Part shown: piece after piece, positions 1 to 64,000 of the stretch | How positions within the stretch are numbered: position 1 is the stretch's first letter | How the letters are laid out: every line of letters begins with the position of its first letter | NCBI GenBank assembly: GCA_965248195.1 | Contig: CBDFIQ010000002.1 | Span: 2,944,001-3,008,000, forward strand | DNA length: 64,000 nt | Source of the DNA: Longimicrobiales bacterium | GTDB taxonomy: Bacteria; Gemmatimonadota; Gemmatimonadetes; Longimicrobiales; Gaopeijiaceae | Direction of reading: 5' to 3' | Notes under the pieces: model-generated | What the model was told of the DNA's origin: nothing | The model's input: the letters and a program-made list of their open reading frames with translations, nothing else | Database searches by the model: none | Made by a program: the position numbers and the translations under genes

Positions 1-915
1 GGTACATACTTTCTTTATCGCTTCACGGACCCGACGTTCGTGACCGCGGAAGCGCTGCTGCAGGCGATCGGCCAGCAGCGCTGGCCCGTGGAAGGCCGCA
101 CCCTCGATCTCTGCGGCGGCTCGGGTCATCTGACGCGGGTCCTCACCCGTCTCCGCCCCTCCGGGGCGCCTTTGGACCCGGGAACGATTCTCGCCGACTT
201 GTACTTCTGGAAGCTGTGGCTCGCCAGTCGGTTCACGGCGCCCGACTCCGGGCCGGTCTGCTGCGACGCCAACCACCCGCTACCGTTCGCCCCCGGGACG
301 TTCTCGACCGTGGTCCTCGCCGACGCGTTTCCGTATATCTGGCACAAGCGACTGCTGGCCGAAGAGATGATGCGGCTTGTGGGCCAGGACGGCGTCGTGG
401 TGATGCCGCACCTCCACAGCGCACTCGGCAACAACTTCTCAGCAGGAAACACTCTCACGCCGGCCGCATATCGAGCGCTCTTCGAATCAAGCCAGCCGCG
501 ACTGTTCAGTGATGAGCGGATCTTCAATGATATGATCGAGCACGGTGTCGTCGACCTGACGCGTGACCTGTCGCCCGAGCAGCTCGGCACCGAGCCGGCG
601 CTGACGCTGGTCGCCAGCACTCGTGCTGATCTGTTCCATCGTTACGAGCTGACGGATGAGCATGAGGTGACGGGAGAGCTGGCAGTCAACCCACTGTATC
701 GGGTCGAGCGGCGCGGCGAGTCGTCGATCTTGACGCTGACCTTCCCCACGCCCGAATACGAGGAAGAGTTCGCCGAGTGCCGCCGGTACCTGCCGGACCG
801 CATCACCGTGGAGGCAGATCTTACAGTTCCCATCCTGCGCGAGACCCTCGGGACGCAATACGACGAGCTGCGGGACCGGCGGGTCCTCATCGACACGCCG
901 GTCGGGTACTGTTAG
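1..915 (+). CDS. Class I SAM-dependent methyltransferase-domain protein, 5'-partial
   Basis: LDLCGGSG motif I and CDANHPLPF; frame is open back to base 1. Confidence 0.7.
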   Translation, partial: GTYFLYRFTDPTFVTAEALLQAIGQQRWPVEGRTLDLCGGSGHLTRVLTRLRPSGAPLDPGTILADLYFWKLWLASRFTAPDSGPVCCDANHPLPFAPGTFSTVVLADAFPYIWHKRLLAEEMMRLVGQDGVVVMPHLHSALGNNFSAGNTLTPAAYRALFESSQPRLFSDERIFNDMIEHGVVDLTRDLSPEQLGTEPALTLVASTRADLFHRYELTDEHEVTGELAVNPLYRVERRGESSILTLTFPTPEYEEEFAECRRYLPDRITVEADLTVPILRETLGTQYDELRDRRVLIDTPVGYC

Positions 916-1020
916 TCGGGTATGGTTGGTCGGGTATCGTTGGTTGGTTGGCGCATGGTCGGGTCGGTTGGTGGGTGGTCGGTTGGTTGGTTGGTTCGTT
1001 GGTTGGTTGGTCAGTCGGTG
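916..1020. repeat. Low-complexity (GGTT/GGTC)n tract
   Basis: Nearly G/T-only run such as ggttggttggttggttcgttggttggttgg, between converging genes. Confidence 0.8.
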
Positions 1021-1030
1021 ACGACAGGCC

Positions 1031-1948
1031 CTAGCGGATCTCGAGACGCGCCGCTACCGGGTAATGATCGGACGGGTAACGACCTTCGTCGTTGTAAAGG
1101 ACCGTCTCGACAGAACTGACGCCAATCGGACCTCCGACCAAAATCCAGTCGATCCGCTCGGCGTACCCGCTTTCCGGGGGACCGAAGTCGCCGCGAGTCA
1201 TCGCCGGACCCCGCCGCTCGCCCGCCACGACCCAGGCGTCGTCGAGCCCATGGCTCGTGGCGATTTTCCAGAGGTCGCTCTCCTCCCCGACGTTGTTGAA
1301 GTCGCCAAGGACGATGACGGCACTACCCTCCGGCAGCGCGCCGACCCGCTCCAGGATCAAGTTGACCGCGTCGCTCTGCCCCTGCCCTCGCCTCGGCGAG
1401 AGATGGGTATTGAAGACATACACCGCCTGCCCGGTCGCCAGGTGATGAAACCTCGCCCAGGTGACGATGCGACCGCCACCTCGCCGGCGCCGGCCGGTTC
1501 CGCTCCTCGGCGCCGGTGGCACGTCCGGTGTCTCCGTGAGCCAGAAGTTGCCGGATTCGATCGGCGTCAACTCGTCATGCCGGTAGAAGATCGGTGTGGC
1601 CTCACTGAGCCCCTGCCCCCCGTTGAGCCGGCGATCCATTCCCAGCCAGTGGTACTCCGGCAGCGCGGACGCCAGATACTCGATCTGCTCGTCCATGGCC
1701 TCCTGCATGCCGACCACCTGCGGTGCAAGTCGACGGATGGTTTCCGCCACCAGCTCTTTGCGATAGGGCCAGGCGTTATCCCCGTCGGGGATATTCGACG
1801 TTCGGATGTTGAACGTCATGACATCGAGTTGGTTCTGCGCCGCCGCGGACCATGGGGTGGCCGTCACGACAGCCGCCACAACGGTGGCACCCATGAGGTA
1901 ACGGCCAAGTGTTCCCATCGCGATGAGGTAACGGCCGAGTGCTCCCAT
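1031..1948 (-). CDS. Exported endonuclease/exonuclease/phosphatase (EEP) family protein
   Basis: MTFNIR, GMQEA, NTHL, LGDFN, IDWI and SDHYPV motifs; signal peptide; start ambiguous because of a 30-bp tandem repeat. Confidence 0.85.
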   Translation of the reverse strand: MGALGRYLIAMGTLGRYLMGATVVAAVVTATPWSAAAQNQLDVMTFNIRTSNIPDGDNAWPYRKELVAETIRRLAPQVVGMQEAMDEQIEYLASALPEYHWLGMDRRLNGGQGLSEATPIFYRHDELTPIESGNFWLTETPDVPPAPRSGTGRRRRGGGRIVTWARFHHLATGQAVYVFNTHLSPRRGQGQSDAVNLILERVGALPEGSAVIVLGDFNNVGEESDLWKIATSHGLDDAWVVAGERRGPAMTRGDFGPPESGYAERIDWILVGGPIGVSSVETVLYNDEGRYPSDHYPVAARLEIR

Positions 1949-1970
1949 TGCGATGGGGTAGCGGCTCACG
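1893..1970. repeat. 30-bp tandem repeat (about 2.6 copies) over the EEP start region
   Basis: atgaggtaacggccaagtgttcccatcgcg / atgaggtaacggccgagtgctcccattgcg / atggggtagcggctc. Confidence 0.75.
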
Positions 1971-2046
1971 AGGGCCACGTTGAGGCGTCTGTGGGATCGG
2001 ACATGGGCGACAAGATGCATCGCAGGAGTGTGGGGCGGCAAGCGAT

Positions 2047-2937
2047 TCACGGCGCAGGTCGGTGCTTGGGGGCGCTTGCCTTGAAGACCCGATACCGATA
2101 AGAGACCAGCCCACGTTTCAAGCACTGGCGCAAGGCGTTGCCCCCCAGGTGGCCTTCGAGTCTCGGACTCATTGCAGAGAAGGGGCGCGTGAGGGCCATG
2201 AGTAGGCCGAGCGCCCGATCACGCGGGCGATCGAGCTCGAGAAGCGGCGTCAGATCCCGGTCCTCCACGAGCTCGAGCCCGTGCTCGACCGCGAGAACGT
2301 CCACGTCCTTCGGGCGCAGAAGCGAGCTCAAACGCCACCCCCGGCGGAACTCGCGCACCCAGCGATCTTCCCCGGCACCCGTGAGAAAGTCATCACACAG
2401 CACCAGGTATCCGTTCGCCGCAACTGCCTTCGCGATGTTGGCGACCAACGCTTCTGCATCCGTCGCTTGGACGAAAGACTCGATCCCGAAAGCGAGGTCC
2501 ACCGGGGCGGGAAGAGGGTCGGAGCAGAAATCGAGCTCGAAGATCGTGGCTCGTCCGCCAAGTCGCCTACGCGCGAGCTCCGCGTGAACGCCGCTATTCG
2601 TGACGCCGAAGCCGGCAACCTCCGTCCCGCGGAGTACGTGTTCCAGGCTCGCGCCGACGCCGCAGCCGAGGTCCAGTATGCGCCGCGCGCCGCTTTCTGC
2701 GATACGAGCCCGCAGAAGATCGTGCACGAAGTGAAAGGCCTCGTCGCGGCCACCAACGCCCTCGCCCCAAACCGCTCGATGAATGATGCCGTGCGCGCCA
2801 CCTTGTCCATGGGCGAGAAAGCTCGCCGTATTCTGGTCGTAGTAGCGCGCCACGTCGGCGCTCTCGAATCTCACGCGGCAGGCGTTACGACTTGAAGGCC
2901 GAGACAAGCCCCTGCCACCCGGCATGGTGACGCGCAC
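2047..2937 (-). CDS. SAM-dependent methyltransferase (cyclopropane/sterol/tocopherol MT-like)
   Basis: VARYYD, ILDLGCGVG, GYLVLCDDF; start may be the GTG at 2874. Confidence 0.75.
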   Translation of the reverse strand: MRVTMPGGRGLSRPSSRNACRVRFESADVARYYDQNTASFLAHGQGGAHGIIHRAVWGEGVGGRDEAFHFVHDLLRARIAESGARRILDLGCGVGASLEHVLRGTEVAGFGVTNSGVHAELARRRLGGRATIFELDFCSDPLPAPVDLAFGIESFVQATDAEALVANIAKAVAANGYLVLCDDFLTGAGEDRWVREFRRGWRLSSLLRPKDVDVLAVEHGLELVEDRDLTPLLELDRPRDRALGLLMALTRPFSAMSPRLEGHLGGNALRQCLKRGLVSYRYRVFKASAPKHRPAP

Positions 2938-3027
2938 AGCCGTCCAAAAAGGTCACGGCCCACTCTCGATCCTCGGTAACAACACCTCCTGACCGCGATC
3001 GACACCCCGAAAGCGCGCTGCCCAACT

Positions 3028-4179
3028 TTACATACCGGCCACCACATACTTCGTGAACGCGGAGCCCGCATCGCTGAGCGAGGACGGTCCCTCGGCCACG
3101 TAGACGTTGCCGTCTTCGTCCACTCCCACGCCCTCACCCGTCACGCCCTGCTGCGGCCGGCTGTCGGACTCCCACGGCGGAATGAAGCCCACGAGCAAGT
3201 CCCGATCGACGGGCCCGATGCGGACGCCGTCCCTCCAGTTGATGTGCCGGATCGGGTTGGACTCGGAGTCGATGGCGTACACCATCTCGTCCTCGGTGAT
3301 GAATAGGTCGCTGATGCGCCCGTACTGATAGCGCGACTCCAGGTAGTTGCCCTGCTGGTCGAAGATCTCGAGGCGGTGGTTGCCCCGGTCTGCAACCCAG
3401 AGCCGGCCCTGGGAGTCGAACTCGAGGGCGTGTGGCGTGCGGAACTGACCGTGATCCGTGCCGATCTCGCCCCACTCCATGATGTAGTCGCCGTCGGGCG
3501 AGTATTTGACGATGCGGCCGGTGAAGCCCGCCGCGCGGGCCTCGGCAATCTGTTGGTCTGTCGTCCGGTTCTGACCGCTGTGGCCGTCCGCGACGAAGAT
3601 GCTACCGTCGGGCGCGACGATCACGTCATTGGGCTGATAGAGATGATCCTGGTCGTTCCCGGGCTGGCCGGCGACACCGAGGCTCAGGAGCAACTCGCCG
3701 GTTGGGCTGAACTTGTGGACCTGGTGACCTTTGGTGCCCGCGTCGTTGCCGGCGAAGTCCGTCACCCAGACGTCGCCCTCGTCGTCCACATAGATGCCGT
3801 GGGGCGTCACGAAGATTCCGGCCCCGAAGTTGGCGAGAATCTCCCCGGTGTTTCGGTCGAACTTGAAGATGGGGTCCACGGGGTTGCTGTCGCAGTTGAC
3901 CCCGGGTCCACCCGCCGAGCCCGATGCGCAGCGCTCGTACCCCCAGACATGGCCGTCCGTCGGGTCGATGTCGAGGCCTGCGGTGGAGCCCCACTGCCGT
4001 CCCTCGGGCAGGGTCGCCCAGTTCGCGATACGTGTCGGGTTCGGGTTCGGGAGCCCCTCACCCGTGATCGGGTTAACTGCCGCCGAGACCATCGCGGCCG
4101 GTGCCTCGGACTCCGCGGCGCACCCCGCGAGAATCGTGGCACCAAAGAGCACGGACATCAGGAGTCGTAACGATGACAT
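3028..4179 (-). CDS. NHL-repeat beta-propeller lipoprotein (peptidyl-alpha-hydroxyglycine lyase-like)
   Basis: PHGIYVD, PNDVIVAPDGSIFVADG, LWVADRGNHR repeats; lipobox LAGC. Confidence 0.85.
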   Translation of the reverse strand: MSSLRLLMSVLFGATILAGCAAESEAPAAMVSAAVNPITGEGLPNPNPTRIANWATLPEGRQWGSTAGLDIDPTDGHVWGYERCASGSAGGPGVNCDSNPVDPIFKFDRNTGEILANFGAGIFVTPHGIYVDDEGDVWVTDFAGNDAGTKGHQVHKFSPTGELLLSLGVAGQPGNDQDHLYQPNDVIVAPDGSIFVADGHSGQNRTTDQQIAEARAAGFTGRIVKYSPDGDYIMEWGEIGTDHGQFRTPHALEFDSQGRLWVADRGNHRLEIFDQQGNYLESRYQYGRISDLFITEDEMVYAIDSESNPIRHINWRDGVRIGPVDRDLLVGFIPPWESDSRPQQGVTGEGVGVDEDGNVYVAEGPSSLSDAGSAFTKYVVAGM

Positions 4180-4437
4180 AGTCCCCCCCCCAAGCAAATG
4201 TCGATTTCGCCGCGGCGGGGCCGCGAGCGCCGGACTCAGGAACATTGGCGGTCAGCGCGCGGCGCGCAAACCACCAAGAGGCGAGTTGGAGAGTGCCGCG
4301 GCGAGGGCATGTTGCATCCGGTAGCCGTCCCCTTCACTTTCGGGAGGAAGCCGGTGGTGGGCCGCGACCCGGGACCATTGGGTCACGCCGCCGGGCACCG
4401 ACTCCCAACGCATGCCGCACACTCGAGGAGACCGGAC

Positions 4438-5877
4438 ATGACACAACGAGGATCGGACACGTCTCTCCCGGATCAGGGGGCAAGTCGACGGAAATTCTTC
4501 AAGTTTCTGGCCGCCAGTCCGCTGGCGGCCCTGGCCTACTGGGCGTTGCCGTCGAGCTGGCTGGAGCCTGTCGCGGCCGAGGTGCCACCCAGTAGGCCGG
4601 CACCGTTGCCCTGCGTCAACTGCGGCGCCCCGGTGCTCCCGCCCGGCCTCGACGAGACTCGCGTAGTCCCGGCGATCCGTCCCCAGCAGGTCCCTCAGGA
4701 GCTCCCTCCCCAGCAAGCCCAGGAAGAACAGTTGATGGGGAGCCTCATTGCGTCGCCCGACGACGCGACCAACGTCTGGGACTTTGAGCGCGTGACCCAC
4801 GACAACAACCTGGCTCAGCACTGGGACTACCTGCACATGGGCGTCGACGACTACGAGACGCGCGTGGCTAACAGGGAGGGCTACCAGCGTCTGATGCTCC
4901 GTCCCCGCCGGCTCGGCGTGGAGCCCGCGAGCGAATTCAGCACGTCGATCGAGATCCTCGGCCAGCGGTTCGATTCACCCTTGTTCCTTTGCCCCGTGGC
5001 GGCTCTCCAGGCGTACCACACGCAGGGGGAGGTCGGCGCCGGGCGGGCAGCTCGACGTCGGGGCGTGCTGCAGCTCCAGTCGCATGTGAGCTCGAACTCG
5101 TACGAAGAGATCGCCGAGGCGCGGGGCGAGCCGCACTGGTTCCAGATCTACACGAATCCCGACTGGAACCGTAACCAGCGGGTGATCGACCGCGTGGCTC
5201 GTGCCGGCTGCCCGACACTCGTGTGGACGATCGACCTCCTCGGGGGAAGCAACCGGGAGCTGAACCGGCGGTCGCTCGTCGGCGAGGGCAGGGAGTCAGA
5301 GCTCTGCACCCAGTGCCACCAGCACGAAGAAGGCTACCAGCGGCCAATGAACCGCGATCTAGACGGGCCAGAGGGTGAGCGTCCTCCGTACACCTGGGAC
5401 TGGGTCGATCGTCTCAAGAACGCAAGCGACATGAACCTCGTCGTGAAGGGCATCGTCACGGCGGAAGAGGCAGAGTTGGCGATCGAGCACGGCGCCGACG
5501 GGATCTACGTCTCGAACCACGGTGGACGGGCGGTGAACAGTCTCTGGTCGACGATCGATGCGTTGCCCGAAGTAGTCGCGGCAGTGAGAGGACGGGTCCC
5601 CGTGATGATCGACAGTGGGGTCCGGCGTGGCGGCGACGTCTTCAAGGCCCTCGCGCTCGGTGCCGACGCGGTCGGCATCGGTCGGCCCTACGTGTGGGGC
5701 CTCGGAGCGTTCGGCGAGGACGGGGTCGACAAGGTGATCGACGTGATCATGGACGAGTTCCGCATGGTCATGCGTCAGACCCGGACCGACTCGATCGATC
5801 AAATCACTTCGCGCTTCGTGATGGAAGCGAAGAATCCCATCATGACGCGGCGCAACGAGTTCGGGTTCGGGCTGTGA
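4438..5877 (+). CDS. FMN-dependent alpha-hydroxy-acid oxidase/dehydrogenase with Tat signal
   Basis: SRRKFFK Tat motif; VKGI, SNHGGR, DSGVRRGGDVFKALALGA, IGRP; RBS GAGGAG. Confidence 0.9.
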   Translation: MTQRGSDTSLPDQGASRRKFFKFLAASPLAALAYWALPSSWLEPVAAEVPPSRPAPLPCVNCGAPVLPPGLDETRVVPAIRPQQVPQELPPQQAQEEQLMGSLIASPDDATNVWDFERVTHDNNLAQHWDYLHMGVDDYETRVANREGYQRLMLRPRRLGVEPASEFSTSIEILGQRFDSPLFLCPVAALQAYHTQGEVGAGRAARRRGVLQLQSHVSSNSYEEIAEARGEPHWFQIYTNPDWNRNQRVIDRVARAGCPTLVWTIDLLGGSNRELNRRSLVGEGRESELCTQCHQHEEGYQRPMNRDLDGPEGERPPYTWDWVDRLKNASDMNLVVKGIVTAEEAELAIEHGADGIYVSNHGGRAVNSLWSTIDALPEVVAAVRGRVPVMIDSGVRRGGDVFKALALGADAVGIGRPYVWGLGAFGEDGVDKVIDVIMDEFRMVMRQTRTDSIDQITSRFVMEAKNPIMTRRNEFGFGL

Positions 5878-5888
5878 GGACGGCGAGT

Positions 5889-6473
5889 ATGGCGGTCGCG
5901 CAGTTGGCTTCTCGGACTGGTCTAGCATGGACCGTGACGGCCGGCATCGTCGGCCTGGCACTGTTGCAGGCGGATCGGGCATCTGCGCAGCGGTCCTCCG
6001 TCGATTTCACGGTATCAGGCACTTCGACGGTACGGGGATGGACGTGTTCGGTGACCGGCTCGGGCCGGGTCACAGTCGGCTCGTCCACCCCGGTGCGTGG
6101 GCTGGCCGATGGAGTCCAGGCGGCCACGCTCACCGTGCCGGTAGAGGAGTTCGACTGTCCTGACGAGGAGATGATCGAACATCTCCTGGAGGCGTTGAGG
6201 GTGGACGAGTTCCCGGAGATCACCTTCCGGCTCGAGGGCTACGAGGCGAATAGCCAGGGCGCCGTCACTACTGGTACGCTCACCATCCTCGATGCCACCG
6301 AAGCGGTGAGCTTCCCCCTCTCGCTGACGCCGTCCGGATCGGGTGTCCAGATTGAAGGAGAGCTGGCCTTGGACATGACCGCCTACGGCGTGGAGCCACC
6401 CGTGGTCATGCTCGGCCTGATGCGCGTCAGGCCACGGATTCGGATCCAGTTTTCGGGCATGATCGCCCCCTAG
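5889..6473 (+). CDS. YceI-like lipid/polyisoprenoid-binding protein
   Basis: GTST, FPEITF, GTLTI, DMTAYGVEPP pattern; signal peptide. Confidence 0.75.
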   Translation: MAVAQLASRTGLAWTVTAGIVGLALLQADRASAQRSSVDFTVSGTSTVRGWTCSVTGSGRVTVGSSTPVRGLADGVQAATLTVPVEEFDCPDEEMIEHLLEALRVDEFPEITFRLEGYEANSQGAVTTGTLTILDATEAVSFPLSLTPSGSGVQIEGELALDMTAYGVEPPVVMLGLMRVRPRIRIQFSGMIAP

Positions 6474-6508
6474 GCCCACTGACGCTCAGTTACCAGGACC
6501 GGTAGAGG

Positions 6509-8224
6509 ATGGAAGAGCACCATTTACAGATGAATCGCCAGCGTTTCCTCGCTTGCTTCTCCACCGCGGGCGTCGGCTCGACGTTGCTCCCGGGGGCGCT
6601 CGCAGCGATCGCTCAGGACGCCCAAGTGGTCACCATCGAGATGTTGGAGGCCGCAGAGCAGATCGCCGGTATCGCCTTCTCACGCGACGAGAAGGAGAGG
6701 ATCCTCGAGCGGCTGAACGGAGACCGCAGTCCGCTCCCCGCCTTCGACATCCTGAGAGCCGCGGAGCTCGGGAACGACACGCAGCCCGCGATCGTCTTCA
6801 ATCCCTTGCCACCGGGGAAAGTCGCCCCCACCGAACGCAGGCCGTTGAGACGAAGCGAGATCGAGGCGTCGACGCCCGCGACGGAAGAGGACCTCGCGTT
6901 CCTCCCGGTAACCCACCTTTCGAGGCTCATCGAGACACGCCAGATCACATCCACTGAGTTGACCGAGCTCTACCTGGCCCGACTCAAGCGGTACGACCCG
7001 CAGCTGTTCTGCGTGGTCAACCTCACCGAGGATCTCGCCCGTAGACAAGCCAGACGTGCGGACGAGGAAATCGCGGCCGGGACGTACCGCGGCCCGCTGC
7101 ACGGCATCCCCTATGGCCTGAAGGACCTGTTTGCCGTGCGCGGGACCAAGACGACGTGGGGAATGACTCCGTTCAGGGATCGGGTCATCGATGTCGACGC
7201 CACGGTATATGAGAGGCTGACGCAGGCTGGCGCGGTCTTGATCGCGAAGCTCTCGACCGGCGCGCTGGCTGTGAGCGCCCGGTGGTACGGCGGCTTGACC
7301 CGAAACCCGTGGAACACCGAACAAGACGCGTCGGGCTCATCGGCCGGGCCGGGCGCTGCGACAGCCGCCGGTCTCGTGGGATTCTCGATCGGAACGGACA
7401 CGGGGGGCTCGGTCATCGGCCCCTCGACTCGTAATGGAATCACTGGGATGCGCCCGACGTTCGGCAGAGTCAGCCGTTACGGCGGTATGGTGCTAGCCTG
7501 GACGCAGGACACGGTTGGGCCGATGTGCCGTTCAGCAGAGGACTGCGCGCTGGTCTTCGATGCCGTGTACGGCCCCGATGGTCGCGATAACTCGGTCCTC
7601 GACGTGCCGTTCAATTGGGACGCACTCGGCGACGTGTCGCAGCTCAGGGTCGGCTATCTGCGTAGCGAATTCGAAGGTGATATCACGCCTGACCTTCGGG
7701 GCGACGAGCGGCGGCAGCGCCAAAACCGACGGAACGCCGAGGAGGCCCTCCTTCTGATCCGGTCGTTCGGTATCGATGTCGTCCCGTTCGATCTGCCCGA
7801 TGTCGATGTCGAAACGATCGACTTCCTACGATACGTGGAAACCGCAGCCGCGTTCTACGACATCACCATGAGGGGACAACTCACGGAGACCGAGGAGGGC
7901 CCCGAGCAGAGCGAGAGGCCGAACGAGATACGCGCAGCCCACTTCACGCCCGCCGTCGAGTACATCCAGGGCAATCGACAGCGGATGCGCATCATGCAGC
8001 AGATGGATGAGGCGATGGGCGATCTGGACCTGTTCCTCGGGTCCGACCGTCGTCTCACCAACCGCTTGGGCCATCCCCAGGTCAGCCTGCCTAGTGGATT
8101 CCACGAGGGAACGCCGACGGCGCTCCACCTCACAGGGAAGCTGTTCGGTGAACCGGAGGTGCTGCTCCTCGCTCATGCGATCCAGGCGGAGACGCAACAC
8201 CATCTCCAGCGTCCACCGCTCTGA
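6509..8224 (+). CDS. Amidase signature family protein, exported
   Basis: GPLHGIPYGLKD, GSSAG, IGTDTGGS, RPTFGRVSR. Confidence 0.9.
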   Translation: MEEHHLQMNRQRFLACFSTAGVGSTLLPGALAAIAQDAQVVTIEMLEAAEQIAGIAFSRDEKERILERLNGDRSPLPAFDILRAAELGNDTQPAIVFNPLPPGKVAPTERRPLRRSEIEASTPATEEDLAFLPVTHLSRLIETRQITSTELTELYLARLKRYDPQLFCVVNLTEDLARRQARRADEEIAAGTYRGPLHGIPYGLKDLFAVRGTKTTWGMTPFRDRVIDVDATVYERLTQAGAVLIAKLSTGALAVSARWYGGLTRNPWNTEQDASGSSAGPGAATAAGLVGFSIGTDTGGSVIGPSTRNGITGMRPTFGRVSRYGGMVLAWTQDTVGPMCRSAEDCALVFDAVYGPDGRDNSVLDVPFNWDALGDVSQLRVGYLRSEFEGDITPDLRGDERRQRQNRRNAEEALLLIRSFGIDVVPFDLPDVDVETIDFLRYVETAAAFYDITMRGQLTETEEGPEQSERPNEIRAAHFTPAVEYIQGNRQRMRIMQQMDEAMGDLDLFLGSDRRLTNRLGHPQVSLPSGFHEGTPTALHLTGKLFGEPEVLLLAHAIQAETQHHLQRPPL

Positions 8225-8265
8225 CGGGTTTGGACCTGGCCCTCACGTTACAAGTTCCTATACGT
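8222..8265 (+). mobile_element. Partial copy of the IS91-like oriIS/promoter repeat
   Basis: tgacgggtttggacctggccctcacgtt is identical to 9991-10018; followed by ttcctatacgt, which may instead belong to a gene fragment. Confidence 0.55.
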
Positions 8266-8499
8266 GTGGCTGGACCTAAAGCTCGAAGGTCGGGAGCCCG
8301 CAAAGTATCTCGGATGTCTCTACTGGCTCCCCAACCCCTTCCTGCCCTTCATCTGGTGGAGGGTCGCGCTGCCAAGCGATCACCCCGATGTGCAGGTGGA
8401 ACTGTTGGAGGACTGAGTTTCGCCGTTTGCCATCACCCGGTCCAGCGTGACAGATTCCGATACACAAAGCGTCGCTTTTAGCTTCATCAAGGTCACCGC

Positions 8500-9948
8500 A
8501 TGACCGAACCAGATCGTCAGACCCAGTTTCAGGCAGAGTTAGCCTCAGAGTTCGTGATCGTCCGCTCACTGGGTGAGGGTTCCGTGGCGCACGTGTACCT
8601 TGCCCGGGAGAAGGCCCTCGAGCGTTTGGTCGCGATCAAGGTCATGAAGTCGCACGTGGCCGAGGATGAGACCGCCCGGAAGCGATTCGCCCGGGAAGCT
8701 CGATCCGCCGCGAAGATCCACCATCGCAACGTGGCGACCGTGTATCGGGTCGGCTCCCTCGAGGACGAGACGCCTTTCATCGTCATGGAGTACATCGAAG
8801 GGCGCAACCTCGCAGATACGCTCAAGGCAGAGGGAGTCATGACTCTGGAGCAAGCGTCTCATACGCTGGGTCAGCTTGCCTCGGCGTTGGCGGCCGCGCA
8901 CGAGAACGGAATCGTCCACCGCGATGTGAAGCCGGAGAACGTCGTGCGTGAGAAGGACTCGAACCGAATCGTGCTCATGGACTTTGGGCTCGTAGGTATC
9001 CTGGAGACGGGCTCCGACCCGGTTACGCATCTTACACAAGCTGGACAGCTGCTTGGCGATGCCCGGTACCTGAGTCCCGAACAGTTGCTCGGTAACGGGG
9101 TCACGGATGAATCGGATGTGTACGCCCTGGGCGTCATAGGCTATGAGCTTCTTACGCTCAAGACTCCGTATGAGGGGAGCACGAGCGCCCACCTGGTCAT
9201 GGCGCGCCTGAGGGAAGAGCCGGTTCCGCTGGCCCAGCTCCGGCCCGACATGGATCCCGATCTCGCAGAACTGTTGGCACGGTGCCTTTCCAAGAATCCT
9301 CATCATCGGCCTCCGGCATCCGAGGTCGCCAAAGCCTTGGTGCGCATCACGGAAGCGCTCGCAGCAGGCCTGCGTAGGGAGTCCGACTCAACGCCACCGC
9401 CGCGAACGACACGACGACTCTCGGCCATCATGTTCACGGACATGGTAGGCTTTACGGCCCTGATGCAGGACGACGAACATCGGGCAAAGAGCGTTCGCGA
9501 CCGGCATCGTAGCGCCCTCCGCAAGTCGATCGAAACGCACGGCGGCGAGATCGTGCAGTTCTACGGAGACGGGACCCTCAGCATCTTCGGAAGCGCCGTC
9601 GAGGGAGTCTCGTCCGCGGTCGCTGTCCAACAGGTACTCCAGCAGGAGCCTCCGATCCCCGTTCGAATTGGACTCCACATCGGCGACATCAACCGGGACG
9701 AGGACGGCGTCTACGGGGACGGTGTCAACGTTGCCGCTCGCATCCAGGGGCTCTCGGTTCCCGGTGCGGTCATGATCTCGGAGAAAGTCTTCGACGAGAT
9801 CAAGAATCACCCTCGGCTGCCCGTGACCGAACTCGGTGAGTTCGATCTGAAGAACGTGCGCCGGCCGGTCCGGGTTTTCGCGATCACGGCGCCGGGGCTC
9901 GTCGTTCCCGATGCCGAGTCCATGGCCGGCCGGACCGAACTGGCCTAG
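8500..9948 (+). CDS. Ser/Thr protein kinase fused to a class III adenylate/guanylate cyclase domain
   Basis: VAIK, HRDVKPEN, DFG, YLSPEQ, then AIMFTDMVGFT, GDG, RIGLHIGD, VNVAARIQ. Confidence 0.9.
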   Translation: MTEPDRQTQFQAELASEFVIVRSLGEGSVAHVYLAREKALERLVAIKVMKSHVAEDETARKRFAREARSAAKIHHRNVATVYRVGSLEDETPFIVMEYIEGRNLADTLKAEGVMTLEQASHTLGQLASALAAAHENGIVHRDVKPENVVREKDSNRIVLMDFGLVGILETGSDPVTHLTQAGQLLGDARYLSPEQLLGNGVTDESDVYALGVIGYELLTLKTPYEGSTSAHLVMARLREEPVPLAQLRPDMDPDLAELLARCLSKNPHHRPPASEVAKALVRITEALAAGLRRESDSTPPPRTTRRLSAIMFTDMVGFTALMQDDEHRAKSVRDRHRSALRKSIETHGGEIVQFYGDGTLSIFGSAVEGVSSAVAVQQVLQQEPPIPVRIGLHIGDINRDEDGVYGDGVNVAARIQGLSVPGAVMISEKVFDEIKNHPRLPVTELGEFDLKNVRRPVRVFAITAPGLVVPDAESMAGRTELA

Positions 9949-10054
9949 TCCCTCCGCCTCACCCTCCAACCCTGGCGGGCGTCCGCAAATTGACGGGTTT
10001 GGACCTGGCCCTCACGTTGTCCCGACCCGCCAAAGGGCTTTTGGTTTAACTGTC
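9943..10054 (+). mobile_element. IS91/ISCR-like oriIS end with outward promoter, no transposase
   Basis: Near-identical to 47635-47740; TTGACG 9990, CACGTT 10013; ccaaagggcttttgg hairpin; ends actgtc|CTTG. Confidence 0.65.
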
Positions 10055-10120
10055 CTTGGCGTATACTCTCGGCGGACGGGAGGCGAGTTTCGGGTAACCT
10101 AATCTGCGAAGGAGAGACCC

Positions 10121-11359
10121 ATGGCTTCGAAACCACCTGATCGAAGGGTATTCCTAAAACGCGGGGCCGCGTTGGCCGGTGGTTTGACCTTGGGAGCGGT
10201 AGAGCCCGCTATGCGCCAGACACCAGCATCTGGACAGTCTGTCGAGGGACAGTCCCAAGAGGTCCCGGACTATTCAAGTGAGGAGCTGATCGCCTATGGT
10301 CAACGCTCCCGTTTCGTGACGTCGGTACGCATACCGCACGGCGGCAGGCCCTCACCCGATGCCTTTGGTCTCGTCTTTCATACGGCAACTCCGCTTCAGG
10401 ATTCGGTGGGGGTGATCACGCCATCCGCGCTCCACTTCTCAAACACCACGCGCGGCGCGTTCATTCCGGACATCGATCCCCAGACGCATCGTCTCATGGT
10501 CCACGGCATGGTGGACCGTCCGCTGATCTTCACCATGGAGGAGTTGAAGCGTCTCCCTTCCGTGACCCGCCTTCATTTCGTCGAGTGCGCGGGGAACCGC
10601 TCGAACAGCCGGCAGACGACAGTGCAGGAAACGCACGGGGCGACCAGCTGCGCCGAATGGACCGGAGTGCTCCTGTCTACGCTGCTCGAGGAGGCGGGCG
10701 TGCAAGACGGAGCGCCCTGGATCGTGGCGGAAGGGGTGGAGGAAGTGAAAGGGGCGTCGAGCATTCCGATGACGAAGGCTATGGACGACTGTCTCGTGTG
10801 CTACGGCATGAACGGCGAGGCCGTACGTCCCCAGCAAGGCTTCCCGCTGCGGCTGCTGGTTCCCGGCTTCGAAGGAATCTTTAACGTGAAGTGGCTGAGG
10901 CGAATCAAGGTGGTGGACCGGTACTACATGACCTACAACGACTACGGGCATCTTCGTCAGGACCCCGACGACGCTGCGCTGGGTTACCAGATCGGACCGA
11001 AATCGGTCATCACGTTTCCGTCCGGGGGACAACAGCTGCCCGGCCGCGGATTTTACGAGGTCAGCGGCTTGGCCTGGTCCGGTGGGGGGGCCGTTAGCAG
11101 GGTGGAAGTATCCACCGACGGTGGCGACAGCTGGATAGACGCCGAAATTCGCGGGACCCCACATCCCATGGCGCATACCCGGTTCACCTTCAACTGGACT
11201 TGGGACGGAACAGAGGCCGAGCTCCAGTCGCGCTGCACGGACGAGCTGGGCCAAGTTCAACCGGATCGACGGGTGCTGGGCCGTGTGAAAGGCCAGGACA
11301 ATTCCATTCAGCCGTGGAGGATCGCGAGCGACGGGAGCGTGCACAATGCGATTTCTTAG
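10121..11359 (+). CDS. soxC: Molybdopterin sulfite dehydrogenase, SoxC/SorA-like
   Basis: Tat motif DRRVFLK; ECAGN, CAEWTGV, QGFPLRL, VKWLRRI, GLAWSG. Confidence 0.8.
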   Translation: MASKPPDRRVFLKRGAALAGGLTLGAVEPAMRQTPASGQSVEGQSQEVPDYSSEELIAYGQRSRFVTSVRIPHGGRPSPDAFGLVFHTATPLQDSVGVITPSALHFSNTTRGAFIPDIDPQTHRLMVHGMVDRPLIFTMEELKRLPSVTRLHFVECAGNRSNSRQTTVQETHGATSCAEWTGVLLSTLLEEAGVQDGAPWIVAEGVEEVKGASSIPMTKAMDDCLVCYGMNGEAVRPQQGFPLRLLVPGFEGIFNVKWLRRIKVVDRYYMTYNDYGHLRQDPDDAALGYQIGPKSVITFPSGGQQLPGRGFYEVSGLAWSGGGAVSRVEVSTDGGDSWIDAEIRGTPHPMAHTRFTFNWTWDGTEAELQSRCTDELGQVQPDRRVLGRVKGQDNSIQPWRIASDGSVHNAIS

Positions 11360-11909
11360 GCTTCTCCCGTTTCTGATGCTCCTGGGGAGCTCCGTGCAAG
11401 CGCAGACGTCCACTTATGGTGTGGGAAGGACCCCGAGCGCAGAAGAGATCCGTGCCTGGGATATCTCCATCAGTCCTACGGGAGAGGAACTCCCGCCGGG
11501 GAGCGGAACGGCCGAGGAAGGCGCGCTGGTCTATCAGGTGAAAGCGTGCGCGGCATGCCACGGAGCGACAGGGACAGGGGGGCTCGCTCCCAGGTTGGTA
11601 AAACGCGAAGCGGGACCAGATGTCGACCCATGGGAATTGGGGCGAATACTGCCGATCCGCGCGCCGTACGCGACGACCGTATGGGATTACATCAATCGCG
11701 GCATGCCTCTCAATGGAGAAGGAACCCTCACCGCCGATGAGGTCTACGCGCTGACGGCCTATCTGCTCTCCATAAACGATCTCATCGCGGAGGACGAGGT
11801 AATGGACGCCGAGAGTCTGCCGATGGTGGAGATGCCGAATCGTGATAACTGGGCTCCCCTACCGGATTGGCAGCCCGGAATGCCAAGGCTTGCAGGTTAC
11901 CCCCACTGA
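11346..11909 (+). CDS. soxD: Cytochrome c, SoxD-like
   Basis: CAACH heme motif; WDYINRGMP, EVYALTAYLL, MPNR; overlaps soxC. Confidence 0.75.
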   Translation: MRFLRLLPFLMLLGSSVQAQTSTYGVGRTPSAEEIRAWDISISPTGEELPPGSGTAEEGALVYQVKACAACHGATGTGGLAPRLVKREAGPDVDPWELGRILPIRAPYATTVWDYINRGMPLNGEGTLTADEVYALTAYLLSINDLIAEDEVMDAESLPMVEMPNRDNWAPLPDWQPGMPRLAGYPH

Positions 11910-11962
11910 GGTACGCGTCGTAACGCTTCTAAGGGCCGAACTGAAACAAGAGCCCACCGCAG

Positions 11963-12415
11963 CTACCTGAGGTTCGAGTAGTTGCTGGAGCTCATCCAGT
12001 AGGCCTCGATGGAGAGCGACACGTCATACTTCGCTCGGAGCGCAGCCCAGTCCGGGTCGGAGGCGAACCCCGCCCAGACTTCGTCCCGATGGGCGCGGTC
12101 GCGATAGGCGAGCATCCAGACCAGCGTGTTCGGATCGTCGAGACGCTGCCACACGGCGATGACATCGGCGCCGTGCTTCTCGAAGATCGCCACCTCTTGC
12201 TCGCGGAAGCGCTGATGCAGCACGTTGATGTCGCCACGCTCGTTGGAAGCCGTGTACATCCGGAGCTCGAAACAGCGCGCGTCGGAGCCCACGTTGGCGG
12301 AGAGCTCCGCCGGCAGCTGGCCGGCCGGGCCGCACGCATCAGGCGGGCCCTGGGCTTGTGCCGTCCCGGCGAAAGTGAAGCCCATGACGACGGCGGTGAG
12401 GATCGCGTTTTTCAT
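11963..12415 (-). CDS. NIPSNAP family protein, exported
   Basis: FELRMY, LHQRF, FEKHG, LVWMLAY, FASDPDW. Confidence 0.8.
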   Translation of the reverse strand: MKNAILTAVVMGFTFAGTAQAQGPPDACGPAGQLPAELSANVGSDARCFELRMYTASNERGDINVLHQRFREQEVAIFEKHGADVIAVWQRLDDPNTLVWMLAYRDRAHRDEVWAGFASDPDWAALRAKYDVSLSIEAYWMSSSNYSNLR

Positions 12416-12507
12416 GCCAATCTCCCTCTGCAATGGTTGGCGGTTCGAGTGTCCAGACGACGGGTCAGGACATGAGCCACATCTCGTTCGTCGCACGGTG
12501 GCGACCG

Positions 12508-12544
12508 GTTCGGGTACACATCAGAGTTCGTGTACACATCAGAG
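12508..12544. repeat. 18-bp-period direct repeat in a divergent intergenic region
   Basis: gttcgggtacacatcaga / gttcgtgtacacatcaga. Confidence 0.55.
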
Positions 12545-12614
12545 AGGACATTATAGGGAAGTCGAGGGCGCGCCTGAAAGGGCGAGGCCTTGGTGTCGAG
12601 GCGATTGCCACGAG

Positions 12615-12678
12615 TTGACTGACTCGGCCCTGCCTCTCACGTTGTCCGGATCGCCTGACGGCCGTTGTTTTTCCTATC
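12615..12678 (+). mobile_element. Diverged IS91-like oriIS end with promoter
   Basis: TTGACT-N17-CACGTT, then gttgtttttcctatc|CTTC. Confidence 0.6.
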
Positions 12679-12719
12679 CTTCCTAGCGCCTGGTGTATGG
12701 CCGACAGGGAGCAAGGGAC

Positions 12720-14540
12720 ATGGTACCAGCGAAAAAGCAGCGAATCGTGACTTGGCTTCTCCCTACCGTCGCCATCGTTTTGGCTGGGTGTGGCGCCAAG
12801 GAAGGCGGGCAGGCCGGACCGGCCTCCTGGGAAGACGACCTGGAGCCCATCACCGCCGCCGACTGGGACCGCGGAAAGGCCGCGCATCTTCTGGAAAGGG
12901 CAGGTTTCGGAGGAACGCCCGAGGAGATCGATCGCCTCGCGGCGATGAGTCCGGAGGAGGCGGTCGGGTGGTTCGTGGACTACGCGTCGATTCAAGACGC
13001 TCTTCCCTCGTTCGACGCGTCACCGATCTGGGACGCTGGCATGGACCCCTTCCCAAAGAGTCGGGCCGAGGCGGTGCGGATAGCCCGCGAAACAGGCGAG
13101 GCGATGGGAGTCCCGGTTCTTCCCGAGGGTGAATCAAGAGCACTCCAGCCGGTCGTGAACAAGTTCTTCTTCGGTTTGCGCTCGAACGCCTACGAGACGC
13201 AACGGTTGGCCCTGTGGTGGGGCGAGCGGATGCTGCGTACCCAGCGGCCGCTCGAGGAGAAGCTGACCCTGTTCTGGCATGGTCACTTTGCCACCGGGAA
13301 CAGCAAAGTCCGCGACACGCGGATGATGGAGCGCCAGCACTTGATGCTTCGCGCCAACGCCAGGGGTAACTTCGGGGACCTATTGCGGGGGATCCTGAGG
13401 GATCCAGCGATGCTCGTCTATCTCGACAACGGGGAGAACGTCCGGGACCACCCCAACGAGAACTTTGGCCGGGAGCTGCTGGAGTTGTTCACGATGGGAG
13501 TGGGCAACTACACGGAGCATGACATCCGTGAAGCCTCGCGCGCGTTCACCGGCTGGACCAACGACGTGCTCGAGTTCGAGTTCGATGAGACCCAGCACGA
13601 CATGGGCGTGAAGACCTTCCAGGGTCAGACGGGGCCGTTCGATGGGACCGACATCATTGACATCATCCTCGCCCAAGAGCCGACGGCGGAGTTCATTGCC
13701 GGCAAGCTCTACCGGTACTTCGTGCGAGAGGAGCTGAGTGATCAGACACGCGCGTCCCTTGGGGCGACGTTCCGCGACGCAGGTTACGAACTGGAGCCGC
13801 TGCTGACCCGCATCTTCCTGTCGCGGGATTTCTACAGCCCCACGTCGTACGCGACACAGATAAAGAGCCCGGTGCAGCTGGTCGTCTCGACCTATCGCAA
13901 GCTCGGTCTCGCCCAGATGCCGACGATCCCGGATTTCAACCGGCTGACGTCTCGCCTCGGTCAATCGTTGTTCAACCCGCCAAACGTGGCAGGATGGGCC
14001 GGCGGGCGAACTTGGATCACCCCAGGATCGTTGCTGCAGAGGGGCAATCTGTTCCGCACAATTCTGTTCCCAGACGTCGACTCGTTCCGGGCGCCGGATC
14101 GGGTCCTCCCCGGAATCTATGCGAGCGTCGGGCGCCGAATCGAGGCCGGGATGAGCATCACTGCCGCCACTCAAGAGGGTGACGCAGAATCGAGCATGCT
14201 GGCCGACCGTGACGAGGATTTTAATACGCGCTACGGTGGCTACATGGGGTACGTCATGGCGTTCGAGCGGCTCAGGCTGGTGCCCCGACATACACCCGAC
14301 CTCGACCTCGTCGCCATGGTCGACGAGGCGGGCGCCAGCAGTGCCGCCGACGTCGTCGACTACTTCATCGCACGGTTTTTGCGCCTCGAGTTGCAGCAGA
14401 CCGACCGTGAGGCCCTCGTCGGTTTCCTGCGGGACGAATTAGGCGGAGACCGGATCGGGCGCGCCGACGCGCAGACCGAATCTGCTCTGCGTTCCTTGTT
14501 GTATCTCGTGCTGAGCACACCGGAGTATCAGTTGGCGTAG
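12720..14540 (+). CDS. DUF1800 family protein
   Basis: AAHLLERAGFG, LFWHGHFAT, YLDN, PNENFGRELLELFTMG, PPNVAGW, STPEYQL. Confidence 0.9.
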   Translation: MVPAKKQRIVTWLLPTVAIVLAGCGAKEGGQAGPASWEDDLEPITAADWDRGKAAHLLERAGFGGTPEEIDRLAAMSPEEAVGWFVDYASIQDALPSFDASPIWDAGMDPFPKSRAEAVRIARETGEAMGVPVLPEGESRALQPVVNKFFFGLRSNAYETQRLALWWGERMLRTQRPLEEKLTLFWHGHFATGNSKVRDTRMMERQHLMLRANARGNFGDLLRGILRDPAMLVYLDNGENVRDHPNENFGRELLELFTMGVGNYTEHDIREASRAFTGWTNDVLEFEFDETQHDMGVKTFQGQTGPFDGTDIIDIILAQEPTAEFIAGKLYRYFVREELSDQTRASLGATFRDAGYELEPLLTRIFLSRDFYSPTSYATQIKSPVQLVVSTYRKLGLAQMPTIPDFNRLTSRLGQSLFNPPNVAGWAGGRTWITPGSLLQRGNLFRTILFPDVDSFRAPDRVLPGIYASVGRRIEAGMSITAATQEGDAESSMLADRDEDFNTRYGGYMGYVMAFERLRLVPRHTPDLDLVAMVDEAGASSAADVVDYFIARFLRLELQQTDREALVGFLRDELGGDRIGRADAQTESALRSLLYLVLSTPEYQLA

Positions 14541-14587
14541 CGGAGAGCGAGACACCCTGAATCCTTGGGAGAAACTGGAGCAATCCC

Positions 14588-15838
14588 ATGCTTATCAAGT
14601 GCAACTGCTCGCGGCGTGATTTCATCCGCCGGGGATGGTACGGTCTTGGTCTCAGCGCCGGTCTTCCGGTGATTTTGAACCGGACGACTCAGGCGCTATC
14701 CGCGCAAGCGCTACAAGGCACGAGCATGGAGGCCCACCCCGAACGAATCCTCGTGGTGGTAGAGCTGTCCGGCGGTAACGATGGTCTCAACACCGTCGTG
14801 CCGTTCGGCGATGACGAGTACTATCGCGTTCGCCCGAATCTGGGCATCGCGGAGCACGACGTCATCAAGGTCGCGGATGGGCTCGGCTTCCATCCGGCGC
14901 TCGTCGGGTTCGAGCGGCTCTACAAGGACGGGAACATGGCCGTCGTGCACGGCTGTGGATACGAGAATCCCAGTCTGTCCCACTTTTCGTCGATGGGCTT
15001 CTTGCACACCGGTGTTCCGAACGGGGGTGAGCAACTGGGTTGGATGGGGCGATTGGCCGATGGCGTCTACGACCACGATGCCCAAGGCAACATCATCGTC
15101 AACATTGGGAACCGGCAGTCTCTCGCGGTGCAAAGCCGCGACCACCCGCCGCTCGTGTTCAATGACCCGAATGCACTCAAACGCGATGCCAACGAGGCCG
15201 AGCACGCCGTGTTCGAGACCCTCGACCGCGCCAAGGCGACCGATAACAGAAGCTTGGACTTCCTCTCGGCGACGGCTGAGAACGCTGCGGGTGCGGGCGA
15301 GGTCGTGCGCCGCGCTGCTGCGTCGTATCAGACACCGATCGACTACGGCATCGGTGGTCTATCCGGACCCCTTCGGCGTGTCGCCTCCTTGATCGCGGCG
15401 GAGCTCCCCACGCGGTTGTACTACGTCACCTATGCGGGAAACTCCTTCGACACCCACGTGCACCAGGCCGACCCCCATGCGCGATTGCTGGCTTACACTG
15501 CCGACGCCGTTCGGGGATTCACCGAAGACCTCAAGCGGATTGGTCGGGCCGACGACGTGGCCGTGATGATGTTCACCGAGTTCGGTCGCCGCGTCGAAGA
15601 GAACGCCAGTCTCGGAACCGACCACGGCACGGCCACTCCGATGTTCATCTTCGGCACCGGGGTAGAAGGTGGGATGTACAGTCGCCACCCAAGCCTCACG
15701 GACCTGGACGACGGGAACCTGAAGATGACGACAGACTTCCGTCGCGTGTACGCCACGATGATCGAGGAGTGGCTGGGTTATGCGGACACGGGGTCCATAC
15801 TCAAGGGCGACTTCCAGCCGCTGGGTGTCTTCGGCTGA
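14588..15838 (+). CDS. DUF1501 family protein with Tat signal
   Basis: SRRDFI; LSGGNDGLN, FDTH, TEFGRR, GTDHG, DFRRVYAT. Confidence 0.9.
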   Translation: MLIKCNCSRRDFIRRGWYGLGLSAGLPVILNRTTQALSAQALQGTSMEAHPERILVVVELSGGNDGLNTVVPFGDDEYYRVRPNLGIAEHDVIKVADGLGFHPALVGFERLYKDGNMAVVHGCGYENPSLSHFSSMGFLHTGVPNGGEQLGWMGRLADGVYDHDAQGNIIVNIGNRQSLAVQSRDHPPLVFNDPNALKRDANEAEHAVFETLDRAKATDNRSLDFLSATAENAAGAGEVVRRAAASYQTPIDYGIGGLSGPLRRVASLIAAELPTRLYYVTYAGNSFDTHVHQADPHARLLAYTADAVRGFTEDLKRIGRADDVAVMMFTEFGRRVEENASLGTDHGTATPMFIFGTGVEGGMYSRHPSLTDLDDGNLKMTTDFRRVYATMIEEWLGYADTGSILKGDFQPLGVFG

Positions 15839-15869
15839 GTCGCAGGCGGTTGTGAGGACGGTGAACGGC

Positions 15870-17375
15870 TCAACCGCACTCTCCCGGACCCGCCAAACTT
15901 CGGAGGGTCCCGAGGTCGTCATCCACGGCGTGCCGCGCTCGGCTCTCGGACCAGTTGAAGCTCCTCCAGTCCGCAGGTCGCTCAGGGCCCCACAGGTCCA
16001 GGAGCCGGCTCGCCACCGAGCACTGTGCCTCATCCGATAGCTCGCTGAGGCGGGCGACCAAGAGCGGAGCCGCGTCGCTCCCGAGCGAGCCGAGGTAGTC
16101 CACGTCCACCCCACCCAACTCGGCGATTCGGTCGAGATTGTGACGGGCGACCAAACCGGCAGGATTGATGAGCTGCAGCGCACCCACCAGGACGAACGCC
16201 GTGACGAGGCCGCCAAACGCGAAGCGGTCGCGACGGCCGCTGAACACAGTCGCCCCGAACCAGACCACGACCACCGTCAACCACACGAGAGCCGCGGTGA
16301 CCACGACACGCAGCTCCGTGAGGCCGTAGGCGGTTTGGTAGACCAGCATACGTTGGATCGCAGAGGCCACGATGGCCAAGAGGAGAAGGAGGTGGACGCC
16401 CGCGAATCCGCCGAACACCGAACGTGCCTTAAGACCGCGGTCACCGAGCAAGGCGTGGGTGGCGAGAAGCCACGGGATGGCCAGCGCCACAGCGGCGACG
16501 AGTTGGAAGAAGCCGGCACGGGCGTAGGCGGCGTAGGTGAGACCCGGGGTAACTTCGACCCAGGCTCCCCCTCCGAAGAGGTAGCGGAATTGGACGATCA
16601 CGAAGCCTAGAAACAGGAGATCCACCAGGCCCAGAGCGGTGGCCACCTCGGCGATCCCAAGAGACGGGCGGGCGGACTGGAGGCGTCGAACCCCCGAAAA
16701 TCTCGTGCCCGACGAAACGCCGACGAGGTAGCCACAGGCAAGCCAGGACAGGACGGCTATGACCACCAAGTGCGACGCGAACGCCTGCAAGTCGATCCTG
16801 ACGAAGTCTCCGATAATCGTGGCAAACACCTCGTCCGCCGAAATGAAGAGCGCTCCGAAAACCACAAGCGGGACGAGCGCGAGGAGCGCCCCGCCGAAGG
16901 CAGTTCGCACCACAGTGCGTGCGGCCCCTCGGGATGTATAAGTTCCGACCTCACCCCAGTTCTCGCGGTTGATCAGTCGAGCGCTTCCGAACGCCGAGTG
17001 AAGCCCGGCCCCCGCCATGGCTTCGAAGAGGTCCAAGATCCCGGACCGCTTGATCCAGGCGCGCCCCGCGTTGAGAGCCGGCAGCGCAAACGCTGTGCAC
17101 GCCGCGACGAAGGTTGCGAAACGAACAAGGCCGGAGCCCCGCCACAGCAGAGCGGCACCACAGAGGAGCCCCACTCTAATCCACGACGACGCCTCCCGAC
17201 TGAGAGGCGATTCACCGCTCTGAGCTACGCTCCACACGGAGACGGCGAGACCCACGAACAACAGGAAGAAGTTGAGGCCGGGGCCCCCGGGCGCCCGAAG
17301 AAGCTGGTCTCCCGCGAACCCCATCCCGACGCCAGCCGCGAGGATGGCGGTCACAGGCAAGCAGCGGTCGGTCAT
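15870..17375 (-). CDS. DUF4153/DUF4173 membrane protein
   Basis: QFRYLFGG, YAAYARAGFFQL, YGLTELR, DYLGSLGSDA; many TM segments. Confidence 0.8.
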   Translation of the reverse strand: MTDRCLPVTAILAAGVGMGFAGDQLLRAPGGPGLNFFLLFVGLAVSVWSVAQSGESPLSREASSWIRVGLLCGAALLWRGSGLVRFATFVAACTAFALPALNAGRAWIKRSGILDLFEAMAGAGLHSAFGSARLINRENWGEVGTYTSRGAARTVVRTAFGGALLALVPLVVFGALFISADEVFATIIGDFVRIDLQAFASHLVVIAVLSWLACGYLVGVSSGTRFSGVRRLQSARPSLGIAEVATALGLVDLLFLGFVIVQFRYLFGGGAWVEVTPGLTYAAYARAGFFQLVAAVALAIPWLLATHALLGDRGLKARSVFGGFAGVHLLLLLAIVASAIQRMLVYQTAYGLTELRVVVTAALVWLTVVVVWFGATVFSGRRDRFAFGGLVTAFVLVGALQLINPAGLVARHNLDRIAELGGVDVDYLGSLGSDAAPLLVARLSELSDEAQCSVASRLLDLWGPERPADWRSFNWSESRARHAVDDDLGTLRSLAGPGECG

Positions 17376-18205
17376 GGTGCGGCCCTCCGTTCGCAGAGTG
17401 AGAATTCCGTAGCTCGGCCCGGTCCTCGAGAGAGTCCTCCGTATCGCCGATCACGAGCCGTAAAAGCCTGAACGGCGGAAGCGAGATCGGCCTCGCTGAA
17501 GTCCGGCCACAGGACGTCGGTGAAGAAGAGCTCAGCGTAGGCCGACTCCCAAAGCAGGAAGTCACTCAATCGCTGTTCTCCGCCCGTGCGGATGAGCAGA
17601 TCCACGTCGCGCGTACCGCACGGCGCGTGGATGGCCTGAGCCAGGTATCGCTCGAAGGCCTGGCGGGTTGGAGGTACCCCTTCGGCGAGACAGCCGGCCG
17701 CCGCCAACAGCGCATCGCGGGCCGAATAATCGATCGCGACCCGGACGTGGAGAGAGGTTCCTTGGCTCGTTCGCTCCTCGACGTGCGCGATCCTGCGTTT
17801 GAGAGAACCCGGGATCCGGTCCCGACGCCCTATGACGCTCAGCCGCACGCCACTGTCCGTCAGGCGGGCGCACTCGGAGTCCAGGTGCTTCTGGAACAGA
17901 AGCATCAAGTGACCCACTTCCCCCCGCGGACGGCGCCAATTGTCCGAGGAAAATGCGTAGAGCGTAAGAGTGGTGATCCCCAACTCCGGGGCGGATTCCA
18001 CCGTTCGCCGGACCGCCTTGGTTCCGGCGACATGGCCCGCCGCCCTGAGTCGACCTCGTTCGTGAGCCCAGCGTCCGTTGCCATCCATGATGATCGCGAC
18101 ATGGAATCGGTCCCGGCCTCCGCCCGTCCGCTCGAAGTTCCCAGGTGAGGCTGGTTCCGGTTGTTCAGGCTCAAGCCATCGCGCGCCCAAAGTACTTCGT
18201 GTCAT
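17372..18205 (-). CDS. uppS: cis-prenyltransferase (undecaprenyl diphosphate synthase)
   Basis: HVAIIMDGNGRWA, YAFSSDNWRRP, DLLIRTGGEQRLSDFLLWESAYAE. Confidence 0.9.
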   Translation of the reverse strand: MTRSTLGARWLEPEQPEPASPGNFERTGGGRDRFHVAIIMDGNGRWAHERGRLRAAGHVAGTKAVRRTVESAPELGITTLTLYAFSSDNWRRPRGEVGHLMLLFQKHLDSECARLTDSGVRLSVIGRRDRIPGSLKRRIAHVEERTSQGTSLHVRVAIDYSARDALLAAAGCLAEGVPPTRQAFERYLAQAIHAPCGTRDVDLLIRTGGEQRLSDFLLWESAYAELFFTDVLWPDFSEADLASAVQAFTARDRRYGGLSRGPGRATEFSLCERRAAP

Positions 18206-18210
18206 AAAGT
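18190..18210. promoter_or_regulatory. Putative operator copy overlapping the uppS start
   Basis: aagtacttcgtgtcataaagt matches 19261-19281 at 18 of 21 positions. Confidence 0.55.
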
Positions 18211-18232
18211 TTCTCCGGAAAAAAAACACCGC

Positions 18233-18619
18233 CTACTCTCGTACGAGCTCGATCAATGCCTCCATGTGGTCCAGATATCGCTGGAGCGCCTGTCGGCCGA
18301 TCTCCGTGAGGCGATAGTCCGTCCGCGGAATCCGACCCTTGAAAGACTTTTGTATCTCGACGTAGCCAGCTTCCTCTAGCCGCCTAGCGTGAACGCTGAG
18401 GTTCCCGTCCGAGGTGTCGAGACGCTCCTTGAGTTCGTTGAAGCTGAGAGATTCCTCCACCGCGAGTGCGCTTACGATCCCTAGGCGGACACGCACATGG
18501 ATGATCGGGTCGAGTGCGACAGGATTGGTCTTCCCGGCTTGTACATCGATGCTCACGGTCGATCCCTTGACCGGGGCCAGGTGCGGGGCCTTGCGGCGGG
18601 CCCGTGCTCCCTCAGCCAC
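18233..18619 (-). CDS. Winged-helix transcriptional regulator (MarR/ArsR-like, HTH_34)
   Basis: LDPIIHVRVRLGI, LSFNELK, SDGNLSVH, PRTDYRLT; start uncertain. Confidence 0.85.
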   Translation of the reverse strand: MAEGARARRKAPHLAPVKGSTVSIDVQAGKTNPVALDPIIHVRVRLGIVSALAVEESLSFNELKERLDTSDGNLSVHARRLEEAGYVEIQKSFKGRIPRTDYRLTEIGRQALQRYLDHMEALIELVRE

Positions 18620-19223
18620 CGTGCCTCCTCGCAATGATCGTCCCGAAGACGATCTGCAGCCCCCCGAATCCCACGGCCATCGAGAGATCACCGGCGGCAG
18701 GCCTCGCGAGAAGCGCAAACACCCCGAGGACCATGAAACAGATCCCCATCACGGGGACGATCTTGACCGAAAAGGTGCCGGCCGTGACGACGGCGGCGCC
18801 GTAGAGGAGAAGCCATGCCCCCGGAAGAAGTGAGTCGGCTCCGGCTTGCCAGAGCGCTACCGTAAGTACCGCTCCAGCGAGAGCAGGAGGAAGGAAGCTC
18901 AGAAAGAACTTGCGACCCGCCCCGGAAAGGACGGGAAGATGGGCCCGGCGCGCCTTCCGGTGGATCGCAACCGCCCCGATCGCCACAGCGAGCAACGCCT
19001 CGAGAGTCCAGACTAGAAGCCATCCCTCAGCAGTCGGCTGGCCTGAAGCGAGCATCGCAGCAGCCAGTGCGGTGACTCCCATTCCGACGCCACCCCATCC
19101 CGGAACCGCCGTGAAGGCGGCACCCCGCTCCATCGTCCGGCGGATGAAGCGCAGATCCTCCTTGGCTCGGTCGCCAAGGGCGATGGGTTCCGGACTCTGA
19201 TCGACTTGAGAGAGTTTCAGCAT
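18612..19223 (-). CDS. Conserved membrane protein, first gene of the uppS operon
   Basis: DLRFIRRTMER, WLLLYG, GFGGLQIVFG. Confidence 0.75.
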   Translation of the reverse strand: MLKLSQVDQSPEPIALGDRAKEDLRFIRRTMERGAAFTAVPGWGGVGMGVTALAAAMLASGQPTAEGWLLVWTLEALLAVAIGAVAIHRKARRAHLPVLSGAGRKFFLSFLPPALAGAVLTVALWQAGADSLLPGAWLLLYGAAVVTAGTFSVKIVPVMGICFMVLGVFALLARPAAGDLSMAVGFGGLQIVFGTIIARRHGG

Positions 19224-19260
19224 GATGAAGACAAATGTGGTCCGCGGCGTTGCGGTCGTC

Positions 19261-19283
19261 AAGTACTTTGTGTTACAAAGTCA
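19261..19283. promoter_or_regulatory. Palindromic operator ACTTTG-N5-CAAAGT overlapping a minus-strand TTGACT
   Basis: actttgtgttacaaagt inverted repeat upstream of the operon. Confidence 0.6.
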
Positions 19284-19366
19284 ACGCCCGCCTGCCTCTC
19301 GTCAAAGACGGAGCGGCTGGTTCGCGATCGGCTGCTACTCCCGCGGGACGCGGAGGAGATCGTCGC

Positions 19367-19927
19367 TCAGCGTTCTCCAGTTTCCAGGTATCTCATTCTG
19401 GACATAATCCCGATTCCATTTCCCAGATAATCGGCCGAGCTGACCTCCTCCATCCAGAAGGTGCCGCTTCCCCCGTCGATCCGCAGGCCCTGGTTGATGT
19501 GTCGAGCCCCTTCCGTAGGCGAGGCACCATGCCAGTGCTCCACCCCTGGAAGCGCGAATTCGATGCCACCCCTATGGAGCTCCCGCATTCTTTGTCCGCG
19601 CTGCTGAAAGCGCGCCACTCCTTCCATCACGATGATGTATTGGCCTCCACCGTGGCAGTGCCAGAAGGAGCGGGAGCCCGGACCCCAATAACGGCCCGTG
19701 AGGGGCGCACCATTGGCTACTGCTTCCGGCGAGGGAACCCCCGATTCGCTCGTGCCCGTGACAAAGTTCTGCAACGGGCCCCCAGGGCAAGGAAGATCCT
19801 GCTGCGCACCACTCGCTGCCGGCTCATTTGCTCGTGCGTCAGCCAACCGGGCAAAACCGAGGGAAAGTGGCAACACAAAGATCCACAGCAGCAAGTAGAG
19901 TAGAGTACGACCGGACAGAGCGAACAT
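19367..19927 (-). CDS. Cupin-domain protein, exported
   Basis: PGSRSFWHCHGGGQ and PGVEHWHGA motifs. Confidence 0.75.
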   Translation of the reverse strand: MFALSGRTLLYLLLWIFVLPLSLGFARLADARANEPAASGAQQDLPCPGGPLQNFVTGTSESGVPSPEAVANGAPLTGRYWGPGSRSFWHCHGGGQYIIVMEGVARFQQRGQRMRELHRGGIEFALPGVEHWHGASPTEGARHINQGLRIDGGSGTFWMEEVSSADYLGNGIGIMSRMRYLETGER

Positions 19928-20066
19928 TGCGAACCTCCTTCGAGAGAATCAGTGCGGGAGTCTGCACCTCACCTCGGGCGTCGACTTCGACCGTTCTCAA
20001 CGTATTTCGGCGTTCGTTTCTCCGCCACCGTCAGTCAGATTCAGGATCGCAACAGCCCAGTTCACA

Positions 20067-20102
20067 AGTTTCGGGGAGTTTGGGGTCCCGGTTGGGGTCC
20101 CA
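20067..20102. repeat. Partial copy (arm end only) of the tRNA-Lys att-junction repeat
   Basis: agtttcggggagtttggggtcccggttggggtccca is identical to 47487-47522. Confidence 0.75.
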
Positions 20103-20169
20103 TACCCGCAGTTACGCTGCGACTAGGGTGTAGGTCAGGCGAGAGACCTTAGCCCGGCGCCTTGCAACG

Positions 20170-20191
20170 GTAGGTTATTGTTTTTCCTATC
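20170..20191 (+). mobile_element. IS91-like oriIS terminal motif
   Basis: ttgtttttcctatc|CTTC, identical to the end of the 12678 copy. Confidence 0.55.
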
Positions 20192-20263
20192 CTTCTCGTT
20201 CAGGTTGTGGATGAAGCTGTCAGATCGAGCCGCCCACGGTGTGAAAACGAAGACGAGAGAGTT

Positions 20264-22117
20264 ATGAACAACAAGAGTAGATTTCCGTTCCTGACGACCG
20301 GCGTCCTGGTCCTAGGTCTGTCGGCCCCCGTGGCGCTCCTGGCGCAGAATCGCCAGGACCAGGTGGCCCCGGATGCCGCGGGTCCGGCGGCCCAGTCTCT
20401 GGACGTGTACCGGCCCGCTGTCCAATTCGTGCATGGTGCGGTCACTGCTGGTCACCCGCTTGCATCGACGGCAGGACTAAGGATCCTGCTCCAGGGAGGA
20501 AACGCCGCCGACGCGTCGGTGGCCACCTTGTCGACGCTGCATGTCGTGAGACCCCAGAGCTCGGGTACCGGTGGCAACGGGTTCTTCACGATCTACGACA
20601 AGGCGACCGATCGTATCTACTCGCTGGGCGCGACGGGTGCTGCCGCCATGGCGATCGACCCAGCGAAGATGACGCGCGAGTCCCTGAACCAGGGGATTCA
20701 TGCCGGTGTCGTCCCGGGTCTGTTCGGAGGTTGGATTGCGGTTCTCGACCGATTCGGAACCATGAGCCTGTCTGAGGTGCTCGAGCCGGCGATCGATTAC
20801 GCAGAAAACGGCCATCCGATCGAGGAATCCGCTGCCCGCTCGATGGCCAGAGCGCAGGCGCGCTTCGAGCAGTTCCCCACGAGCGCGAGCGTGTTTCTAC
20901 CTGGTGGAGAGGCGCCAGAGCCGGGAGAGACGTTCCGCATGACTGACTTGGCGAACACCTTCAAGAAGGTAGTGGAAGCCGAGCAGGAGGCACTCAGAGC
21001 AGGCAAGAGCCGCTCAGAGGCACTGCAGGCCGCCTTCGACCGCTTCTACAAGGGCGACATCGCCCAAGAGATGGCCCGGTTCTATCAGGAAAACGGAGGA
21101 GACTTCACGCTCGAGGACTTCGCCGCGTACGAGCCGATCTGGGCCGACCCGGTGCACACGACCTTCCGCGGTTACGATATCTACTCGAGCCCTTCGACAT
21201 CCCGAGGGGGGTTCGAGGTCGCCATGCAATTGAACCTGGTGGAAGGCTTCGACCTCAAGGCGCTCGGTCACAACAGCGCAGAGGTGCTCCACCTCCTCGC
21301 GGAGGCGATCAAGGTTGCGAAGTCCGACATCTACCACTATGTGGGAGACCCCGTGTTCACCGATATCCCGGTGGCCGACCTCCTGTCGAAAAAGTATGCC
21401 GCGGAGCGGCGTAACTTGATCAGCCAGCGGACGGCGATGCGCTATCCGGAGGCCGGCCAGCCGGCCGGCGCCAATGCGTCGGCGTCGATTGCCGCGCCTC
21501 GTGGACCGCAGTTCGATGAACTAGCGGAGGTAGGTGGCACGACCAGCTTCTCCGTGGCAGACCAGTTCGGCAACGTGATCAGTGTCACGCCGACCCACGG
21601 TGGAGGCTTCGGTACTGGGGTGGTCGTCGGCAACACCGGACTGCTGTTCAACAACGGGACCCGGATCGGGTCGACATCACCGTATCCGGACGATGTCAAC
21701 TACGTAAGAGGCGGGCAGATTCCGTTGCTGAACAATTCGCCCGTTATCGTCATGAAGGACGGTGAGTTCGTCCTTGCCATCGGATCTCCCGGCGGCGAAA
21801 CCATCGGCCAGACGCAGTTCCAGACCGTGTTGAACGTCCTGGAGTTTGGGATGTCGATTCAGGAGGCGGTAGCGGCGCCTCGGTTCGTCCTGACGGCCGA
21901 GCCGAACTTCTACTTGCCTGGTGCAGAAGTCGTCCTGAACCTCGAGAACCGTATCGATCCGGCGATCGCCGGCGCGCTGATGGACATGGGGCACAACGTC
22001 GAGCTGGCTGCGCCATACAGCTTCGGCAGCAACCAAGGGATCCTTCGGGATGCCGGAACCGGGACGCTGTCCGCCGGAGCGGATCCCAGGCGGGTGGGTT
22101 ATGCGGTGGGCTGGTGA
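20264..22117 (+). CDS. ggt: Gamma-glutamyltransferase
   Basis: GGNAADA, FYKGDIA, TTSFSVAD (catalytic Thr), GSPGG, GADPRR. Confidence 0.9.
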   Translation: MNNKSRFPFLTTGVLVLGLSAPVALLAQNRQDQVAPDAAGPAAQSLDVYRPAVQFVHGAVTAGHPLASTAGLRILLQGGNAADASVATLSTLHVVRPQSSGTGGNGFFTIYDKATDRIYSLGATGAAAMAIDPAKMTRESLNQGIHAGVVPGLFGGWIAVLDRFGTMSLSEVLEPAIDYAENGHPIEESAARSMARAQARFEQFPTSASVFLPGGEAPEPGETFRMTDLANTFKKVVEAEQEALRAGKSRSEALQAAFDRFYKGDIAQEMARFYQENGGDFTLEDFAAYEPIWADPVHTTFRGYDIYSSPSTSRGGFEVAMQLNLVEGFDLKALGHNSAEVLHLLAEAIKVAKSDIYHYVGDPVFTDIPVADLLSKKYAAERRNLISQRTAMRYPEAGQPAGANASASIAAPRGPQFDELAEVGGTTSFSVADQFGNVISVTPTHGGGFGTGVVVGNTGLLFNNGTRIGSTSPYPDDVNYVRGGQIPLLNNSPVIVMKDGEFVLAIGSPGGETIGQTQFQTVLNVLEFGMSIQEAVAAPRFVLTAEPNFYLPGAEVVLNLENRIDPAIAGALMDMGHNVELAAPYSFGSNQGILRDAGTGTLSAGADPRRVGYAVGW

Positions 22118-22712
22118 CCGCACCGCCTTGCAGGACGGCCACCTCCGAACGATGAGGGTCGGCGTCTCAGCCTAGAATTCGTTCACTGTCAATCGAATGT
22201 CCTCGTCGGGGCGCCCTACCCCGGCGCCATGCCCTTTTTCATTTGGTTCCAGGCCTGGCGGGCTTCCTCGACCGACCCCTCATCCTCGATCGTCGTGATG
22301 TCGCCCGGGTCCTGGTCGAGAACGACCGCTTTCAACACCCTCCGCATGATCTTGCCGCTGCGGGTCTTGGGTAACATCGATACGAAGTTCAGCTCACCGA
22401 TGACCGCAATCGGTCCGAGCTCGTGCCGGATCGTGTCTACCAGGGCCTGGCGGAGCTCATCGGACGGTGTCTCAGCGTTCTTGAGCAGTACGAACGCCGC
22501 GATCACCTCACCGCGCACCTCGTCCGGTCGTCCGACCACACCGCACTCGGCAACCGCCGGATGCTTGAGACAGGCGCTTTCCACCTCGATCGTTCCCATG
22601 CGGTGGGCGGCGATCTTGATGATCTCGTCGGCACGTCCTCCGAACCAGAGATAGCCGTCCTCGTCGATGTGCACGGAATCGCCGCTGTAGTACACATTGA
22701 ATCGCCCCGGGT

Positions 22713-23648
22713 TCATCGGAGACTGTTTGACTTGAGTGTCAGAGGCTCACCTGGAGCGTCCTGACGCGAATAATACAACTCTTCGTACTCGGCCGGCGGG
22801 ATATGGCCGTGGGGCTCGAAGAGGCGATGGTGATTGAACCACCAGACCCATTCGAGGGTGGCGAGCTCGATGTCTTCGAGGGTGCGCCACGGACCGCGTG
22901 GACGAATGAGCTCGGTCTTGTAGAGTCCGATGATCGTCTCGGCCAGGGCGTTGTCATACGAATCCCCCCGGCTGCCTACGGACGGCTCGATGCCTGCCAA
23001 CGCCAGGCGCTCGGTGTAGCGGATAGACAGGTACTGCCCCCCGCGGTCGCTGTGATGCACCAGGCGCTTGTCTGCGTCGTCCTCGCGTTCACAGATCGCC
23101 TGCTCGAGAGCGTCGAGCGCTAAGTCACTGCGTAATGAGTTCGAGACCCGCCATCCGACGATGCGACGGCTGAACGCATCGATCACGAACGCCACGAAGA
23201 CAAACGCATGGCCCGTCCGCACGTACGTGAGGTCCGAGACCCACAGCTCGTTGGGACGTGCCGCGCTGAAGTCTCGGTTCACGAGGTCCAGCGGGCGCTC
23301 GTCGCCCTCCGCCGTGTGCGTTGTCACCTTGAAGCGCCGCCCTCGCGTAACCCCACAAAGCTCCAGTTCCTTCATGAGCCGAGCCACCGTGCATCGAGCC
23401 ACGGTGATGCCTTCCCGGTTCAGCTGCTTCCACACCTTCTTCGCCCCGTAGACCTGGAAGTTCTGCATCCACACTCGACGGATCTCCGGCTTCAGCATCT
23501 CGTCGCGCTGAGCCCGGACCGATCGTAGCGTCGGATCTGCCTGCATCGCCTTGTGCGTGTAGTAGGTCGACGGAGCGATCGGCAGTACCTCGCAGATCGG
23601 CTCGACTCCGTACGTGGGCCGGTAATCGTCGATGAAGGCCACCATCAC
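22713..23648 (-). CDS. IS3 transposase OrfB (rve/DDE)
   Basis: [24 protein letters not shown]. Confidence 0.95.
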
Positions 23649-23965
23649 CGAACTCGGCGGTCGAGCTCCGCCTGTGCGAAATACGCCGATGCCTTACGCA
23701 GAATCTCGTTCGCCCGCTTCAGCTCACGATTCTCACGCTCCAGCACCTTCAGTCGCTCACGCTCTTCTGTCTTGAGACCGGGCCGTTGCCCCGTGTCTCG
23801 CTCCGCTCGTCGAACCCATTTACGTAGCGTCTCCGCCGTGCACCCGATCTTCTCCGAGATCGAGCAGATCGCCGCCCACTGTGAGCTGTACTCAGGCTCG
23901 TGCTCGAAAACCATCCGAACGGCTCGCTCCCGTACCTCTGGGGAGTACTGTCCTTTCCTTTTCAT
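23645..23965 (-). CDS. IS3 transposase OrfA
   Basis: [35 protein letters not shown]. Confidence 0.95.
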
Positions 23966-25629
23966 GACTCCATCCTCTCAACTGATGGAGTCTCCGGCAA
24001 ACCCGGGGTGATTCACATCGGGAATCTTCTGCCAGTAGTCACGGCCGTACCGGCCCGGCTCGCCCCAAAGCGCAGGGGTCAATCCTGGAAACGGTCGTGT
24101 CAGCACCATGATGCCCTGCTCGCCGACGTCACAAGGTGTGCCGTCCGTCCGCACGACCGCCGCTTCGATGCCCGGTAGAGGGATGGCGGCCGACCCCGGC
24201 TTGATCGGGAGCATGCCAAGCCCGTAGGGATTGCCGAACACCGGCCCGCTGGTTTCCGTTTGCCACATGTGGTCGATGACGGGCACCCGCCCCTTCAGAA
24301 TAGTATTCTGCAGCCAGTCCCAGGCCGGCGGGTTGAGCACCTCACCGGCCGAGAACACACGCTCGAGCCGTGAGTGGTCGACGCTTCCCAGCGGGCCGTC
24401 GCCGTATCGCATGAGCGCCCGAACCGCGGTGGGGGACGTGAAAATCCCCGTAGCCCCCAGCTCTTCGACAACGATACGCCAGTTGGCCTCCGGCTCCGGA
24501 TGGTCCAGCGCACCCTCGAAGACAACGGTCGTGCAGCCGGCCAACAACGGGCCGTACACCATGTAGCTGTGTCCCACGATCCAGCCGATGTCGGATGTCG
24601 CCCACCACACATCGGTCGGTCTCAGCCCGAAGCACCAGCGTCCCATCGAGACGACGTGCACCTGGTATCCGCCGTGCGTGTGGATCGCTAGCTTTGGCTT
24701 GGCGGTCGTGCCGGATGTCGCAAGGATAAAAGCAGGCTCGTTGGCTTCCAGCGACACCCAATCCCCCGACTGCCCATCCGCGCCGGCGAGAAAGGCATCC
24801 CACGTGATGTCGCGGCCGGGCGTCATCGACGATGCATCGCCCGAGCGTTGTAATACGACCACCCGCTCGACGGTGTCCCCGAGCGACTGCAAAGCGTCGT
24901 CGAGGAGCGGCTTGAGTGGGAGCTCCTTGCCTTTGCGGTAGGTGATATCGGCAGTGAAGACGACCCGCGAGCCGCTGGCGGAGATCCGATCTGCGAGCGC
25001 CTGTGCGCCAAACCCTGCAAAGATGACCGAGTGAATCGCTCCGATCCTCGTGCATGCCAGCATGAGAACGACCGCCTCGGGGCACGTCGGCATCGAGAGG
25101 GTCACACGATCCCCTTTCTCGACGCCGAGCCCGCGCAGGGCGGCGGCCAGCCGCTTCACCTCATCCAAGAGCTGGGCGTACGTCAACACCACCCTGTCAC
25201 CGCGTTCGTTGAGATAAATCAGGGCAGCGCGGCCACCGTTCCCCTCCGCAACGTGGCGGTCCACCGCATTGTAAGCGAGGTTGGTCTGCGCACCGACGAA
25301 CCAACGAAACGTCGGAGGATCCGCTTCGTAGACACGGTCCCAGGCCCGGAACCACGGTAACTCCTGAGCGGCCCGCTCCCAGAAACCCTCCGGATCCCGG
25401 AGGCCGTCCTCAATCCATTTCGTGACAGTCGGCGAGGCGAGGTTCACCTGGCCCTCCCGGTCCAAGTTGACAATCACCGCAAGGTTCCGCCTCGTCTCCG
25501 GCATTGCAAGCTCGAGGCTTGACCGACAAAATGATCCTCTGCGGCAGCCGAGGGCGCTAGACCTGACGTCACGATCGAAACGGCTCCCTCAGCGGTGAGC
25601 TGAAGCCCAACGACGAGGGAGGTCCATGC

Positions 25630-27204
25630 ATGCTCCACGACACGAAAACTAGAGACCGGCGCAGTCTGTCGGGTGTCGCTGTCCGGGGAGCATTCACCAT
25701 CGTGGCGGTGTTGTTGTCGACTGCCGGATGTTCGGAACCGGCCAACTCCGGGCCTCAGAACGGCCCGACGGCGCTACCGGGCGCCGGTTCTGGTCCGGTG
25801 ACGAGCGACGTCCAGAACGCGTTCCTGCAGTGGCCGCTACCACCCGGGGCGGAGGCGTACGGCGACATCGATGGACGGCATCTCCTCGAGTACGTCGTGG
25901 AGCAGGTCGAGATCTCGCGTCGCTACCGCGACCAGGGACATCCGAAGTATTGGGGCCGGATCATCGGCACCTCGGGCGATGCCGAAAGTGCGGACTGGGT
26001 GGCGGCCAAATTCGACGATATCGGCCTCTCGGACGTCCACATTCAATCCTTCGACCTACAGCCTCAATGGATGCCCCAGTCGTGGGAGGTCTCGGTCACG
26101 GCCGGCGAGACGACCCTGAAGGTGGAAACCGCGCAACCGGTCTATCGGGCGACAGGAACGCCGCCCGGCGGATTGGATCTCGAAGCGGTCTACGTCGGCT
26201 TGGGGAGCGAGGCCGATTTCATCGGGCGTGACGTCGAGGGGAAGGCGGTGTTCGCGCATAGCATGTTCGGCGTGAGGGATGACGGTGCGTTGCCCCGGGC
26301 CGATGCCCGGGGGGCGGCCGCCGTCTTCGACGTCCATATGCTGCCGGGCAACATGCGCTACCAGGCGTACCCGAAGAACACAAGCGTCCCGACCTTTACC
26401 GTGGGTGGGGAGGACGGGATCGCCGTGAGGGATCTAATCGCGGCCGCACCGCCAGGTCAGCCGCTGCGTGTGCACGTGCGAATGGACATCGAGATGGTCC
26501 CTGACTTGCAGACCGCGATCGTCTGGGGCACGCTGCCGGGCGCGACAGATGAGACGATCTACATCATGGCCCATCGGGACGGGTGGTTCGATGCCTCCGG
26601 CGACAACGCGTCGGGCGTAGCCTCCATGATCGGTTTGGCCGAGCACTATGTGAGGATCCCACAGGCCGAGCGACGACGGACGATCATCTTTCTGGGGATC
26701 GATGGGCACCACAACTCGGGCGAGGGATCGGGGGTGGGGCGCCAGTGGATGGCCGACAACCGTGAAGAGCTGTTCGCCAAGACTGCCCTGGTGATCAACG
26801 CCGAGCACCCTTCGACGGTGCAGACCAGCGTCAGGCCTCGTTATCTCCGCCGCGACGAGATCATCTGGGCCAACACCTACACGGCGCAGCAATGGTATGC
26901 GGGCGGTCCCTCGAGGCCGGAGCTCAACGCGATTGCCGTCGCCGCGTTCCGAGAGTTCGGTGTCAGCTTCTACCTTGACCCGAACGCCAGACCACCGGCT
27001 GGCGACTTGGGTCGGCTATATCGGTTCGTGCCCGGTGTGGCAACGAGCGACTTCTATCACTACTTCCACACCGACCTGGAGACCCCGGAAACCGTGCCGT
27101 GGACCGGACTCGAGGCCTCGACTCGGGCGTACGCGCGGATCGTCGATGAGGTGAACAAGCTCGACTTGAGCGTCTTGCAGCGACCTGAAGAACCGACACC
27201 CTGA
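25630..27204 (+). CDS. M28 family peptidase with PA domain, lipoprotein
   Basis: AHRDGW, DNASG, FHTDLET. Confidence 0.75.
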   Translation: MLHDTKTRDRRSLSGVAVRGAFTIVAVLLSTAGCSEPANSGPQNGPTALPGAGSGPVTSDVQNAFLQWPLPPGAEAYGDIDGRHLLEYVVEQVEISRRYRDQGHPKYWGRIIGTSGDAESADWVAAKFDDIGLSDVHIQSFDLQPQWMPQSWEVSVTAGETTLKVETAQPVYRATGTPPGGLDLEAVYVGLGSEADFIGRDVEGKAVFAHSMFGVRDDGALPRADARGAAAVFDVHMLPGNMRYQAYPKNTSVPTFTVGGEDGIAVRDLIAAAPPGQPLRVHVRMDIEMVPDLQTAIVWGTLPGATDETIYIMAHRDGWFDASGDNASGVASMIGLAEHYVRIPQAERRRTIIFLGIDGHHNSGEGSGVGRQWMADNREELFAKTALVINAEHPSTVQTSVRPRYLRRDEIIWANTYTAQQWYAGGPSRPELNAIAVAAFREFGVSFYLDPNARPPAGDLGRLYRFVPGVATSDFYHYFHTDLETPETVPWTGLEASTRAYARIVDEVNKLDLSVLQRPEEPTP

Positions 27205-30082
27205 TCGGCCAACGGAGCCTGAGTCCAGCGGGCCGGTAGGCGCAAGCAGAACCCCAGAATCACGTTCTAAGCGTCTTCGGTACCATAGCCTCACTTTCGC
27301 CCCTACCTGTCCGGAGCTCGGGATTGGGACGGATAGCGGACCCTACATCCCTATCTCAAGGATTCAGCCAGTAATTCAGCTTGATCATGAAGATGTTGTC
27401 CGGAGCGACATCAAAAATGTCCCGTGTATCACGCGTCAGATCGAAAGTCCCCACCCAATCGTCCGTCCCGGTTGCTCCATGGCCGGTCACCGAGTCGATT
27501 CTCCGCTGTTGCCACACGAAAAACAGTGTTGAACCCGGCCGCCACTCCCATCTCAGGACTGCGTTGCCGATCAAGCTTCGGTAGCTGAAGTCTCGGTCTG
27601 AAACCAAGAAGCTCGGCGCGGGGCCCCCGTCGTCGGGGTCGACGCTGAAGTCGCCCTCCGCGGTGCGCACCACGGTGCCCACGTCTTCCCCGTACTCGAG
27701 AAAGTCGAACGTGCCCGGAGTTTGGAACTCCTTCAGCTCGCGGTAATCACCGGTCGAAATGAAGGGCTCCACGTACATCTCGAGAGACAGGGTCGGAGAA
27801 AAGGTGAGATTCACGCGGGTCTCGAGTGAGAGCGTGGACCGCTTCAATGGTGCGAACACGTACCGAGTTCCGAAAGTCTGGTCCGCCAACGGGTCGTCCT
27901 CGCGAGTCACGTACTGCGCCGTCGACTTCGACCAGGAGTAGCGTGGACCAATGTTGATCTGGAGCGTCTCTAATAAGCGCACGTTCACACTCACCTGAAC
28001 GGCACGACTCCATCCACCCGCGGCGTCCGAGCTGAAGTTAAAGGAGCCGCTTCCGACCGCCGCCCTGCGCCCGTCGGAGTTCAAGCGAAGTCTCACCGCG
28101 GTGCCCGATGGAGAGCGTGCGATCGGCCCACCTCGCGTGAGCCGATCGTCGTCGTTCCACGGGTCGTACTGGAAACGAACCGAGGCGCTCCAATAGTTCA
28201 GAAACTCGAGGGAATTCTGCAGGTTGACGTTCGCCATCGTTCGGTCACCCGCGAAGTTCCAAGCCACGTCCGGGCCTCCGAAGAACCTCCACGACCTGAG
28301 AACGTCGCCCGGTTCGGGCTGCGTATACTGGTAGTGCGTATCCATCAGGATGCGGTCGGCGTTGGTGTGGAACCCGAGGTCGTTTACTTCGTAGCCGGGG
28401 CTGATCGCCGCGAAGCCGTTCCTCATCGTGAAGTTCCCGGCCTGTTTGCCCACGTATGCCATCGCATAAAAGCCGCCAAGGGACGTCGCCGTCGGGTCTA
28501 TCTCCACATGGGAAGCGTCGGGTCTGTGAAAGTACCGCTTCGACGACTCCTGGGTCTCTAGAATCGCGTCGACCGCGCCGTTGACGCGGCTCCCCGAGAT
28601 CAGGCCGGTGAAGAGCCAGATCCGATTTTCTGATTCATGTGCGAAGTCGATTCCTCCGGCGTACGCGGAGGTGTGCAAGCTCGCCCCCAGAGGGGTACCC
28701 GCAGCATCTCGATTCACTGCGGAGGCGATCAGGCCGAAGCGGGTCTGTCCCCCACGTATCTGACGCCGCACTCTGCCCACGAAGTAGTTCGCCGCCGGCT
28801 CGACCATTTGCCGGTCGACCACACCCGTCTCATCGACGTACGTGGCAACCTCCTTGGCGGTCACGGCCTCGAGAATCCCAAGTGACCAGCCATCCCCGAT
28901 CCGGCCCGTGACCTTGGCGGCTCCCAGAATCGTCGTAGCGGTCGGGACGTCCGAGTATACCGCGTCGGAAGGGACGCCCCCACTGGGCGGTCCGCCGATT
29001 CGGCGCGAGTAGACGAGCTCGGGTCCCCGACCGACGCTGCCCGTGGGCCCGGCTTCGCCGAAGTTGAAAATGTCGGCCCCTTCGACGAAGAAGGGCCTTC
29101 GCTCGTTGTACTGCGTTTCGAATGCCGTGAGGTTGATGATCGAGGGATCCAGCTCTACCTGCCCAAAGTCGGGGTTCACCGTCCCGTCGAGGGTCACATT
29201 GGACGTGATCCGGTACTTGAGATCCAAGCCCGCACCACGGAAGTAATCCGACCCCGTCTGATAGGGGTTCGCGAAGCTTACGTCCGACCGTTGCTCCAGC
29301 TCCAAGTACTCCCCACGGGCGACGACGTAGGGAAGAAGCTCCAGCCTGCGACCCGTCTGGATTCCCTCGATTCCATCCAAATGAGCAAACCGGGATACAC
29401 CGGCCCTCTCAAGGGTCGGCGTGAACGGGAAGGTCGCGTTCTCCTGGGTCCGGTTGATGTTCCGCTCGAACTGGACGCCCCAGACCTGCAGGTCACTTGG
29501 GCTGAATCGAAGCTGGCTGAACGGAATCCGTATCTCGACTACCCATCCCGAGTCGGTTACGTCGGTGGCCACCTCCCAGACAGGATCCCACGACGAGTCC
29601 CCGCGCCTCAGGTTGTTCCCGGTGAGGATCTCATCACCTTTGACGCCGGACGGATTCGTCCAGAAACGGTAGGCGGTCTCGTGGTCGTGATAGCTGTCGA
29701 GGAGCACCACGAACACGTCCGAGTCACCGAGGCCGGCGTCGCGCCGGGCGAGACGGGTGGTGACCGGACTCCGGTCATCCAGGACCGCTCCTATGTAGAT
29801 CGCGGCATCATCGTAAACCAAACGGACCGTGGTGCGCTCCGAGACGGGCTCCCCTTCCAACGGCAGAGTCTGGAGAAAATCGGTGATCGGGGGGGCGTTC
29901 GACCACGCCATATCATCGAGCGCTCCATCGATCGAGATCGAAGCGTTCACTCGTGCGGCCCGAGCCCGGAGCGCGAAGGCATGTAGGTATTCCGTATCCA
30001 GCTCGACAGGGGTGGCGGGTGGTGCGTCTGCCTCGACGGGGCGCTGACCAACAAGCGCTTGTGTGGTGCAGGGCGCGACGAG

Positions 30083-31458
30083 GGTCAAGTCCCGATTTGT
30101 GTGTAAAAGCGGAGGAAGCTCCTCGCCTTCGGCTAGGCTGCTTGGGCGACCTCCTGTTTCTGGAGGAGTGAGAGGTCGAGGTAACGCCGGTCGCCCCAGA
30201 CGTGTGTGGTCCTGAGTGCGACGGCCGTGATGAGCCTGAGGGCGCTGGCCCGGTCCGGGAAGGCGCCGGCGGCCTTGATCCTGCGTTTGATCTCGCCGTG
30301 CAGCCGCTCGAGGCTGTTGGTGGTACGCAGCCGGGGCCAGTGCGCCTCGGGGAACGCGTAGAACTGCGTCGCTGCCCCGAAGCCCCGCTCCAGGACCTCC
30401 ACGGCCTCGGGCAGCTCCTTCTTCCAGCGTGCGCCGAACTCGCCCAGGAGCTTCTTCGCCTCGGCGAGTCCGGATGTCTGGAAGATCACCGAGACCTCAC
30501 GCGCCACGCGCTTGCGTAGGCGGTGGGGGACCCTCGCCCCCACATTACGCTGCAGATGGACCGTACACCTCTGACGGCGTGCCTCGGGCAGGAAGCGGCG
30601 GACCGCAGCTGCCAGGCCTGCGTGCTCATCGGCGATCACGAGCTCGACACCGCCGAGGCCGCGGTCCTGGAGTTGCTCGAGGAGCTCCGACCAGCTCTGC
30701 TGCGACTCCTCAGCGCCCAGCGTGACGGCCAGGAGCCGTCGGTGACCCTCAGGGCCCACTGCATACGCCACGAGCGCACTCACGTTCTCGACTTTGCGGG
30801 CCCAGCGGGCGTCCAAGAACGTGGCGTCCAGGTACAGATAGGGGTGAGGCCCCTCGATCGGCGCACGGCGCAGCCCTTCCACGGCCTCGTCGAGCCGTTT
30901 TGCCACACGACTCACCGTCGAGCGCCCAACACGCTCGCCCATCAGCGCCTCGGTGACGTCGCCCATCTTGCGCTGTGACACGCCGCTCACATACGCCTCG
31001 ACCATCATCTCGTCGAGCTCGGGGCTCCTGCGCTGGTAGCGGCCGATCACGTCGGCCGGCGAACCGTTGTCCCGGCTCCGGGGCATGGCGACCTCGATCT
31101 GCCCCAGGCTCGTCAGCAGCCGCCTCAGGTATGTGCCGTTCCTATGGTCCTTCCGGCTTCCCACCCGCTCGAAGCGGCGTGCACCTACCATGGCCTTCAG
31201 CTCCTCTTCCAGCACCATCTCGAGCGTCAGCCGGATCGCGCCTTGAAACAGCTCGCGCAAATCATCGCGTAGCTCGTCTTGCGTGGCCCGACCGATCTCC
31301 ACAATCTCTTGCATCGGAAGCTCCTCTCCGGTTCCGAGCCTGCTCTGCAGACCCGGACTCCCGGGTTCATGTGACAGTGAACAACAACAGAGGAGCTTCC
31401 GTTTTTCTTTCCCTCCTGTCCAGCTTATCCGCTTTTACACAAATCTAGGGACACTACC
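30083..31458 (-). mobile_element. IS256-family element with CGCGACGAG target duplication
   Basis: Imperfect IRs sharing tgtgtaaaagcgga; cgcgacgag at 30074-30082 and 31459-31467. Confidence 0.92.
30133..31314 (-). CDS. IS256 (mutator-type) transposase
   Basis: RNG, YLYLDA, QRCTVH, RTTNSLERLHGEIKRR. Confidence 0.95.
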   Translation of the reverse strand: MQEIVEIGRATQDELRDDLRELFQGAIRLTLEMVLEEELKAMVGARRFERVGSRKDHRNGTYLRRLLTSLGQIEVAMPRSRDNGSPADVIGRYQRRSPELDEMMVEAYVSGVSQRKMGDVTEALMGERVGRSTVSRVAKRLDEAVEGLRRAPIEGPHPYLYLDATFLDARWARKVENVSALVAYAVGPEGHRRLLAVTLGAEESQQSWSELLEQLQDRGLGGVELVIADEHAGLAAAVRRFLPEARRQRCTVHLQRNVGARVPHRLRKRVAREVSVIFQTSGLAEAKKLLGEFGARWKKELPEAVEVLERGFGAATQFYAFPEAHWPRLRTTNSLERLHGEIKRRIKAAGAFPDRASALRLITAVALRTTHVWGDRRYLDLSLLQKQEVAQAA

Positions 31459-31746
31459 CGCGACGAGGCATGCGATCAGGAAGCAGAGAACCCTTCTACG
31501 TAGCGATGAGGTGGGAGAATACACTGGGAGGGGGTTGGCGTGGGACGGGTCAGGTTGGCGCTAAAGCTCTCCGGATCCGGGCCGGAATGCAAACGGGGGC
31601 CGCAAGCCTCTCTCGAGCCCGTCGCCTCACGCCCAGACGGGGGGCTGATCTTGGGTTGGACGACCTGTTGATCCCTCGCGAGCTTAGCCGATCGCGCTGG
31701 CGACGGTGCCGGTCCCGGCTTATCGTTTTTCGAACTGGGAGGTAAC

Positions 31747-33282
31747 ATGTCCATGCGAGATCCGTTCGTCATCGTCCTGCTTCTCACCTTCGGGGCCGCT
31801 GGTGAGGGTCGGGCGCAGATCACCGATCCGATCCCGGCGCGGATCGAGAAGCGCGGCCTCATGGTCGAGATCCAGGACGTCGCCCGTCTACCGACGACCC
31901 GCGGGATGCGTCCCCCCGATCAGGACGTGAACCCGGCGGGCTGGGCGCGCGTGAGCTTCGTGCGCGACCTTTCCGACGGTCGCCGTTTCGCCAACGACTC
32001 ACGCGGCTTCTTGTACCTGCTCGAGGGCGGCGACCGGCCTACCCTCTACCTGGACTTCGTAGCCGCCTTCCCGTTCGCGATCTACAGCCGGCTGGAGAGC
32101 GGCTTCATCGGATTCGACTTCCACCCGGAATTCGCTCGCAACGGACTCCTCTACACCGTCCACGGCGAGTATGCGGCGGGCAACCCCGCCATTCCCGACT
32201 TCATCCCGCCGGGCTTCACCCCGGCCGACGTCACCCACCACAACGTCATCACCGAGTGGCGCGCAACGAACCCGGGCGCAAGCCGGTTCGAGGGCACCCG
32301 GCGTGAGCTGCTCCGTGTGGCCCACGTCGTCGCGAACCTGACCCACCCGTTCGGTTACGTAGGGTTCGACCCGACCGCGCGCTCCGGCGAGCCGGACTAC
32401 GGCCTGTTGTACACGAGCGGCAGCGACCTGGGGTTCAGTAACGGCGGCGGGCCGAACGCGAACGATCCGAGCCAGGTCCAGCGTCTGGACACCGTCGTCG
32501 GCGCGATCCTGCGCATCGATCCGCGCACTCCTGCGGAGTCGGGCGGCACGAAGGGGCTCGGCGACTACACGATTCCCGCAACCAACCCGTTCGCCTCCGA
32601 CGGCGACCCGAGCACGCTCGGCGAGATCTACGCGTACGGGTTCCGTAACGCCCACAGGCTCTCTTGGGACCCGACGGACCGGACGATGTTCGCGTCGGAC
32701 ATCGGCATGAACAACATCGAGGAAATCAACATCGTGCGCGCAGGCCAAAACTACGGCTGGATGCGCCGCGAAGGGTACTTCGAGAACGGCGTGACCCGCC
32801 CCGGCGGTGCGCTGCGGGAGCTGTTCCCCCTGCCTGCTGATGTCCTGGACGGGCGGACGGAGGACGAGTTCACCTATCCGGTGGCGATGTACGACCACAA
32901 CGACGGCCAGGTCGTGTCCGGAGGATTCGCCTATTACGGCCGGATCGAAGCGCTCCGGGACAAGTTCGTATTCGGCGACCTCGTGCGCGGCCGGATCTTC
33001 GCCGTCGATCTCACCGCCATGAAGGCGGCCGATGACGGTATTCCGCGCACGGTGGCGCCCATCGAGGAGATCCAGCTCTACGTGCGTAACTCGAGCGGCG
33101 ACCGCGTCTACGTGTCGTTCCGGGAGCTGGTCGAAGCGGCGAACGGCGCCACCACCTCACGCGCCGACATGCACATCACCATCAGCGGCGACGGCGAGCT
33201 TTTAATCCTGTCCCGGCAGGACGGTATGATCCGCATGCTCGTCCCGGACTCGGGTATGGAGGCGGCAAACAGGGGAAGGTGA
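31747..33282 (+). CDS. PQQ-dependent sugar dehydrogenase (GSDH family)
   Basis: FHPEFARNG, GAILRIDP, EIYAYGFRN, EEINIV, NYGW. Confidence 0.85.
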   Translation: MSMRDPFVIVLLLTFGAAGEGRAQITDPIPARIEKRGLMVEIQDVARLPTTRGMRPPDQDVNPAGWARVSFVRDLSDGRRFANDSRGFLYLLEGGDRPTLYLDFVAAFPFAIYSRLESGFIGFDFHPEFARNGLLYTVHGEYAAGNPAIPDFIPPGFTPADVTHHNVITEWRATNPGASRFEGTRRELLRVAHVVANLTHPFGYVGFDPTARSGEPDYGLLYTSGSDLGFSNGGGPNANDPSQVQRLDTVVGAILRIDPRTPAESGGTKGLGDYTIPATNPFASDGDPSTLGEIYAYGFRNAHRLSWDPTDRTMFASDIGMNNIEEINIVRAGQNYGWMRREGYFENGVTRPGGALRELFPLPADVLDGRTEDEFTYPVAMYDHNDGQVVSGGFAYYGRIEALRDKFVFGDLVRGRIFAVDLTAMKAADDGIPRTVAPIEEIQLYVRNSSGDRVYVSFRELVEAANGATTSRADMHITISGDGELLILSRQDGMIRMLVPDSGMEAANRGR

Positions 33283-33344
33283 GGCGGGGTGGGCATGTCA
33301 ACCTGATATACGCACCACTCACGCTCCTCATTCCGCGTGAGATC

Positions 33345-33418
33345 CCTACGGACCCACCCGATGCGAAGGTGGCGACCGCAGTTACCTGGCCCGCCAAATG
33401 GCTTTTGTTTTGCCTATC
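33345..33418 (+). mobile_element. IS91-like oriIS end lacking the promoter segment
   Basis: cccgccaaatggcttttgttttgcctatc|CTTC. Confidence 0.6.
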
Positions 33419-33596
33419 CTTCACGTTCTCCTATCATCGCATCGTTCATCGGGGTTCTTCTCGCGAGGCATAGGTGCTAGCGACGGTCGGGTTTGCTCCC
33501 TCGCCTTCCGTCGACTAGCGTGAAACGGTCCACCAGAACGCCTTCAGTGCAAGCTGCTAGAGCACCGAGGGGGAATCTCCAGCCCGTTGAGGACTG

Positions 33597-35222
33597 ATGG
33601 TGCCCACAAGTTCCCGGCCCCCTGGGAAGGAGCGCCGACAAGAGAAGCAGCGAGCAGCTGAGGCAGCCCCAGCGCTGGCGGCACCTCCGAGTCGACACTT
33701 CTGGGTTCCGCTGTCCTTCACCCTCGCCCTCGTCCCTATCGCGTTCGTGGAGCGGGTTCGGGACCATCCCGTCCTGGTGTGGTCGGTCTTCGCCTCAGTG
33801 GGTACGCTCCTGGCTTGGCAGGCATGGCTCTTCCTCGGGATGAAGGAGGAGAGCACTACCCCAGCCTTTTCGATTGTCTTGCGAGCACAGCATTACCTTC
33901 AGGCATGCCTCCAGCTCTCCGTGTTCGGATACTGGGGGTGGTACTGGAGGCCGGTCTACGAGCACGCGTGGCTCCTGCTCGCACAGCTCCTCTTCGCCTA
34001 CGCCTTCGGGATTCTCCTCGCGTGGTCACGCCGTCAGCCGTACGCCCTGGGGTTCGGGGTCTTCCCGATCGTCCTCAGCACGAACCTCTTCCTCTGGTTC
34101 CATGACGACTGGTTTTACCTGCAGTTCCTGATGATCGCGGTAGGGTTCCTGGGCAAGGAGTTCGTGCGCTGGACGCGGGAGGGCCGGCGGGTGCACATCT
34201 TCAACCCCTCCGCCTTTTCGTTGGGGCTCTTCTCGGTGGTATTGATCGCCATGGACGCGACGGATCTCACCTGGGGCCAGGAGATCGCGTCCACGCTGAG
34301 CATGGCGCCGGGCATCTACACGTTTCTCTTCGTGATCGGCCTGATCGCGATGTACAACTTCTCGATCACTCTCGTCTCCGGACTCGCCGCCGTGGTGCTG
34401 TTCGGTTGGAGCGCAGGGTACTTCACGGTGACCGGAGTTCCTTACTTCATCGATTCGGAGATCCCCATCGCGGTCTTCCTCGGGCTCTATCTACTGGTGA
34501 CGGACCCCTCCACCTCGCCCCGCACCCCCCTCGGAAAGGCGGTCTTTGGGCTCCTGTACGGGGTCAGCGTCTTCGCTCTTTTCGCCGGGCTGGACGTGAT
34601 CGGTGCACCAAGGTTTTACGACAAGCTGCTGGCCGTCCCTCTCCTGAACCTGAGCGTCCAACAGATCGACCGCCTCGCACGCACGATCCAGGGCACGGCG
34701 TGGTGGGGCCGCATGCGTCCCGTGTGGCCTCCCGCCCGGCTGAACCTGGCCCATATGGCCCTCTGGATCCCGTTCTTCATCCTGATGACCGCGACCGGAC
34801 GAACGGACGGCCGACACACGGGACACAGCGTGCCCTTCTGGGAGCAGGCCTGCGAGGAGGGCCGGCGCAAGGCGTGCGACCGGTTGCTTGACGTCGAGTA
34901 CTCCTACTGCGTCGACAACTCCGGCTGGGCCTGCAACGAGGTGGGGCGGCATCTTGCGGAAGGGCGGATCACGGATCCTGATCCGGAGCTGTCGCGGGGG
35001 TATTTCATCCGCGCCTGCGAGGCTCGCTTCCAACCTGGTTGCCTGAACCTCCTGGAGCCGGAAGGCCTCGCCGTCGCCCCCCCTCGGACTCTGGACTTGA
35101 GGCTCCTGGTCCGTGAAGGCAGAGCCACCCTCCTGGACATGCCGGAGCCGGAGCTCTACGCGCGGGCCTGCGATCATCAGTGGGACTTCGCGTGCGAAGC
35201 CCTAGCGCTCCGGTCGCTCTGA
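33597..35222 (+). CDS. RnfD/NqrB-like membrane protein with Cys-rich Sel1-like C-terminus
   Basis: HIFNPSAF and TDPSTSP motifs; C-terminal repeated AC...AC/GC pattern. Confidence 0.65.
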   Translation: MVPTSSRPPGKERRQEKQRAAEAAPALAAPPSRHFWVPLSFTLALVPIAFVERVRDHPVLVWSVFASVGTLLAWQAWLFLGMKEESTTPAFSIVLRAQHYLQACLQLSVFGYWGWYWRPVYEHAWLLLAQLLFAYAFGILLAWSRRQPYALGFGVFPIVLSTNLFLWFHDDWFYLQFLMIAVGFLGKEFVRWTREGRRVHIFNPSAFSLGLFSVVLIAMDATDLTWGQEIASTLSMAPGIYTFLFVIGLIAMYNFSITLVSGLAAVVLFGWSAGYFTVTGVPYFIDSEIPIAVFLGLYLLVTDPSTSPRTPLGKAVFGLLYGVSVFALFAGLDVIGAPRFYDKLLAVPLLNLSVQQIDRLARTIQGTAWWGRMRPVWPPARLNLAHMALWIPFFILMTATGRTDGRHTGHSVPFWEQACEEGRRKACDRLLDVEYSYCVDNSGWACNEVGRHLAEGRITDPDPELSRGYFIRACEARFQPGCLNLLEPEGLAVAPPRTLDLRLLVREGRATLLDMPEPELYARACDHQWDFACEALALRSL

Positions 35223-35236
35223 CCCATGACAGAGCG

Positions 35237-36187
35237 ATGATCGAGGCGCGCTCCTCCGCTCCCCCGGCCTGGCTGGGCGGAGGTGCGATCTTCCTGGCGG
35301 TGCTGACGCTGGTGGGCGCCGTCTGGACGTTCCGGCCCACCTCAGACGAGCCGCCCCTGCCTCCGATGCCGGGCACCAGTGATCTTTCGCGGTTCCGCGC
35401 CGACGCATGGTTCCTGCCGGCCGAGGAACTCCTGGGGTTCGTGGAGATCCCCGCCGGTCCGTTCCTCATGGGGAGCGACCCGGGTCTCGATCCCCTCGCT
35501 TTCGACAACGAGCATTGGCTGGACACCGGGGGCCGAGCGACGGTGGAGCTTCCCACCCTCTACGTCGGCCGGTACGAGGTCACCGTAGCGCAGTTCCGTG
35601 CGTTCGTGGAAGCGACTGGGTACCGAGCCGACCCCGCGGCCGTCGCCGGACTCGCGGACCATCCGGTGGTCGCCGTCTCGTGGACTGACGCCTTGAGCTA
35701 CGTGCGCTGGCTCGAGGGGCAGCTGCGGGAGTCTCGGGAAACGCCCGCCGAGTTGGCCCGTCTCCTCGGGGAAGGCTGGCGGGTCACCCTTCCCACGGAG
35801 GCCGAATGGGAGAAGGCGGCTCGGGGCACCGACGGACGGATCTACACCTGGGGAGATGAGCCGCGGCGGGACCGAGCCAACTTCATGAGCGGGGGCACCC
35901 AGCCGGTTGGAAGTCTTCCCTGTCCGGAATGCCCCCACGGCCTCGCCGACATGGCGGGGAATGTCTGGGAATGGACCCGCACTCCCTTCCGGGCTGCTCC
36001 CTACAACGGGGGCGCGAGTCCCACCGACCTGAGGGAGGACGCCCTCTGGGTCATGCGGGGCGGGTCGTTCGCCGATCCCGAGCGGAACGTGCGCGCGGCC
36101 ATCCGCGGAGGCGCCGATCCCGGCGCCCGGCGCTCATTCATCGGTTTCCGGCTGGCGATCAGCCGACCCTCGCCTGCGGGGCCATAA
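35237..36187 (+). CDS. Formylglycine-generating enzyme (SUMF1/FGE-sulfatase) domain protein
   Basis: EVTVAQF, LPTEAEWEKAARG, DMAGNVWEW, RGGSF, IGFR. Confidence 0.9.
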   Translation: MIEARSSAPPAWLGGGAIFLAVLTLVGAVWTFRPTSDEPPLPPMPGTSDLSRFRADAWFLPAEELLGFVEIPAGPFLMGSDPGLDPLAFDNEHWLDTGGRATVELPTLYVGRYEVTVAQFRAFVEATGYRADPAAVAGLADHPVVAVSWTDALSYVRWLEGQLRESRETPAELARLLGEGWRVTLPTEAEWEKAARGTDGRIYTWGDEPRRDRANFMSGGTQPVGSLPCPECPHGLADMAGNVWEWTRTPFRAAPYNGGASPTDLREDALWVMRGGSFADPERNVRAAIRGGADPGARRSFIGFRLAISRPSPAGP

Positions 36188-36228
36188 AAAGCGCCGGGCC
36201 CCGGGTATGAATCCCGGAGCCCGGCGCG
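36185..36228 (-). terminator. Rho-independent terminator between converging genes
   Basis: gcgccgggc...gcccggcgc stem with a flanking A-run. Confidence 0.6.
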
Positions 36229-36301
36229 TCTCACATGTGAGACGCTCAGGTACCCATGGCCTCCCCGGCGACCTCGCCGCCGGAGTTCGGACGATCGGAG
36301 C

Positions 36302-38398
36302 TCAGGGAAGCGTCAGAGCGACATAGCCGCCTGGCATGTCTGCGCTGCCCGCGTTCACTACGATGTACTGCTTGCCTTCGTGCATGAACGTCATCATCCC
36401 GTACTGGCCGGCCGCCGGGAGCTCGGTCGAGGCGACGACCTGACCCGTCCGCTTGTCGCGGGCGTTCAGGACCGAGCCAGGTCCGGCGCCGCCCCCCCGG
36501 GCGGTCTGGAGCAGGAGATCGCCCATGACCATCTGGATGCCGCCCCCTCCCGCTCCCGTATGGGGAACGTCCACTCCTGCCAGGAGGGGGTGGTTGAGGA
36601 TGTTGTCAGGTGTCTCGCCGACGGGGACGTCCCAGAGCTTTGTGCCCGTGTTCATGTCGATGGCGACGATTCCGCTGTAGGGCTTGTAGACCGGCAGACC
36701 GTCTATGTTCTCTAAGCCGGGGCCCCCGCCCCCGGGCAGCCAGGGAACCGGCCTAACGCCCGTAGTGGGCGTGGATCTCTCGCCGGGCAGCAATGCGGTG
36801 AAATCCCTGAGGTCCTCCTCCATCGTGGGCCTCAGGAAACCCGAGGTTCCGCACCTCCGGGAGTGCGAGGCGTACATGATTCCCGTCGTGGGATCCGCGA
36901 CTGCCGGGGTGGGAATGTTGAGGCCCCCCATGCCGCAGTTGATCATGGCTCGGTAATCGTTCGTGTGATCGAAGGGGAGCGGCGGCGCGTAGGTCCCACC
37001 TATGTGGTACTGACTCAGGATGATCTGCGCCTGCGCCTTCAGATCCGGGGTGTAGTCCATGATGTACTTGTCAGTCAGACCGTCGATGACAATCGAATCC
37101 AGCGGCGACGGAAGGGTCGGAAAGGGCTGCGTCGGCGACGTCCAGTCGCCCGGGACCTGCGTCTGAGGAACCGGTCGCTCCTCGATGGGCCAGATCGGCT
37201 CCCCGGTCTCCCGGTTGAACGCGAAGACGAGCCCCTGCTTGGTGTTCTGGATCAGCGCCGGGATCTCCTGCCCGTCCACAGTGAGGTCCAGCAGGATCGG
37301 CGCGGCCGGAAGGTCGTAATTCCAGCGGTCGCTGTGGTGGATCTGGAAGTGCCACCTACGCTCCCCTGTCTGGACGTCCAGCGCGATGACGCTCCCGCCA
37401 AAGAGGTTGTCCCCCGGGCGATGGCCCGTGTAGGACTGGATCGTCGAGGCGTTTGTGACGAAGTATACGAGTCCGAGCTCCGGATCGGCGGACGCGGGAG
37501 CCCACTGGCCCATGTTCCCCGACCACCGCCAGGCGTCGTTCTCCCAGGTGTCGTGGCCGAACTCACCGGGCCGCGGCACGACGTGGAACTTCCAAAGCTG
37601 CTGTCCGGTCCTGGCGTCGTAACCCGAGAGGTCGCCCGGGACGTTCTCGATCCGGCGTTGGCTGTAAGCGGGCTCGTGGGCGGTCTGCGCCACGATGACG
37701 TCGTTCACGACGATCGGGGGCGAGGAGCTCGTGACCATCCCCAGCTCCCTGGGAATCCCATAGTCCGGGTCGTAGGTCCCCCCCGCGGCCACGTAGTCCT
37801 GCCACGGCCCCCAATCCCCGATGAGGTCCGGGATCAGGTCGACGACCCCCGTTTGCGCGAAGTCATCGAGCGGTACGGGCGAGCCCCAGTTCTCCAGGGG
37901 CAGCCCCGTCTTGGCGTCCAGGGCCCACAGGAAGAACGCAGGCGTCGTGATGTAGATCACGCCTCGTCCGTCTATTTCCCCGTAAGCGACGCCCTTTCCG
38001 TGCGCCGCCCTGGGCGACCGCATGTACCTCATGGTGTTGGGCTCACGGAACATCCAGACCGTCTCTCCCGTCGCCGGATCGATCGCAACGACCTGGCGGC
38101 GGCTGCCCGACACGGTGTACAGCATCCCGTCTACGTAGATCGGGACCGCCCGCGACGTGTACGCGGGTTGCGGCCCAGCGTTGTCGCCCCGCCAGATCCA
38201 GGTCACCTCCAGGTCGTCGAAGTTGGAGGCATTGATCTGGGTCAGCTGTGGATTGGACCGGGTGGCGCCAGCGTCGCCGATTAGGTAACGCCACTCTCCG
38301 TTCTCGAGGCCCGTGAGCTGCGCGGATCCCGGCAACGCGACGCCGAGTGCGATCACGAGAGCAAGGACGCCTGAAGTGTTCCGATGTCGAGTTGTCAT
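36302..38398 (-). CDS. PQQ-dependent glucose/quinate dehydrogenase-like quinoprotein
   Basis: QINASN, ALDAKTG, ADPELGLVY, WHFQIHH..WNYD, SPTQPFP. Confidence 0.85.
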   Translation of the reverse strand: MTTRHRNTSGVLALVIALGVALPGSAQLTGLENGEWRYLIGDAGATRSNPQLTQINASNFDDLEVTWIWRGDNAGPQPAYTSRAVPIYVDGMLYTVSGSRRQVVAIDPATGETVWMFREPNTMRYMRSPRAAHGKGVAYGEIDGRGVIYITTPAFFLWALDAKTGLPLENWGSPVPLDDFAQTGVVDLIPDLIGDWGPWQDYVAAGGTYDPDYGIPRELGMVTSSSPPIVVNDVIVAQTAHEPAYSQRRIENVPGDLSGYDARTGQQLWKFHVVPRPGEFGHDTWENDAWRWSGNMGQWAPASADPELGLVYFVTNASTIQSYTGHRPGDNLFGGSVIALDVQTGERRWHFQIHHSDRWNYDLPAAPILLDLTVDGQEIPALIQNTKQGLVFAFNRETGEPIWPIEERPVPQTQVPGDWTSPTQPFPTLPSPLDSIVIDGLTDKYIMDYTPDLKAQAQIILSQYHIGGTYAPPLPFDHTNDYRAMINCGMGGLNIPTPAVADPTTGIMYASHSRRCGTSGFLRPTMEEDLRDFTALLPGERSTPTTGVRPVPWLPGGGGPGLENIDGLPVYKPYSGIVAIDMNTGTKLWDVPVGETPDNILNHPLLAGVDVPHTGAGGGGIQMVMGDLLLQTARGGGAGPGSVLNARDKRTGQVVASTELPAAGQYGMMTFMHEGKQYIVVNAGSADMPGGYVALTLP

Positions 38399-38700
38399 TC
38401 TGCCTCCCTCATAAGACGACGTGGAAAACGCTCACCTGAACTGCGCCTGGGATCGTCACTCCCCAGAGCCGGGCTTCCAATGGCCAGGTCGCGATACCGG
38501 TCGTGAGTATCGATGACAAGTTACGCGGGACACTAATGTCCGGAAAGGGCGAGAGGGTATTGTCCGAGCGCATACCGCGGTGGTATCGCTCATGGGACCA
38601 AAGTCCAATGTCGACCTCGGCTGTCTTCTCGGGCGGGCGTCTGAGTTGCCGCGAGTTTGGGAACGACCCGGAATGACCCCTGCTGCTAGTGTCGCGAGGA

Positions 38701-41091
38701 TTACAGTGCTGAGCCGAGCCGCCTCCGCATGTCGTCGGCCCTCTGCCGCATCGCGTCACCTTCAGCACCGCGGCCCACCTCGCGGAGTAAGCTCGAGTAG
38801 TTGTCTAAAAGCTGCGCTATCGATGGGTGATCGGGGCCGAAGGATGCCTCGAAGGCCTTCAGGGCCGAGTTGTACTGAAGCTCGGCCTCACTGTAGCGTT
38901 GTGTGTTGCTGTAAATCGATCCCAAGTTGAACCTCGTACTCGCCACCGAAGGGTGGTCCGTGCCCAGGAGCCGCTCTTTCATTTGCAGGGAGCGACGTAG
39001 CATCGGTTCGGCCTGTGCGTAGTCCTCCTGTCGCGCGTATAGGATGGCGAGATTGCCCATCGAGTTGGCGAGGTCCGGGTGGTCTCCTCGATACACCTCC
39101 TCCTTGATGGCTAGGGAGCGCACGAATGTCTGTTCGGCCTCGGAAAATCGCCCCGAACGGCTGAACAGGTTCCCTAGCGCGTTGAGAGTCGTGGCGACTC
39201 TAGGATGAGCGGGTCCGTAAACGCGCTCTCTAATGTCCAGGGCGCGGGTTAAAAGCGCTTCGGACTCCTCATAGTCGCCTTCGATCCTGAGTATGACCCC
39301 CAAGTCGTGGAGGGTTCGGTGGAGGTTGGGATGATCGAGCCCATATTCTCCTTCACGGATGCGTAACGCGTCACGATACAGTTCGACCGCAGAAACATTG
39401 TCGCCTCGGTCACGAGCCAGCGTTCCTCGAGACTCGCGTACAGCGGCTACTCGAACGTCGTCTGGGCCGTAAGCGCTCAGGCGGATACTCTCAGCCGCTA
39501 CAAAGGTCGAGTCCGCTTCTTCATATCGTGCGAGATTGAGATAGACCTCACCAAGCCGGTATAGGACGGCTCCGACCTCCGGGTCCCTTGGACCGAGCGC
39601 CTCCGTACGTCCTGCTAGGACTTCCAAATAGAGGCGCTCCGCTTCCTCGAATCTTCCCTGGTCGAAGAAGGTGCGCCCGAGCATCTCGACAGAGGCCAAA
39701 GTCTCGAGCTCGTTTCCCGGAGCTTCCCGACCCCTAATCTCCGACGCCTCCGTCAGGAGTTCAGCTGCCGAGTCGAATCGCCCCAAACTTCGGTAAACGG
39801 TTCCCATCACATGCATTAGACGCGCCTGGAGGAGCGGTTGATCAGCGAGCTCAGTGCGAATCCGCTCCGCCCCCGAATCCAGTATGTCACGGGCCGTAAT
39901 CGTGTCGCCCAGAGCCTCGTCTGGATCACTCGCCTCGAACAATCCCACCAGGAAGTTCGATACCTGAGCGGCGGTTTCAGCCTCCCGTTGAGCAATCCGC
40001 TCCGACGCGCGCGCTTGTACCATCCCGACTGTGGTAGAGACCGCACCTAGGGCCAGAGCCACCGTAGCCACCGCAACCGCTACTGCCCCCACCCTGTTAC
40101 GACGTACGAGCTTTCCCAGCCTATACGTGACCGTCGGCGGCCTGGCATCGATGGGCTGATCCTCCAGATACCGGCGAAGGTCCACGGCCAGGGCGTCTGC
40201 GGCCGAATACCTCCGGTCGCGATCCTTGTCCATCGCTTTTAGTACGATCCACTGAAGGTCTCCTGACAGGACTCTCCTCATGGCTTGTGGAGTCGTGCTC
40301 CGGAGACGCGCCAAGGTCTCCTGTGTAGCCGCCAACTCGAAGAGGCGCTCCCCGAACGTCGGCGGTTCTTCGTTTAGCTGCGCCGCAAACGCCGCCCAGC
40401 CCGGGTTCGCCTTGGGCTCGAAAGGCAGCTCGCCAAGGAGCAGATGGTAGAGCAGCACACCGAGCGAGTAGACGTCGGAGCGCGTCTCTACGTCCGAGGA
40501 GCCAGCGATTTGTTCGGGACTCATGTACGCAGGTGTTCCCACCATCTGGTCGCTTTGGGTGAGATGTGCGCTTTGGAACTCACCAAATCCCGTCGCCTTG
40601 GCGATGCCGAAGTCGATAACACGCGGCCTCGGCTTCCCGTCCACGTCCGTCACGAGAACGTTGGCCGGCTTGAGGTCGCGATGGATGACGCCCTTTTGAT
40701 GCGCATGTTGGACCGCTTCGCACACATCGATGAAGAGCTCGATGCGCTGCCTAATGGTCAGGAGTTGACCGTCGAAGAACTCGTGGATCGGGCCACCGTC
40801 CACGAACTCCATCACGAAGTAGGAGCGACCGTCGCTGCTCACCCCTGCGTCGAAGACCTTTGCGATAGCTGGGTGAGACATTACGGCCAGGGCTTGTCTC
40901 TCGGCCTCGAACCGTCGTAATACCTGCTCTGGGTCCGCTCCGACCTTCATCACCTTCAAAGCAACGCGGCGACGGACGGGCTCCTCTTGCTGCGCCTCGT
41001 ACACGATGCCCATGCCGCCCTGACCGATCATGCGAACGATGTGATACGGACCGATGCGCTCAGGGTGCTCGAACGTGTTTGATTCGGACAT
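38701..41091 (-). CDS. Ser/Thr protein kinase with TM segment and TPR repeats
   Basis: GQGGMG, HRDLKPAN, DFGIAK, GTPAYMSPEQ; G.DHP TPR repeats. Confidence 0.92.
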   Translation of the reverse strand: MSESNTFEHPERIGPYHIVRMIGQGGMGIVYEAQQEEPVRRRVALKVMKVGADPEQVLRRFEAERQALAVMSHPAIAKVFDAGVSSDGRSYFVMEFVDGGPIHEFFDGQLLTIRQRIELFIDVCEAVQHAHQKGVIHRDLKPANVLVTDVDGKPRPRVIDFGIAKATGFGEFQSAHLTQSDQMVGTPAYMSPEQIAGSSDVETRSDVYSLGVLLYHLLLGELPFEPKANPGWAAFAAQLNEEPPTFGERLFELAATQETLARLRSTTPQAMRRVLSGDLQWIVLKAMDKDRDRRYSAADALAVDLRRYLEDQPIDARPPTVTYRLGKLVRRNRVGAVAVAVATVALALGAVSTTVGMVQARASERIAQREAETAAQVSNFLVGLFEASDPDEALGDTITARDILDSGAERIRTELADQPLLQARLMHVMGTVYRSLGRFDSAAELLTEASEIRGREAPGNELETLASVEMLGRTFFDQGRFEEAERLYLEVLAGRTEALGPRDPEVGAVLYRLGEVYLNLARYEEADSTFVAAESIRLSAYGPDDVRVAAVRESRGTLARDRGDNVSAVELYRDALRIREGEYGLDHPNLHRTLHDLGVILRIEGDYEESEALLTRALDIRERVYGPAHPRVATTLNALGNLFSRSGRFSEAEQTFVRSLAIKEEVYRGDHPDLANSMGNLAILYARQEDYAQAEPMLRRSLQMKERLLGTDHPSVASTRFNLGSIYSNTQRYSEAELQYNSALKAFEASFGPDHPSIAQLLDNYSSLLREVGRGAEGDAMRQRADDMRRRLGSAL

Positions 41092-41344
41092 CAGAGTGGG
41101 CTCCGTGGCACGGCCATGAGGCGAGCAAATAGATGCCCAGCGCCGGACAGAGAGTCCGCCAGTGGATTTCTCTGCTCCGGCGCTCGAGTGGACCGTTGAT
41201 CAAGTCCAGAACAGAAGAAACCTGCGGGCTCGGGGTTCGGCCTCAATCGGAAACTCTCCCGACCATCAGGTTACCGTTGAAGACCTTCCTCGCGCAATGA
41301 CAAAAGTGGAAGCCCCTGTACCCAAAGGACTTCCGCCAGTGCCC

Positions 41345-41563
41345 GCCGGAAGCCCGCCTACCTAGGGGCTCCCGGCGAGTGAGCCGGGTGGGTCTCGAAC
41401 CCACGACCTACGGATTAAAAGTCCGATCGCAGCATATACGCAGAGTGCCCGCCAGGTAGCCTAAGTCACGCCGAGTTAGGCTGTTAGGGGGTCGGTTGTT
41501 CTCTGGAGTGTTGCTGAGATCCGACCAGCTTAGGGGAGTTTGGAGTCCCGGTCGGGGTCCCAA
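41345..41563 (-). repeat. att-junction repeat A: arm, tRNA-Lys(UUU) 3' half (41380-41425) and hairpin
   Basis: Minus strand reads cggacttttaatccg taggtc gtgggttcgagacccac ccggctca. Confidence 0.88.
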
Positions 41564-41873
41564 CGTGCCATCCAAGCGTTCAGCCGAGTATCCAGCTGCT
41601 CAGGGTGGAGGTCTAGTCTACCCCCGAGTTCGGCGATCACCACGAAGGCCTCATAGTTCTCTCGGGTCCGCTCCTGCTGATAGCCGAAGCCTACCCGGTC
41701 CACTCCCAGCCGCGGTTTTCCGCCCCGCTTGGGAGCGGCGGGAGGCGACGAAACGTTTCCGAAACGATGCCGAGGGGGGCCTGGGGGTAAGCAGGCCTGC
41801 GTGAGGTTCTACTCCGGGACCCACTCCGGTCCCGGCTATCGCACAGTCTCCCGGGCCGGGATCGGGGGGGGCG

Positions 41874-42287
41874 CTACTGGGCTCCGACCGGCAGGATCTC
41901 GACGGTCGAGTCGTGCATCCAGCCATTGTCCTCGTCGCCGATGACGACGCGCTGGCCGCGACGGATGATCTCGTGCCTGCCCTCATACCAGCGAACGATC
42001 ATGCCGGTCTCGCGGAGCCCGGGCGACAGCTGCACCTGAACCCATTCGCCGCGCCGGCCGATGATCGGTAGCACGGTGCCCTCGGTTACCAGTAATAGCA
42101 GGTTCGAGCCGGTGCTCGGCGCGTCGTGCACGTTGGCGTAGCTCGTCGGTACGCGCGCTCGCTCGCCGGCTGCTTCCTCCTGGGCTGCCGTCGGCGTCGC
42201 CAGGGTTACGACAGCGGCAGCGACCGCCAGTGCCCGCGCTCCAGCGCCGAAGTGTGGTCGCCCGGGAGTAAGTGCATCGGCTTGCAT
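41874..42287 (-). CDS. Exported bacterial SH3-domain protein
   Basis: ANVHDAPST, GEWVQV, GWMH; signal peptide. Confidence 0.6.
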   Translation of the reverse strand: MQADALTPGRPHFGAGARALAVAAAVVTLATPTAAQEEAAGERARVPTSYANVHDAPSTGSNLLLLVTEGTVLPIIGRRGEWVQVQLSPGLRETGMIVRWYEGRHEIIRRGQRVVIGDEDNGWMHDSTVEILPVGAQ

Positions 42288-42442
42288 ACGAGATAGTAGT
42301 AGCGAATAATCATCGTGGTCAAGACAACTCGCAGGGCGCGAGCCGGTCGCTCCCGCCGACGCTGGTATACGCAAGATGGGGTCTGCGCCCGACGAGTGCA
42401 CCGGAGCGCAACCGCCAGCGCAGCGCCAAACGGAGTCTGACG

Positions 42443-43669
42443 ATGCACCAACGAGATTCGCAAGTCCTGTGCTGCGCGTCACTGGCCGCTGCGGCCATTC
42501 TTCTATTGAGCGGCTGTGGCTCCGGCTCCGCTCCGCCGCCGACGGTGCGGGCCGTCGAGATGGGTGACTACGAGGTCGTGCTCGACTGGCCCAAGCCACT
42601 ACCCGACGACGATCTCTCCCACGATGGCTGGACCTGGGGGTCCGGCGCGGGGGCGTTTCCCGAAAGTCCGGACAAGGTCTGGATCGCGCAGCGCGGCGAG
42701 ATCGAGCTGCCGCCGGGCGCCGAGCCCTGGGTCTGCGCCTGCCTGCTCGAGCCGCGCCGCACGAACACGGGCCGGCGCGCCTACTCGGACAACGAGTATT
42801 TCTACGATATGCGCCGGCATCACATCGTCTTCGCCGTCGACAGCGAAGGCTACGCGATCGAGGAATGGCTCCAACACGACGCGTATTTCACGCCGCCGTG
42901 CGGCTCAGGATTGGGTGAGATCGGCCGCGGGCCGCATAAGATCCTGCAGAGTCCCTACGATCCCGAGCGGCACATCTGGATCGTCGACGACGACCAGCAC
43001 GTCATTAGCATCTTCACGAACGACGGGGACCTCGTGAAGGTGATGGGCGAGCGCGGCGTGCCCGGACAAGGGCCGAACAACTTTAATCGACCGACGGACA
43101 TCGCCTGGCTGCCCGACGGGACCTTCTTCGTGGCCGACGGCTATGTCGGCACGCGCGTCGCGAAATTCGACCCGGACGGGAACTTCATCATGGATTGGGG
43201 CCGCTCACCGGTCGATCCGGCTGATCCGCAGCCCTACGAGTTCTGGTCCGTGCACAGCATCGGCATCAGCAACGACCGGCGCATCTTCGTCGTCGATCGC
43301 GAGCACAGCCGTATGCAGGTCTTCGACGAGAACGGCACCTTCCTGACGATGTGGCCGACCGGTCTGTACTCGCAGATCCTCGCGCATACCGTAACCCTCG
43401 ACGACTACATCTGGGTCGCGAACTGGACGACCGACCGGCTCGTCAAGTACGATCTCGAAGGCCGCTACATTCTCGACATCGGCGGCTCCGGCGCGCTGCC
43501 GGGCCAGTTCGACGGCGCGCATCAGATCGAGGTCGACGAGGAGGGCAACCTCTACGTTACCGAGGTCTCGAACGACCGCTCGCAGATGTTTCGCCCGAAC
43601 CCCGGTGCCGATCCGGCACGGCTAGTGCATCGCAGGGTCGGCCAGACTCCCGCGCGTTTCCCGCAGTAA
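42443..43669 (+). CDS. NHL-repeat beta-propeller lipoprotein
   Basis: FNRPTDIAW, FFVADGY, IFVVDRE; lipobox LSGC. Confidence 0.85.
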   Translation: MHQRDSQVLCCASLAAAAILLLSGCGSGSAPPPTVRAVEMGDYEVVLDWPKPLPDDDLSHDGWTWGSGAGAFPESPDKVWIAQRGEIELPPGAEPWVCACLLEPRRTNTGRRAYSDNEYFYDMRRHHIVFAVDSEGYAIEEWLQHDAYFTPPCGSGLGEIGRGPHKILQSPYDPERHIWIVDDDQHVISIFTNDGDLVKVMGERGVPGQGPNNFNRPTDIAWLPDGTFFVADGYVGTRVAKFDPDGNFIMDWGRSPVDPADPQPYEFWSVHSIGISNDRRIFVVDREHSRMQVFDENGTFLTMWPTGLYSQILAHTVTLDDYIWVANWTTDRLVKYDLEGRYILDIGGSGALPGQFDGAHQIEVDEEGNLYVTEVSNDRSQMFRPNPGADPARLVHRRVGQTPARFPQ

Positions 43670-43832
43670 GCGACCGCCGAGGGAGGGGGCCACCCGCACC
43701 CCAGTTGAACAGGGAACCCCCTCGCGAGGCGCACCCGAGGACTTCGAGGTGGGAGGTTGGCTGCTTCAAGCCGCTGAGGGCCGCTGAGTTGCGTGCCGTG
43801 CGCCTCAGTTCTTCCGACGTGAAGGGAGTTCT

Positions 43833-44113
43833 TGGGGCGTGTCGTGGGGCGTCACGCCCCACTTTCGACTCCTAACTCAGCGCAACCAAAAAGCCGGAAG
43901 CCCAGATACTTCCTGGACTCCCGGCCTAATGAGCCGGGTGGGTCTCGAACCCACGACCTACGGATTAAAAGTTCGATAGCAGCATATACGCAGAGTGCCC
44001 TTCAGGTAGCCTAAGTAGCTGCGAGTTAGGGTGTTAGGAGGTCGGTTGTTCTCCCGAGTGTTCTCTAGATTCGACCAGTTTCGGGGAGTTTGGGGTCTCG
44101 GTTAGGGTACCAA
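43833..44113 (-). repeat. att-junction repeat B: arm, tRNA-Lys 3' half (43930-43975), terminator and second arm
   Basis: Ungapped match to copies A and C; tggggcgtgtcgtggggcgt direct repeat beyond the terminator. Confidence 0.88.
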
Positions 44114-44244
44114 GACAGACAGAACCTGTGGTACAGCCAGACGCCGTAACTGATGATCTCCGGAGGGAAACAGTAGCCGCAGTAGCCATTCGTATGCGTT
44201 ATGATTCCGGAGTCTCGCCGGCACGAGCTCAAGTTGACAACGCC
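44114..44244 (-). mobile_element. IS6-family remnant (left end plus transposase N-terminus)
   Basis: End reads ggcgttgtcaacttga; encodes FPPEIISYGVWLYHRFCLS; cut off at repeat B. Confidence 0.75.
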
Positions 44245-44257
44245 TTTCGGCTGGATC

Positions 44258-45343
44258 CTACCTTCTGTCGTAGCGGACGAAGGCTCTCGGACCCACCTCG
44301 GCGCCGTAGACGACCGCCCCACCGTTGATCGCCGTGACGCCCTCGGCTGCGCTGCTGCCGCCCCGGGGGTCGGGATCCGGAATGAAAGAACTCACGACGC
44401 CGTCGCGAGCGCTGCCGATCCGGATTCCGCGCTCCCATCCGGCGTGAGCCAGGTCCATGCCATTGTCGTCGCCGTCCCTCGACTCGGAGTCCGCGACGAA
44501 CAGGTTGTCGTCGGCGTCGATGAAAATCCCGCTGGGGCGGCTGAACTGGTACCAGCAATCTAGATAGTTGCCGTCCTGGTCGTAGATCTGAATGCGGTTG
44601 TTATCGCGATCGCCAATGAACAGCCGGCCTTGTGAATCAATGTCTATCGCGTGGAGGCTCGAGAACTCACCCGCTCCGCATGGGCCGTTGCCCGGCTCGC
44701 CCCATTCTAAGATGAAGTTCCCGTCTCTGTCGAACTTCATGATGCGCTCGTTCGTGCCCTCGCCATGACCATCGGCCACGAAGATGTCGCCGTTGTTCCC
44801 TACGACGACGTCGGACGGGGAGCTGAACTGGTTGGGGCCGTTCCCGGACACTTTGAGCGTGCCGAGCTGCAGCAGGATCTCACCGCTCGGGCTGAGCTTC
44901 GTGACCTGCTGTCCAACGTCGCCCCCCGCACCGCGGCCGTCGGGCGGCAGCGGGTCGGTCACCCACACGTTGCCCTGCTGGTCCACGTGGATACCGTGCG
45001 GAAACGCAAACAAGTTGGCCCCCATACGGCCAATCAGATTCCCGTTTGCGTCGTAGTGCATGAGGGGATCGACGTCGGAGTCCACACAGCCATTGCTCCC
45101 GCATCGGTCGATAGCCCAGATGTCGACGCGGCCCTTGGCGGCGTCGGCTCCGGCCGTGGAACCCCAGGTGCGGCCGTCGGGCAGCGCCATGAGCTGCCTC
45201 TCCGAGAAGGGATTCGGCAGGTTGTTGGTCGGCGTCATGTTCGGGTTGCTGTAGTCGTTCTGCTCGGTCGCCGGCGCCGCGCAGACAGTCAATGCTACAA
45301 CCAGCAGCGGCAGCAGGGCCAAACTCATTCTTGAGTGCATCAT
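44258..45343 (-). CDS. NHL-repeat / PAL-like exported protein
   Basis: FPHGIHVD, PSDVVV, IFVADGH, LFIGDRDNNRIQ; paralog of 3028-4179. Confidence 0.85.
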   Translation of the reverse strand: MMHSRMSLALLPLLVVALTVCAAPATEQNDYSNPNMTPTNNLPNPFSERQLMALPDGRTWGSTAGADAAKGRVDIWAIDRCGSNGCVDSDVDPLMHYDANGNLIGRMGANLFAFPHGIHVDQQGNVWVTDPLPPDGRGAGGDVGQQVTKLSPSGEILLQLGTLKVSGNGPNQFSSPSDVVVGNNGDIFVADGHGEGTNERIMKFDRDGNFILEWGEPGNGPCGAGEFSSLHAIDIDSQGRLFIGDRDNNRIQIYDQDGNYLDCWYQFSRPSGIFIDADDNLFVADSESRDGDDNGMDLAHAGWERGIRIGSARDGVVSSFIPDPDPRGGSSAAEGVTAINGGAVVYGAEVGPRAFVRYDRR

Positions 45344-45354
45344 AGAAACCTCGC

Positions 45355-46887
45355 TTACCTGTTCATGTTATAGAGACCTACTTCGCCGCTGCCCGTGCCG
45401 CTGCAGCTCGTCGATCCATACCTCAGAAACTTTTGCACCCGCTGCCCAGTGTCCACTTCGCCGGTGTAGATATTGCCCTGCGAGTCTACGGACAGGGCAT
45501 GGAGCCAGTGGAACTCACCCGCCTGACGGCCGGCCCGTCCAATCCGGTCGAGCTCGGTCCGGTTCTCGCGGTTGATGACGTAGAGCGTGCCGTTAGCGAG
45601 GTCCCCGACGTAGATGCAGCTCTCACCAGGATCGGTGGAGAGCGCCGCAGTGCCAGCCGTCCCGCTGGCCGTGTGCGGGGCTATATGGATCTCATCTACG
45701 AAGCCGCACGCATCGGGCTGAGCGTTCGGATTCGCGCATGGCTTGCCTAACTCCGCCGCTCCCAAATCGAAAATTTGGACGCGGTTGTTACCGCGGTCAC
45801 AGGCGTACAAGAATCCGTCTTGACTCGCGATGGCACAGTGCAGCGGACTGCGGAAGAACAAGGGCGTCATGTTGCCGGCCTGGTAGTCGGCTATCCACGG
45901 GCCGACGTCGGTATCTGCCACTACCGAACTCGGATCGTCCACGACCGGGTTCTGCCCGTACGCACCGAAATGTCCGATGTACTGTCCCGTCTCGGCGTCC
46001 ACGATCAGGATGCGCCGATTCCCGTACCCGTCCGCGACGTAGAGGCGGTTCGTGCTGGCGTCGACGGACATGTCCGCTACCAGATACGGCTGCGGTGTCC
46101 CATTGGGCCCGCCGTCAATGTTCTCGCTGTCCGGTCCTTCCATTCCGGCGGTTCCGATTTGATAGATGAACTCTCCGTCCGCCGTGAACTTCACTATGTG
46201 CGAATCGTCCCCGAAGGGTGCCGCCCACGGATAGGTCGCCAAGCCCTGTTGCTGACGGGCTCCACCGTCCTGCCCGTTCCCCGACACATATACGAAATCA
46301 TTGTGGTCCACGAAGATTCCATGCTCACGTGCCGGCCAGGAACACCCGTCCGCCTCGCGACAGTTCTCCTCGAGGAAGCCCGGATCGGCGGGCCCGCCCC
46401 AGGCGTCGAGTAGGTTCCCTTCGATGTCGAACTTGAGCACCGACGGCGCCGGTACACAGCACCCCGTGTTCCGCTCGGCGTATGGCCTTGAATGTCCGAC
46501 AGCGCTGATCGGGACACCCCGCTCATTCGTCGCAACTCTCGGCATGGCCCCGGCAGAGCTCGCATTCAGCGTCCGCGGCCGATGATACACCCAGATATTG
46601 TCGTTCGAGTCCACGGAAATTCCGCCGACCTGGCCGATCCGCCAATCGTTGGGCAGCGGCTTTGGCCAGCTTGGGTCGACCACGAAGCTCGGCGCCGAAG
46701 CGCCGTCGGGAGCCCGGGACGCCCATCGACTCTCGCCGAGGTTTTCGACCACTCCGGCTTCGCGAAGCGCGGCCGCGGCTGCGCCTTCTTCCGCCGGCGG
46801 TCCGTCTTGCTCCGGACTCATGCAGGCGGCGCTGCCAAAAGCAGTCCCGAGCAGAACAACAAGGGCGACCAAATGAGTCTTCGACAT
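45355..46887 (-). CDS. NHL-repeat beta-propeller lipoprotein
   Basis: WPKPLPN, HGIFVD, LYVADGYGNRR, CDRGNNRVQ, GNIYTGEV. Confidence 0.85.
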   Translation of the reverse strand: MSKTHLVALVVLLGTAFGSAACMSPEQDGPPAEEGAAAAALREAGVVENLGESRWASRAPDGASAPSFVVDPSWPKPLPNDWRIGQVGGISVDSNDNIWVYHRPRTLNASSAGAMPRVATNERGVPISAVGHSRPYAERNTGCCVPAPSVLKFDIEGNLLDAWGGPADPGFLEENCREADGCSWPAREHGIFVDHNDFVYVSGNGQDGGARQQQGLATYPWAAPFGDDSHIVKFTADGEFIYQIGTAGMEGPDSENIDGGPNGTPQPYLVADMSVDASTNRLYVADGYGNRRILIVDAETGQYIGHFGAYGQNPVVDDPSSVVADTDVGPWIADYQAGNMTPLFFRSPLHCAIASQDGFLYACDRGNNRVQIFDLGAAELGKPCANPNAQPDACGFVDEIHIAPHTASGTAGTAALSTDPGESCIYVGDLANGTLYVINRENRTELDRIGRAGRQAGEFHWLHALSVDSQGNIYTGEVDTGQRVQKFLRYGSTSCSGTGSGEVGLYNMNR

Positions 46888-46968
46888 GACACGCCTCTTC
46901 CTACCTACTAAGGTTGCGACAGGATCTCGCTATGTATGTAGCTCGCAACATCGTGCAACTCCTCGAGG

Positions 46969-46984
46969 GGCATTGTCAACTTGA
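46969..46984 (+). mobile_element. Second IS6-like terminal inverted repeat
   Basis: ggcattgtcaacttga matches the reverse complement of 44229-44244 at 15 of 16. Confidence 0.55.
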
Positions 46985-47243
46985 TGTGGCCGGAGTGAAG
47001 CTCAAGTAGGGGATTGATTATCGAGTACGACGAAGGGGACGAGGTGGCGATCCTGTCGCCGTTAGGCATCGCAGAGGTTGAGGAACACATTCTTCCTTCC
47101 TTGATCGCGTGACGTGTGGGTGTCTGGGTTGTCGTCCAACGTCGCGCTCCCGCTCGCGCCCTTATAGAGCGAGCGCTCGACGCGTTCAGATACTCCGACT
47201 TCCCCTCCCATCCGCTGAGTCCCCACCACGCAACCTGAGTTTT

Positions 47244-47523
47244 TGGGGTACCACTTGGGGTCCCATAGGCCCATTTTCGGCCCTGACTCGCGGACACCAA
47301 AAAGCCGGAAGCCCGCCTACCTAAGGGCTTCCGGCCCAGTGAGCCGGGTGGGTCTCGAACCCACGACCTACGGATTAAAAGTCCGATAGCAGCATATACG
47401 CAGAGTGCCCACGAGGTAGCCTAAGTTGTGTCAAGTTAGGGTGTTAGGGGGTCAGTTGTTCTCTCTAGGGGTCCTGAGATACGACCAGTTTCGGGGAGTT
47501 TGGGGTCCCGGTTGGGGTCCCAA
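47244..47523 (-). repeat. att-junction repeat C: arm, tRNA-Lys 3' half (47340-47385), terminator and second arm
   Basis: Perfect hairpin gccggaagccc/gggcttccggc with T-tail on the minus strand; tggggtaccacttggggtccc and tggggtcccggttggggtccc on either side. Confidence 0.9.
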
Positions 47524-47634
47524 AACTGTCTGAAACCATCAGTGTCGTTCTACTCGACGGTATCAGGCCTATACCGACTCACCCATCGCCGCCCATCCAC
47601 ACATCCAGTTGTCCCATTCGAGCATTTGCTAAAT

Positions 47635-47740
47635 GCCTGGCCGCCCGCCTCACCCTCCAACCCTGGCGGCCGGCCGCAAATTGACGGGTTTGGACCTCGC
47701 ACTCACGTTGTCCCAACCCGCCAAAGGGCTTTTGCTTTTC
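47635..47740 (+). mobile_element. IS91-like oriIS end with promoter
   Basis: Near-identical to 9943-10054; TTGACG 47681, CACGTT 47704; ends ttttc|CTTC. Confidence 0.65.
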
Positions 47741-47742
47741 CT

Positions 47743-48193
47743 TCTATGGGGAGTCGGGCCCTGGCCGCGGCGCTCACCGAAATCGGCCGAGACATCTCGG
47801 AGCCGCTCTTCGGCGAAGTGATCTTCGCCGCACCCGACATCGATGCGCGGGAGTTTCGCAGTATCGTCGCCCCGGCGATCGTCGGGACGGCCGAGCGCAT
47901 CACGCTGTACGCGTCCTCGAAGGACCGGGCGCTGCGTGTGTCACAGGCCCTCCACGACTATCCACGGGCCGGGGACTCCGGCGAGGGGCTCAACCGTCCT
48001 CGAAGGAATCGAGACGAGCGACGCGTCGGTCATCGACACGAGCTTGCTCGGGCACTCCTACTTCGCGGATGCGACCTAGCTGGTCAGAGATCTGTTGTCG
48101 GTCATCCTCGAAGCCCTTCCGCCCTCCGATCGTTCTCTGGAGGCCGATGTCAAAGCGGGTATGACGTACTGGCGATTCGGAGTGAGTGGGTAG
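47743..48193 (+). pseudogene. 5'-truncated, frameshifted alpha/beta hydrolase (DUF900-like)
   Basis: SMGSR, FAAPDID, TLYASSKDRAL, and GHSYF in another frame; internal stop. Confidence 0.75.
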
Positions 48194-48390
48194 AGTCCGC
48201 TCGAGGCACTGTCGGATCAGCTCGAGCACACGGTCGGCTGACGACCAATTTCTTGTTGCATCTGCGCTCCCCCTCTTCTATTATGGCCTGTCGTACCCTG
48301 GCGCGGCTGTGACCCCCCCCCACTGAGATTTCCGCGTTCCAGGACCTGCGCTCCATGCAAGACGGCCTCAGGACGACGGATCTACAGCCT

Positions 48391-49914
48391 ATGGCGTTCA
48401 TCGACGGTTTCGGACACGACGTCTTCATCAGCTACGCCCATGTCGACGCCCCCGACCCGTACCATCCCGAGAGCTGGATGGACCGGTTTGACGCGGCGTT
48501 GCAGATCCAGCTAGAACAAAGACTCAACAAGCTGGCGTTTTCGATGTGGCGGGACGACCGTCGGCTGATGCCGAACTTCGAATTCGACGAGGAAATCGCC
48601 CAGAGCATCGACAGCAGCGCCGTCTTGCTGGTACTGCTCTCGCCCGGGTACGTCGATTCGCCCTATTGCCGGATGGAACTCGAGCGCTTCGTGAAGACGG
48701 CGAAGGCGTCCTCCCTCGGGCTCAAGGTCGATAGCGGTTCGCGAATTTTCTTGGTCAAGCTCGATGAGTTGCGACCGGACCAAGCTCAACCGCCCGTGCT
48801 CCAGACCATGGACGGAGTCCAACTCTTCGAGAGGGACAAGAAGAATCTACCACGGAGGTTGCGTGACGGTGACCTCTACCAAGAAGCTGTCGATAGGCTC
48901 GCGGTCCAACTCGCGACCTTTCTGATGCAGATGAAGCAAGCGACGCCGACTCGGAAAGTTTCGACTCGGCCGGTAGCCGGCCTGACGCCGGGCTCCGGGG
49001 GTCCGACGACGGTCTTCCTCGGACATGCGACGTCCGATCTCGAGGAGCAGCGCGAACAACTTGCGGAGACGCTGACGCAGTATGGGGTCACTGTACTGCC
49101 GGATATCGACCCCGCTGGCTTGGATCTGGACTCGCTGACGGACGCGATCGCGAAGCACTGTTCGGCTGCGACGATCTCATTCCACCTTACGGGCAGGAGA
49201 CACGGCGAGCCCCTCTACGGAGACGAGCTCAACCCGACGCTGCCGGTCCTGGACTATGAGGTTGCTGTCGACACGGCCGACTCCCGCAGAAAGAGTCAGG
49301 CCGAGCTGGGGGAATTGGACTCCAACGCGCCTGCCTCCGTGATTGTGTGGACGCCGGGCGAAGTAATCGCCAGCCTGGGGGAAGTGGACGATGCACAGAA
49401 GCAGTTCCTCAGGGAGATCAAGAGACAGAAGAGCGCGAGCGTCGAGTGGTTGCAGCAAGGCATGGAAAACCTAATCGACATCTCGTTCAAGCGGCTCGGC
49501 GTCGAGCGCGAGCAGCCCACAACGGATGCGGTCTCCGACAGCGCCTATGTGCTGGTTTCGTGCAAGCCCGAGGCCAAGCACCATAACGACTTTCGGAAGA
49601 TCCTGGATTACCTGCTCGACCATGGGGTGGACTACGAGTTCGACATCAACAGCGACGTGTCCTTCCAGGAGCATGCTTCACTCTACGATGGCTTATTGAT
49701 CCTCTACCTCGAGTCCGGCGAAACCTGGGTGAAGGCCCGAGCGCGGGAGGCCTCCCAGTGTATCCGGCGACGCAAGGGCCTGGTCGCCGGCATTTACGAC
49801 GGTCCCCCACCCGAGAAACCCGAGTTCGGCTTTGAATCGAGCACGGTCCCGGTCTACGTCGGGCGCGACGGCTTCGATGGCCATGTGCTCGACAATTTCC
49901 TGGAAAGGTTCTAG
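48391..49914 (+). CDS. TIR-domain protein with additional TIR/DUF4062-like modules
   Basis: HDVFISYAHVD, WRD, LLSPGYVDSPYCRMEL; later VFLGHATSDLEEQREQL. Confidence 0.85.
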   Translation: MAFIDGFGHDVFISYAHVDAPDPYHPESWMDRFDAALQIQLEQRLNKLAFSMWRDDRRLMPNFEFDEEIAQSIDSSAVLLVLLSPGYVDSPYCRMELERFVKTAKASSLGLKVDSGSRIFLVKLDELRPDQAQPPVLQTMDGVQLFERDKKNLPRRLRDGDLYQEAVDRLAVQLATFLMQMKQATPTRKVSTRPVAGLTPGSGGPTTVFLGHATSDLEEQREQLAETLTQYGVTVLPDIDPAGLDLDSLTDAIAKHCSAATISFHLTGRRHGEPLYGDELNPTLPVLDYEVAVDTADSRRKSQAELGELDSNAPASVIVWTPGEVIASLGEVDDAQKQFLREIKRQKSASVEWLQQGMENLIDISFKRLGVEREQPTTDAVSDSAYVLVSCKPEAKHHNDFRKILDYLLDHGVDYEFDINSDVSFQEHASLYDGLLILYLESGETWVKARAREASQCIRRRKGLVAGIYDGPPPEKPEFGFESSTVPVYVGRDGFDGHVLDNFLERF

Positions 49915-49925
49915 GGGACACCGTC

Positions 49926-50648
49926 GTGACGGATGGCGACGCACTCCAGGAAGCGGCAGATCGGCGCTTGAACCCCTTCCCGGGGATTCGGCCGTACCAG
50001 CCCGACGAGTCCCACCTCTTCTTCGGTCGCGACGAGCACGTACACGAACTCCTACGCACGATGCGGCGCAATCGTTTTGTCGCGGTGCTCGGGAATTCGG
50101 GTACGGGAAAATCGTCTATTGTCCGAGCCGGGGTGCTTCCACCGCTCGAGTCGGGCTTCATGGTGCCCGAGGCGGGGCTTTGGCGCATGGCGATCATGCA
50201 GCCGGGGAGGTCGGACCCGATCCGGGCGTTGGCGGATGCCATCAGCAGCGACAAGAAGCGCGGCTGGGGGCTCGGGAAGTCCCGCGACGAGGTGCTTCGA
50301 GAATTGAGGCGCGGGGGTCTCGGCCTCATCAATGTCGCTCAGCAAGCGCCTGTCAGACCGGGGAGCCGGTTTCTCATACTCGTCGATCAATTCGAAGAAC
50401 TCTTCGGGTTCATGGACGCACCCGGAGACTTCAGAGGAAGCGACGAAGCCCGTGCGTTTATCCGGCTGTTGATCGAGGCCACGACGAACTCGAGCCTGCC
50501 GATCTACGTCGTGATGACGATGCGCTCGGAGTTTCTGGGCCACTGTGCGGCCCTGCCGGGCCTTACGGAGATTATCAACCGTAGCCTCTATCTCGTTCCG
50601 GAGCTGACTCGGGACCAGCTTCGACAAGTCATCGAGGGCCCGGTACAC
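49926..50648 (+). pseudogene. STAND NTPase (nSTAND1-like) truncated by an IS3
   Basis: NPFPGIRPY, LFFGRD, GNSGTGKSS, LVDQFEELF, TMRSEF. Confidence 0.85.
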
Positions 50649-50706
50649 TGGAGTGAACCCCTGAGGGTGGACAACGAGAGTTGGTTGGATTGACCAGTCA
50701 GTGGCT

Positions 50707-51501
50707 TCAAGCTGCATGAATGCTCTCGAATTCCTCAGGTGGCATGTAACCGAGCGAGGAGTGCAAGCGTCTTCGATTGTACACCTCCTCAAGGAAGTGG
50801 GGGAGTCGGTTGGCTACGTCATCAATTGTGCTGTAGTCGTTTGCCAAGATCTCCTCGTGCTTCAGGGTTTTGAAAAAGCTCTCAACATGGGCGTTGTCGT
50901 ACGGGTTGCCCCGCCGGGACATCGATCCTCGGACACCGTGTTCGGCGAGACGTGAACGGTACAATTGGGATGCATACTGGACGCCGCGATCGGAGTGGTG
51001 GATGAGGCCAGACCGCGGCTGCCGAAGTTCGAGTGCGGCATCGAGTGCGGCCAGGCAAAGACGCACGTCCAGGAGATGGCTGATGGCGTAGCCAATGACA
51101 CGCCGCGACCACACGTCGAGCACGACGGCTAGGAAAACAAAGCCGGTCGTGAGCCGGATGTACGTCAGATCGGCCACCCAGAGCTCGTCAGGCCCCTCGG
51201 GCGTGATCGACGACCTCAGGTTCGGGTAGATGCGCTGCTTGTGATTGCTGTTCGTCGTAGCAAGCCATGCGCGTACGCGGTGGGGCGTAAGCGCGTGTTC
51301 ACGCATAATCCTAGAGACTCGCTTGTGATTGACCACCAGGCCGCGTCTCCCGAGTTCGTGCGTGACCCGGCGATATCCGTAGGCGGGGAACTCGGCGAGA
51401 ATGTCTTCGATCCGCACGCGCAGGTCCCCGTCCGCTCTCTCCCGAGCGGTCTCGCAGGCCGCATCCGGTCGCTTGTAGAAGGTACTCCTCGGGATGTTCA
51501 T
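50707..51501 (-). CDS. IS3 transposase OrfB
   Basis: YGYRR, WVADLTY, HHSDRGVQY, NPYDNAHVESFFKTLKHE. Confidence 0.93.
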   Translation of the reverse strand: MNIPRSTFYKRPDAACETARERADGDLRVRIEDILAEFPAYGYRRVTHELGRRGLVVNHKRVSRIMREHALTPHRVRAWLATTNSNHKQRIYPNLRSSITPEGPDELWVADLTYIRLTTGFVFLAVVLDVWSRRVIGYAISHLLDVRLCLAALDAALELRQPRSGLIHHSDRGVQYASQLYRSRLAEHGVRGSMSRRGNPYDNAHVESFFKTLKHEEILANDYSTIDDVANRLPHFLEEVYNRRRLHSSLGYMPPEEFESIHAA

Positions 51502-51860
51502 GAGGCTGCATCCCCGTCGGACAGGGACACCCCTGGCCCGGAGATGATCGACGGCCGCGCGCTTTTCTGTGACGGCTGTATCAGAGCCCTTTTTTTCATG
51601 GCGTCGAGTTCCATCGTCAACTGACCAATCTTGCGCTCGAGTGCCGCGATCTTGGCCTGGTCCTCGACAACTTGCTCCTGCAGGTGGATCTCCTCCGTAA
51701 GTTCGCCTTCCCCGTACTTCTTGACCCAGATCATGAGTAGGGAGTGAGGTACACTGTGTCGAGTAGCGATCGCCCTCGCACTGCCTTCTCCATCCAAGTA
51801 CGCCTGGACCAGCTGGATCTTGAACTCCGTGCTGTACCTCGTGTGTCGTCGAACCGTCAT
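51498..51860 (-). CDS. IS3 transposase OrfA
   Basis: YSTEFKIQLV, LERKIGQLTMELD. Confidence 0.88.
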   Translation of the reverse strand: MTVRRHTRYSTEFKIQLVQAYLDGEGSARAIATRHSVPHSLLMIWVKKYGEGELTEEIHLQEQVVEDQAKIAALERKIGQLTMELDAMKKRALIQPSQKSARPSIISGPGVSLSDGDAAS

Positions 51861-51998
51861 CGAACCTCCCGAGTGATTACGGAAGGTCAATCCATCGCCC
51901 CCTCTGTGTCCACTTTGTAGGGTTCACTCCAAGACCTGTGCAGCTTTCGATGGCCGTTGACACGGGGAACATAATGGGGGAGGGAGGCCGTGGGAAAC

Positions 51999-52026
51999 TT
52001 GACATTTCATGGGCCCTTTCTAGGTT
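51999..52026 (+). promoter_or_regulatory. Putative sigma70 promoter of the tRNA pair
   Basis: TTGACA-N16-TAGGTT upstream of the IS1595 insertion site. Confidence 0.4.
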
Positions 52027-52132
52027 CCAGCGCACAATTGAAGGGTGTTTCGGAAACGTTTTGTGTAGGTTTGGGTAGGGATCCGAGACACCCTTTTTCT
52101 TGGGGGATTATATCCAATCGTAACCAAACCCC

Positions 52133-52161
52133 TTGACTTTGGCCAGTCATAATGTTACTAT
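52133..52161 (+). promoter_or_regulatory. IS1595 transposase promoter
   Basis: TTGACT-N17-TACTAT; AGGAG RBS before the ATG at 52190. Confidence 0.55.
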
Positions 52162-52189
52162 TAGTCTGTAAATTAGACTAGGAGAAACG

Positions 52190-52827
52190 ATGGCTAAGTC
52201 AGGACCCGGTAAGCACTTCCGAAAGGGGCTCTCACTCATTCAGGTTATGCGGATGTTCCCAGACGATGCGACGGCAGAGCGGTGGATCGCTCAGTGCCGG
52301 TGGGGCGGCGAGCCCGCTTGCCCGCATTGCGGGAGCGATAACGTCCAGGTAGGCGCGAAGCATCCGAGCCAGCCCTATCGTTGCCGCGAGAAGGGTTGCC
52401 GGAAGTTCTTCAGCGTGAAGACCGACACGGCAATGGCCGGGAGCAACCTGGGCTGTCAGACTTGGGCCGTTGCTACGTACTTGCTCGCTACGGGTCTCAA
52501 GGGCCAGGCGTCGATGAAGCTTCACCGCGACCTAGATATCGGACAGAAGGCCGCATGGTTCCTGGCGCACCGCCTACGCGAGACGTGGGAGGCGCAGCAA
52601 GCCCCTTTCACAGCAAGCCCCTTTCAAGGGGCCGGTGGAAGTAGATGAGACCTACATCGGCGGCTTGGAGAAGAACAAGCACGTAGGCAAGAAGGCGAAC
52701 CTGGGCCGGGGCGCGAGTGGCAAGGCCGCCGTGGCAGGCGCGAAGGATCGGGCGACGGGCAGGGTGGCCGCCCGCGTCGTCCACGCGACCGACAGGCAGA
52801 CGCTGCAAGGCTTTGTACGGGGCCAGA
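52190..52827 (+). pseudogene. IS1595 transposase, frameshifted and truncated
   Basis: Zn-ribbon CPHCGS..YRC..C, FSVKT, VEVDETYIGG; 16-bp duplication at 52595-52626. Confidence 0.9.
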
Positions 52828-53237
52828 TAGGAATTGAAGTAAAGATACTAGCCAAGGCGATGATTAAGCAGATCGGTCGCGTTCAAAACGACTTGCGGGA
52901 TCAGGTTGCCCAGTTTCAGCGTGGTATTGGAACGCCCATCTGTGTCGGCATTGTTGGCGTTAATCACGCTGACTACTGCATAAGCTACGAGGGAGAACAG
53001 GCTTGGCCAACGGATGGAGTAAGGCACAAGCACCCAATCCAAGAGGCGGAAATTGCAGAGCAGCGACTGCGAGAAGAAGTGGGCACCAAGTTTGACGAGC
53101 TCTTGTTTCTCCGCTACAAGGCGACGAATGATGAGCCGTACCCGTTCGAGTGGGCTAGCTACGCCGACACTTTTCAGGACTACGGTGCCGCCTTAACTCG
53201 CATCTCTCGCGCTTATGACACAAGGTTTGGGCCGTGA
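52828..53237 (+). pseudogene. C-terminal part of a passenger gene, possibly a PD-(D/E)XK nuclease, fused to the transposase
   Basis: Abrupt switch to IGIEVKILAKAMIKQ with lower GC. Confidence 0.45.
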
Positions 53238-53449
53238 AAGAACACCAACAGGACCTACCCCAGGCGGAGCCGCCCATGAAAGACGATGCAAAGGCACCAT
53301 CCAAGCGCGGCCGCCCGGTCGAGCACTCAATGCCGGACCCCATACCGGACACTCCCGAGAACATCATGAAGGCGTTCCTGAAGACGCCGCCGCGCAAGCG
53401 TGAGGAATGGAAGTTCGTGCAGGAACGGGACAAGAAACAGGCCCCATAG
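53234..53449 (+). CDS. Small hypothetical protein at the IS1595 end
   Basis: KRGRP...PIPDTPENIMKAFLKTPP; overlaps the upstream stop (GTGA). Confidence 0.55.
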   Translation: MKEHQQDLPQAEPPMKDDAKAPSKRGRPVEHSMPDPIPDTPENIMKAFLKTPPRKREEWKFVQERDKKQAP

Positions 53450-53491
53450 CGCCGGGGCCGTGGTTACGATTGGATATAATCCCCTTTTCTT

Positions 53492-53564
<73 letters not shown>

Positions 53565-53568
53565 TTGG

Positions 53569-53613
53569 AAGAGGGGTGAGCCCGTCACTCAGGACGTGCA
53601 GCCCCTCTTTTTT
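53569..53613 (+). terminator. Hairpin with T-run between the tRNAs
   Basis: aagagggg...cccctctttttt. Confidence 0.45.
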
Positions 53614-53614
53614 A

Positions 53615-53686
53615 GGCGCCGTAGCCAAGCGGTAAGGCAGAGGCCTGCAAAGCCTTTATTCCCCGGTTCGAATCCGGGCGACGCCT
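53615..53686 (+). tRNA. tRNA-Cys(GCA)
   Basis: agccaagcggtaaggc D-arm, ctGCAaa loop, ggttcgaatcc; one C-A mismatch in the acceptor stem. Confidence 0.92.
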
Positions 53687-53887
53687 CTAGGGTTTCGGGA
53701 GTTATCGACATCGGCGCGAATTTGGCCACCGTAATCTACCCGTGTCACGGCGTTGTCGAATGCACGGCGCAGAGACCCTATACGCGTCCCAGCTTCGGCT
53801 CGTCGCCGTCGACAATCATGGTGGAATACCCAAGGCGACCGTTTCCCCGCGTAGGTCCGCAGTCGGTACGCGGCTGAGTTTCGGTTC

Positions 53888-53999
53888 GCCTGAGCCCCCG
53901 CTTGACCCCCCGAACGCTGGCGTGAGGCCGCAACTTGACCCGTTTGGCACTGCCCCTCACGTTATCCCGACCCGTCAAAGGGCTTTTGGTTTACCTATC
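53888..53999 (+). mobile_element. IS91-like oriIS end with promoter
   Basis: TTGACC-N17-CACGTT; caaagggcttttggtttacctatc|CTCA. Confidence 0.65.
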
Positions 54000-54310
54000 C
54001 TCACGACGGACCTCGATATCGTCGCGGGAAAATGGAAGGACAGACGTTACGGGACGTACCGCGGAATCCGGAAGGGCAAAAGCCGGTCCGGAGGGGTCGC
54101 GTTCGGCGACAAGGGGATTCTGACCTCGTATCAGGTCGAGGGGAACAACAGCTATCACAATCTGCTCGTTGAGATCGTGAAGTTCTTCAAGACTGGGAAG
54201 TCGCCCCGTCTCCACTCAGGAGATGCTGGAGGTGGTGGCCTTCATGCAGGCGGCCGACGTGAGCAAGGAGCGGAAGGGCGCCGAAGTCAAATTGTTCGAG
54301 CTTGATTGAA
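54000..54310 (+). pseudogene. 3' fragment of a Gfo/Idh/MocA oxidoreductase
   Basis: DIVAGKWKD..GTYRGIR, IVKFFKTGKSP, then frameshifted EMLEVVAFMQAADVSK; no start. Confidence 0.65.
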
Positions 54311-54418
54311 TGGACATTCACCGCGGAGGACACGGAGAAACGCTTTCCCGGGATGTGCCGAAGAGTGAGGTCTCTGTATCTCGGGGGTGGTTTTCTTTTT
54401 AAGGACACTGGAACGCAC

Positions 54419-55690
54419 ATGAGCACTCCGCAACTTCAGTCCAACCGTCTTCGTGCCGGCATGGTGGGCATGGGGATGATCTTCGACGAGACGTACCGTC
54501 CGATGTTCGAGGCCGCGCATGCGGAAGGGATCTTTCGCAAGGAGTTCGGCTACATCGAGCTGGAACTGGCCGGGGCCGCCACGCGCACGGGTTCCCGCGC
54601 GTCGAAATACAAGAAGGCGGCGGGGAAGAGGATTGCCGACTTCCAGAACTTCCATGGCGCCGACTCCGTGGACAAACTCATCGCCATCCATCCCCACTTC
54701 GTCTGCGTCGCCTCCCCGGACGATCGCCACTTCGAGGCGGCCAAGAAGGCGCTCTCCGCGGGGCGACACGTGCTGGTCGAGAAGCCTTCGGTGCTGAAGC
54801 GCCAGCAGCTCGACGAGCTGGTGGCCCTGGCGAAGCAGAAGAACGTCCTCGCCAAGGTGGTCTATCACAAGCTGGCCGACCCCGATCACAAGAAACTTCG
54901 CACGCTCGTGGAGGACGGCGAGCTCAAGCACGTGAACACGGGGTACTGCTCGCTCCTGGAGCCCAAGAGCATCTCGGGCGGGCAGTTTGCGGAGTGGATC
55001 AAAGGGCGAAATCCCGGGACGTACGTCGCGGTGCACTACATCAAGCTGATCGATTTCACGTTCGGAGGCCGCCTGAAGGCCGTCAGCTGCTCCGGTCAAC
55101 GGGGTCTCGTCGGTCCGAAGGACGGCAACACCTGGGACTCGACGCAGCTTCGGATGATCTATGAATACCAGGATGGCCGCGACGCCGCATTCGACATTCA
55201 CACGAGCTGGGTGACCCCGGACAATTTTCCCGGCTATGTCGAGCAGGAGGTCCAGTTTCGATTCGACAACGGCCTCTGGAGCGGCCATTCCCGCCGCCGC
55301 GGGGTCGAATGCACCATCGAGGGGAAGACCCCGCTTTCGGCGAAGATCTCGATGAACAACCATTACAACGCGCCCTTCGTTGAGCCGTGGGGTGCGCGAA
55401 GCCAACGCGGTTACGGACTTGAAATCCTCAGGCGGTTTGCCGAAGAAGTCGCGACCGTGGAGTTCGGCGGTCCTCCGGAGGGCCGGAAGGATCGACTGGA
55501 AGCGGCGCAGTCGCTCCGTTACAATGACCTTTCCGCGGACACGCAGGTGGTGGCCGCCGTCCACGCGATGGAGGCGATTCTCGACCACGCCTCCCGGGGC
55601 GAACCGGACGGCGTCGTCCGCATCGACGGCAAGGGACGGATGGCGCTCCATCTTCCGGGAAAGGCGGATCCCGTCGTCCTCTATCCCTGA
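54419..55690 (+). CDS. Gfo/Idh/MocA family oxidoreductase
   Basis: GMVGMGMI, ASPDDRHF, HVLVEKP. Confidence 0.85.
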   Translation: MSTPQLQSNRLRAGMVGMGMIFDETYRPMFEAAHAEGIFRKEFGYIELELAGAATRTGSRASKYKKAAGKRIADFQNFHGADSVDKLIAIHPHFVCVASPDDRHFEAAKKALSAGRHVLVEKPSVLKRQQLDELVALAKQKNVLAKVVYHKLADPDHKKLRTLVEDGELKHVNTGYCSLLEPKSISGGQFAEWIKGRNPGTYVAVHYIKLIDFTFGGRLKAVSCSGQRGLVGPKDGNTWDSTQLRMIYEYQDGRDAAFDIHTSWVTPDNFPGYVEQEVQFRFDNGLWSGHSRRRGVECTIEGKTPLSAKISMNNHYNAPFVEPWGARSQRGYGLEILRRFAEEVATVEFGGPPEGRKDRLEAAQSLRYNDLSADTQVVAAVHAMEAILDHASRGEPDGVVRIDGKGRMALHLPGKADPVVLYP

Positions 55691-55703
55691 TTCGAGGAAA
55701 CCC

Positions 55704-57098
55704 ATGCCGATCCGTCACGACCACGAACCGCGGTCCAACGAAGCGCGCGAGGCGATCGAACGTGGCGAGCCCAGATCGCTTCGTACCTTCACGCCGTCGC
55801 AGGCCGTCATCAGTCGGAGCGCGGGGGTGTACCACTGGACCGCCGACGGCCGGCGGCTGTACGACTTCACCTCCGGCGTGCTGGTCGCCAATCTGGGCCA
55901 CAATCCCGTTGCCTGGCAGAAGCGGTTTATGAACTACATGGGCTGGGAGGAACTCCCGGCCAAGAAGTTCTTTGAGGCGGTCCCGTTGACGGCGTACAAC
56001 GCCATCGCGGGGATCGAGGCCGAAGCGGTTCGGCGGCTGATCGCCAACCTCCAGGGGAAGCCCGGGGGAAGGCGGATGGAGCAGGTGCTCTGGGCGGCGT
56101 CCGGGTCCGAAGCGATCCAGAAGGCGCTGTGGACCTCCCTGGCGGTCGATCCGAAAAGGACGTTCATCATCGCCACCCGCGATGGGTTTCACGGCAAGAA
56201 GGGACTGGCCGAGGCGGTGACCGGGAGCGAAAAGGACAAGAATCGGGATTCACGCGTGCGGTTCATTTCCTTCCCCAAGAAGGAGCGCGAGGATCTCACG
56301 CAAAGGAAAGACGCGTTCGATCCCGCGCCCTATGCGAAGGAACTCGAAGCGCTGGAGAAGGAACTGGGCGGGGACCGCATCGCCTGCCTCATCACCGAAC
56401 CGTATCTCGGAGGCGGCGGGTCCTATCATCCCCCGAAGGAATATCTTCAGTTGCTTCAGCAGTTCTGCCGGAAGACCGGGGCGTTCTTCATCCTCGACGA
56501 GATTCAGTCGAACTTCGGCCGCACGGGAAAGATGTACGCGTTCGAGGCGTACGAGCTGGAGCCGGACATCGTCGTCCTGGGCAAGGGCCTGGGAAACGGC
56601 GTTCCCGCCGCCGCCGCCGTGGGTCGCGCGGACATTTTCGCTGCATTGGATTACGGAGAGGCATCGGACACGTTTAGCGCCAATCCGCTCTGCTGCGCGG
56701 CCGTCCTCGCCACGCTTGACGATTTCGAGGGCCGGGACATCCTCGGCCGTGCGAACAAGATGTCGGCGATCCTCGAGAAGGGCCTCCTGAAGATGAAGGA
56801 GATCCCGTTCGTCACGTCCGTGCGGGGTGAAGAGGGCGGCATGGTGTGGGGGGTCGAGATCGGCGCCTTCGGGGGCCGTTCAGACCATGAAATGGCGTGC
56901 GCGTGCGTCGAGGCGGCGTACTTTGGGGACGCGAAGGGACGCGCCGTTCACCTGATGGGGCCGCTGGCGAGGAAGGTGCTTCGCATCGCGCCGCCAATCG
57001 TGATCACCGAGGCGGAAGCCCGGGAAAGCATCGAGGTGTTCGACGCGTGTTTCCGCGCGCTTGAGAAGAAGCTGGGGGCCGTGAGCAGTACCGTGTAG
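55704..57098 (+). CDS. Class III PLP-dependent aminotransferase
   Basis: SGSEA, GFHG, DEIQSNFGRTG, PDIVVLGKGLGNG. Confidence 0.9.
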   Translation: MPIRHDHEPRSNEAREAIERGEPRSLRTFTPSQAVISRSAGVYHWTADGRRLYDFTSGVLVANLGHNPVAWQKRFMNYMGWEELPAKKFFEAVPLTAYNAIAGIEAEAVRRLIANLQGKPGGRRMEQVLWAASGSEAIQKALWTSLAVDPKRTFIIATRDGFHGKKGLAEAVTGSEKDKNRDSRVRFISFPKKEREDLTQRKDAFDPAPYAKELEALEKELGGDRIACLITEPYLGGGGSYHPPKEYLQLLQQFCRKTGAFFILDEIQSNFGRTGKMYAFEAYELEPDIVVLGKGLGNGVPAAAAVGRADIFAALDYGEASDTFSANPLCCAAVLATLDDFEGRDILGRANKMSAILEKGLLKMKEIPFVTSVRGEEGGMVWGVEIGAFGGRSDHEMACACVEAAYFGDAKGRAVHLMGPLARKVLRIAPPIVITEAEARESIEVFDACFRALEKKLGAVSSTV

Positions 57099-57197
57099 AT
57101 CGTAATTCTTCGCCCCAACATGCGTTGCCGCCTCCGTGAAAGAATCGTATTGTGCCCTCGGAGAAAGATGTCAACTCAACGAACAAGGTTATCGCGA

Positions 57198-59339
57198 ATG
57201 GCAATGAAAATTCAGGTTCCGAGAATCTGGCTTGGCGTTGCCTTTTTTGGCGGCTTCGGCGCCTTGATCGCCACGGCTCAGCAGGCCGCCTCACAGGCGC
57301 CATACCCTGATGACCAGTCGTTATTGCAGGCGCCTGCGGAAGAATGGCTGACGTACGGACGTGACCACGCGGGCACGCATTTCAGTCCCGTTGATCAGAT
57401 CAACGTCGGCAATGTGGATCAGTTGGGGTTGGCGTGGTCTTACGATCTGGGGGCATATCCCGGGCAGTTGGAAGGGACTCCGCTCGTGGCGAATGGGACG
57501 CTCTACGGTACGCTCACTTGGAGCGTCGTCTACGCAGTCGATGCTCGGACTGGCGAAGAAAAGTGGCGGTGGGATCCGCTGATTCCGCAACAGCAGTACG
57601 TCACGGATTCCCGCGGGATCCGGCACCGCCGAGGACCCAGCCTCTGCTGCGGCCCGGTCAACCGCGGGGTCGCCCTTTATGAGGGCAAGGTCTACGTCGG
57701 CCTTCTGGATGGACGACTGGTCGCGCTAGACGCGGACACCGGCGAAGAGATCTGGACGGTCGCGGTCACGAGTCCCCAAGATGATTACAGCATCACCGGC
57801 GCGCCTCGCGTGATTAATGGAATGGTCATCACGGGGAACAGCGGTTCGGAGTTCGGAGTGCGCGGCTTCGTCTCGGCGTACGATGCCGACACGGGAGAGT
57901 CGATCTGGCGTACCTACACGGTGCCGGGCGATCCGTCTAAGCCCTTCGAGAGCGAAGCGCTGGCAAGGGCGGCCGAGACGTGGTACGGCTCCTGGTGGAG
58001 ATTTGGAGGCGGCGGGACGGTATGGGATGGGATGGCCTACGACCCCGAGCTAGATCTTCTCTACTTCGGTGTCGGAAACGGCGCGCCATGGCCACGCGAT
58101 ATCCGGAGTCCTGGGGGCGGCGACAACCTATACCTCGCCTCGATCATGGCCGTTCGCCCCAGCACGGGCGAATACGTGTGGCATTATCAGACCTCACCCG
58201 GCGACGACTGGGATTACGCCGCCACCCAGCCGCTGATTCTTGCGGATCTCGTCATCGACGGGCGCGAACGCAAGGTCATCATGCAGGCACCCAAGAACGG
58301 CTTTTTCTACGTGATCGACCGGGTCAGCGGGGAATTCATTTCCGGAAAGCCGTTTGCTGAGGTGACGTGGGCCACCGCGATCGACTCGGAGACGGGCCGC
58401 CCCATCGAAACCCCATCCGCGCGGTACGGTATTGAGGGTGCGCAGCTCTCCCCAGGGTCTGACGGGGCGCACAACTGGCACTCCACCTCTTGGAACCCGG
58501 AGACGGGTCTTGTCTACCTCCCCGGGCAGGAAACGTCTAGGTGGTACTCCGTGGATCCCGACTTCGCGTTGCAACTTGGCCAGCCCGCCTTCGGGATGGG
58601 GCGTCGTCGGCCGAACCAGGCGCAGCCGAGCTTTGCCCCTGCGGCTTCTGCCCAGCCGGCTGCAAGACCGCAGGTTGGGCCACGGAACCGGGAAGTCGAT
58701 CCACAGGTTGTGGGCCTCGGCGGGACGGGAGGCTTTCTGGTCGCGTGGGATCCGGTCGCCGAGGAAGAACGGTGGCGGCTCCGTTTCGAGGAACGAGGGA
58801 TCACCGGTGGGACTCTGTCGACAGCCGGGAATCTCGTGTTTCACGGGAACGGGAGCGGTACGTTCAATGCCTACCGTGCGGACACTGGTGAGATGCTCTG
58901 GGAGTTTCCGCTCGCAGCTGGCTTCGCGAATCCGGTCACCTACGTACTGGACGGTCGCCAGTATGTGTCCGTCGTCACTGGCCGAAGCGGGAGCTATGCG
59001 CCGGGCCGTGTCTACACTTTTGTGTTGACCGCAGATGCGCCGGCACCGTCCATGGCGAGCCGGCCGCCGCCAACGCTCCCACCAGTTGAACCGCCTCCCG
59101 ATGGGTTCCTGGGTGGACTCGCGGGAGCCGAGCTCCCCGATCTTCCGGGCAGTGAGTTCGCACAGCAGACCTGTACATTCTGCCATTCGGCCGACCGCAT
59201 CGTTGGTACCCGGCGGACCGAAACGGAGTGGAGACTGCTCGTGAAAAGCAAGAATGAGCGTGGCTTTCTGACCCAGACGACACCGGAGCAACGGGCGGCC
59301 ATCATCGATTATCTGAGCCGCGCACTCGGGAGAGGGTAG
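57198..59339 (+). CDS. PQQ-dependent alcohol dehydrogenase with C-terminal cytochrome c
   Basis: LCCGPVNRG, GGGTVWD, WDYAA, APKNGFFYV, GAHNW; CTFCH; start uncertain. Confidence 0.88.
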   Translation: MAMKIQVPRIWLGVAFFGGFGALIATAQQAASQAPYPDDQSLLQAPAEEWLTYGRDHAGTHFSPVDQINVGNVDQLGLAWSYDLGAYPGQLEGTPLVANGTLYGTLTWSVVYAVDARTGEEKWRWDPLIPQQQYVTDSRGIRHRRGPSLCCGPVNRGVALYEGKVYVGLLDGRLVALDADTGEEIWTVAVTSPQDDYSITGAPRVINGMVITGNSGSEFGVRGFVSAYDADTGESIWRTYTVPGDPSKPFESEALARAAETWYGSWWRFGGGGTVWDGMAYDPELDLLYFGVGNGAPWPRDIRSPGGGDNLYLASIMAVRPSTGEYVWHYQTSPGDDWDYAATQPLILADLVIDGRERKVIMQAPKNGFFYVIDRVSGEFISGKPFAEVTWATAIDSETGRPIETPSARYGIEGAQLSPGSDGAHNWHSTSWNPETGLVYLPGQETSRWYSVDPDFALQLGQPAFGMGRRRPNQAQPSFAPAASAQPAARPQVGPRNREVDPQVVGLGGTGGFLVAWDPVAEEERWRLRFEERGITGGTLSTAGNLVFHGNGSGTFNAYRADTGEMLWEFPLAAGFANPVTYVLDGRQYVSVVTGRSGSYAPGRVYTFVLTADAPAPSMASRPPPTLPPVEPPPDGFLGGLAGAELPDLPGSEFAQQTCTFCHSADRIVGTRRTETEWRLLVKSKNERGFLTQTTPEQRAAIIDYLSRALGRG

Positions 59340-59355
59340 CTGGGGGCTGGCTCGG

Positions 59356-60174
59356 GTGCCGTCGGTGAGTCCATTCGATTTGGCGGGCCGGGTCGCGGTC
59401 GTCACCGGCGGTTACGGCGTACTTGGCGGCGCCATCGCGGCCGACCTGGGACGGGCCGGGGTTCGGGTCGCGGTGCTTGGTCGGCGGCGGCAGGCCGCCG
59501 AGCGGCAGGCCGACCAGATCCGCCAGGCCGGGGGCGAAGCCATGGCTCTCGTTGCCGACGTACTTGACGAGTCTGCGCTCCGCAAAGCCCGCGACGAGCT
59601 GGTGGGCCGGTGGCAGGTCTTAGACATCCTGGTCAATGCTGCAGGTGGCAACGTAGCGCGTGCCCGGAGCGATGTCTCGAGCGTTTTCGACGTACCGATG
59701 GATGCCTTCGATGAAGCGCTCCGGCTGAATCTTCACGGCACGGTGTTTCCCTCGATGGTCTTCAGTGAGGGGATGGCTGAGCAGGGCGCCGGCTGCGTAG
59801 TGAACATCTCTTCAGTGGCGGCAAGTCGGGTCCTCAGCGGGGTCATGGCGTATTCTGCCGCGAAGGCGGCGATCGACAATGTCACGCGCTGGCTCGCGGT
59901 AGAGCTGGCCCGGAGACATGGCGAGGGTCTCCGGGTCAACGCGATCGCCCCAGGATTCTTCCTTTCGGAGCAAAATCGGGCCGTCCTTGTGAACCCGGAC
60001 GGCAGCTACACGGACCGGGCAACAAGTATCATCGCCCACACGCCCATGGGCCGTCTCGGCAACCCCGACGAGTTGACGGGTACGGTGCGCTGGCTGTGCA
60101 GCGATGCGGCATCCTTCGTGACCGGCGTGGTCGTGCACGTCGACGGCGGCTTTAGCGTGTTCAGTGGCATCTAA
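59356..60174 (+). CDS. SDR oxidoreductase, D-mannonate oxidoreductase-like
   Basis: TGGYGVLG, NAAGGN, YSAAK, VDGGF; precedes uxuA. Confidence 0.85.
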   Translation: MPSVSPFDLAGRVAVVTGGYGVLGGAIAADLGRAGVRVAVLGRRRQAAERQADQIRQAGGEAMALVADVLDESALRKARDELVGRWQVLDILVNAAGGNVARARSDVSSVFDVPMDAFDEALRLNLHGTVFPSMVFSEGMAEQGAGCVVNISSVAASRVLSGVMAYSAAKAAIDNVTRWLAVELARRHGEGLRVNAIAPGFFLSEQNRAVLVNPDGSYTDRATSIIAHTPMGRLGNPDELTGTVRWLCSDAASFVTGVVVHVDGGFSVFSGI

Positions 60175-60228
60175 TCGACGCGTGCTTGAGTGTGCGAGGG
60201 CTTACGCACCTGGAGGCGCCTGGTGTTG

Positions 60229-61269
60229 ATGAGTTTTCGCTGGTTCGGTCTCGAAGATGCGGTGCCCCTCGCCCACATCCGTCAGATCCCCGGCCTGAAG
60301 GGGGTCGTCGCGGCTCTTTACCATCTGGCTCCCGGGGAAGTTTGGCCTAAGGACGAGTTGAGCCGCCTCTCGGAGACGATCGAGGCCGCGGGGCTTCAAT
60401 TCGCCGTGGTCGAGAGCATTCCTGTGCACGACGACATCAAGCTGGGCCGCCCCTCGCGGGACCGGCTCTTGGAGAGTTACTGCCAGAGCGTCCGGAACAT
60501 GGGCGAAGTTGGCGTCCCTGTTCTCTGCTACAACTTCATGCCCGTTCTCGACTGGACCCGAACAAACCTGGCCATGCCGCTGGAAGACGGATCAACCACC
60601 CTCGCGTACGATTCGGTCGAGCTCGCACGCCTCGACCCGTCTCGGGGCCCGGCCGCGCTGCCAGCCTGGTCCGTGCCTGAGAGCGGAGACCTTCCCGGAC
60701 TGCTGGCTGCCTTTCGGGAGCTAGACGAGGAACGACTTTGGGAGAACCTCGCATACTTTCTCGAGGCCGTGGTGCCCGTCGCCGAGGAGTCGGGCGTGAA
60801 GATGGCGATCCATCCGGACGACCCGCCCTGGCCCGTCTTCGGTCTCCCGCGAATCATCACGGACGGGCCCTCGCTCGAGCGGCTGGTGCGCCTGGTGGAT
60901 ACGCCCGCGAACGGCATCACATTCTGCACCGGATCGTTGGGTTCCCGCCCGGACAACGACCTCCCCGAGATGATCCGCCGGCTGGGTCCGCGGATCAACT
61001 TCGCCCACTGCCGCAACGTCCTAATTACCGGCGACAGGCAGTTTTACGAGAGTCCTCATCCATCCCGTTGGGGGAGCGTCGACCTCTTGGAGGTACTCCG
61101 AGCCCTGCGAGAAGTCGGGTTCGCCGGCCCAATGCGTCCGGACCACGGCCGGATGATTTGGGGAGAGACCGGGTTGCCGGGGTACGGTCTTTTTGATCGA
61201 GCTCTGGGCGCGACGTACCTCCAGGGGTTGTGGGAGGCGGTCGACGGTGGAGCGGTCGCGAACACATGA
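60229..61269 (+). CDS. uxuA: Mannonate dehydratase
   Basis: FRWFG, VVESIPVH, CYNFMPV.DWTRT, IHPDDPP, RPDHGR. Confidence 0.93.
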   Translation: MSFRWFGLEDAVPLAHIRQIPGLKGVVAALYHLAPGEVWPKDELSRLSETIEAAGLQFAVVESIPVHDDIKLGRPSRDRLLESYCQSVRNMGEVGVPVLCYNFMPVLDWTRTNLAMPLEDGSTTLAYDSVELARLDPSRGPAALPAWSVPESGDLPGLLAAFRELDEERLWENLAYFLEAVVPVAEESGVKMAIHPDDPPWPVFGLPRIITDGPSLERLVRLVDTPANGITFCTGSLGSRPDNDLPEMIRRLGPRINFAHCRNVLITGDRQFYESPHPSRWGSVDLLEVLRALREVGFAGPMRPDHGRMIWGETGLPGYGLFDRALGATYLQGLWEAVDGGAVANT

Positions 61270-61306
61270 TGCAGCCCCGACCGATGGCCGAGTGTGGAGC
61301 GTCCGG

Positions 61307-61990
61307 GTGACGGGCCTCATCGAAGAGTTGAAGCGGCTTAGAATCGTGCCCGTGGTCGTCATTCGGGACCCGCTTCAGGCGACATCTCTGGCAGAGGCGC
61401 TCGTCGATGGGGGCCTGCCGTGCGCTGAGATCACCTTCCGCACAGCGGGCGCCGCGGAGGCGCTGCGACGGATCGCCCAGGAGTGTCCTGGCGTGCTCGT
61501 AGGGGCCGGTACCGTGCTCACTCCCGGACGGGCGGCTCTGGCAAAGGAAGCCGGAGCTCGTTTCGTGGTCTCGCCCGGGTTCAACCCTCGCGTCGTCGAT
61601 TACTGTCAGGCACACGAAATCCCCGTCTTTCCAGGAGTGTGTACGCCGACCGAGATCGAGGCCGCTCTCGAGAAAGGGCTCGAGGTCCTCAAGTTCTTCC
61701 CCGCCGAACCGATGGGCGGGCCACGCTTCCTCAGGGCCATTTCGGCACCCTTCCCCGGCCTGAAGTTCATCCCCACAGGCGGGATCAGGCTCGAGGAGCT
61801 CACAAGCTACCTAAAGCTGGACGAGGTCGTCGCGTGCGGAGGCTCCTGGATCGCACCCGCGAGCTGGATCGACGACGGTGCCTTCGACCGGATCCGGACC
61901 GAGGTCGCGCACGCCGTGGCGGTGATCCACGGGGCTCGATCGGAGGACGATCCGGTTCGAACAGCGGGAAAGTCCCGGGAGGCGAAATGA
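61307..61990 (+). CDS. eda: KDPG/KHG aldolase
   Basis: EITFRT, GAGTV, VSPG, KFFPAE, PTGGI, GGSW. Confidence 0.93.
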
Positions 61991-63024
61991 CAGTACGAAA
62001 GCGGATCGTAAGTCTCGGAGAGATTATGCTTCGCCTCAAGTCGCCGGGCCACGAACGGCTCCTCCAGACGCCGCACCTCGAAGCGACCTTTGGGGGCGCC
62101 GAAAGTAATGTGGCCGTTTCGTTGGCTAACTACGGCCTCGATGCGGCTTTTGTCACCGTCCTCCCCTCGAACCCGATCGGCGACGCCGCCATCGGCGAGC
62201 TCCAGCGTTTCGGCGTCGACATCCGTCTCATCGCACGGGGCGGTGAGCGAGTGGGTACCTATTTTCTGGAGACCGGAGCGAATCAACGGTCGAGCCGAGT
62301 CGTTTACGACAGGGCCTACTCCTCGATCGCCACGGCACGCCTCGACGCCTTCGACTGGGATGCAATCTTCACCGGTGCCGACTGGTTCCACCTGAGCGGT
62401 ATCACCCCGGGAATCAGCACGTCAGCCGCGGAGCTTTCGCTCGAGGCAGTTCGGCAGGCGCGGGCCCTGGGGGTCACGGTCTCGTGCGATTACAACTACC
62501 GCAAGAAACTTTGGCAGTATGGGAAGTCGGCCCCCGAAGTGATACGAGACCTGGTAGCGCAGGTGCAGATTGGTATCGCCAACGAGGAAGATTGCCAGCG
62601 TGCGCTCGGGATCGAGCTGGATGTCGACGTGGCGGAGGGTGCCCTGGACCGGGACCGTTATCGTCACCTCGCTGAGCGCGTGCTCGAGGCGTTTCCGAAC
62701 CTCGAGAAACAGGTGATTACGCTGCGCGAAAGCAAGAGCGCCGACAACAACGGCTGGGGTGCCTGCCTACACGATGGGCGGAATTTCAGGCTCAGCCGAA
62801 GATACGAAATTACCGACATCGTCGATCGCGTCGGCAGTGGCGACGCGTTCGCGGCGGGACTGATCTACGGTCTTTTGGCCCGCGCCGACGATCAGTGGGC
62901 GCTGGAATTCGCGACTGCAGCCGGATGCCTGAAGCATTCAATCCCCGGCGACTTCCATCGAGTCGGCGTGGCTGAGGTTGAGACGCTGATGGAGGGTAGC
63001 GGAACCGGCCGGGTCCAGCGGTGA
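61987..63024 (+). CDS. kdgK: 2-keto-3-deoxygluconate kinase (PfkB)
   Basis: [32 protein letters not shown]. Confidence 0.9.
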
Positions 63025-63152
63025 TGGTCAGGACGCCTTGCTAATTACACAAGCGCCATCCACTATTGGTGCAAAGGAAACTTCGGGAGGATTTCGCGAT
63101 GTTCGCCGAAGAGTAAGGTACGGGGCTCGCCTACCTCTGCGGGGAGGAAGAG

Positions 63153-63650
63153 ATGAACGCACCGAATAGGTTCCGACGCGCACGCGAAGCCGCGGTCGTT
63201 TTGCTGGCTTCTACCTTCACGGCTTGCGCCAGCCGGCCCGAAGGCGAACCCCTCCCCGCGGTCGATTCTCCGGACGAGGTGCAGGTCGGCTACGGCACGC
63301 AGGATTCGCGTGACCTGACCGGTGCGGTAGCATCCGTGACCCAAGACGACCTCGACGGGTGGGATGTCACGACGCTGGAGGACGTGATCAATGGCCGTTT
63401 CGCCGGCGTGCGCGCGACCCGTGGGCGGAATGGTCAGATCTCGATTCGCATTCGTGGCACCTCATCACTGATGGGGAGTGGCGAGCCACTCTACGTCATT
63501 GATGGCATGCCATTGTACGCCGGCGCGTCGGCCATTTCGGCCCTCAACCCGAAGGACATTTCGCGCATCGACATCCTCAAGGATGCAGGGGCAACCGCGA
63601 TCTACGGCAGCCGTGGCACCAATGGCGTCGTCGTCATCACGACCAGGTGA
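63153..63650 (+). CDS. Stand-alone TonB-dependent receptor plug-domain lipoprotein
   Basis: VGYGTQ, TGAV, IRIRG, PLYVIDG, LKDAGATAIYGSRGTNGVVVITT, then stop. Confidence 0.85.
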   Translation: MNAPNRFRRAREAAVVLLASTFTACASRPEGEPLPAVDSPDEVQVGYGTQDSRDLTGAVASVTQDDLDGWDVTTLEDVINGRFAGVRATRGRNGQISIRIRGTSSLMGSGEPLYVIDGMPLYAGASAISALNPKDISRIDILKDAGATAIYGSRGTNGVVVITTR

Positions 63651-63751
63651 GGGCCTGAACGAGCTGGATCGGCACGAGTAAGATGAATCAGCCGAAGCAT
63701 GAGTACTTTGATCGCCGAAGGGCGAGCAATTTCTCAACCCATGGGGGACAC

Positions 63752-64000
63752 ATGCACAAGACCATACGTTTGATTGCGCTTAGCTTACTGACTTTGCTGG
63801 TTGGTGTAGCTGCGATGGCGGCTCCCGCACAGGGGCAGGTGGTCGGCACCGTTACGGTGGAAGGAACAGGAGAGCCACTCGTGTCCGCCGAGGTCTTCGT
63901 CGAAGGGACGGCGATCGGGCTCCTCACGAACCCAAATGGCCGGTTCACCCTGCTCAACGTCCCGGCGGGGCCACAGACCATCGTCGCCCGACGGCTCGGA
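63752..64000 (+). CDS. SusC/RagA-like TonB-dependent receptor, 3'-partial
   Basis: Signal peptide and carboxypeptidase-regulatory-like domain (GTVT, GEPL, GRFTL, VPAG). Confidence 0.75.
   Translation, partial: MHKTIRLIALSLLTLLVGVAAMAAPAQGQVVGTVTVEGTGEPLVSAEVFVEGTAIGLLTNPNGRFTLLNVPAGPQTIVARRLG

Follow-up and report, generated by a model that had tools for sequence, protein, structure and literature searches.

The window, by which we mean the whole 64,000-nucleotide stretch of a Longimicrobiales genome, holds seven related repeats, all on the + strand, in which 22-165 bp of an element end remain; we call them stumps and name each by its last base. The first (8222..8249) is 28 bp long and identical at 28/28 positions to the 3′ untranslated region (UTR) of a transposase remnant at locus L121. 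Its start falls within an amidase stop codon, and of the end only the putative promoter part is left, with a -35-like CTGACG (8221-8226) and a -10 box CACGTT (8244-8249); the terminal part is gone. A 3′ fragment of an unnamed gene follows (8249..8398, + strand), 78-83% identical to congener loci L087-L090 and given no family by a Pfam search. The CCTATAC that an earlier note on this DNA had read, with reservation, as an end near 8263 is coding sequence of this fragment, conserved in four congeners. The second stump (9956..10057) is 96% identical to the L121 UTR, keeps both boxes (9990-9995 and 10013-10018) and a full end, CTGTC-CTT, and heads a molybdopterin oxidase/cytochrome c pair of soxC/soxD type (10121..11909, + strand; Oxidored_molyb and cytochrome c in Pfam) that travels with it. 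The pair has 82-89% DNA identity to six congeners, and the junction is shared with G001, G004, G005, G006, G007, and G009, where the upstream DNA differs. An older stump (12607..12681; 54/76 to the UTR; boxes 12615-12620 and 12638-12643) ends 38 bp before a DUF1800-DUF1501 operon. Seventy bp beyond an arm of a tRNA-Lys-type att site (20064..20102, + strand, repeat D5), the terminal 22 bp alone (20173..20194) head a gamma-glutamyltranspeptidase gene; this end and gene recur in G006, 95% identical, with other upstream DNA, and runs X18 and X23 connect the stump to different upstream DNA as well. The terminal 37 bp of another copy (33385..33421; 30/37 to the UTR) head a 5.1-kb block (33422-38555) that is 97.5% identical in G011. 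The identity begins at 33421, and in G011 a 5′ fragment of an ISCR transposase takes the place of the window's upstream DNA.

Three tRNA-Lys att junctions follow on the - strand: a duplicated 3′ half of tRNA-Lys(TTT) with an att arm, forming an island junction (41345..41563; repeat D1, matching the intact tRNA-Lys at C2:264881), a second junction (43889..44112; repeat and tRNA-Lys match), and a third with arms on both sides (47200..47522). The last lies directly before the longest stump (47578..47745; 94% over 157 bp to the UTR; boxes 47681-47686 and 47704-47709), which reaches about 165 bp, more than the 110 bp given earlier as the maximum, and has the variant end TTCCTTCT. It runs into a 5′-truncated, frameshifted DUF900 hydrolase (47743..48190, + strand) that begins at about residue 235 of 383 and is 95% identical to residues 235-318 of P0065. 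A second copy of a tRNA-Gly/tRNA-Cys segment with its upstream region (51963..53688, + strand), split by an IS1595-family element (52103-53484), is 98-99% identical to G006 and 91-96% to the genome's own copy at C2:1468316. The last stump (53897..54002; 82% to the UTR; boxes 53935-53940 and 53958-53963) ends in CCTATC-CTC and faces a Gfo/Idh/MocA fragment (54003..54303, + strand; Pfam), likewise 5′-truncated and frameshifted, which starts at about residue 220 of 321 and is 59% identical to residues 220-288 of P0002. The block that it heads (54302-63024) had no close match in congeners. These two truncations bear out the mid-gene fragments noticed earlier; the N-terminal halves of both were absent from the whole genome when searched.

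A profile whose sole input was 24 congener copies recovered six of the seven window copies (E 3e-21, for the 54002 stump, to 0.005) and nothing in the reversed genome. The 20194 copy, which it missed, was picked up at 19.7 bits by a terminal 30-bp matrix (27 matches genome-wide against 8 in the reversed genome). The repeats, real as claimed, are not confined to the window: the source genome has 32 copies, on both strands, and each of 11 congeners has 4-28, giving about 190 chromosomal stumps in the genus (12 genomes). Of the 171 stumps on which several of the counts below are made, 28 head one paralogous family, so that these counts are not independent. Assembly breaks, which had been considered as a source of the junctions, do not account for them: the 10057 junction is common to six congeners, a contig of run X22 (12367-12989) bridges 12681, and the ORF spanning 54002 is present in other assemblies.

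The element and its end

Comparison with transposase loci identifies the repeats as orphan oriIS ends without a transposase, from a Longimicrobiales element of ISCR type (IS91 family), the nature that had been suspected for the module junctions. At L121 a transposase C-terminus is followed by a 212-bp UTR and then by the end, and three window copies are 94-100% identical to this DNA; a profile match also occurs at another transposase locus, L295. Among 13 transposase-linked ends, 12 lie 174-250 bp beyond the transposase match, with the same terminal motif (the one at +517 is doubtful), as expected of an end about 200-250 bp 3′ of an IS91-family (Y2_Tnp plus Zn_Tnp_IS91) transposase gene. Over 45 ends, set against records of ISCR1, ISCR2, IS91, and IS1294, a run of purines and a T-rich tract lead into the motif CCTAT plus 4 nt, with the exception of 47745, a variant, and 8249, which has no end.

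ISCR transposases are told from those of IS91 by an HUH motif with a single tyrosine where IS91 has YxxxY. The L016 protein, a relative and not the exact partner of the window stumps, matches PF04986 and PF14319; its HUH residues H203/H205 and Y294 are invariant, at the position of the first Y it has R, like ISCR1/2, and it is 35-38% identical to ISCRs and 21% to IS91/IS1294. By these features the cognate transposase is predicted to be of ISCR type, as against IS91 proper. No Y2 transposase lies in the window, in agreement with the earlier reading. In the 12 genomes of the genus only fragments were found, with no intact cognate gene; the source genome (G000, 91.8% complete) has nine fragment matches, the longest covering residues 203-479, and neither it nor its congeners yielded a complete ISCR element (intact transposase, terIS, and oriIS). 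Near full-length genes of the family, which the earlier note had proposed to look for, occur among the 121 genomes searched in G024, G054, G064, G066, G069, G075, and G105, and ends with the same terminal motif follow the family in relatives.

The true end is CCTATC plus three nucleotides. It lies three bases to the right of the earlier call at 10057, 12681, 20194, 33421, and 54002; in the 45 ends, positions +1 to +3 are conserved (C 42/45, T 38/45) and +4 to +7 are unbiased. The call at 47740 was also out of register, the copy stopping at 47745 with a variant end; TTCCTTCT or TACCTTCT is also found behind transposases in L035, L304, and L308. The CTTC, CTTG, and CTCA read before as target tetramers are mostly element sequence, an artefact of register and strand, since three of the four bases close the element itself and only the fourth lies beyond it. 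CAAG or GAAC follows the end on the transposase strand in 5/5 IS91/IS1294 records with flank and in 0/45 ends here; the element has no fixed tetramer target, and it stands apart from IS91/IS1294 proper, with their CTTG/GTTC insertion. Random bases after the end are one of the outcomes that the earlier note had named as refuting its reading. Young, near-identical ends lead into at least five different sequences. Target duplications were not seen, as already observed. Circles that would be joined at oriIS did not appear among the 15 joints listed of 60 in contigs of four runs over window positions 2600-22200. With IS91 and IS1294 the element shares the HUH transposase family (PF04986, PF14319), the terminal nonamer CCTAT + 4 nt, and the lack of target duplication (PMC13181058), whereas the CAAG or GAAC after the end and the two catalytic tyrosines are theirs only. 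ISCR1 has the same end architecture, AAAAGG...TT...CCTAT + 4 nt, about 230 bp past the stop, and across five records no fixed tetramer comes next (GTTA, CATA, CTGG, and, where the end is doubled, TTTA/CGGT).

Linkage to neighbouring DNA

The earlier note had proposed that units of upstream cargo plus oriIS, copied by a rolling-circle transposase acting in trans, stacked up at a tetramer target. Non-autonomous Helitrons are such rolling-circle family ends without coding capacity, adjoining gene fragments, and capture of the Helitron kind predicts that the cargo is internal to the element and upstream of the oriIS end. The stumps are similar in being non-coding ends beside gene fragments, but they are tied to the downstream gene instead and travel with it: 421 stump pairs share only downstream DNA and 4 only upstream DNA, where the cargo of rolling-circle units should lie. 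Downstream clusters number 22 and take in 96/171 stumps, against 10 upstream clusters with 24/171; at least two upstream contexts occur in 18/22 of the former, and the converse holds in 3/10. The soxC junction is kept in 7/7 close orthologues with about 155 to 15 bp of stump remaining and different upstream DNA. The window's upstream neighbours, on the other hand, occur in congeners with no stump after them (amidase in G003; NIPSNAP in G005, G006, and G007; GSDH in G006 and G011; cupin in G011), and when the soxC, gamma-glutamyltranspeptidase, and 33422-38555 modules were followed to their other ends, the core profile, which may miss terminal-only stumps, detected no further stump there. Moreover, 72/171 stumps have no cleavage end, because they extend no further than model position 70.

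Considering this together with the missing tetramer and the fragmentary transposase, rolling-circle accretion is largely refuted as a general rule and, as an explanation of the region, quite improbable. Several observations would nevertheless suit it. The ends are true oriIS, and 82 bp of the IS91 right end are enough with transposase in trans (PMC13181058). The young ends precede varied sequences, and near stump pairs are co-oriented in 13/13 cases in the source genome; this orientation, stressed before, stands there and fails as a general rule (9/17 in congeners). In G024:C156 two nearly identical direct-repeat stumps, 2.5 kb apart, flank two genes, resembling the "sandwich" arrangement described for ISCR28 (bioRxiv 2025.01.22.634252). 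Read-through capture could explain two pieces of upstream DNA, the additional tRNA-Gly/Cys segment that lies 200 bp before the 54002 stump and an asnS-like 3′ piece before the C2:600402 remnant. Stacked oriIS ends, then, are by themselves no proof of rolling-circle accretion, and the tetramer-targeted, Helitron-like process first proposed is not supported; the stumps precede and accompany the following genes rather than hauling genes behind them.

Predicted outward promoter boxes

Boxes were located in 157/171 stumps, with a spacer of 17 in 149, and in 5/7 window stumps; they face out of the oriIS, with co-oriented genes downstream, in the predicted sigma70-type form TTGAC.-17 bp-CACGTT. A gene with a Shine-Dalgarno (SD) sequence and ATG starts within 160 bp downstream of 90/153 stumps (13/33 in the source genome alone), compared with 29/151 leftward, 333/3000 at random, and 366/2056 after stop codons. 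The stumps probably serve as ready-made promoters of the genes that follow. A generic sigma70 scan of 9900-12800 gave no site, because CACGTT is far from TATAAT. The host's own promoters have this shape: for TTGAC with nAnnnT, a spacer of 17 gave 16/144 and one of 18 gave 16/143, compared with 5-9 of about 144 at other spacings. The pattern is a subfamily feature, since only 3/13 transposase-linked ends of other genera match it.

The boxes are better conserved than the rest of the stump. Within 10 clusters (68 sequences), the -35 box has 2/340 mismatches and the -10 box 22/408; the spacer has 167/1156, the terminal part 250/1360, and the upstream part 545/1360. This comparison is partly circular, as the profile used to find stumps gives weight to the boxes and copies with no -35 box were excluded. 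When stumps were found through the gene instead, both boxes were kept, by strict pattern, in only 16/30 leader-sharing members of one family. It could be argued that the stumps are neutral debris, decaying insertion scars beside the insertion-site gene with inert inherited boxes. Insertion alone would explain the downstream linkage, ascertainment favours copies with boxes, gene fragments lie after three window stumps, the promoter is missing from two, and only 3/7 soxC orthologues keep both boxes, 4/7 having lost them. We consider this unlikely: in clusters that each stem from a single fusion, mismatches number 24/748 cells in the boxes and 167/1156 in the spacer, similarity falls sharply just 5′ of the -35 box (79/151 stumps retain less than 10 bp of UTR before it), and gene starts are threefold more frequent forward than leftward. 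The core might instead be preserved as a hairpin or a binding site for transposase or a host factor, given that an imperfect inverted repeat of the -35 box exists (TTGACGGG / CCCGTCAA; 75% of cells pair) and that subterminal palindromes occur in IS91-family oriIS ends (PMC13181058). Covariation was lacking, however (one pair with two-sided change against 1.8 in shuffles; 380/500 shuffles reach the score), RNAalifold gave no consensus pairs, and variation falls on the right arm and spares the left arm together with the unpaired -10 box, which makes this the least credible account, with very little probability.

The reading that we prefer, at a probability of roughly 0.7, is that of eroded orphan ISCR oriIS ends, many of them retained as outward promoters, in modules that were reshuffled. 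Each stump would mark the spot where the ori end of an ISCR once came to point at a gene or to lie within one; erosion from the 5′ side would then have removed the transposase body, often nearly as far as the -35 box. Many of the stumps may persist by giving the downstream gene an outward sigma70-type promoter, as ISCR1 does with POUT, and the stump-plus-gene modules would have been reshuffled, inside single species of the genus as well as from one species to another, by a route other than rolling-circle read-through from that stump. ISCR1, the common region of complex class 1 integrons, has such outward promoters inside its oriIS region, a conserved left side, and a variable region downstream with 84% co-oriented genes (PMC6218425); the stumps are alike in mostly co-oriented downstream genes and in their predicted promoters. 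They differ in having 22-165 bp and no transposase, in their 4-32 copies per chromosome throughout an environmental genus, in downstream genes that are metabolic or of no known role and not for resistance, and in a promoter sequence that is distinct from POUT and predicted only.

If the promoter reading is true, dozens of accessory genes, among them a clade of a large paralogous family, received their promoters from a single mobile element, and bacterial regulatory exaptation would have a case here that can be tested. To our knowledge, nearly all known ISCR elements are on resistance plasmids. Their transposition is stated to be without experimental demonstration (PMC6218425, PMC9376610), and about 190 chromosomal stumps with datable fusions reveal the points at which ISCR ends break off, that a tetramer target is absent, and which neighbour was kept.

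The tRNA-Lys region

The window is part of a tRNA-Lys att-type variable region, where the modules would have gathered. A tRNA-Lys att core or arm precedes 6/171 stumps, a short exception to the unshared upstream DNA, besides the 20194 stump; core or arm and then stump are found at 47200-47745 and 20064-20194 in the window and in G007, G009, L123, L125, and L131, and G009 has the order arm, stump, soxC/D, att. An ISCR remnant thus lies inside att sites as in GIsul2, in which CR2 (ISCR2/ISVsa3) starts just inside the integrase att, the unit being att, CR, ori, variable genes, and att, and the island integrase moves it with rcr2 dispensable (PMC9376610). The youngest subfamily would occupy the same place, just inside the att arm and ahead of variable genes. 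Here, by contrast, the att is at tRNA-Lys and not guaA, the CR is cut to a stump, the mobility of the unit is putative, and no integrase tied to the tRNA-Lys array was found by motif search, which gave XerC/D-like genes and a five-copy 360-aa recombinase with one copy 20 kb from tRNA-Lys. The simpler agent of accretion here is the att array together with IS3, IS256, and IS1595 copies; rolling circle may have contributed in a few cases. A tentative and rather doubtful extension is that the domesticated oriIS end is the standard portable promoter of the whole genus and that tRNA-Lys is an integron-like platform (att arm, oriIS promoter, variable genes) whose stump-headed modules, 95-98% identical, pass from one species to another through an integrase or ISCR transposase acting in trans; it would then be an environmental, integron-free counterpart of gene capture and expression by ISCR1/CR2. 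Att-like direct repeats or tRNA ends also stand before transposase genes at L035, L041, L285, L293, and L297, five of the 16 that include a 5′ side, as judged by visual inspection.

Related stumps in the genus and their element

Seven related stumps, that is, transposase-less oriIS ends, lie in the window on the + strand, at 8222-8249, 9956-10057, 12607-12681, 20173-20194, 33385-33421, 47578-47745 and 53897-54002. The existence of related repeats, claimed in the earlier note, was confirmed by a profile made solely from 24 congener copies, which recovered six of the seven and gave no match in the reversed genome. With a sequence-only model, 32 copies were counted in the source genome (G000, 4.86 Mb in two contigs, 91.8% complete, with the window at C2:2944001-3008000) and from 4 to 28 in each of the 11 congeners; outside these, 3 of 29 genomes had 4 copies in total. 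The related loci were labelled Longimicrobiales or Gemmatimonadota. The stump set (n = 171) comprised 33 from the source genome and 121 from congeners (of 162 matches), to which two other genera and a genome scan each contributed 3 and metagenomes 11, leaving out 48 matches and one scan match that duplicated a locus of the congener G007.

At locus L121, a 212-bp untranslated region lies behind the C-terminal codons of an IS91-family transposase and finishes in the stump motif; identity of window copies to this region is 94% (157 bp), 96% (102 bp), 82% (105 bp) and 28 of 28 positions. The same end is found about 230 bp past the stop in other Longimicrobiales transposases and in ISCR1, ISCR2 and a further plasmid ISCR-type element (the IS91, IS1294 and ISCR reference ends were taken from plasmid records). 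An intact relative, L016, matches Y2_Tnp and Zn_Tnp_IS91; its transposase carries the HUH pair and a single tyrosine in place of the two of IS91, and shares 35-38% identity with ISCRs. Considering the L121 match, the shared ends and the features of L016, the repeats are almost certainly ISCR oriIS stumps; the earlier identification as oriIS ends was therefore correct, and the type is ISCR. L121, the nearest element to the young window stumps (94-96%), sits in a MAG titled Dehalococcoidia, by cross-phylum transfer or binning error.

The expectation of an IS91-type transposase ending in the motif held for relatives and not for the genus, in which no intact copy was found: the source genome gave no intact ISCR-type gene and nine fragmentary matches only, and the congeners gave fragments or none. 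Near full-length ISCR-type genes were present in seven other genomes of 121 searched. Judging by near-identical young ends followed by at least five different sequences, and by the two ends at 47745 and 54002 that lie inside genes, the element certainly had some activity in the past. The source genome also has an intact IS91-family gene, at C1:105431 and preceded by a tyrosine recombinase; as partner of the stumps it was rejected, having a different end that leads into GTTAG junctions, and the stump profile gave no match at loci of this type. This second IS91-family element, with a tyrosine recombinase and a 402-aa YxxxY transposase, lies at G000:C1:105030-107300 and C1:217600-219400 in the source genome, both copies being disrupted by IS256, and at loci L011, L012, L018, L024, L029, L031, L033 and L034. 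In the congener G005, six of the six fetched copies (of seven) terminate in GTTAG, after which come a purine and a gene, an arrangement like that of integron cassette junctions.

Ends, neighbours and the rolling-circle reading

The earlier note took CTTC/CTTG tetramers after the ends as the insertion target. In plasmid records the end is CCTATC-GAT followed by CAAG or GAAC for IS91, CCTATA-CGT followed by GAAC for IS1294, and CCTATA-CCC followed by variable bases for ISCR1; the published CTTG/GTTC targets (PMC13181058) are given for the opposite strand. We tabulated 45 ends, one per downstream cluster plus the transposase-linked ends: the three bases past the hexamer were conserved, the next four were not, and CAAG or GAAC followed none of the 45. 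In L042 and L043, near-identical elements at different sites, agreement covers the three post-hexamer bases and divergence begins beyond them. The tetramer is thus element sequence, and a tetramer target was rejected. Of the proposed ends, that at 8263 is coding sequence of a gene fragment present in four congeners, and the copy assigned an end at 47740 is a real stump that stops at 47745, a variant end also found behind three transposases. At the corrected ends, 47745 and 54002 (formerly 47740 and 53999), the stumps do run straight into the middle of genes, as had been noticed, and the N-terminal halves of these genes were not found in the genome; insertion followed by loss on the upstream side would give such ends.

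It had also been proposed that cargo-plus-oriIS units, mobilised in trans by rolling circle, stacked up to build the region. For IS91 it is established that rolling-circle copying begins at oriIS and proceeds across the transposase side (PMC13181058, PMC5737581); cargo is therefore expected upstream of the stump. When flanks were compared all against all (threshold of 200 bp similarity, below which the short att-arm link falls), 461 pairs shared the downstream flank, 19 the upstream flank and 15 both, with 421 downstream only and 4 upstream only. Since a single family with 28 members raises the number of pairs, the cluster count is fairer: at least two upstream contexts were seen in 18 of 22 downstream clusters, and at least two downstream contexts in 3 of 10 upstream clusters. 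Movement of upstream cargo with the stump does not agree with these counts.

The junction at 10057 into a soxC/D-like pair is kept in six congeners with different DNA upstream, where about 155, 100, 62, 39, 27 and 15 bp of the stump are left. Together with its GGT gene, the 20194 end recurs in G006 at 95% identity, with other DNA upstream, and in contigs of two other studies this end adjoins a further, different upstream sequence. The block that comes after 33421 has 97.5% identity to G011, from the last stump base onward; upstream of the equivalent junction G011 has a 5' fragment of the same ISCR transposase, so both genomes keep different ISCR remains there. The window's upstream neighbours have no stump after them in the congeners. 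A counter-case is given by an amidase and a 28-bp piece lying together on one contig of sequencing run X22. In runs X18, X22 and X23 there are 81 and 183 additional letters at 8249 and 20178.

With the tetramer target absent and the stumps tied to their downstream gene, rolling-circle accretion is improbable as the main builder of the region, and the mechanism of stacked trans-mobilised units was not borne out in the main, the feature being real and its family known. Occasional rolling-circle capture would fit three observations: the extra tRNA-Gly/tRNA-Cys segment before 53897, an asnS-like piece before the remnant at C2:600402, and a sandwich in G024 (L136, G024:C156:2351-4908) in which two genes lie between two nearly identical direct-repeat stumps, the best candidate for oriIS-to-oriIS capture. 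These two genes resemble an AbiE-type toxin-antitoxin pair, and the asnS label is a putative one, given by the protein sequence. In G011 (L101, C4:455000-470000) an ISCR 5' end sits at the 3' end of the asnS-like gene; in the source genome the 3' piece of this gene is duplicated before an ISCR remnant elsewhere, and the native site carries another insert, of 3.5 kb. The asnS-like 3' end is a second att-like hot spot (G000:C2:600402-600815, C2:1184788, C2:2759298).

Stumps as putative outward promoters

Taking into account conservation and gene geometry, the stumps were probably retained as outward promoters heading shuffled modules (probability of about 0.68). Their conserved core is TTGAC(C/G), 17 bp and CACGTT; the boxes were placed in 157 of the 171 stumps, with a spacing of 17 in 149. 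This spacing comes with the element and does not by itself speak for selection. After masking of the stumps, host upstream regions were enriched for the shape of this core at spacing 17-18, and 17 of 50 such host -10 boxes have C as first base. A co-oriented gene with a ribosome-binding site begins within 160 bp of 90 of 153 stumps, versus 29 of 151 leftward (p about 1e-12, a value that assumes independence, which the stumps do not have). For each of the seven window stumps, the first long ORF downstream is encoded on the + strand, at a distance of 38 to about 610 bp. Within 10 clusters sharing a downstream gene, in a count that drops copies without a -35 box, the mismatch rate rises from 0.6% (-35 box) and 5.4% (-10 box) to 14.4% (spacer) and 18.4% (terminal part), reaching 40% in the sequence further upstream.

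Both boxes are kept in 3 of 7 soxC orthologues; a 344-aa family, collected by protein, keeps them in 16 of its 45 members (16 of the 30 with a shared leader). Box retention is therefore common, not universal. A single origin of the promoter in this family was considered and set aside: on the tree the label needs 8 changes versus 13.3 when shuffled, and all 15 of the more distant members lack it, as do the two of the outgroup. An RNA contig of run X1 begins at 12669, the predicted start being at about 12650; contig starts (24 runs, contigs only) cannot show transcript starts. A generic promoter scan over 9900-12800 called no site at the stumps. A conserved hairpin at the inverted repeat of the core was rejected, covariation being absent.

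ISCR1 offers a parallel to the promoters predicted here: according to PMC6218425, it has two working outward promoters in its oriIS region, and a co-oriented gene comes next to that oriIS in 84% of 1127 sequences. The literature searched, subscription papers lying outside its coverage, gave no report on these stumps, either as IS91-family oriIS remnants acting as promoters or in Gemmatimonads, and the 9-mer end motifs led only to papers on other subjects. The locus would add a genus-wide promoter signal and an att-arm layout, neither of which was found in that literature.

The 344-aa family has a signal-peptide-like N-terminus and no Pfam match, and it occurs in 10 of 12 genomes with up to 34 paralogues per genome; one part of it has a stump-derived leader (family loci L144:1432-2466, G000:C1:249056, C2:821701, C2:836852). 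Back-to-back stump pairs, less than 200 bp apart, facing outward and resembling divergent promoters, were seen at G000:C1:250251/250305, C2:821459/821534 and G004:C90:6350/6510.

The tRNA-Lys att region and other features

The density of stumps in the window probably reflects a tRNA-Lys att-type variable region in which they gathered. Three duplicates of the tRNA-Lys 3' half with att-like arms lie in the window at 41345, 43889 and 47304, together with two lone arms; the intact tRNA-Lys and two more copies are at G000:C2:264881-275957. An IS3 copy identical to that at 50649 adjoins the intact group, and the identical copies at both sites suggest an inversion. The array recurs in congeners, where homologues of several window modules are arranged in other orders. 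A stump directly follows a tRNA-Lys att core or arm in 6 of 171 cases (all of the young subfamily), plus window 20194, and these att-linked stumps lead into at least four different downstream regions; G009 carries a unit of arm, stump, soxC/D and att. The same att-CR layout is described for CR2 in GIsul2, whose unit is moved by the island integrase, the CR2 transposase being dispensable (PMC9376610). A motif search found no integrase tied to the tRNA-Lys att. The tRNA-Lys(TTT) att junctions in tandem (41345-41563, 43889-44112, 47200-47522; G000:C2:264881-275957) bound integrase-less modules of 2.5-3.4 kb, and similar arrays occur in G004, G005, G006, G007 and G011 (L108, L110-L112, L115-L117, L119), with modules swapped at 95-98% identity.

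The co-orientation of neighbouring stumps pointed out earlier is complete in the source genome (13 of 13 near pairs, leaving out two back-to-back pairs less than 200 bp apart) and does not extend to the congeners (9 of 17), so it is not a family rule. Replication-strand bias was rejected as its cause: 10 of 35 stumps agree with the local GC skew, which is weak, and the copies are clustered.

Window modules are also cut by IS3, IS256 and IS1595 copies. An acetyl-CoA synthetase-like gene at 22216-25504 is split by an IS3-family element with at least eight identical genome copies, and the IS256-family element at 30083-31465 has about 100 near-identical copies genome-wide. At 48355-50693 a TIR_2 gene is followed by an nSTAND1 NTPase gene that the IS3 copy at 50649 interrupts; the two genes may form a defence or signalling module. 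The second tRNA-Gly/tRNA-Cys copy (51963-53688) is 98-99% identical to G006 versus 91-96% to the source genome's own copy; a congener was apparently its source, and an IS1595-family element, which has 24-bp inverted repeats, split it afterwards. The sugar-catabolism-like block at 54003-63024 (Gfo/Idh/MocA, aminotransferase III, PQQ dehydrogenase, SDR, UxuA, PfkB) has no close match in the 11 congeners, and for its first fragment the homologues with a named source belong to Planctomycetota. A (GTTG)n-like low-complexity tract lies at 939-1020, and elsewhere in the genome 17 tRNA genes are clustered within 2.2 kb (G000:C1:1071378-1073597).

Follow-up and report, generated by a model that had tools for sequence, protein, structure and literature searches.

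How did a row of small gene groups come to be separated by repeated pieces of a lysine tRNA gene, with no recombinase gene among them? This question is raised by a 64,000-nt stretch of DNA from a Longimicrobiales bacterium (in the following called the window), for which an earlier note had proposed a tRNA-anchored, integron-like array of mini-islands shuffled by an integrase acting in trans.

Anatomy of the repeat junctions and their cargo

The array is defined by three direct repeats (w1, 41381-41563; w2, 43931-44113; w3, 47341-47523) that align without gaps over 183 bp, with pairwise identities of 86.9, 89.1 and 88.0% and spacings of 2550 and 3410 bp. On the minus strand, an arm of ~134 bp is followed by a 48-nt 3′ half of tRNA-Lys(UUU) and then by a hairpin. 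The gapless repeats, their spacings and this order of parts had been described in the earlier note and were reproduced here. The hairpins fold at -27 to -30 kcal/mol, with a T-run behind those of w2 and w3 that is absent in w1. Rfam gave no match at the junctions, which are explained by tRNA and arm sequences.

Beyond the hairpins, the description had to be corrected. The w3 repeat runs on into a second arm (P′), whose type is also found 3′ of the intact tRNA (C2:265004-265104), w2 continues into a different arm-site pair, and in w1 there is a fusion to a tRNA-Lys(CUU)-type end that includes the beginning of an arm from another island family. The proposed attP-like nature of the junctions thus holds for their anatomy, but a complete and matched site exists in w3 only (47190-47523), not in w1 or w2, so that the 2550-bp unit bears arms of two types. 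The 3410-bp unit is bounded by the w3 right arm and the w2 left arm. Truncated junctions are common, both in the genome of the window (G000) and in its relatives. Not previously listed were a further arm stub within the window and three junctions at the tRNA.

Table 1 Features of the array and its surroundings. Positions refer to the window; core matches are counted against the intact tRNA-Lys(UUU) from the anticodon stem onward.
Feature	Position	Strand	Details
Stub (39 bp) of a further P arm	20064..20102	-	Not in the earlier note
tRNA-Lys(CUU)-type 3′-end remnant with terminator, fused to w1	41291..41344	-	Matches the C1:1341600 region and loci L065 and L166
w1 P arm, tRNA-Lys(UUU) 3′ half and hairpin without T-run	41345..41563	-	47/48 nt match
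Unit of 2550-bp period	41564..43829		SH3 gene ~41874-42287 (minus) and NHL gene ~42545-43669 (plus), divergent
w2 hairpin with T-run and right arm of another type	43830..43926	-	Site pair 43832-43853
w2 P arm and tRNA-Lys(UUU) 3′ half	43929..44113	-	Degenerate sites 44090-44111; 45/48 nt match
Unit of 3410-bp period	44114..47189	-	Two NHL-repeat genes, 45355-46887 and 44258-45343
w3 right arm (P′)	47190..47292	-	Tandem sites 47243-47264
w3 terminator-like hairpin with T-run	47297..47336	-	-28.2 kcal/mol
w3 core, tRNA-Lys(UUU) 3′ half	47339..47386	-	Anticodon loop 47375-47381; 47/48 nt match
w3 left arm (P)	47386..47523	-	Tandem, putative arm-type sites 47500-47521
IS3 copy nested in an IS end	50649..51965	-	Likely breakpoint of the array-tRNA inversion

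The tandem arm-site motif has eight matches in the 4.86 Mb of G000, every one in the tRNA-Lys hot spot, which argues against chance repeats. All eight share one relative orientation. Of the contrary results that the earlier note had named, neither singly scattered copies in random orientation, nor a fixed cargo order in relatives, nor a mismatch between host tRNA and core was obtained. The repeat has next to no probability of being a dispersed MITE-like element, a plain segmental duplication or an artefact of assembly: the genome is IS-rich and no contig spans the array, but the copies have diverged by 11-13%, enclose unrelated cargo and share a single hot spot and orientation. This agrees with the earlier argument against a recent simple duplication. 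Furthermore, five other near-complete genomes have tandem arrays at this tRNA, a zero-difference contig covering 38535-41374 reaches into w1, and the 25 longest repeat pairs include no MITE terminal inverted repeats.

According to Pfam, the cargo of both units comprises one SH3_3 protein (26.3 bits against a cut-off of 27) together with three NHL-repeat proteins, and nothing else. There are two genes per unit, pointing in both directions and divergent in one unit. Neither unit matches PF00589, PF00239 or PF07508 or contains recombination, relaxase or conjugation genes by Pfam, and none of the 21 genomic PF00589 matches falls within the window, in agreement with the integrase-free cargo reported before. 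The DNA of the 3410-bp unit is 96-97% identical in two relatives (G006 and G011). No close copy of the 2550-bp unit exists in 11 genomes of the genus (best, 76%); near-identical DNA was found in run X5 of another study.

The tRNA-Lys target and its separation from the array

The assignment of the core to tRNA-Lys(UUU) could be confirmed by locating the intact, single gene (G000:C2:264881-264954). Array and tRNA do not adjoin in the G000 assembly; they lie on opposite strands, 2.7 Mb apart. In G005, G006 and G009, an island stretch comes after the tRNA, and behind it lie the genes found left of the window in G000. C2:1467063-1468651 has a duplicate in two parts, one at C2:282252-283520 (inverted) and one at window positions 51963-53688, which overlap by 4 bp. 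The synteny in relatives and this split duplicate point to the window as the distal portion of a tRNA-Lys island hot spot, and the array was likely displaced from the tRNA by an IS-bounded inversion. The tRNA fragment lies 3′ of the intact tRNA and co-oriented with it in relatives, and would do so in G000 once the putative inversion is undone.

Among 53 junctions consisting of arm and core, identity to the tRNA begins at the anticodon loop, the crossover point that had been proposed. In none of them are the 5 nt preceding the loop identical to the tRNA's own stem, and 51 have one of the two tRNA-Lys loops. There are 35 junctions with UUU-type and 18 with CUU-type 3′ halves, and one hybrid loop exists.

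Arms, cargo and integrases in relatives

The same arms were detected in ~20 genomes of the family (10-11 genera) and in 118 metagenome stretches, on both tRNA-Lys isoacceptors and nearly always without a recombinase. The relatives' arrays hold two to six cores in tandem with periods of 0.8-17.9 kb; no PF00589 match lies between tandem cores among the matches listed, and an adjacent active element was absent from the six arrays examined. Across 46 distinct arm copies, the outer boundaries are sharp and common to the copies, and internal motifs are conserved. We did not take arm-site conservation as a sign of selection because the search patterns themselves selected for these sites. Viral contigs yielded no match to two arm patterns and one integrase relative at 39%. 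We found no description of such arrays in this group in open-access texts, supplements aside.

Block order differs between G000 and G006, bearing out the suggested variability of cargo order. The cargo is 96-99% identical between species, compared with 82-87% for core DNA; at the level of sequence, this speaks for a recent passage of cargo between species. Shared cargo often occurs without its arms, as does the NHL pair in G006, which lacks the right arm before it and the left arm after it. At locus L116, in a short metagenome contig that may be chimeric, the w3-w2 cassette sits between matched arms behind a CUU core.

Searches of G000 for PF00589 turned up no tyrosine recombinase closer than 240 kb to the array, nor one in the stretch from the tRNA to its junctions, and no serine recombinase was found. 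The integrase family linked to the arms has no match above 31% identity in G000, nor did we find a remnant of it there. To a distance of 2.5 kb inside the arms, no recombinase was seen in 184 of 201 representative ORFs at E ≤ 1e-9, a threshold that overlooks short remnants. Of the 17 ORFs omitted from this screen, 16 had already been seen directly or as a close homologue, and the remaining one (L052) is a piece of an integrase from a different family. The contigs showed no excised circle; their joints at repeats are short-sided and not readable as circles.

A local profile gave weak matches in L162, L190 and L196, which pointed to an integrase tail. This tyrosine-integrase tail lies 3′ of the right arm and in the same orientation in six of the seven loci bearing it, and contigs of runs X1, X2, X5 and X6 read from the tail on into the integrase body. 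Five database proteins (P0016, P0019, P0011, P0035 and P0037) start with translated right-arm DNA and continue as integrase, with four different fusion breakpoints (residues 132, 81, 374 and 380 in P0014 numbering). Fifteen of the 120 homologues listed have 379-425 amino acids and are at least 89% identical to the tail. The region upstream of the intact integrase proteins matches the arm-site pair, not the remainder of the right arm. Among distant relatives of the P0014-type integrase, the order tRNA, terminator, tandem sites and integrase was found in four of 13 loci viewed. We conclude that an enzyme of the P0014 family, with intact copies in protein databases, is the likely parent integrase of the arms. 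Its close intact homologue was absent from 314 genomes of the bacterial family and 301 of the phylum. The putative parental layout is based on the fusions and on back-translation. Derivation from an integrase-bearing element by deletion is documented for the arm family, not for the two units of the window.

Several other integrases near arms were rejected as cognate enzymes (L052/L083, L054/L097/L098, L065/L086, L166, L255 and L262), having other site pairs or belonging to multi-copy families. In Aeromonas loci, this site pair also adjoins a P4-type integrase, but the geometry is another and the resemblance is one of motif only. It is very improbable that a resident recombinase of another family, such as the tRNA-Lys(CUU) one or a multi-copy 445/448-aa integrase, shuffles the units. 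The PF00589 matches in G000, the fusion of w1 to a CUU-type end and the hybrid loop would fit such an enzyme; however, no tandem arm-site pair of this kind lies within 1 kb of 17 of the genome's own integrase frames, barring weak matches with four mismatches, the integrase of the CUU island has a distinct site pair of its own at either end, and the search for serine recombinases was negative.

The units might also be maintained non-autonomous cassettes, minimal att-bounded packets kept functional and excised and re-inserted at either tRNA-Lys by a P0014-family integrase that a rare, transient element provides in trans; this is the idea of the earlier note with a helper named. The recombinase-free ORFs inside the arms, the spread of the arms over genera and both isoacceptors, the L116 arrangement, the differing block order and the contigs extending into the integrase body are consistent with this possibility. 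We consider it unlikely given the absence of a close intact integrase from the genomes searched, the shared cargo without arms and the doubtful integrity of the L116 contig. Moreover, exchange at the loop would keep an arm with its cargo, yet arms differ by 9-17% and the adjoining 300 bp by 1-4%.

This same pattern, variable arm alleles beside a cargo flank that stays 96-99% identical, would be expected if the junctions now served mainly as homology anchors at which RecA-type recombination between near-identical junctions swaps, adds and deletes cargo on incoming DNA, with no integrase required. At 39 variable arm positions, linkage is close to that of free recombination (r2 of 0.026-0.078 compared with about 0.022), and all four types occur in 76-87% of the pairs of such positions. 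Intact comEC is present, and the core-type switch before the same cassette in L116 requires an exchange within the right arm. However, recurrent mutation at a few tolerant positions yields equally low linkage, as does chimeric assembly of repeats from short reads, and short metagenome contigs supplied many of the 46 arms; comEC is near-universal (10/14 controls), and the origin of the arms is left unexplained. As a full explanation we judge this quite unlikely, but it is compatible with the account favoured below as a late phase.

Origin of the array and comparison with known systems

The explanation we favour, and hold to be moderately probable, is an array resembling cis-mobilizable elements (CIMEs) that arose by tandem accretion and deletion in tRNA-Lys, lost its integrase and was later reshuffled. 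Gene packets likely accumulated serially in the tRNA-Lys gene, and the enzyme responsible for their insertion was then lost. The parent element would have had the order tRNA 3′ half, terminator, right arm, integrase, cargo and left arm, as suggested by the arm-integrase fusions, and would have recombined at the anticodon loop, where identity sets in. Newcomers would then have entered the regenerated tRNA, as is standard for tandem islands, displacing older units outward and leaving seams of left arm, core, terminator and right arm. Deletions from the right arm onward presumably removed the integrase; their remnants are seen in other genomes, and in G000 the same may have happened. Cargo and arm alleles were re-assorted, probably through IS activity and homologous recombination at the ~330-bp junctions; passage of an intact relative may also have contributed. 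Finally, the IS-bounded inversion would have carried the array away from its tRNA, in line with synteny and the split duplicate.

The sharp shared boundaries and conserved motifs of the arms exceed what pure decay predicts and count against reading the array as a relic, as do the recent passage of cargo between species and the absence of a remnant of this integrase family from G000. Also in tension with that reading, the tRNA-proximal units are recombinase-free as well, and no ICE or IME partner was seen.

Integrons comprise intI, attI, Pc and attC cassettes. The array shares with them small recombinase-free cargo units in variable order, but there is no IntI or attI at its head, its junctions are double-stranded att sites that derive from a tRNA and include terminators, and the units hold several genes in both orientations instead of single co-oriented promoterless ORFs. 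A working integron-like system with a trans-acting integrase, as first proposed, is not supported, given the lack of a sufficiently similar family integrase in G000 and junctions of which one in three is complete and many are truncated. Integron-like function is further opposed by two T-run hairpins that would block read-through, by the mixed gene directions and by the distance from the tRNA. It is possible that an integrase supplied in trans actively shuffles the units. Because relatives hold enzyme-free stacks, partly with the same genes in another order, the array belongs to a known type of eroded island array, here in a bacterial group new for it, and is not a working integron.

The closest likeness is to streptococcal CIMEs, including those at S. 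agalactiae tRNA-Lys(CTT), which are described as retaining att sites without recombination or transfer genes, 1.2-13 kb long and abundant at a tRNA-Lys, with metabolic cargo, tandem positions at the 3′ end of target genes, tRNA-Lys among them, and variable order (PMC7563491). Those CIMEs derive from ICEs or IMEs and occupy the positions most remote from the target, with an active ICE or IME in between (PMC7563491), whereas no conjugation module or active partner was seen in the present array. Here, the two tRNA-Lys isoacceptors share one arm family, and the host family belongs to Gemmatimonadota. The Dehalococcoides ssrA islands likewise form many tandem islands with copies of the target 3′ end, conserved flanks and strain-specific cargo, 15 without an integration module and 16 retaining it (PMC3146451); their target is tmRNA and their enzyme the serine recombinase DsiB, in contrast to a tRNA anticodon loop, a likely tyrosine integrase and no intact module found here. 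The anticodon-centred class of Islander shares the co-oriented 3′ tRNA fragment, the anticodon-loop crossover and tandem arrays (PMC4383910). Our units have the 3′ fragment from the anticodon loop but no integrase gene of their own; they fail the Islander filter for an integrase per island and, in the present assembly, also that for a co-oriented fragment 3′ of the tRNA (PMC4383910). Prochlorococcus tycheposons resemble the array in tRNA-seeded hot spots where new elements displace old ones outward, leaving partial tRNAs and integrase fragments, with intact elements rare and transient (10.1101/2020.12.28.424599); they carry an integrase and often replication or packaging genes, none of which was seen here.

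As a relic, the array extends CIME-type accretion to an uncultured Gemmatimonadota family, for which a likely integrase and its arm sites can now be named, and represents an island class overlooked by island finders that require an integrase. If the arms are still used in trans, they would offer species without a recombinase of their own a route for trading metabolic packets of 1-6 kb, and the integrase and w3 would form a testable recombination pair. More tentatively, and on balance improbably, this Gemmatimonadota family may share a pool of minimal integrase-free packets with working arms that use both tRNA-Lys targets and cross species, moved by a rare visiting integrase or by junction recombination. 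If true, this would amount to an integron-like cassette economy on tRNA att sites, with the recombinase outsourced.

Repeats and tRNA-side junctions

The three 183-bp repeats (w1, w2 and w3) align without gaps at 86.9–89.1% pairwise identity. On the minus strand, each begins with a tandem GG(G/T)ACCCCAA pair at the start of a ~134-bp left arm (P), followed by the 3′ half of tRNA-Lys(UUU) and a hairpin. The source genome (G000) has a single intact tRNA-Lys(UUU), to which the cores of w1, w2 and w3 are identical in 47/48, 45/48 and 47/48 nt, respectively, bearing out the triple repeat with a tRNA-derived core described in an earlier note. Its description of an integrase-free cargo of SH3 and NHL genes with periods of 2550 and 3410 bp held as well: the units contain one SH3 and three NHL genes, and none of the 21 PF00589 matches of G000 lies in the window. 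A serine recombinase was not found in this 91.8% complete genome.

The intact tRNA is followed by a terminator and then by P′, a right arm of ~100 bp bearing the same site pair. This arm-site pair has eight matches across G000 (up to two mismatches), all within w1–w3, the tRNA-side junctions and an arm stub. The three repeats are not equivalent as junctions. w3, consisting of left arm, core, terminator and tRNA-type P′, is a complete attP-like seam; the right arm of w2 carries a site pair of a different type, and w1, which has lost its T-run, is joined to an end of the tRNA-Lys(CUU) type.

Coordinates of features in the window, on contigs C1 and C2 of G000 and at arm-bearing loci of the related genome G011
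Feature	Location	Remark
Repeats w1, w2, w3	window 41381-41563, 43931-44113, 47341-47523	
Intact tRNA-Lys(UUU)	C2:264881-264954	
Further junction	C2:269396	left arm lost
Further junction	C2:275735	without P′
Arm stub	window 20064-20102	
tRNA-Gly/Cys block	C2:1467063-1468651	
Pieces of its duplicate	C2:282252-283520; window 51963-53688	first piece inverted
tRNA-Gly(GCC)/tRNA-Cys(GCA) pairs	window 53485-53688; C2:1468447-1468651	
IS256-family element	window 30083-31458	
ALIL pseudoknot	window 23571-23687	
TIR and nSTAND1 genes	window 48355-50693	
~94-bp promoter-like block	window 9954-10047, 47645-47738, 53899-53992, 8214-8256, 12608-12650	
tRNA-Lys(CUU) array	C1:1323435-1377600	
445-aa integrases	C1:358171, C1:805852, C1:1454393, C2:284970, C2:530852	
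Group II introns of G011	L030:14717-16162, L032:9686-11131, L034:11539-12984	

A further tandem array of G000 is located at tRNA-Lys(CUU). It comprises three 3′ fragments and no fewer than three different types of arm site, and its 396-aa integrase has a site pair of its own. G000 also encodes five 445-aa tyrosine integrases (DNA 93–99% identical), and a near-identical, deviant copy of tRNA-Met(CAT) lies 2–5 kb from four of them; this is possibly a multi-copy element carrying or regenerating an initiator-like tRNA.

Probable original position of the array

In the related genomes G005, G006 and G009, tRNA-Lys(UUU) leads into an island stretch of ~36, ~77 and ~2.6 kb, respectively. Beyond it lie the core genes found in G000 at C2:2,917 kb and below, left of the window; for G009 the match begins at C2:2,904 kb. 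A duplicate of the tRNA-Gly/Cys block is split into two pieces, which overlap by 4 bp and are located at the ends of an IS with nested IS3 copies. Reverting one inversion between the split points places all three repeats (w3, w2, w1) on the downstream side of the tRNA, correctly oriented. A mis-join at the IS repeats would look the same as this inversion; under either, the array belongs to the tRNA-Lys hot spot.

The blocks with the two tRNA-Gly/Cys pairs are 80–96% identical, and an IS1595 fragment lies upstream of the window copy. The IS256-family element has undergone a strong recent expansion in G000 (~100 near-identical copies). The ALIL pseudoknot lies within an IS3 element disrupting an acyl-CoA synthetase gene, and the TIR-domain gene is followed by an nSTAND1 NTPase gene interrupted by IS3, a pair that looks like a broken anti-phage sensor.

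Distribution of the arms and the putative parent integrase

Of 401 genomes from the order, 20 carry the left arm (19 of the 256 other family genomes, none of 144 in two other families); the right-arm region was detected in 23 of 314 family genomes. The exact arm pattern matched 118 metagenome stretches, 80 with flanks, and no viral contigs. Tandem cores are present in G005 (6), G006 (4), G011 (2), G321 (4) and G360 (3) with periods of 0.8–17.9 kb, and no PF00589 domain lies between them among the matches listed; in G360, a 190-aa fragment is located just outside the last arm and belongs to an unrelated multi-copy family. The 53 distinct left-arm–core junctions comprise 35 with a UUU-type and 18 with a CUU-type 3′ half (one hybrid). 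None retains the tRNA's own 5 nt ahead of the loop, which puts the crossover point at the anticodon loop.

We further collected 118 right and 87 left arms, all distinct, of which 59 and 52, respectively, have an inner flank of 1.5 kb or more. Of the 201 representative neighbouring ORFs, 184 were screened, and none matched a tyrosine or serine recombinase (E ≤ 1e-9); the cargo includes peptidases, dehydrogenases, transporters, glycosyltransferases and IS genes. At three loci (L114, L122, L146), a tRNA-Lys core with right arm and without left arm follows tRNA-Ile(GAU) after ~165 bp, which suggests capture into the island array of another tRNA. In G011, a group II intron (RT and maturase; copies 99% identical) lies directly upstream of the right arm in three places. 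The ~94-bp block has a TTGAC-N17-CACGTT promoter-like core, precedes unrelated accessory genes (16 BLAST matches in G000) and in some relatives lies just outside a left arm.

The final 40–50 codons of one tyrosine integrase were found at seven loci, including one in near-complete G011, and in six of them directly after the right arm and co-oriented. A search with the tail sequence yielded 966 proteins; 15 of the 120 listed are 379–425 aa long with at least 89% identity over the tail. All five full-length homologues scanned contain PF00589, four with weak Arm-DNA-bind_4 matches below the cut-off. In five database proteins (P0016, P0019, P0011, P0035, P0037), the N-terminus is translated right-arm DNA, joined at residues 132, 81, 374 and 380 of the integrase P0014. 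These fusions fit independent deletions from a parent with the order right arm, then integrase. The reading of the site pair, PQ..PQ or PQLV, occurs within the first 40 residues of 7/11 returned proteins of at least 410 aa, a match by back-translation; because the flanking residues differ from the G000 right arm, the intact proteins may come from sister elements. Across 9.7 million six-frame positions of G000, PQ[LV]VPQ is found three times, as often as there are right arms in this genome.

Close matches in the 314 family genomes are fragments only (five at ≥90%, frames ≤192 aa). The best full-length matches there and in 301 phylum genomes reach 47–49%, with five or six candidates evaluated in each genome, and G000 itself only 26–31%. 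Contigs from four sequencing runs, including that of the sample which best covers the window, extend from the tail into the integrase body, so the family, intact or as remnants, is present in those communities. The parent integrase of the array has likely been identified.

Movement of cargo and proposed formation of the array

Core DNA of G000 is 81–87% identical to that of G005, G006, G009 and G011, compared with 95.8–97% for the NHL pair of the 3410-bp unit in G006 and G011, 98.3–99.1% for a glycosyltransferase gene beside the tRNA in three genomes and 97.6–98.1% for a PQQ/FGE block in G006. Accessory genes outside the arrays are likewise >90% identical between the same genomes, so high identity alone does not prove att-driven transfer. 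Cargo order, raised in the earlier note, is not fixed: in G000 the PQQ block lies farther from the tRNA than the NHL pair, and in G006 the order is the opposite. A run from another study (X5) contains DNA of both units at ~99%, while stretches of the kinase and TIR genes that flank them have no depth. Transfer of the units is not clean, however: in G006 both arms of the NHL pair are lost, and in G011 the pair has a different left neighbour.

Where cargo flanks of near-complete genomes agree in 292–297/300 positions, the first ~90 arm positions agree in only 82/90 and 76/92. Linkage across 46 distinct arms is near free recombination, and L116 carries the w3–w2 cassette, with an internal deletion, flanked by matched arms and preceded by a CUU core. 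Together, these patterns point to probable homologous exchange through the junctions, although short-read chimeras and recurrent mutation could imitate part of this signal. Excision of the units was not observed, and a pool of maintained cassettes whose recombinase is supplied from outside seems rather unlikely.

Two features typical of integrons were looked for, and the G000 array has neither.

CIMEs, cis-mobilizable elements, are described as decayed elements of 1.2–13 kb that keep att sites and have lost recombination and transfer genes; in S. agalactiae, many of them are found at a tRNA-Lys (PMC7563491). Other sources report Dehalococcoides ssrA arrays with 15 islands lacking the module (PMC3146451), Prochlorococcus islands that grow by outward pushing and contain partial tRNAs and integrase fragments (10.1101/2020.12.28.424599), and the anticodon-centred class of Islander, which requires an integrase (PMC4383910). 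In the open-access literature searched, we found no description of such arrays in Gemmatimonadota, or of tRNA cassette arrays without an integrase. We regard the array as real: it is a CIME-like stack of islands stripped of their integrase, from a tRNA-Lys hot spot, which would have formed by accretion, then deletion and then reshuffling of islands; such a stack is new for this host group.
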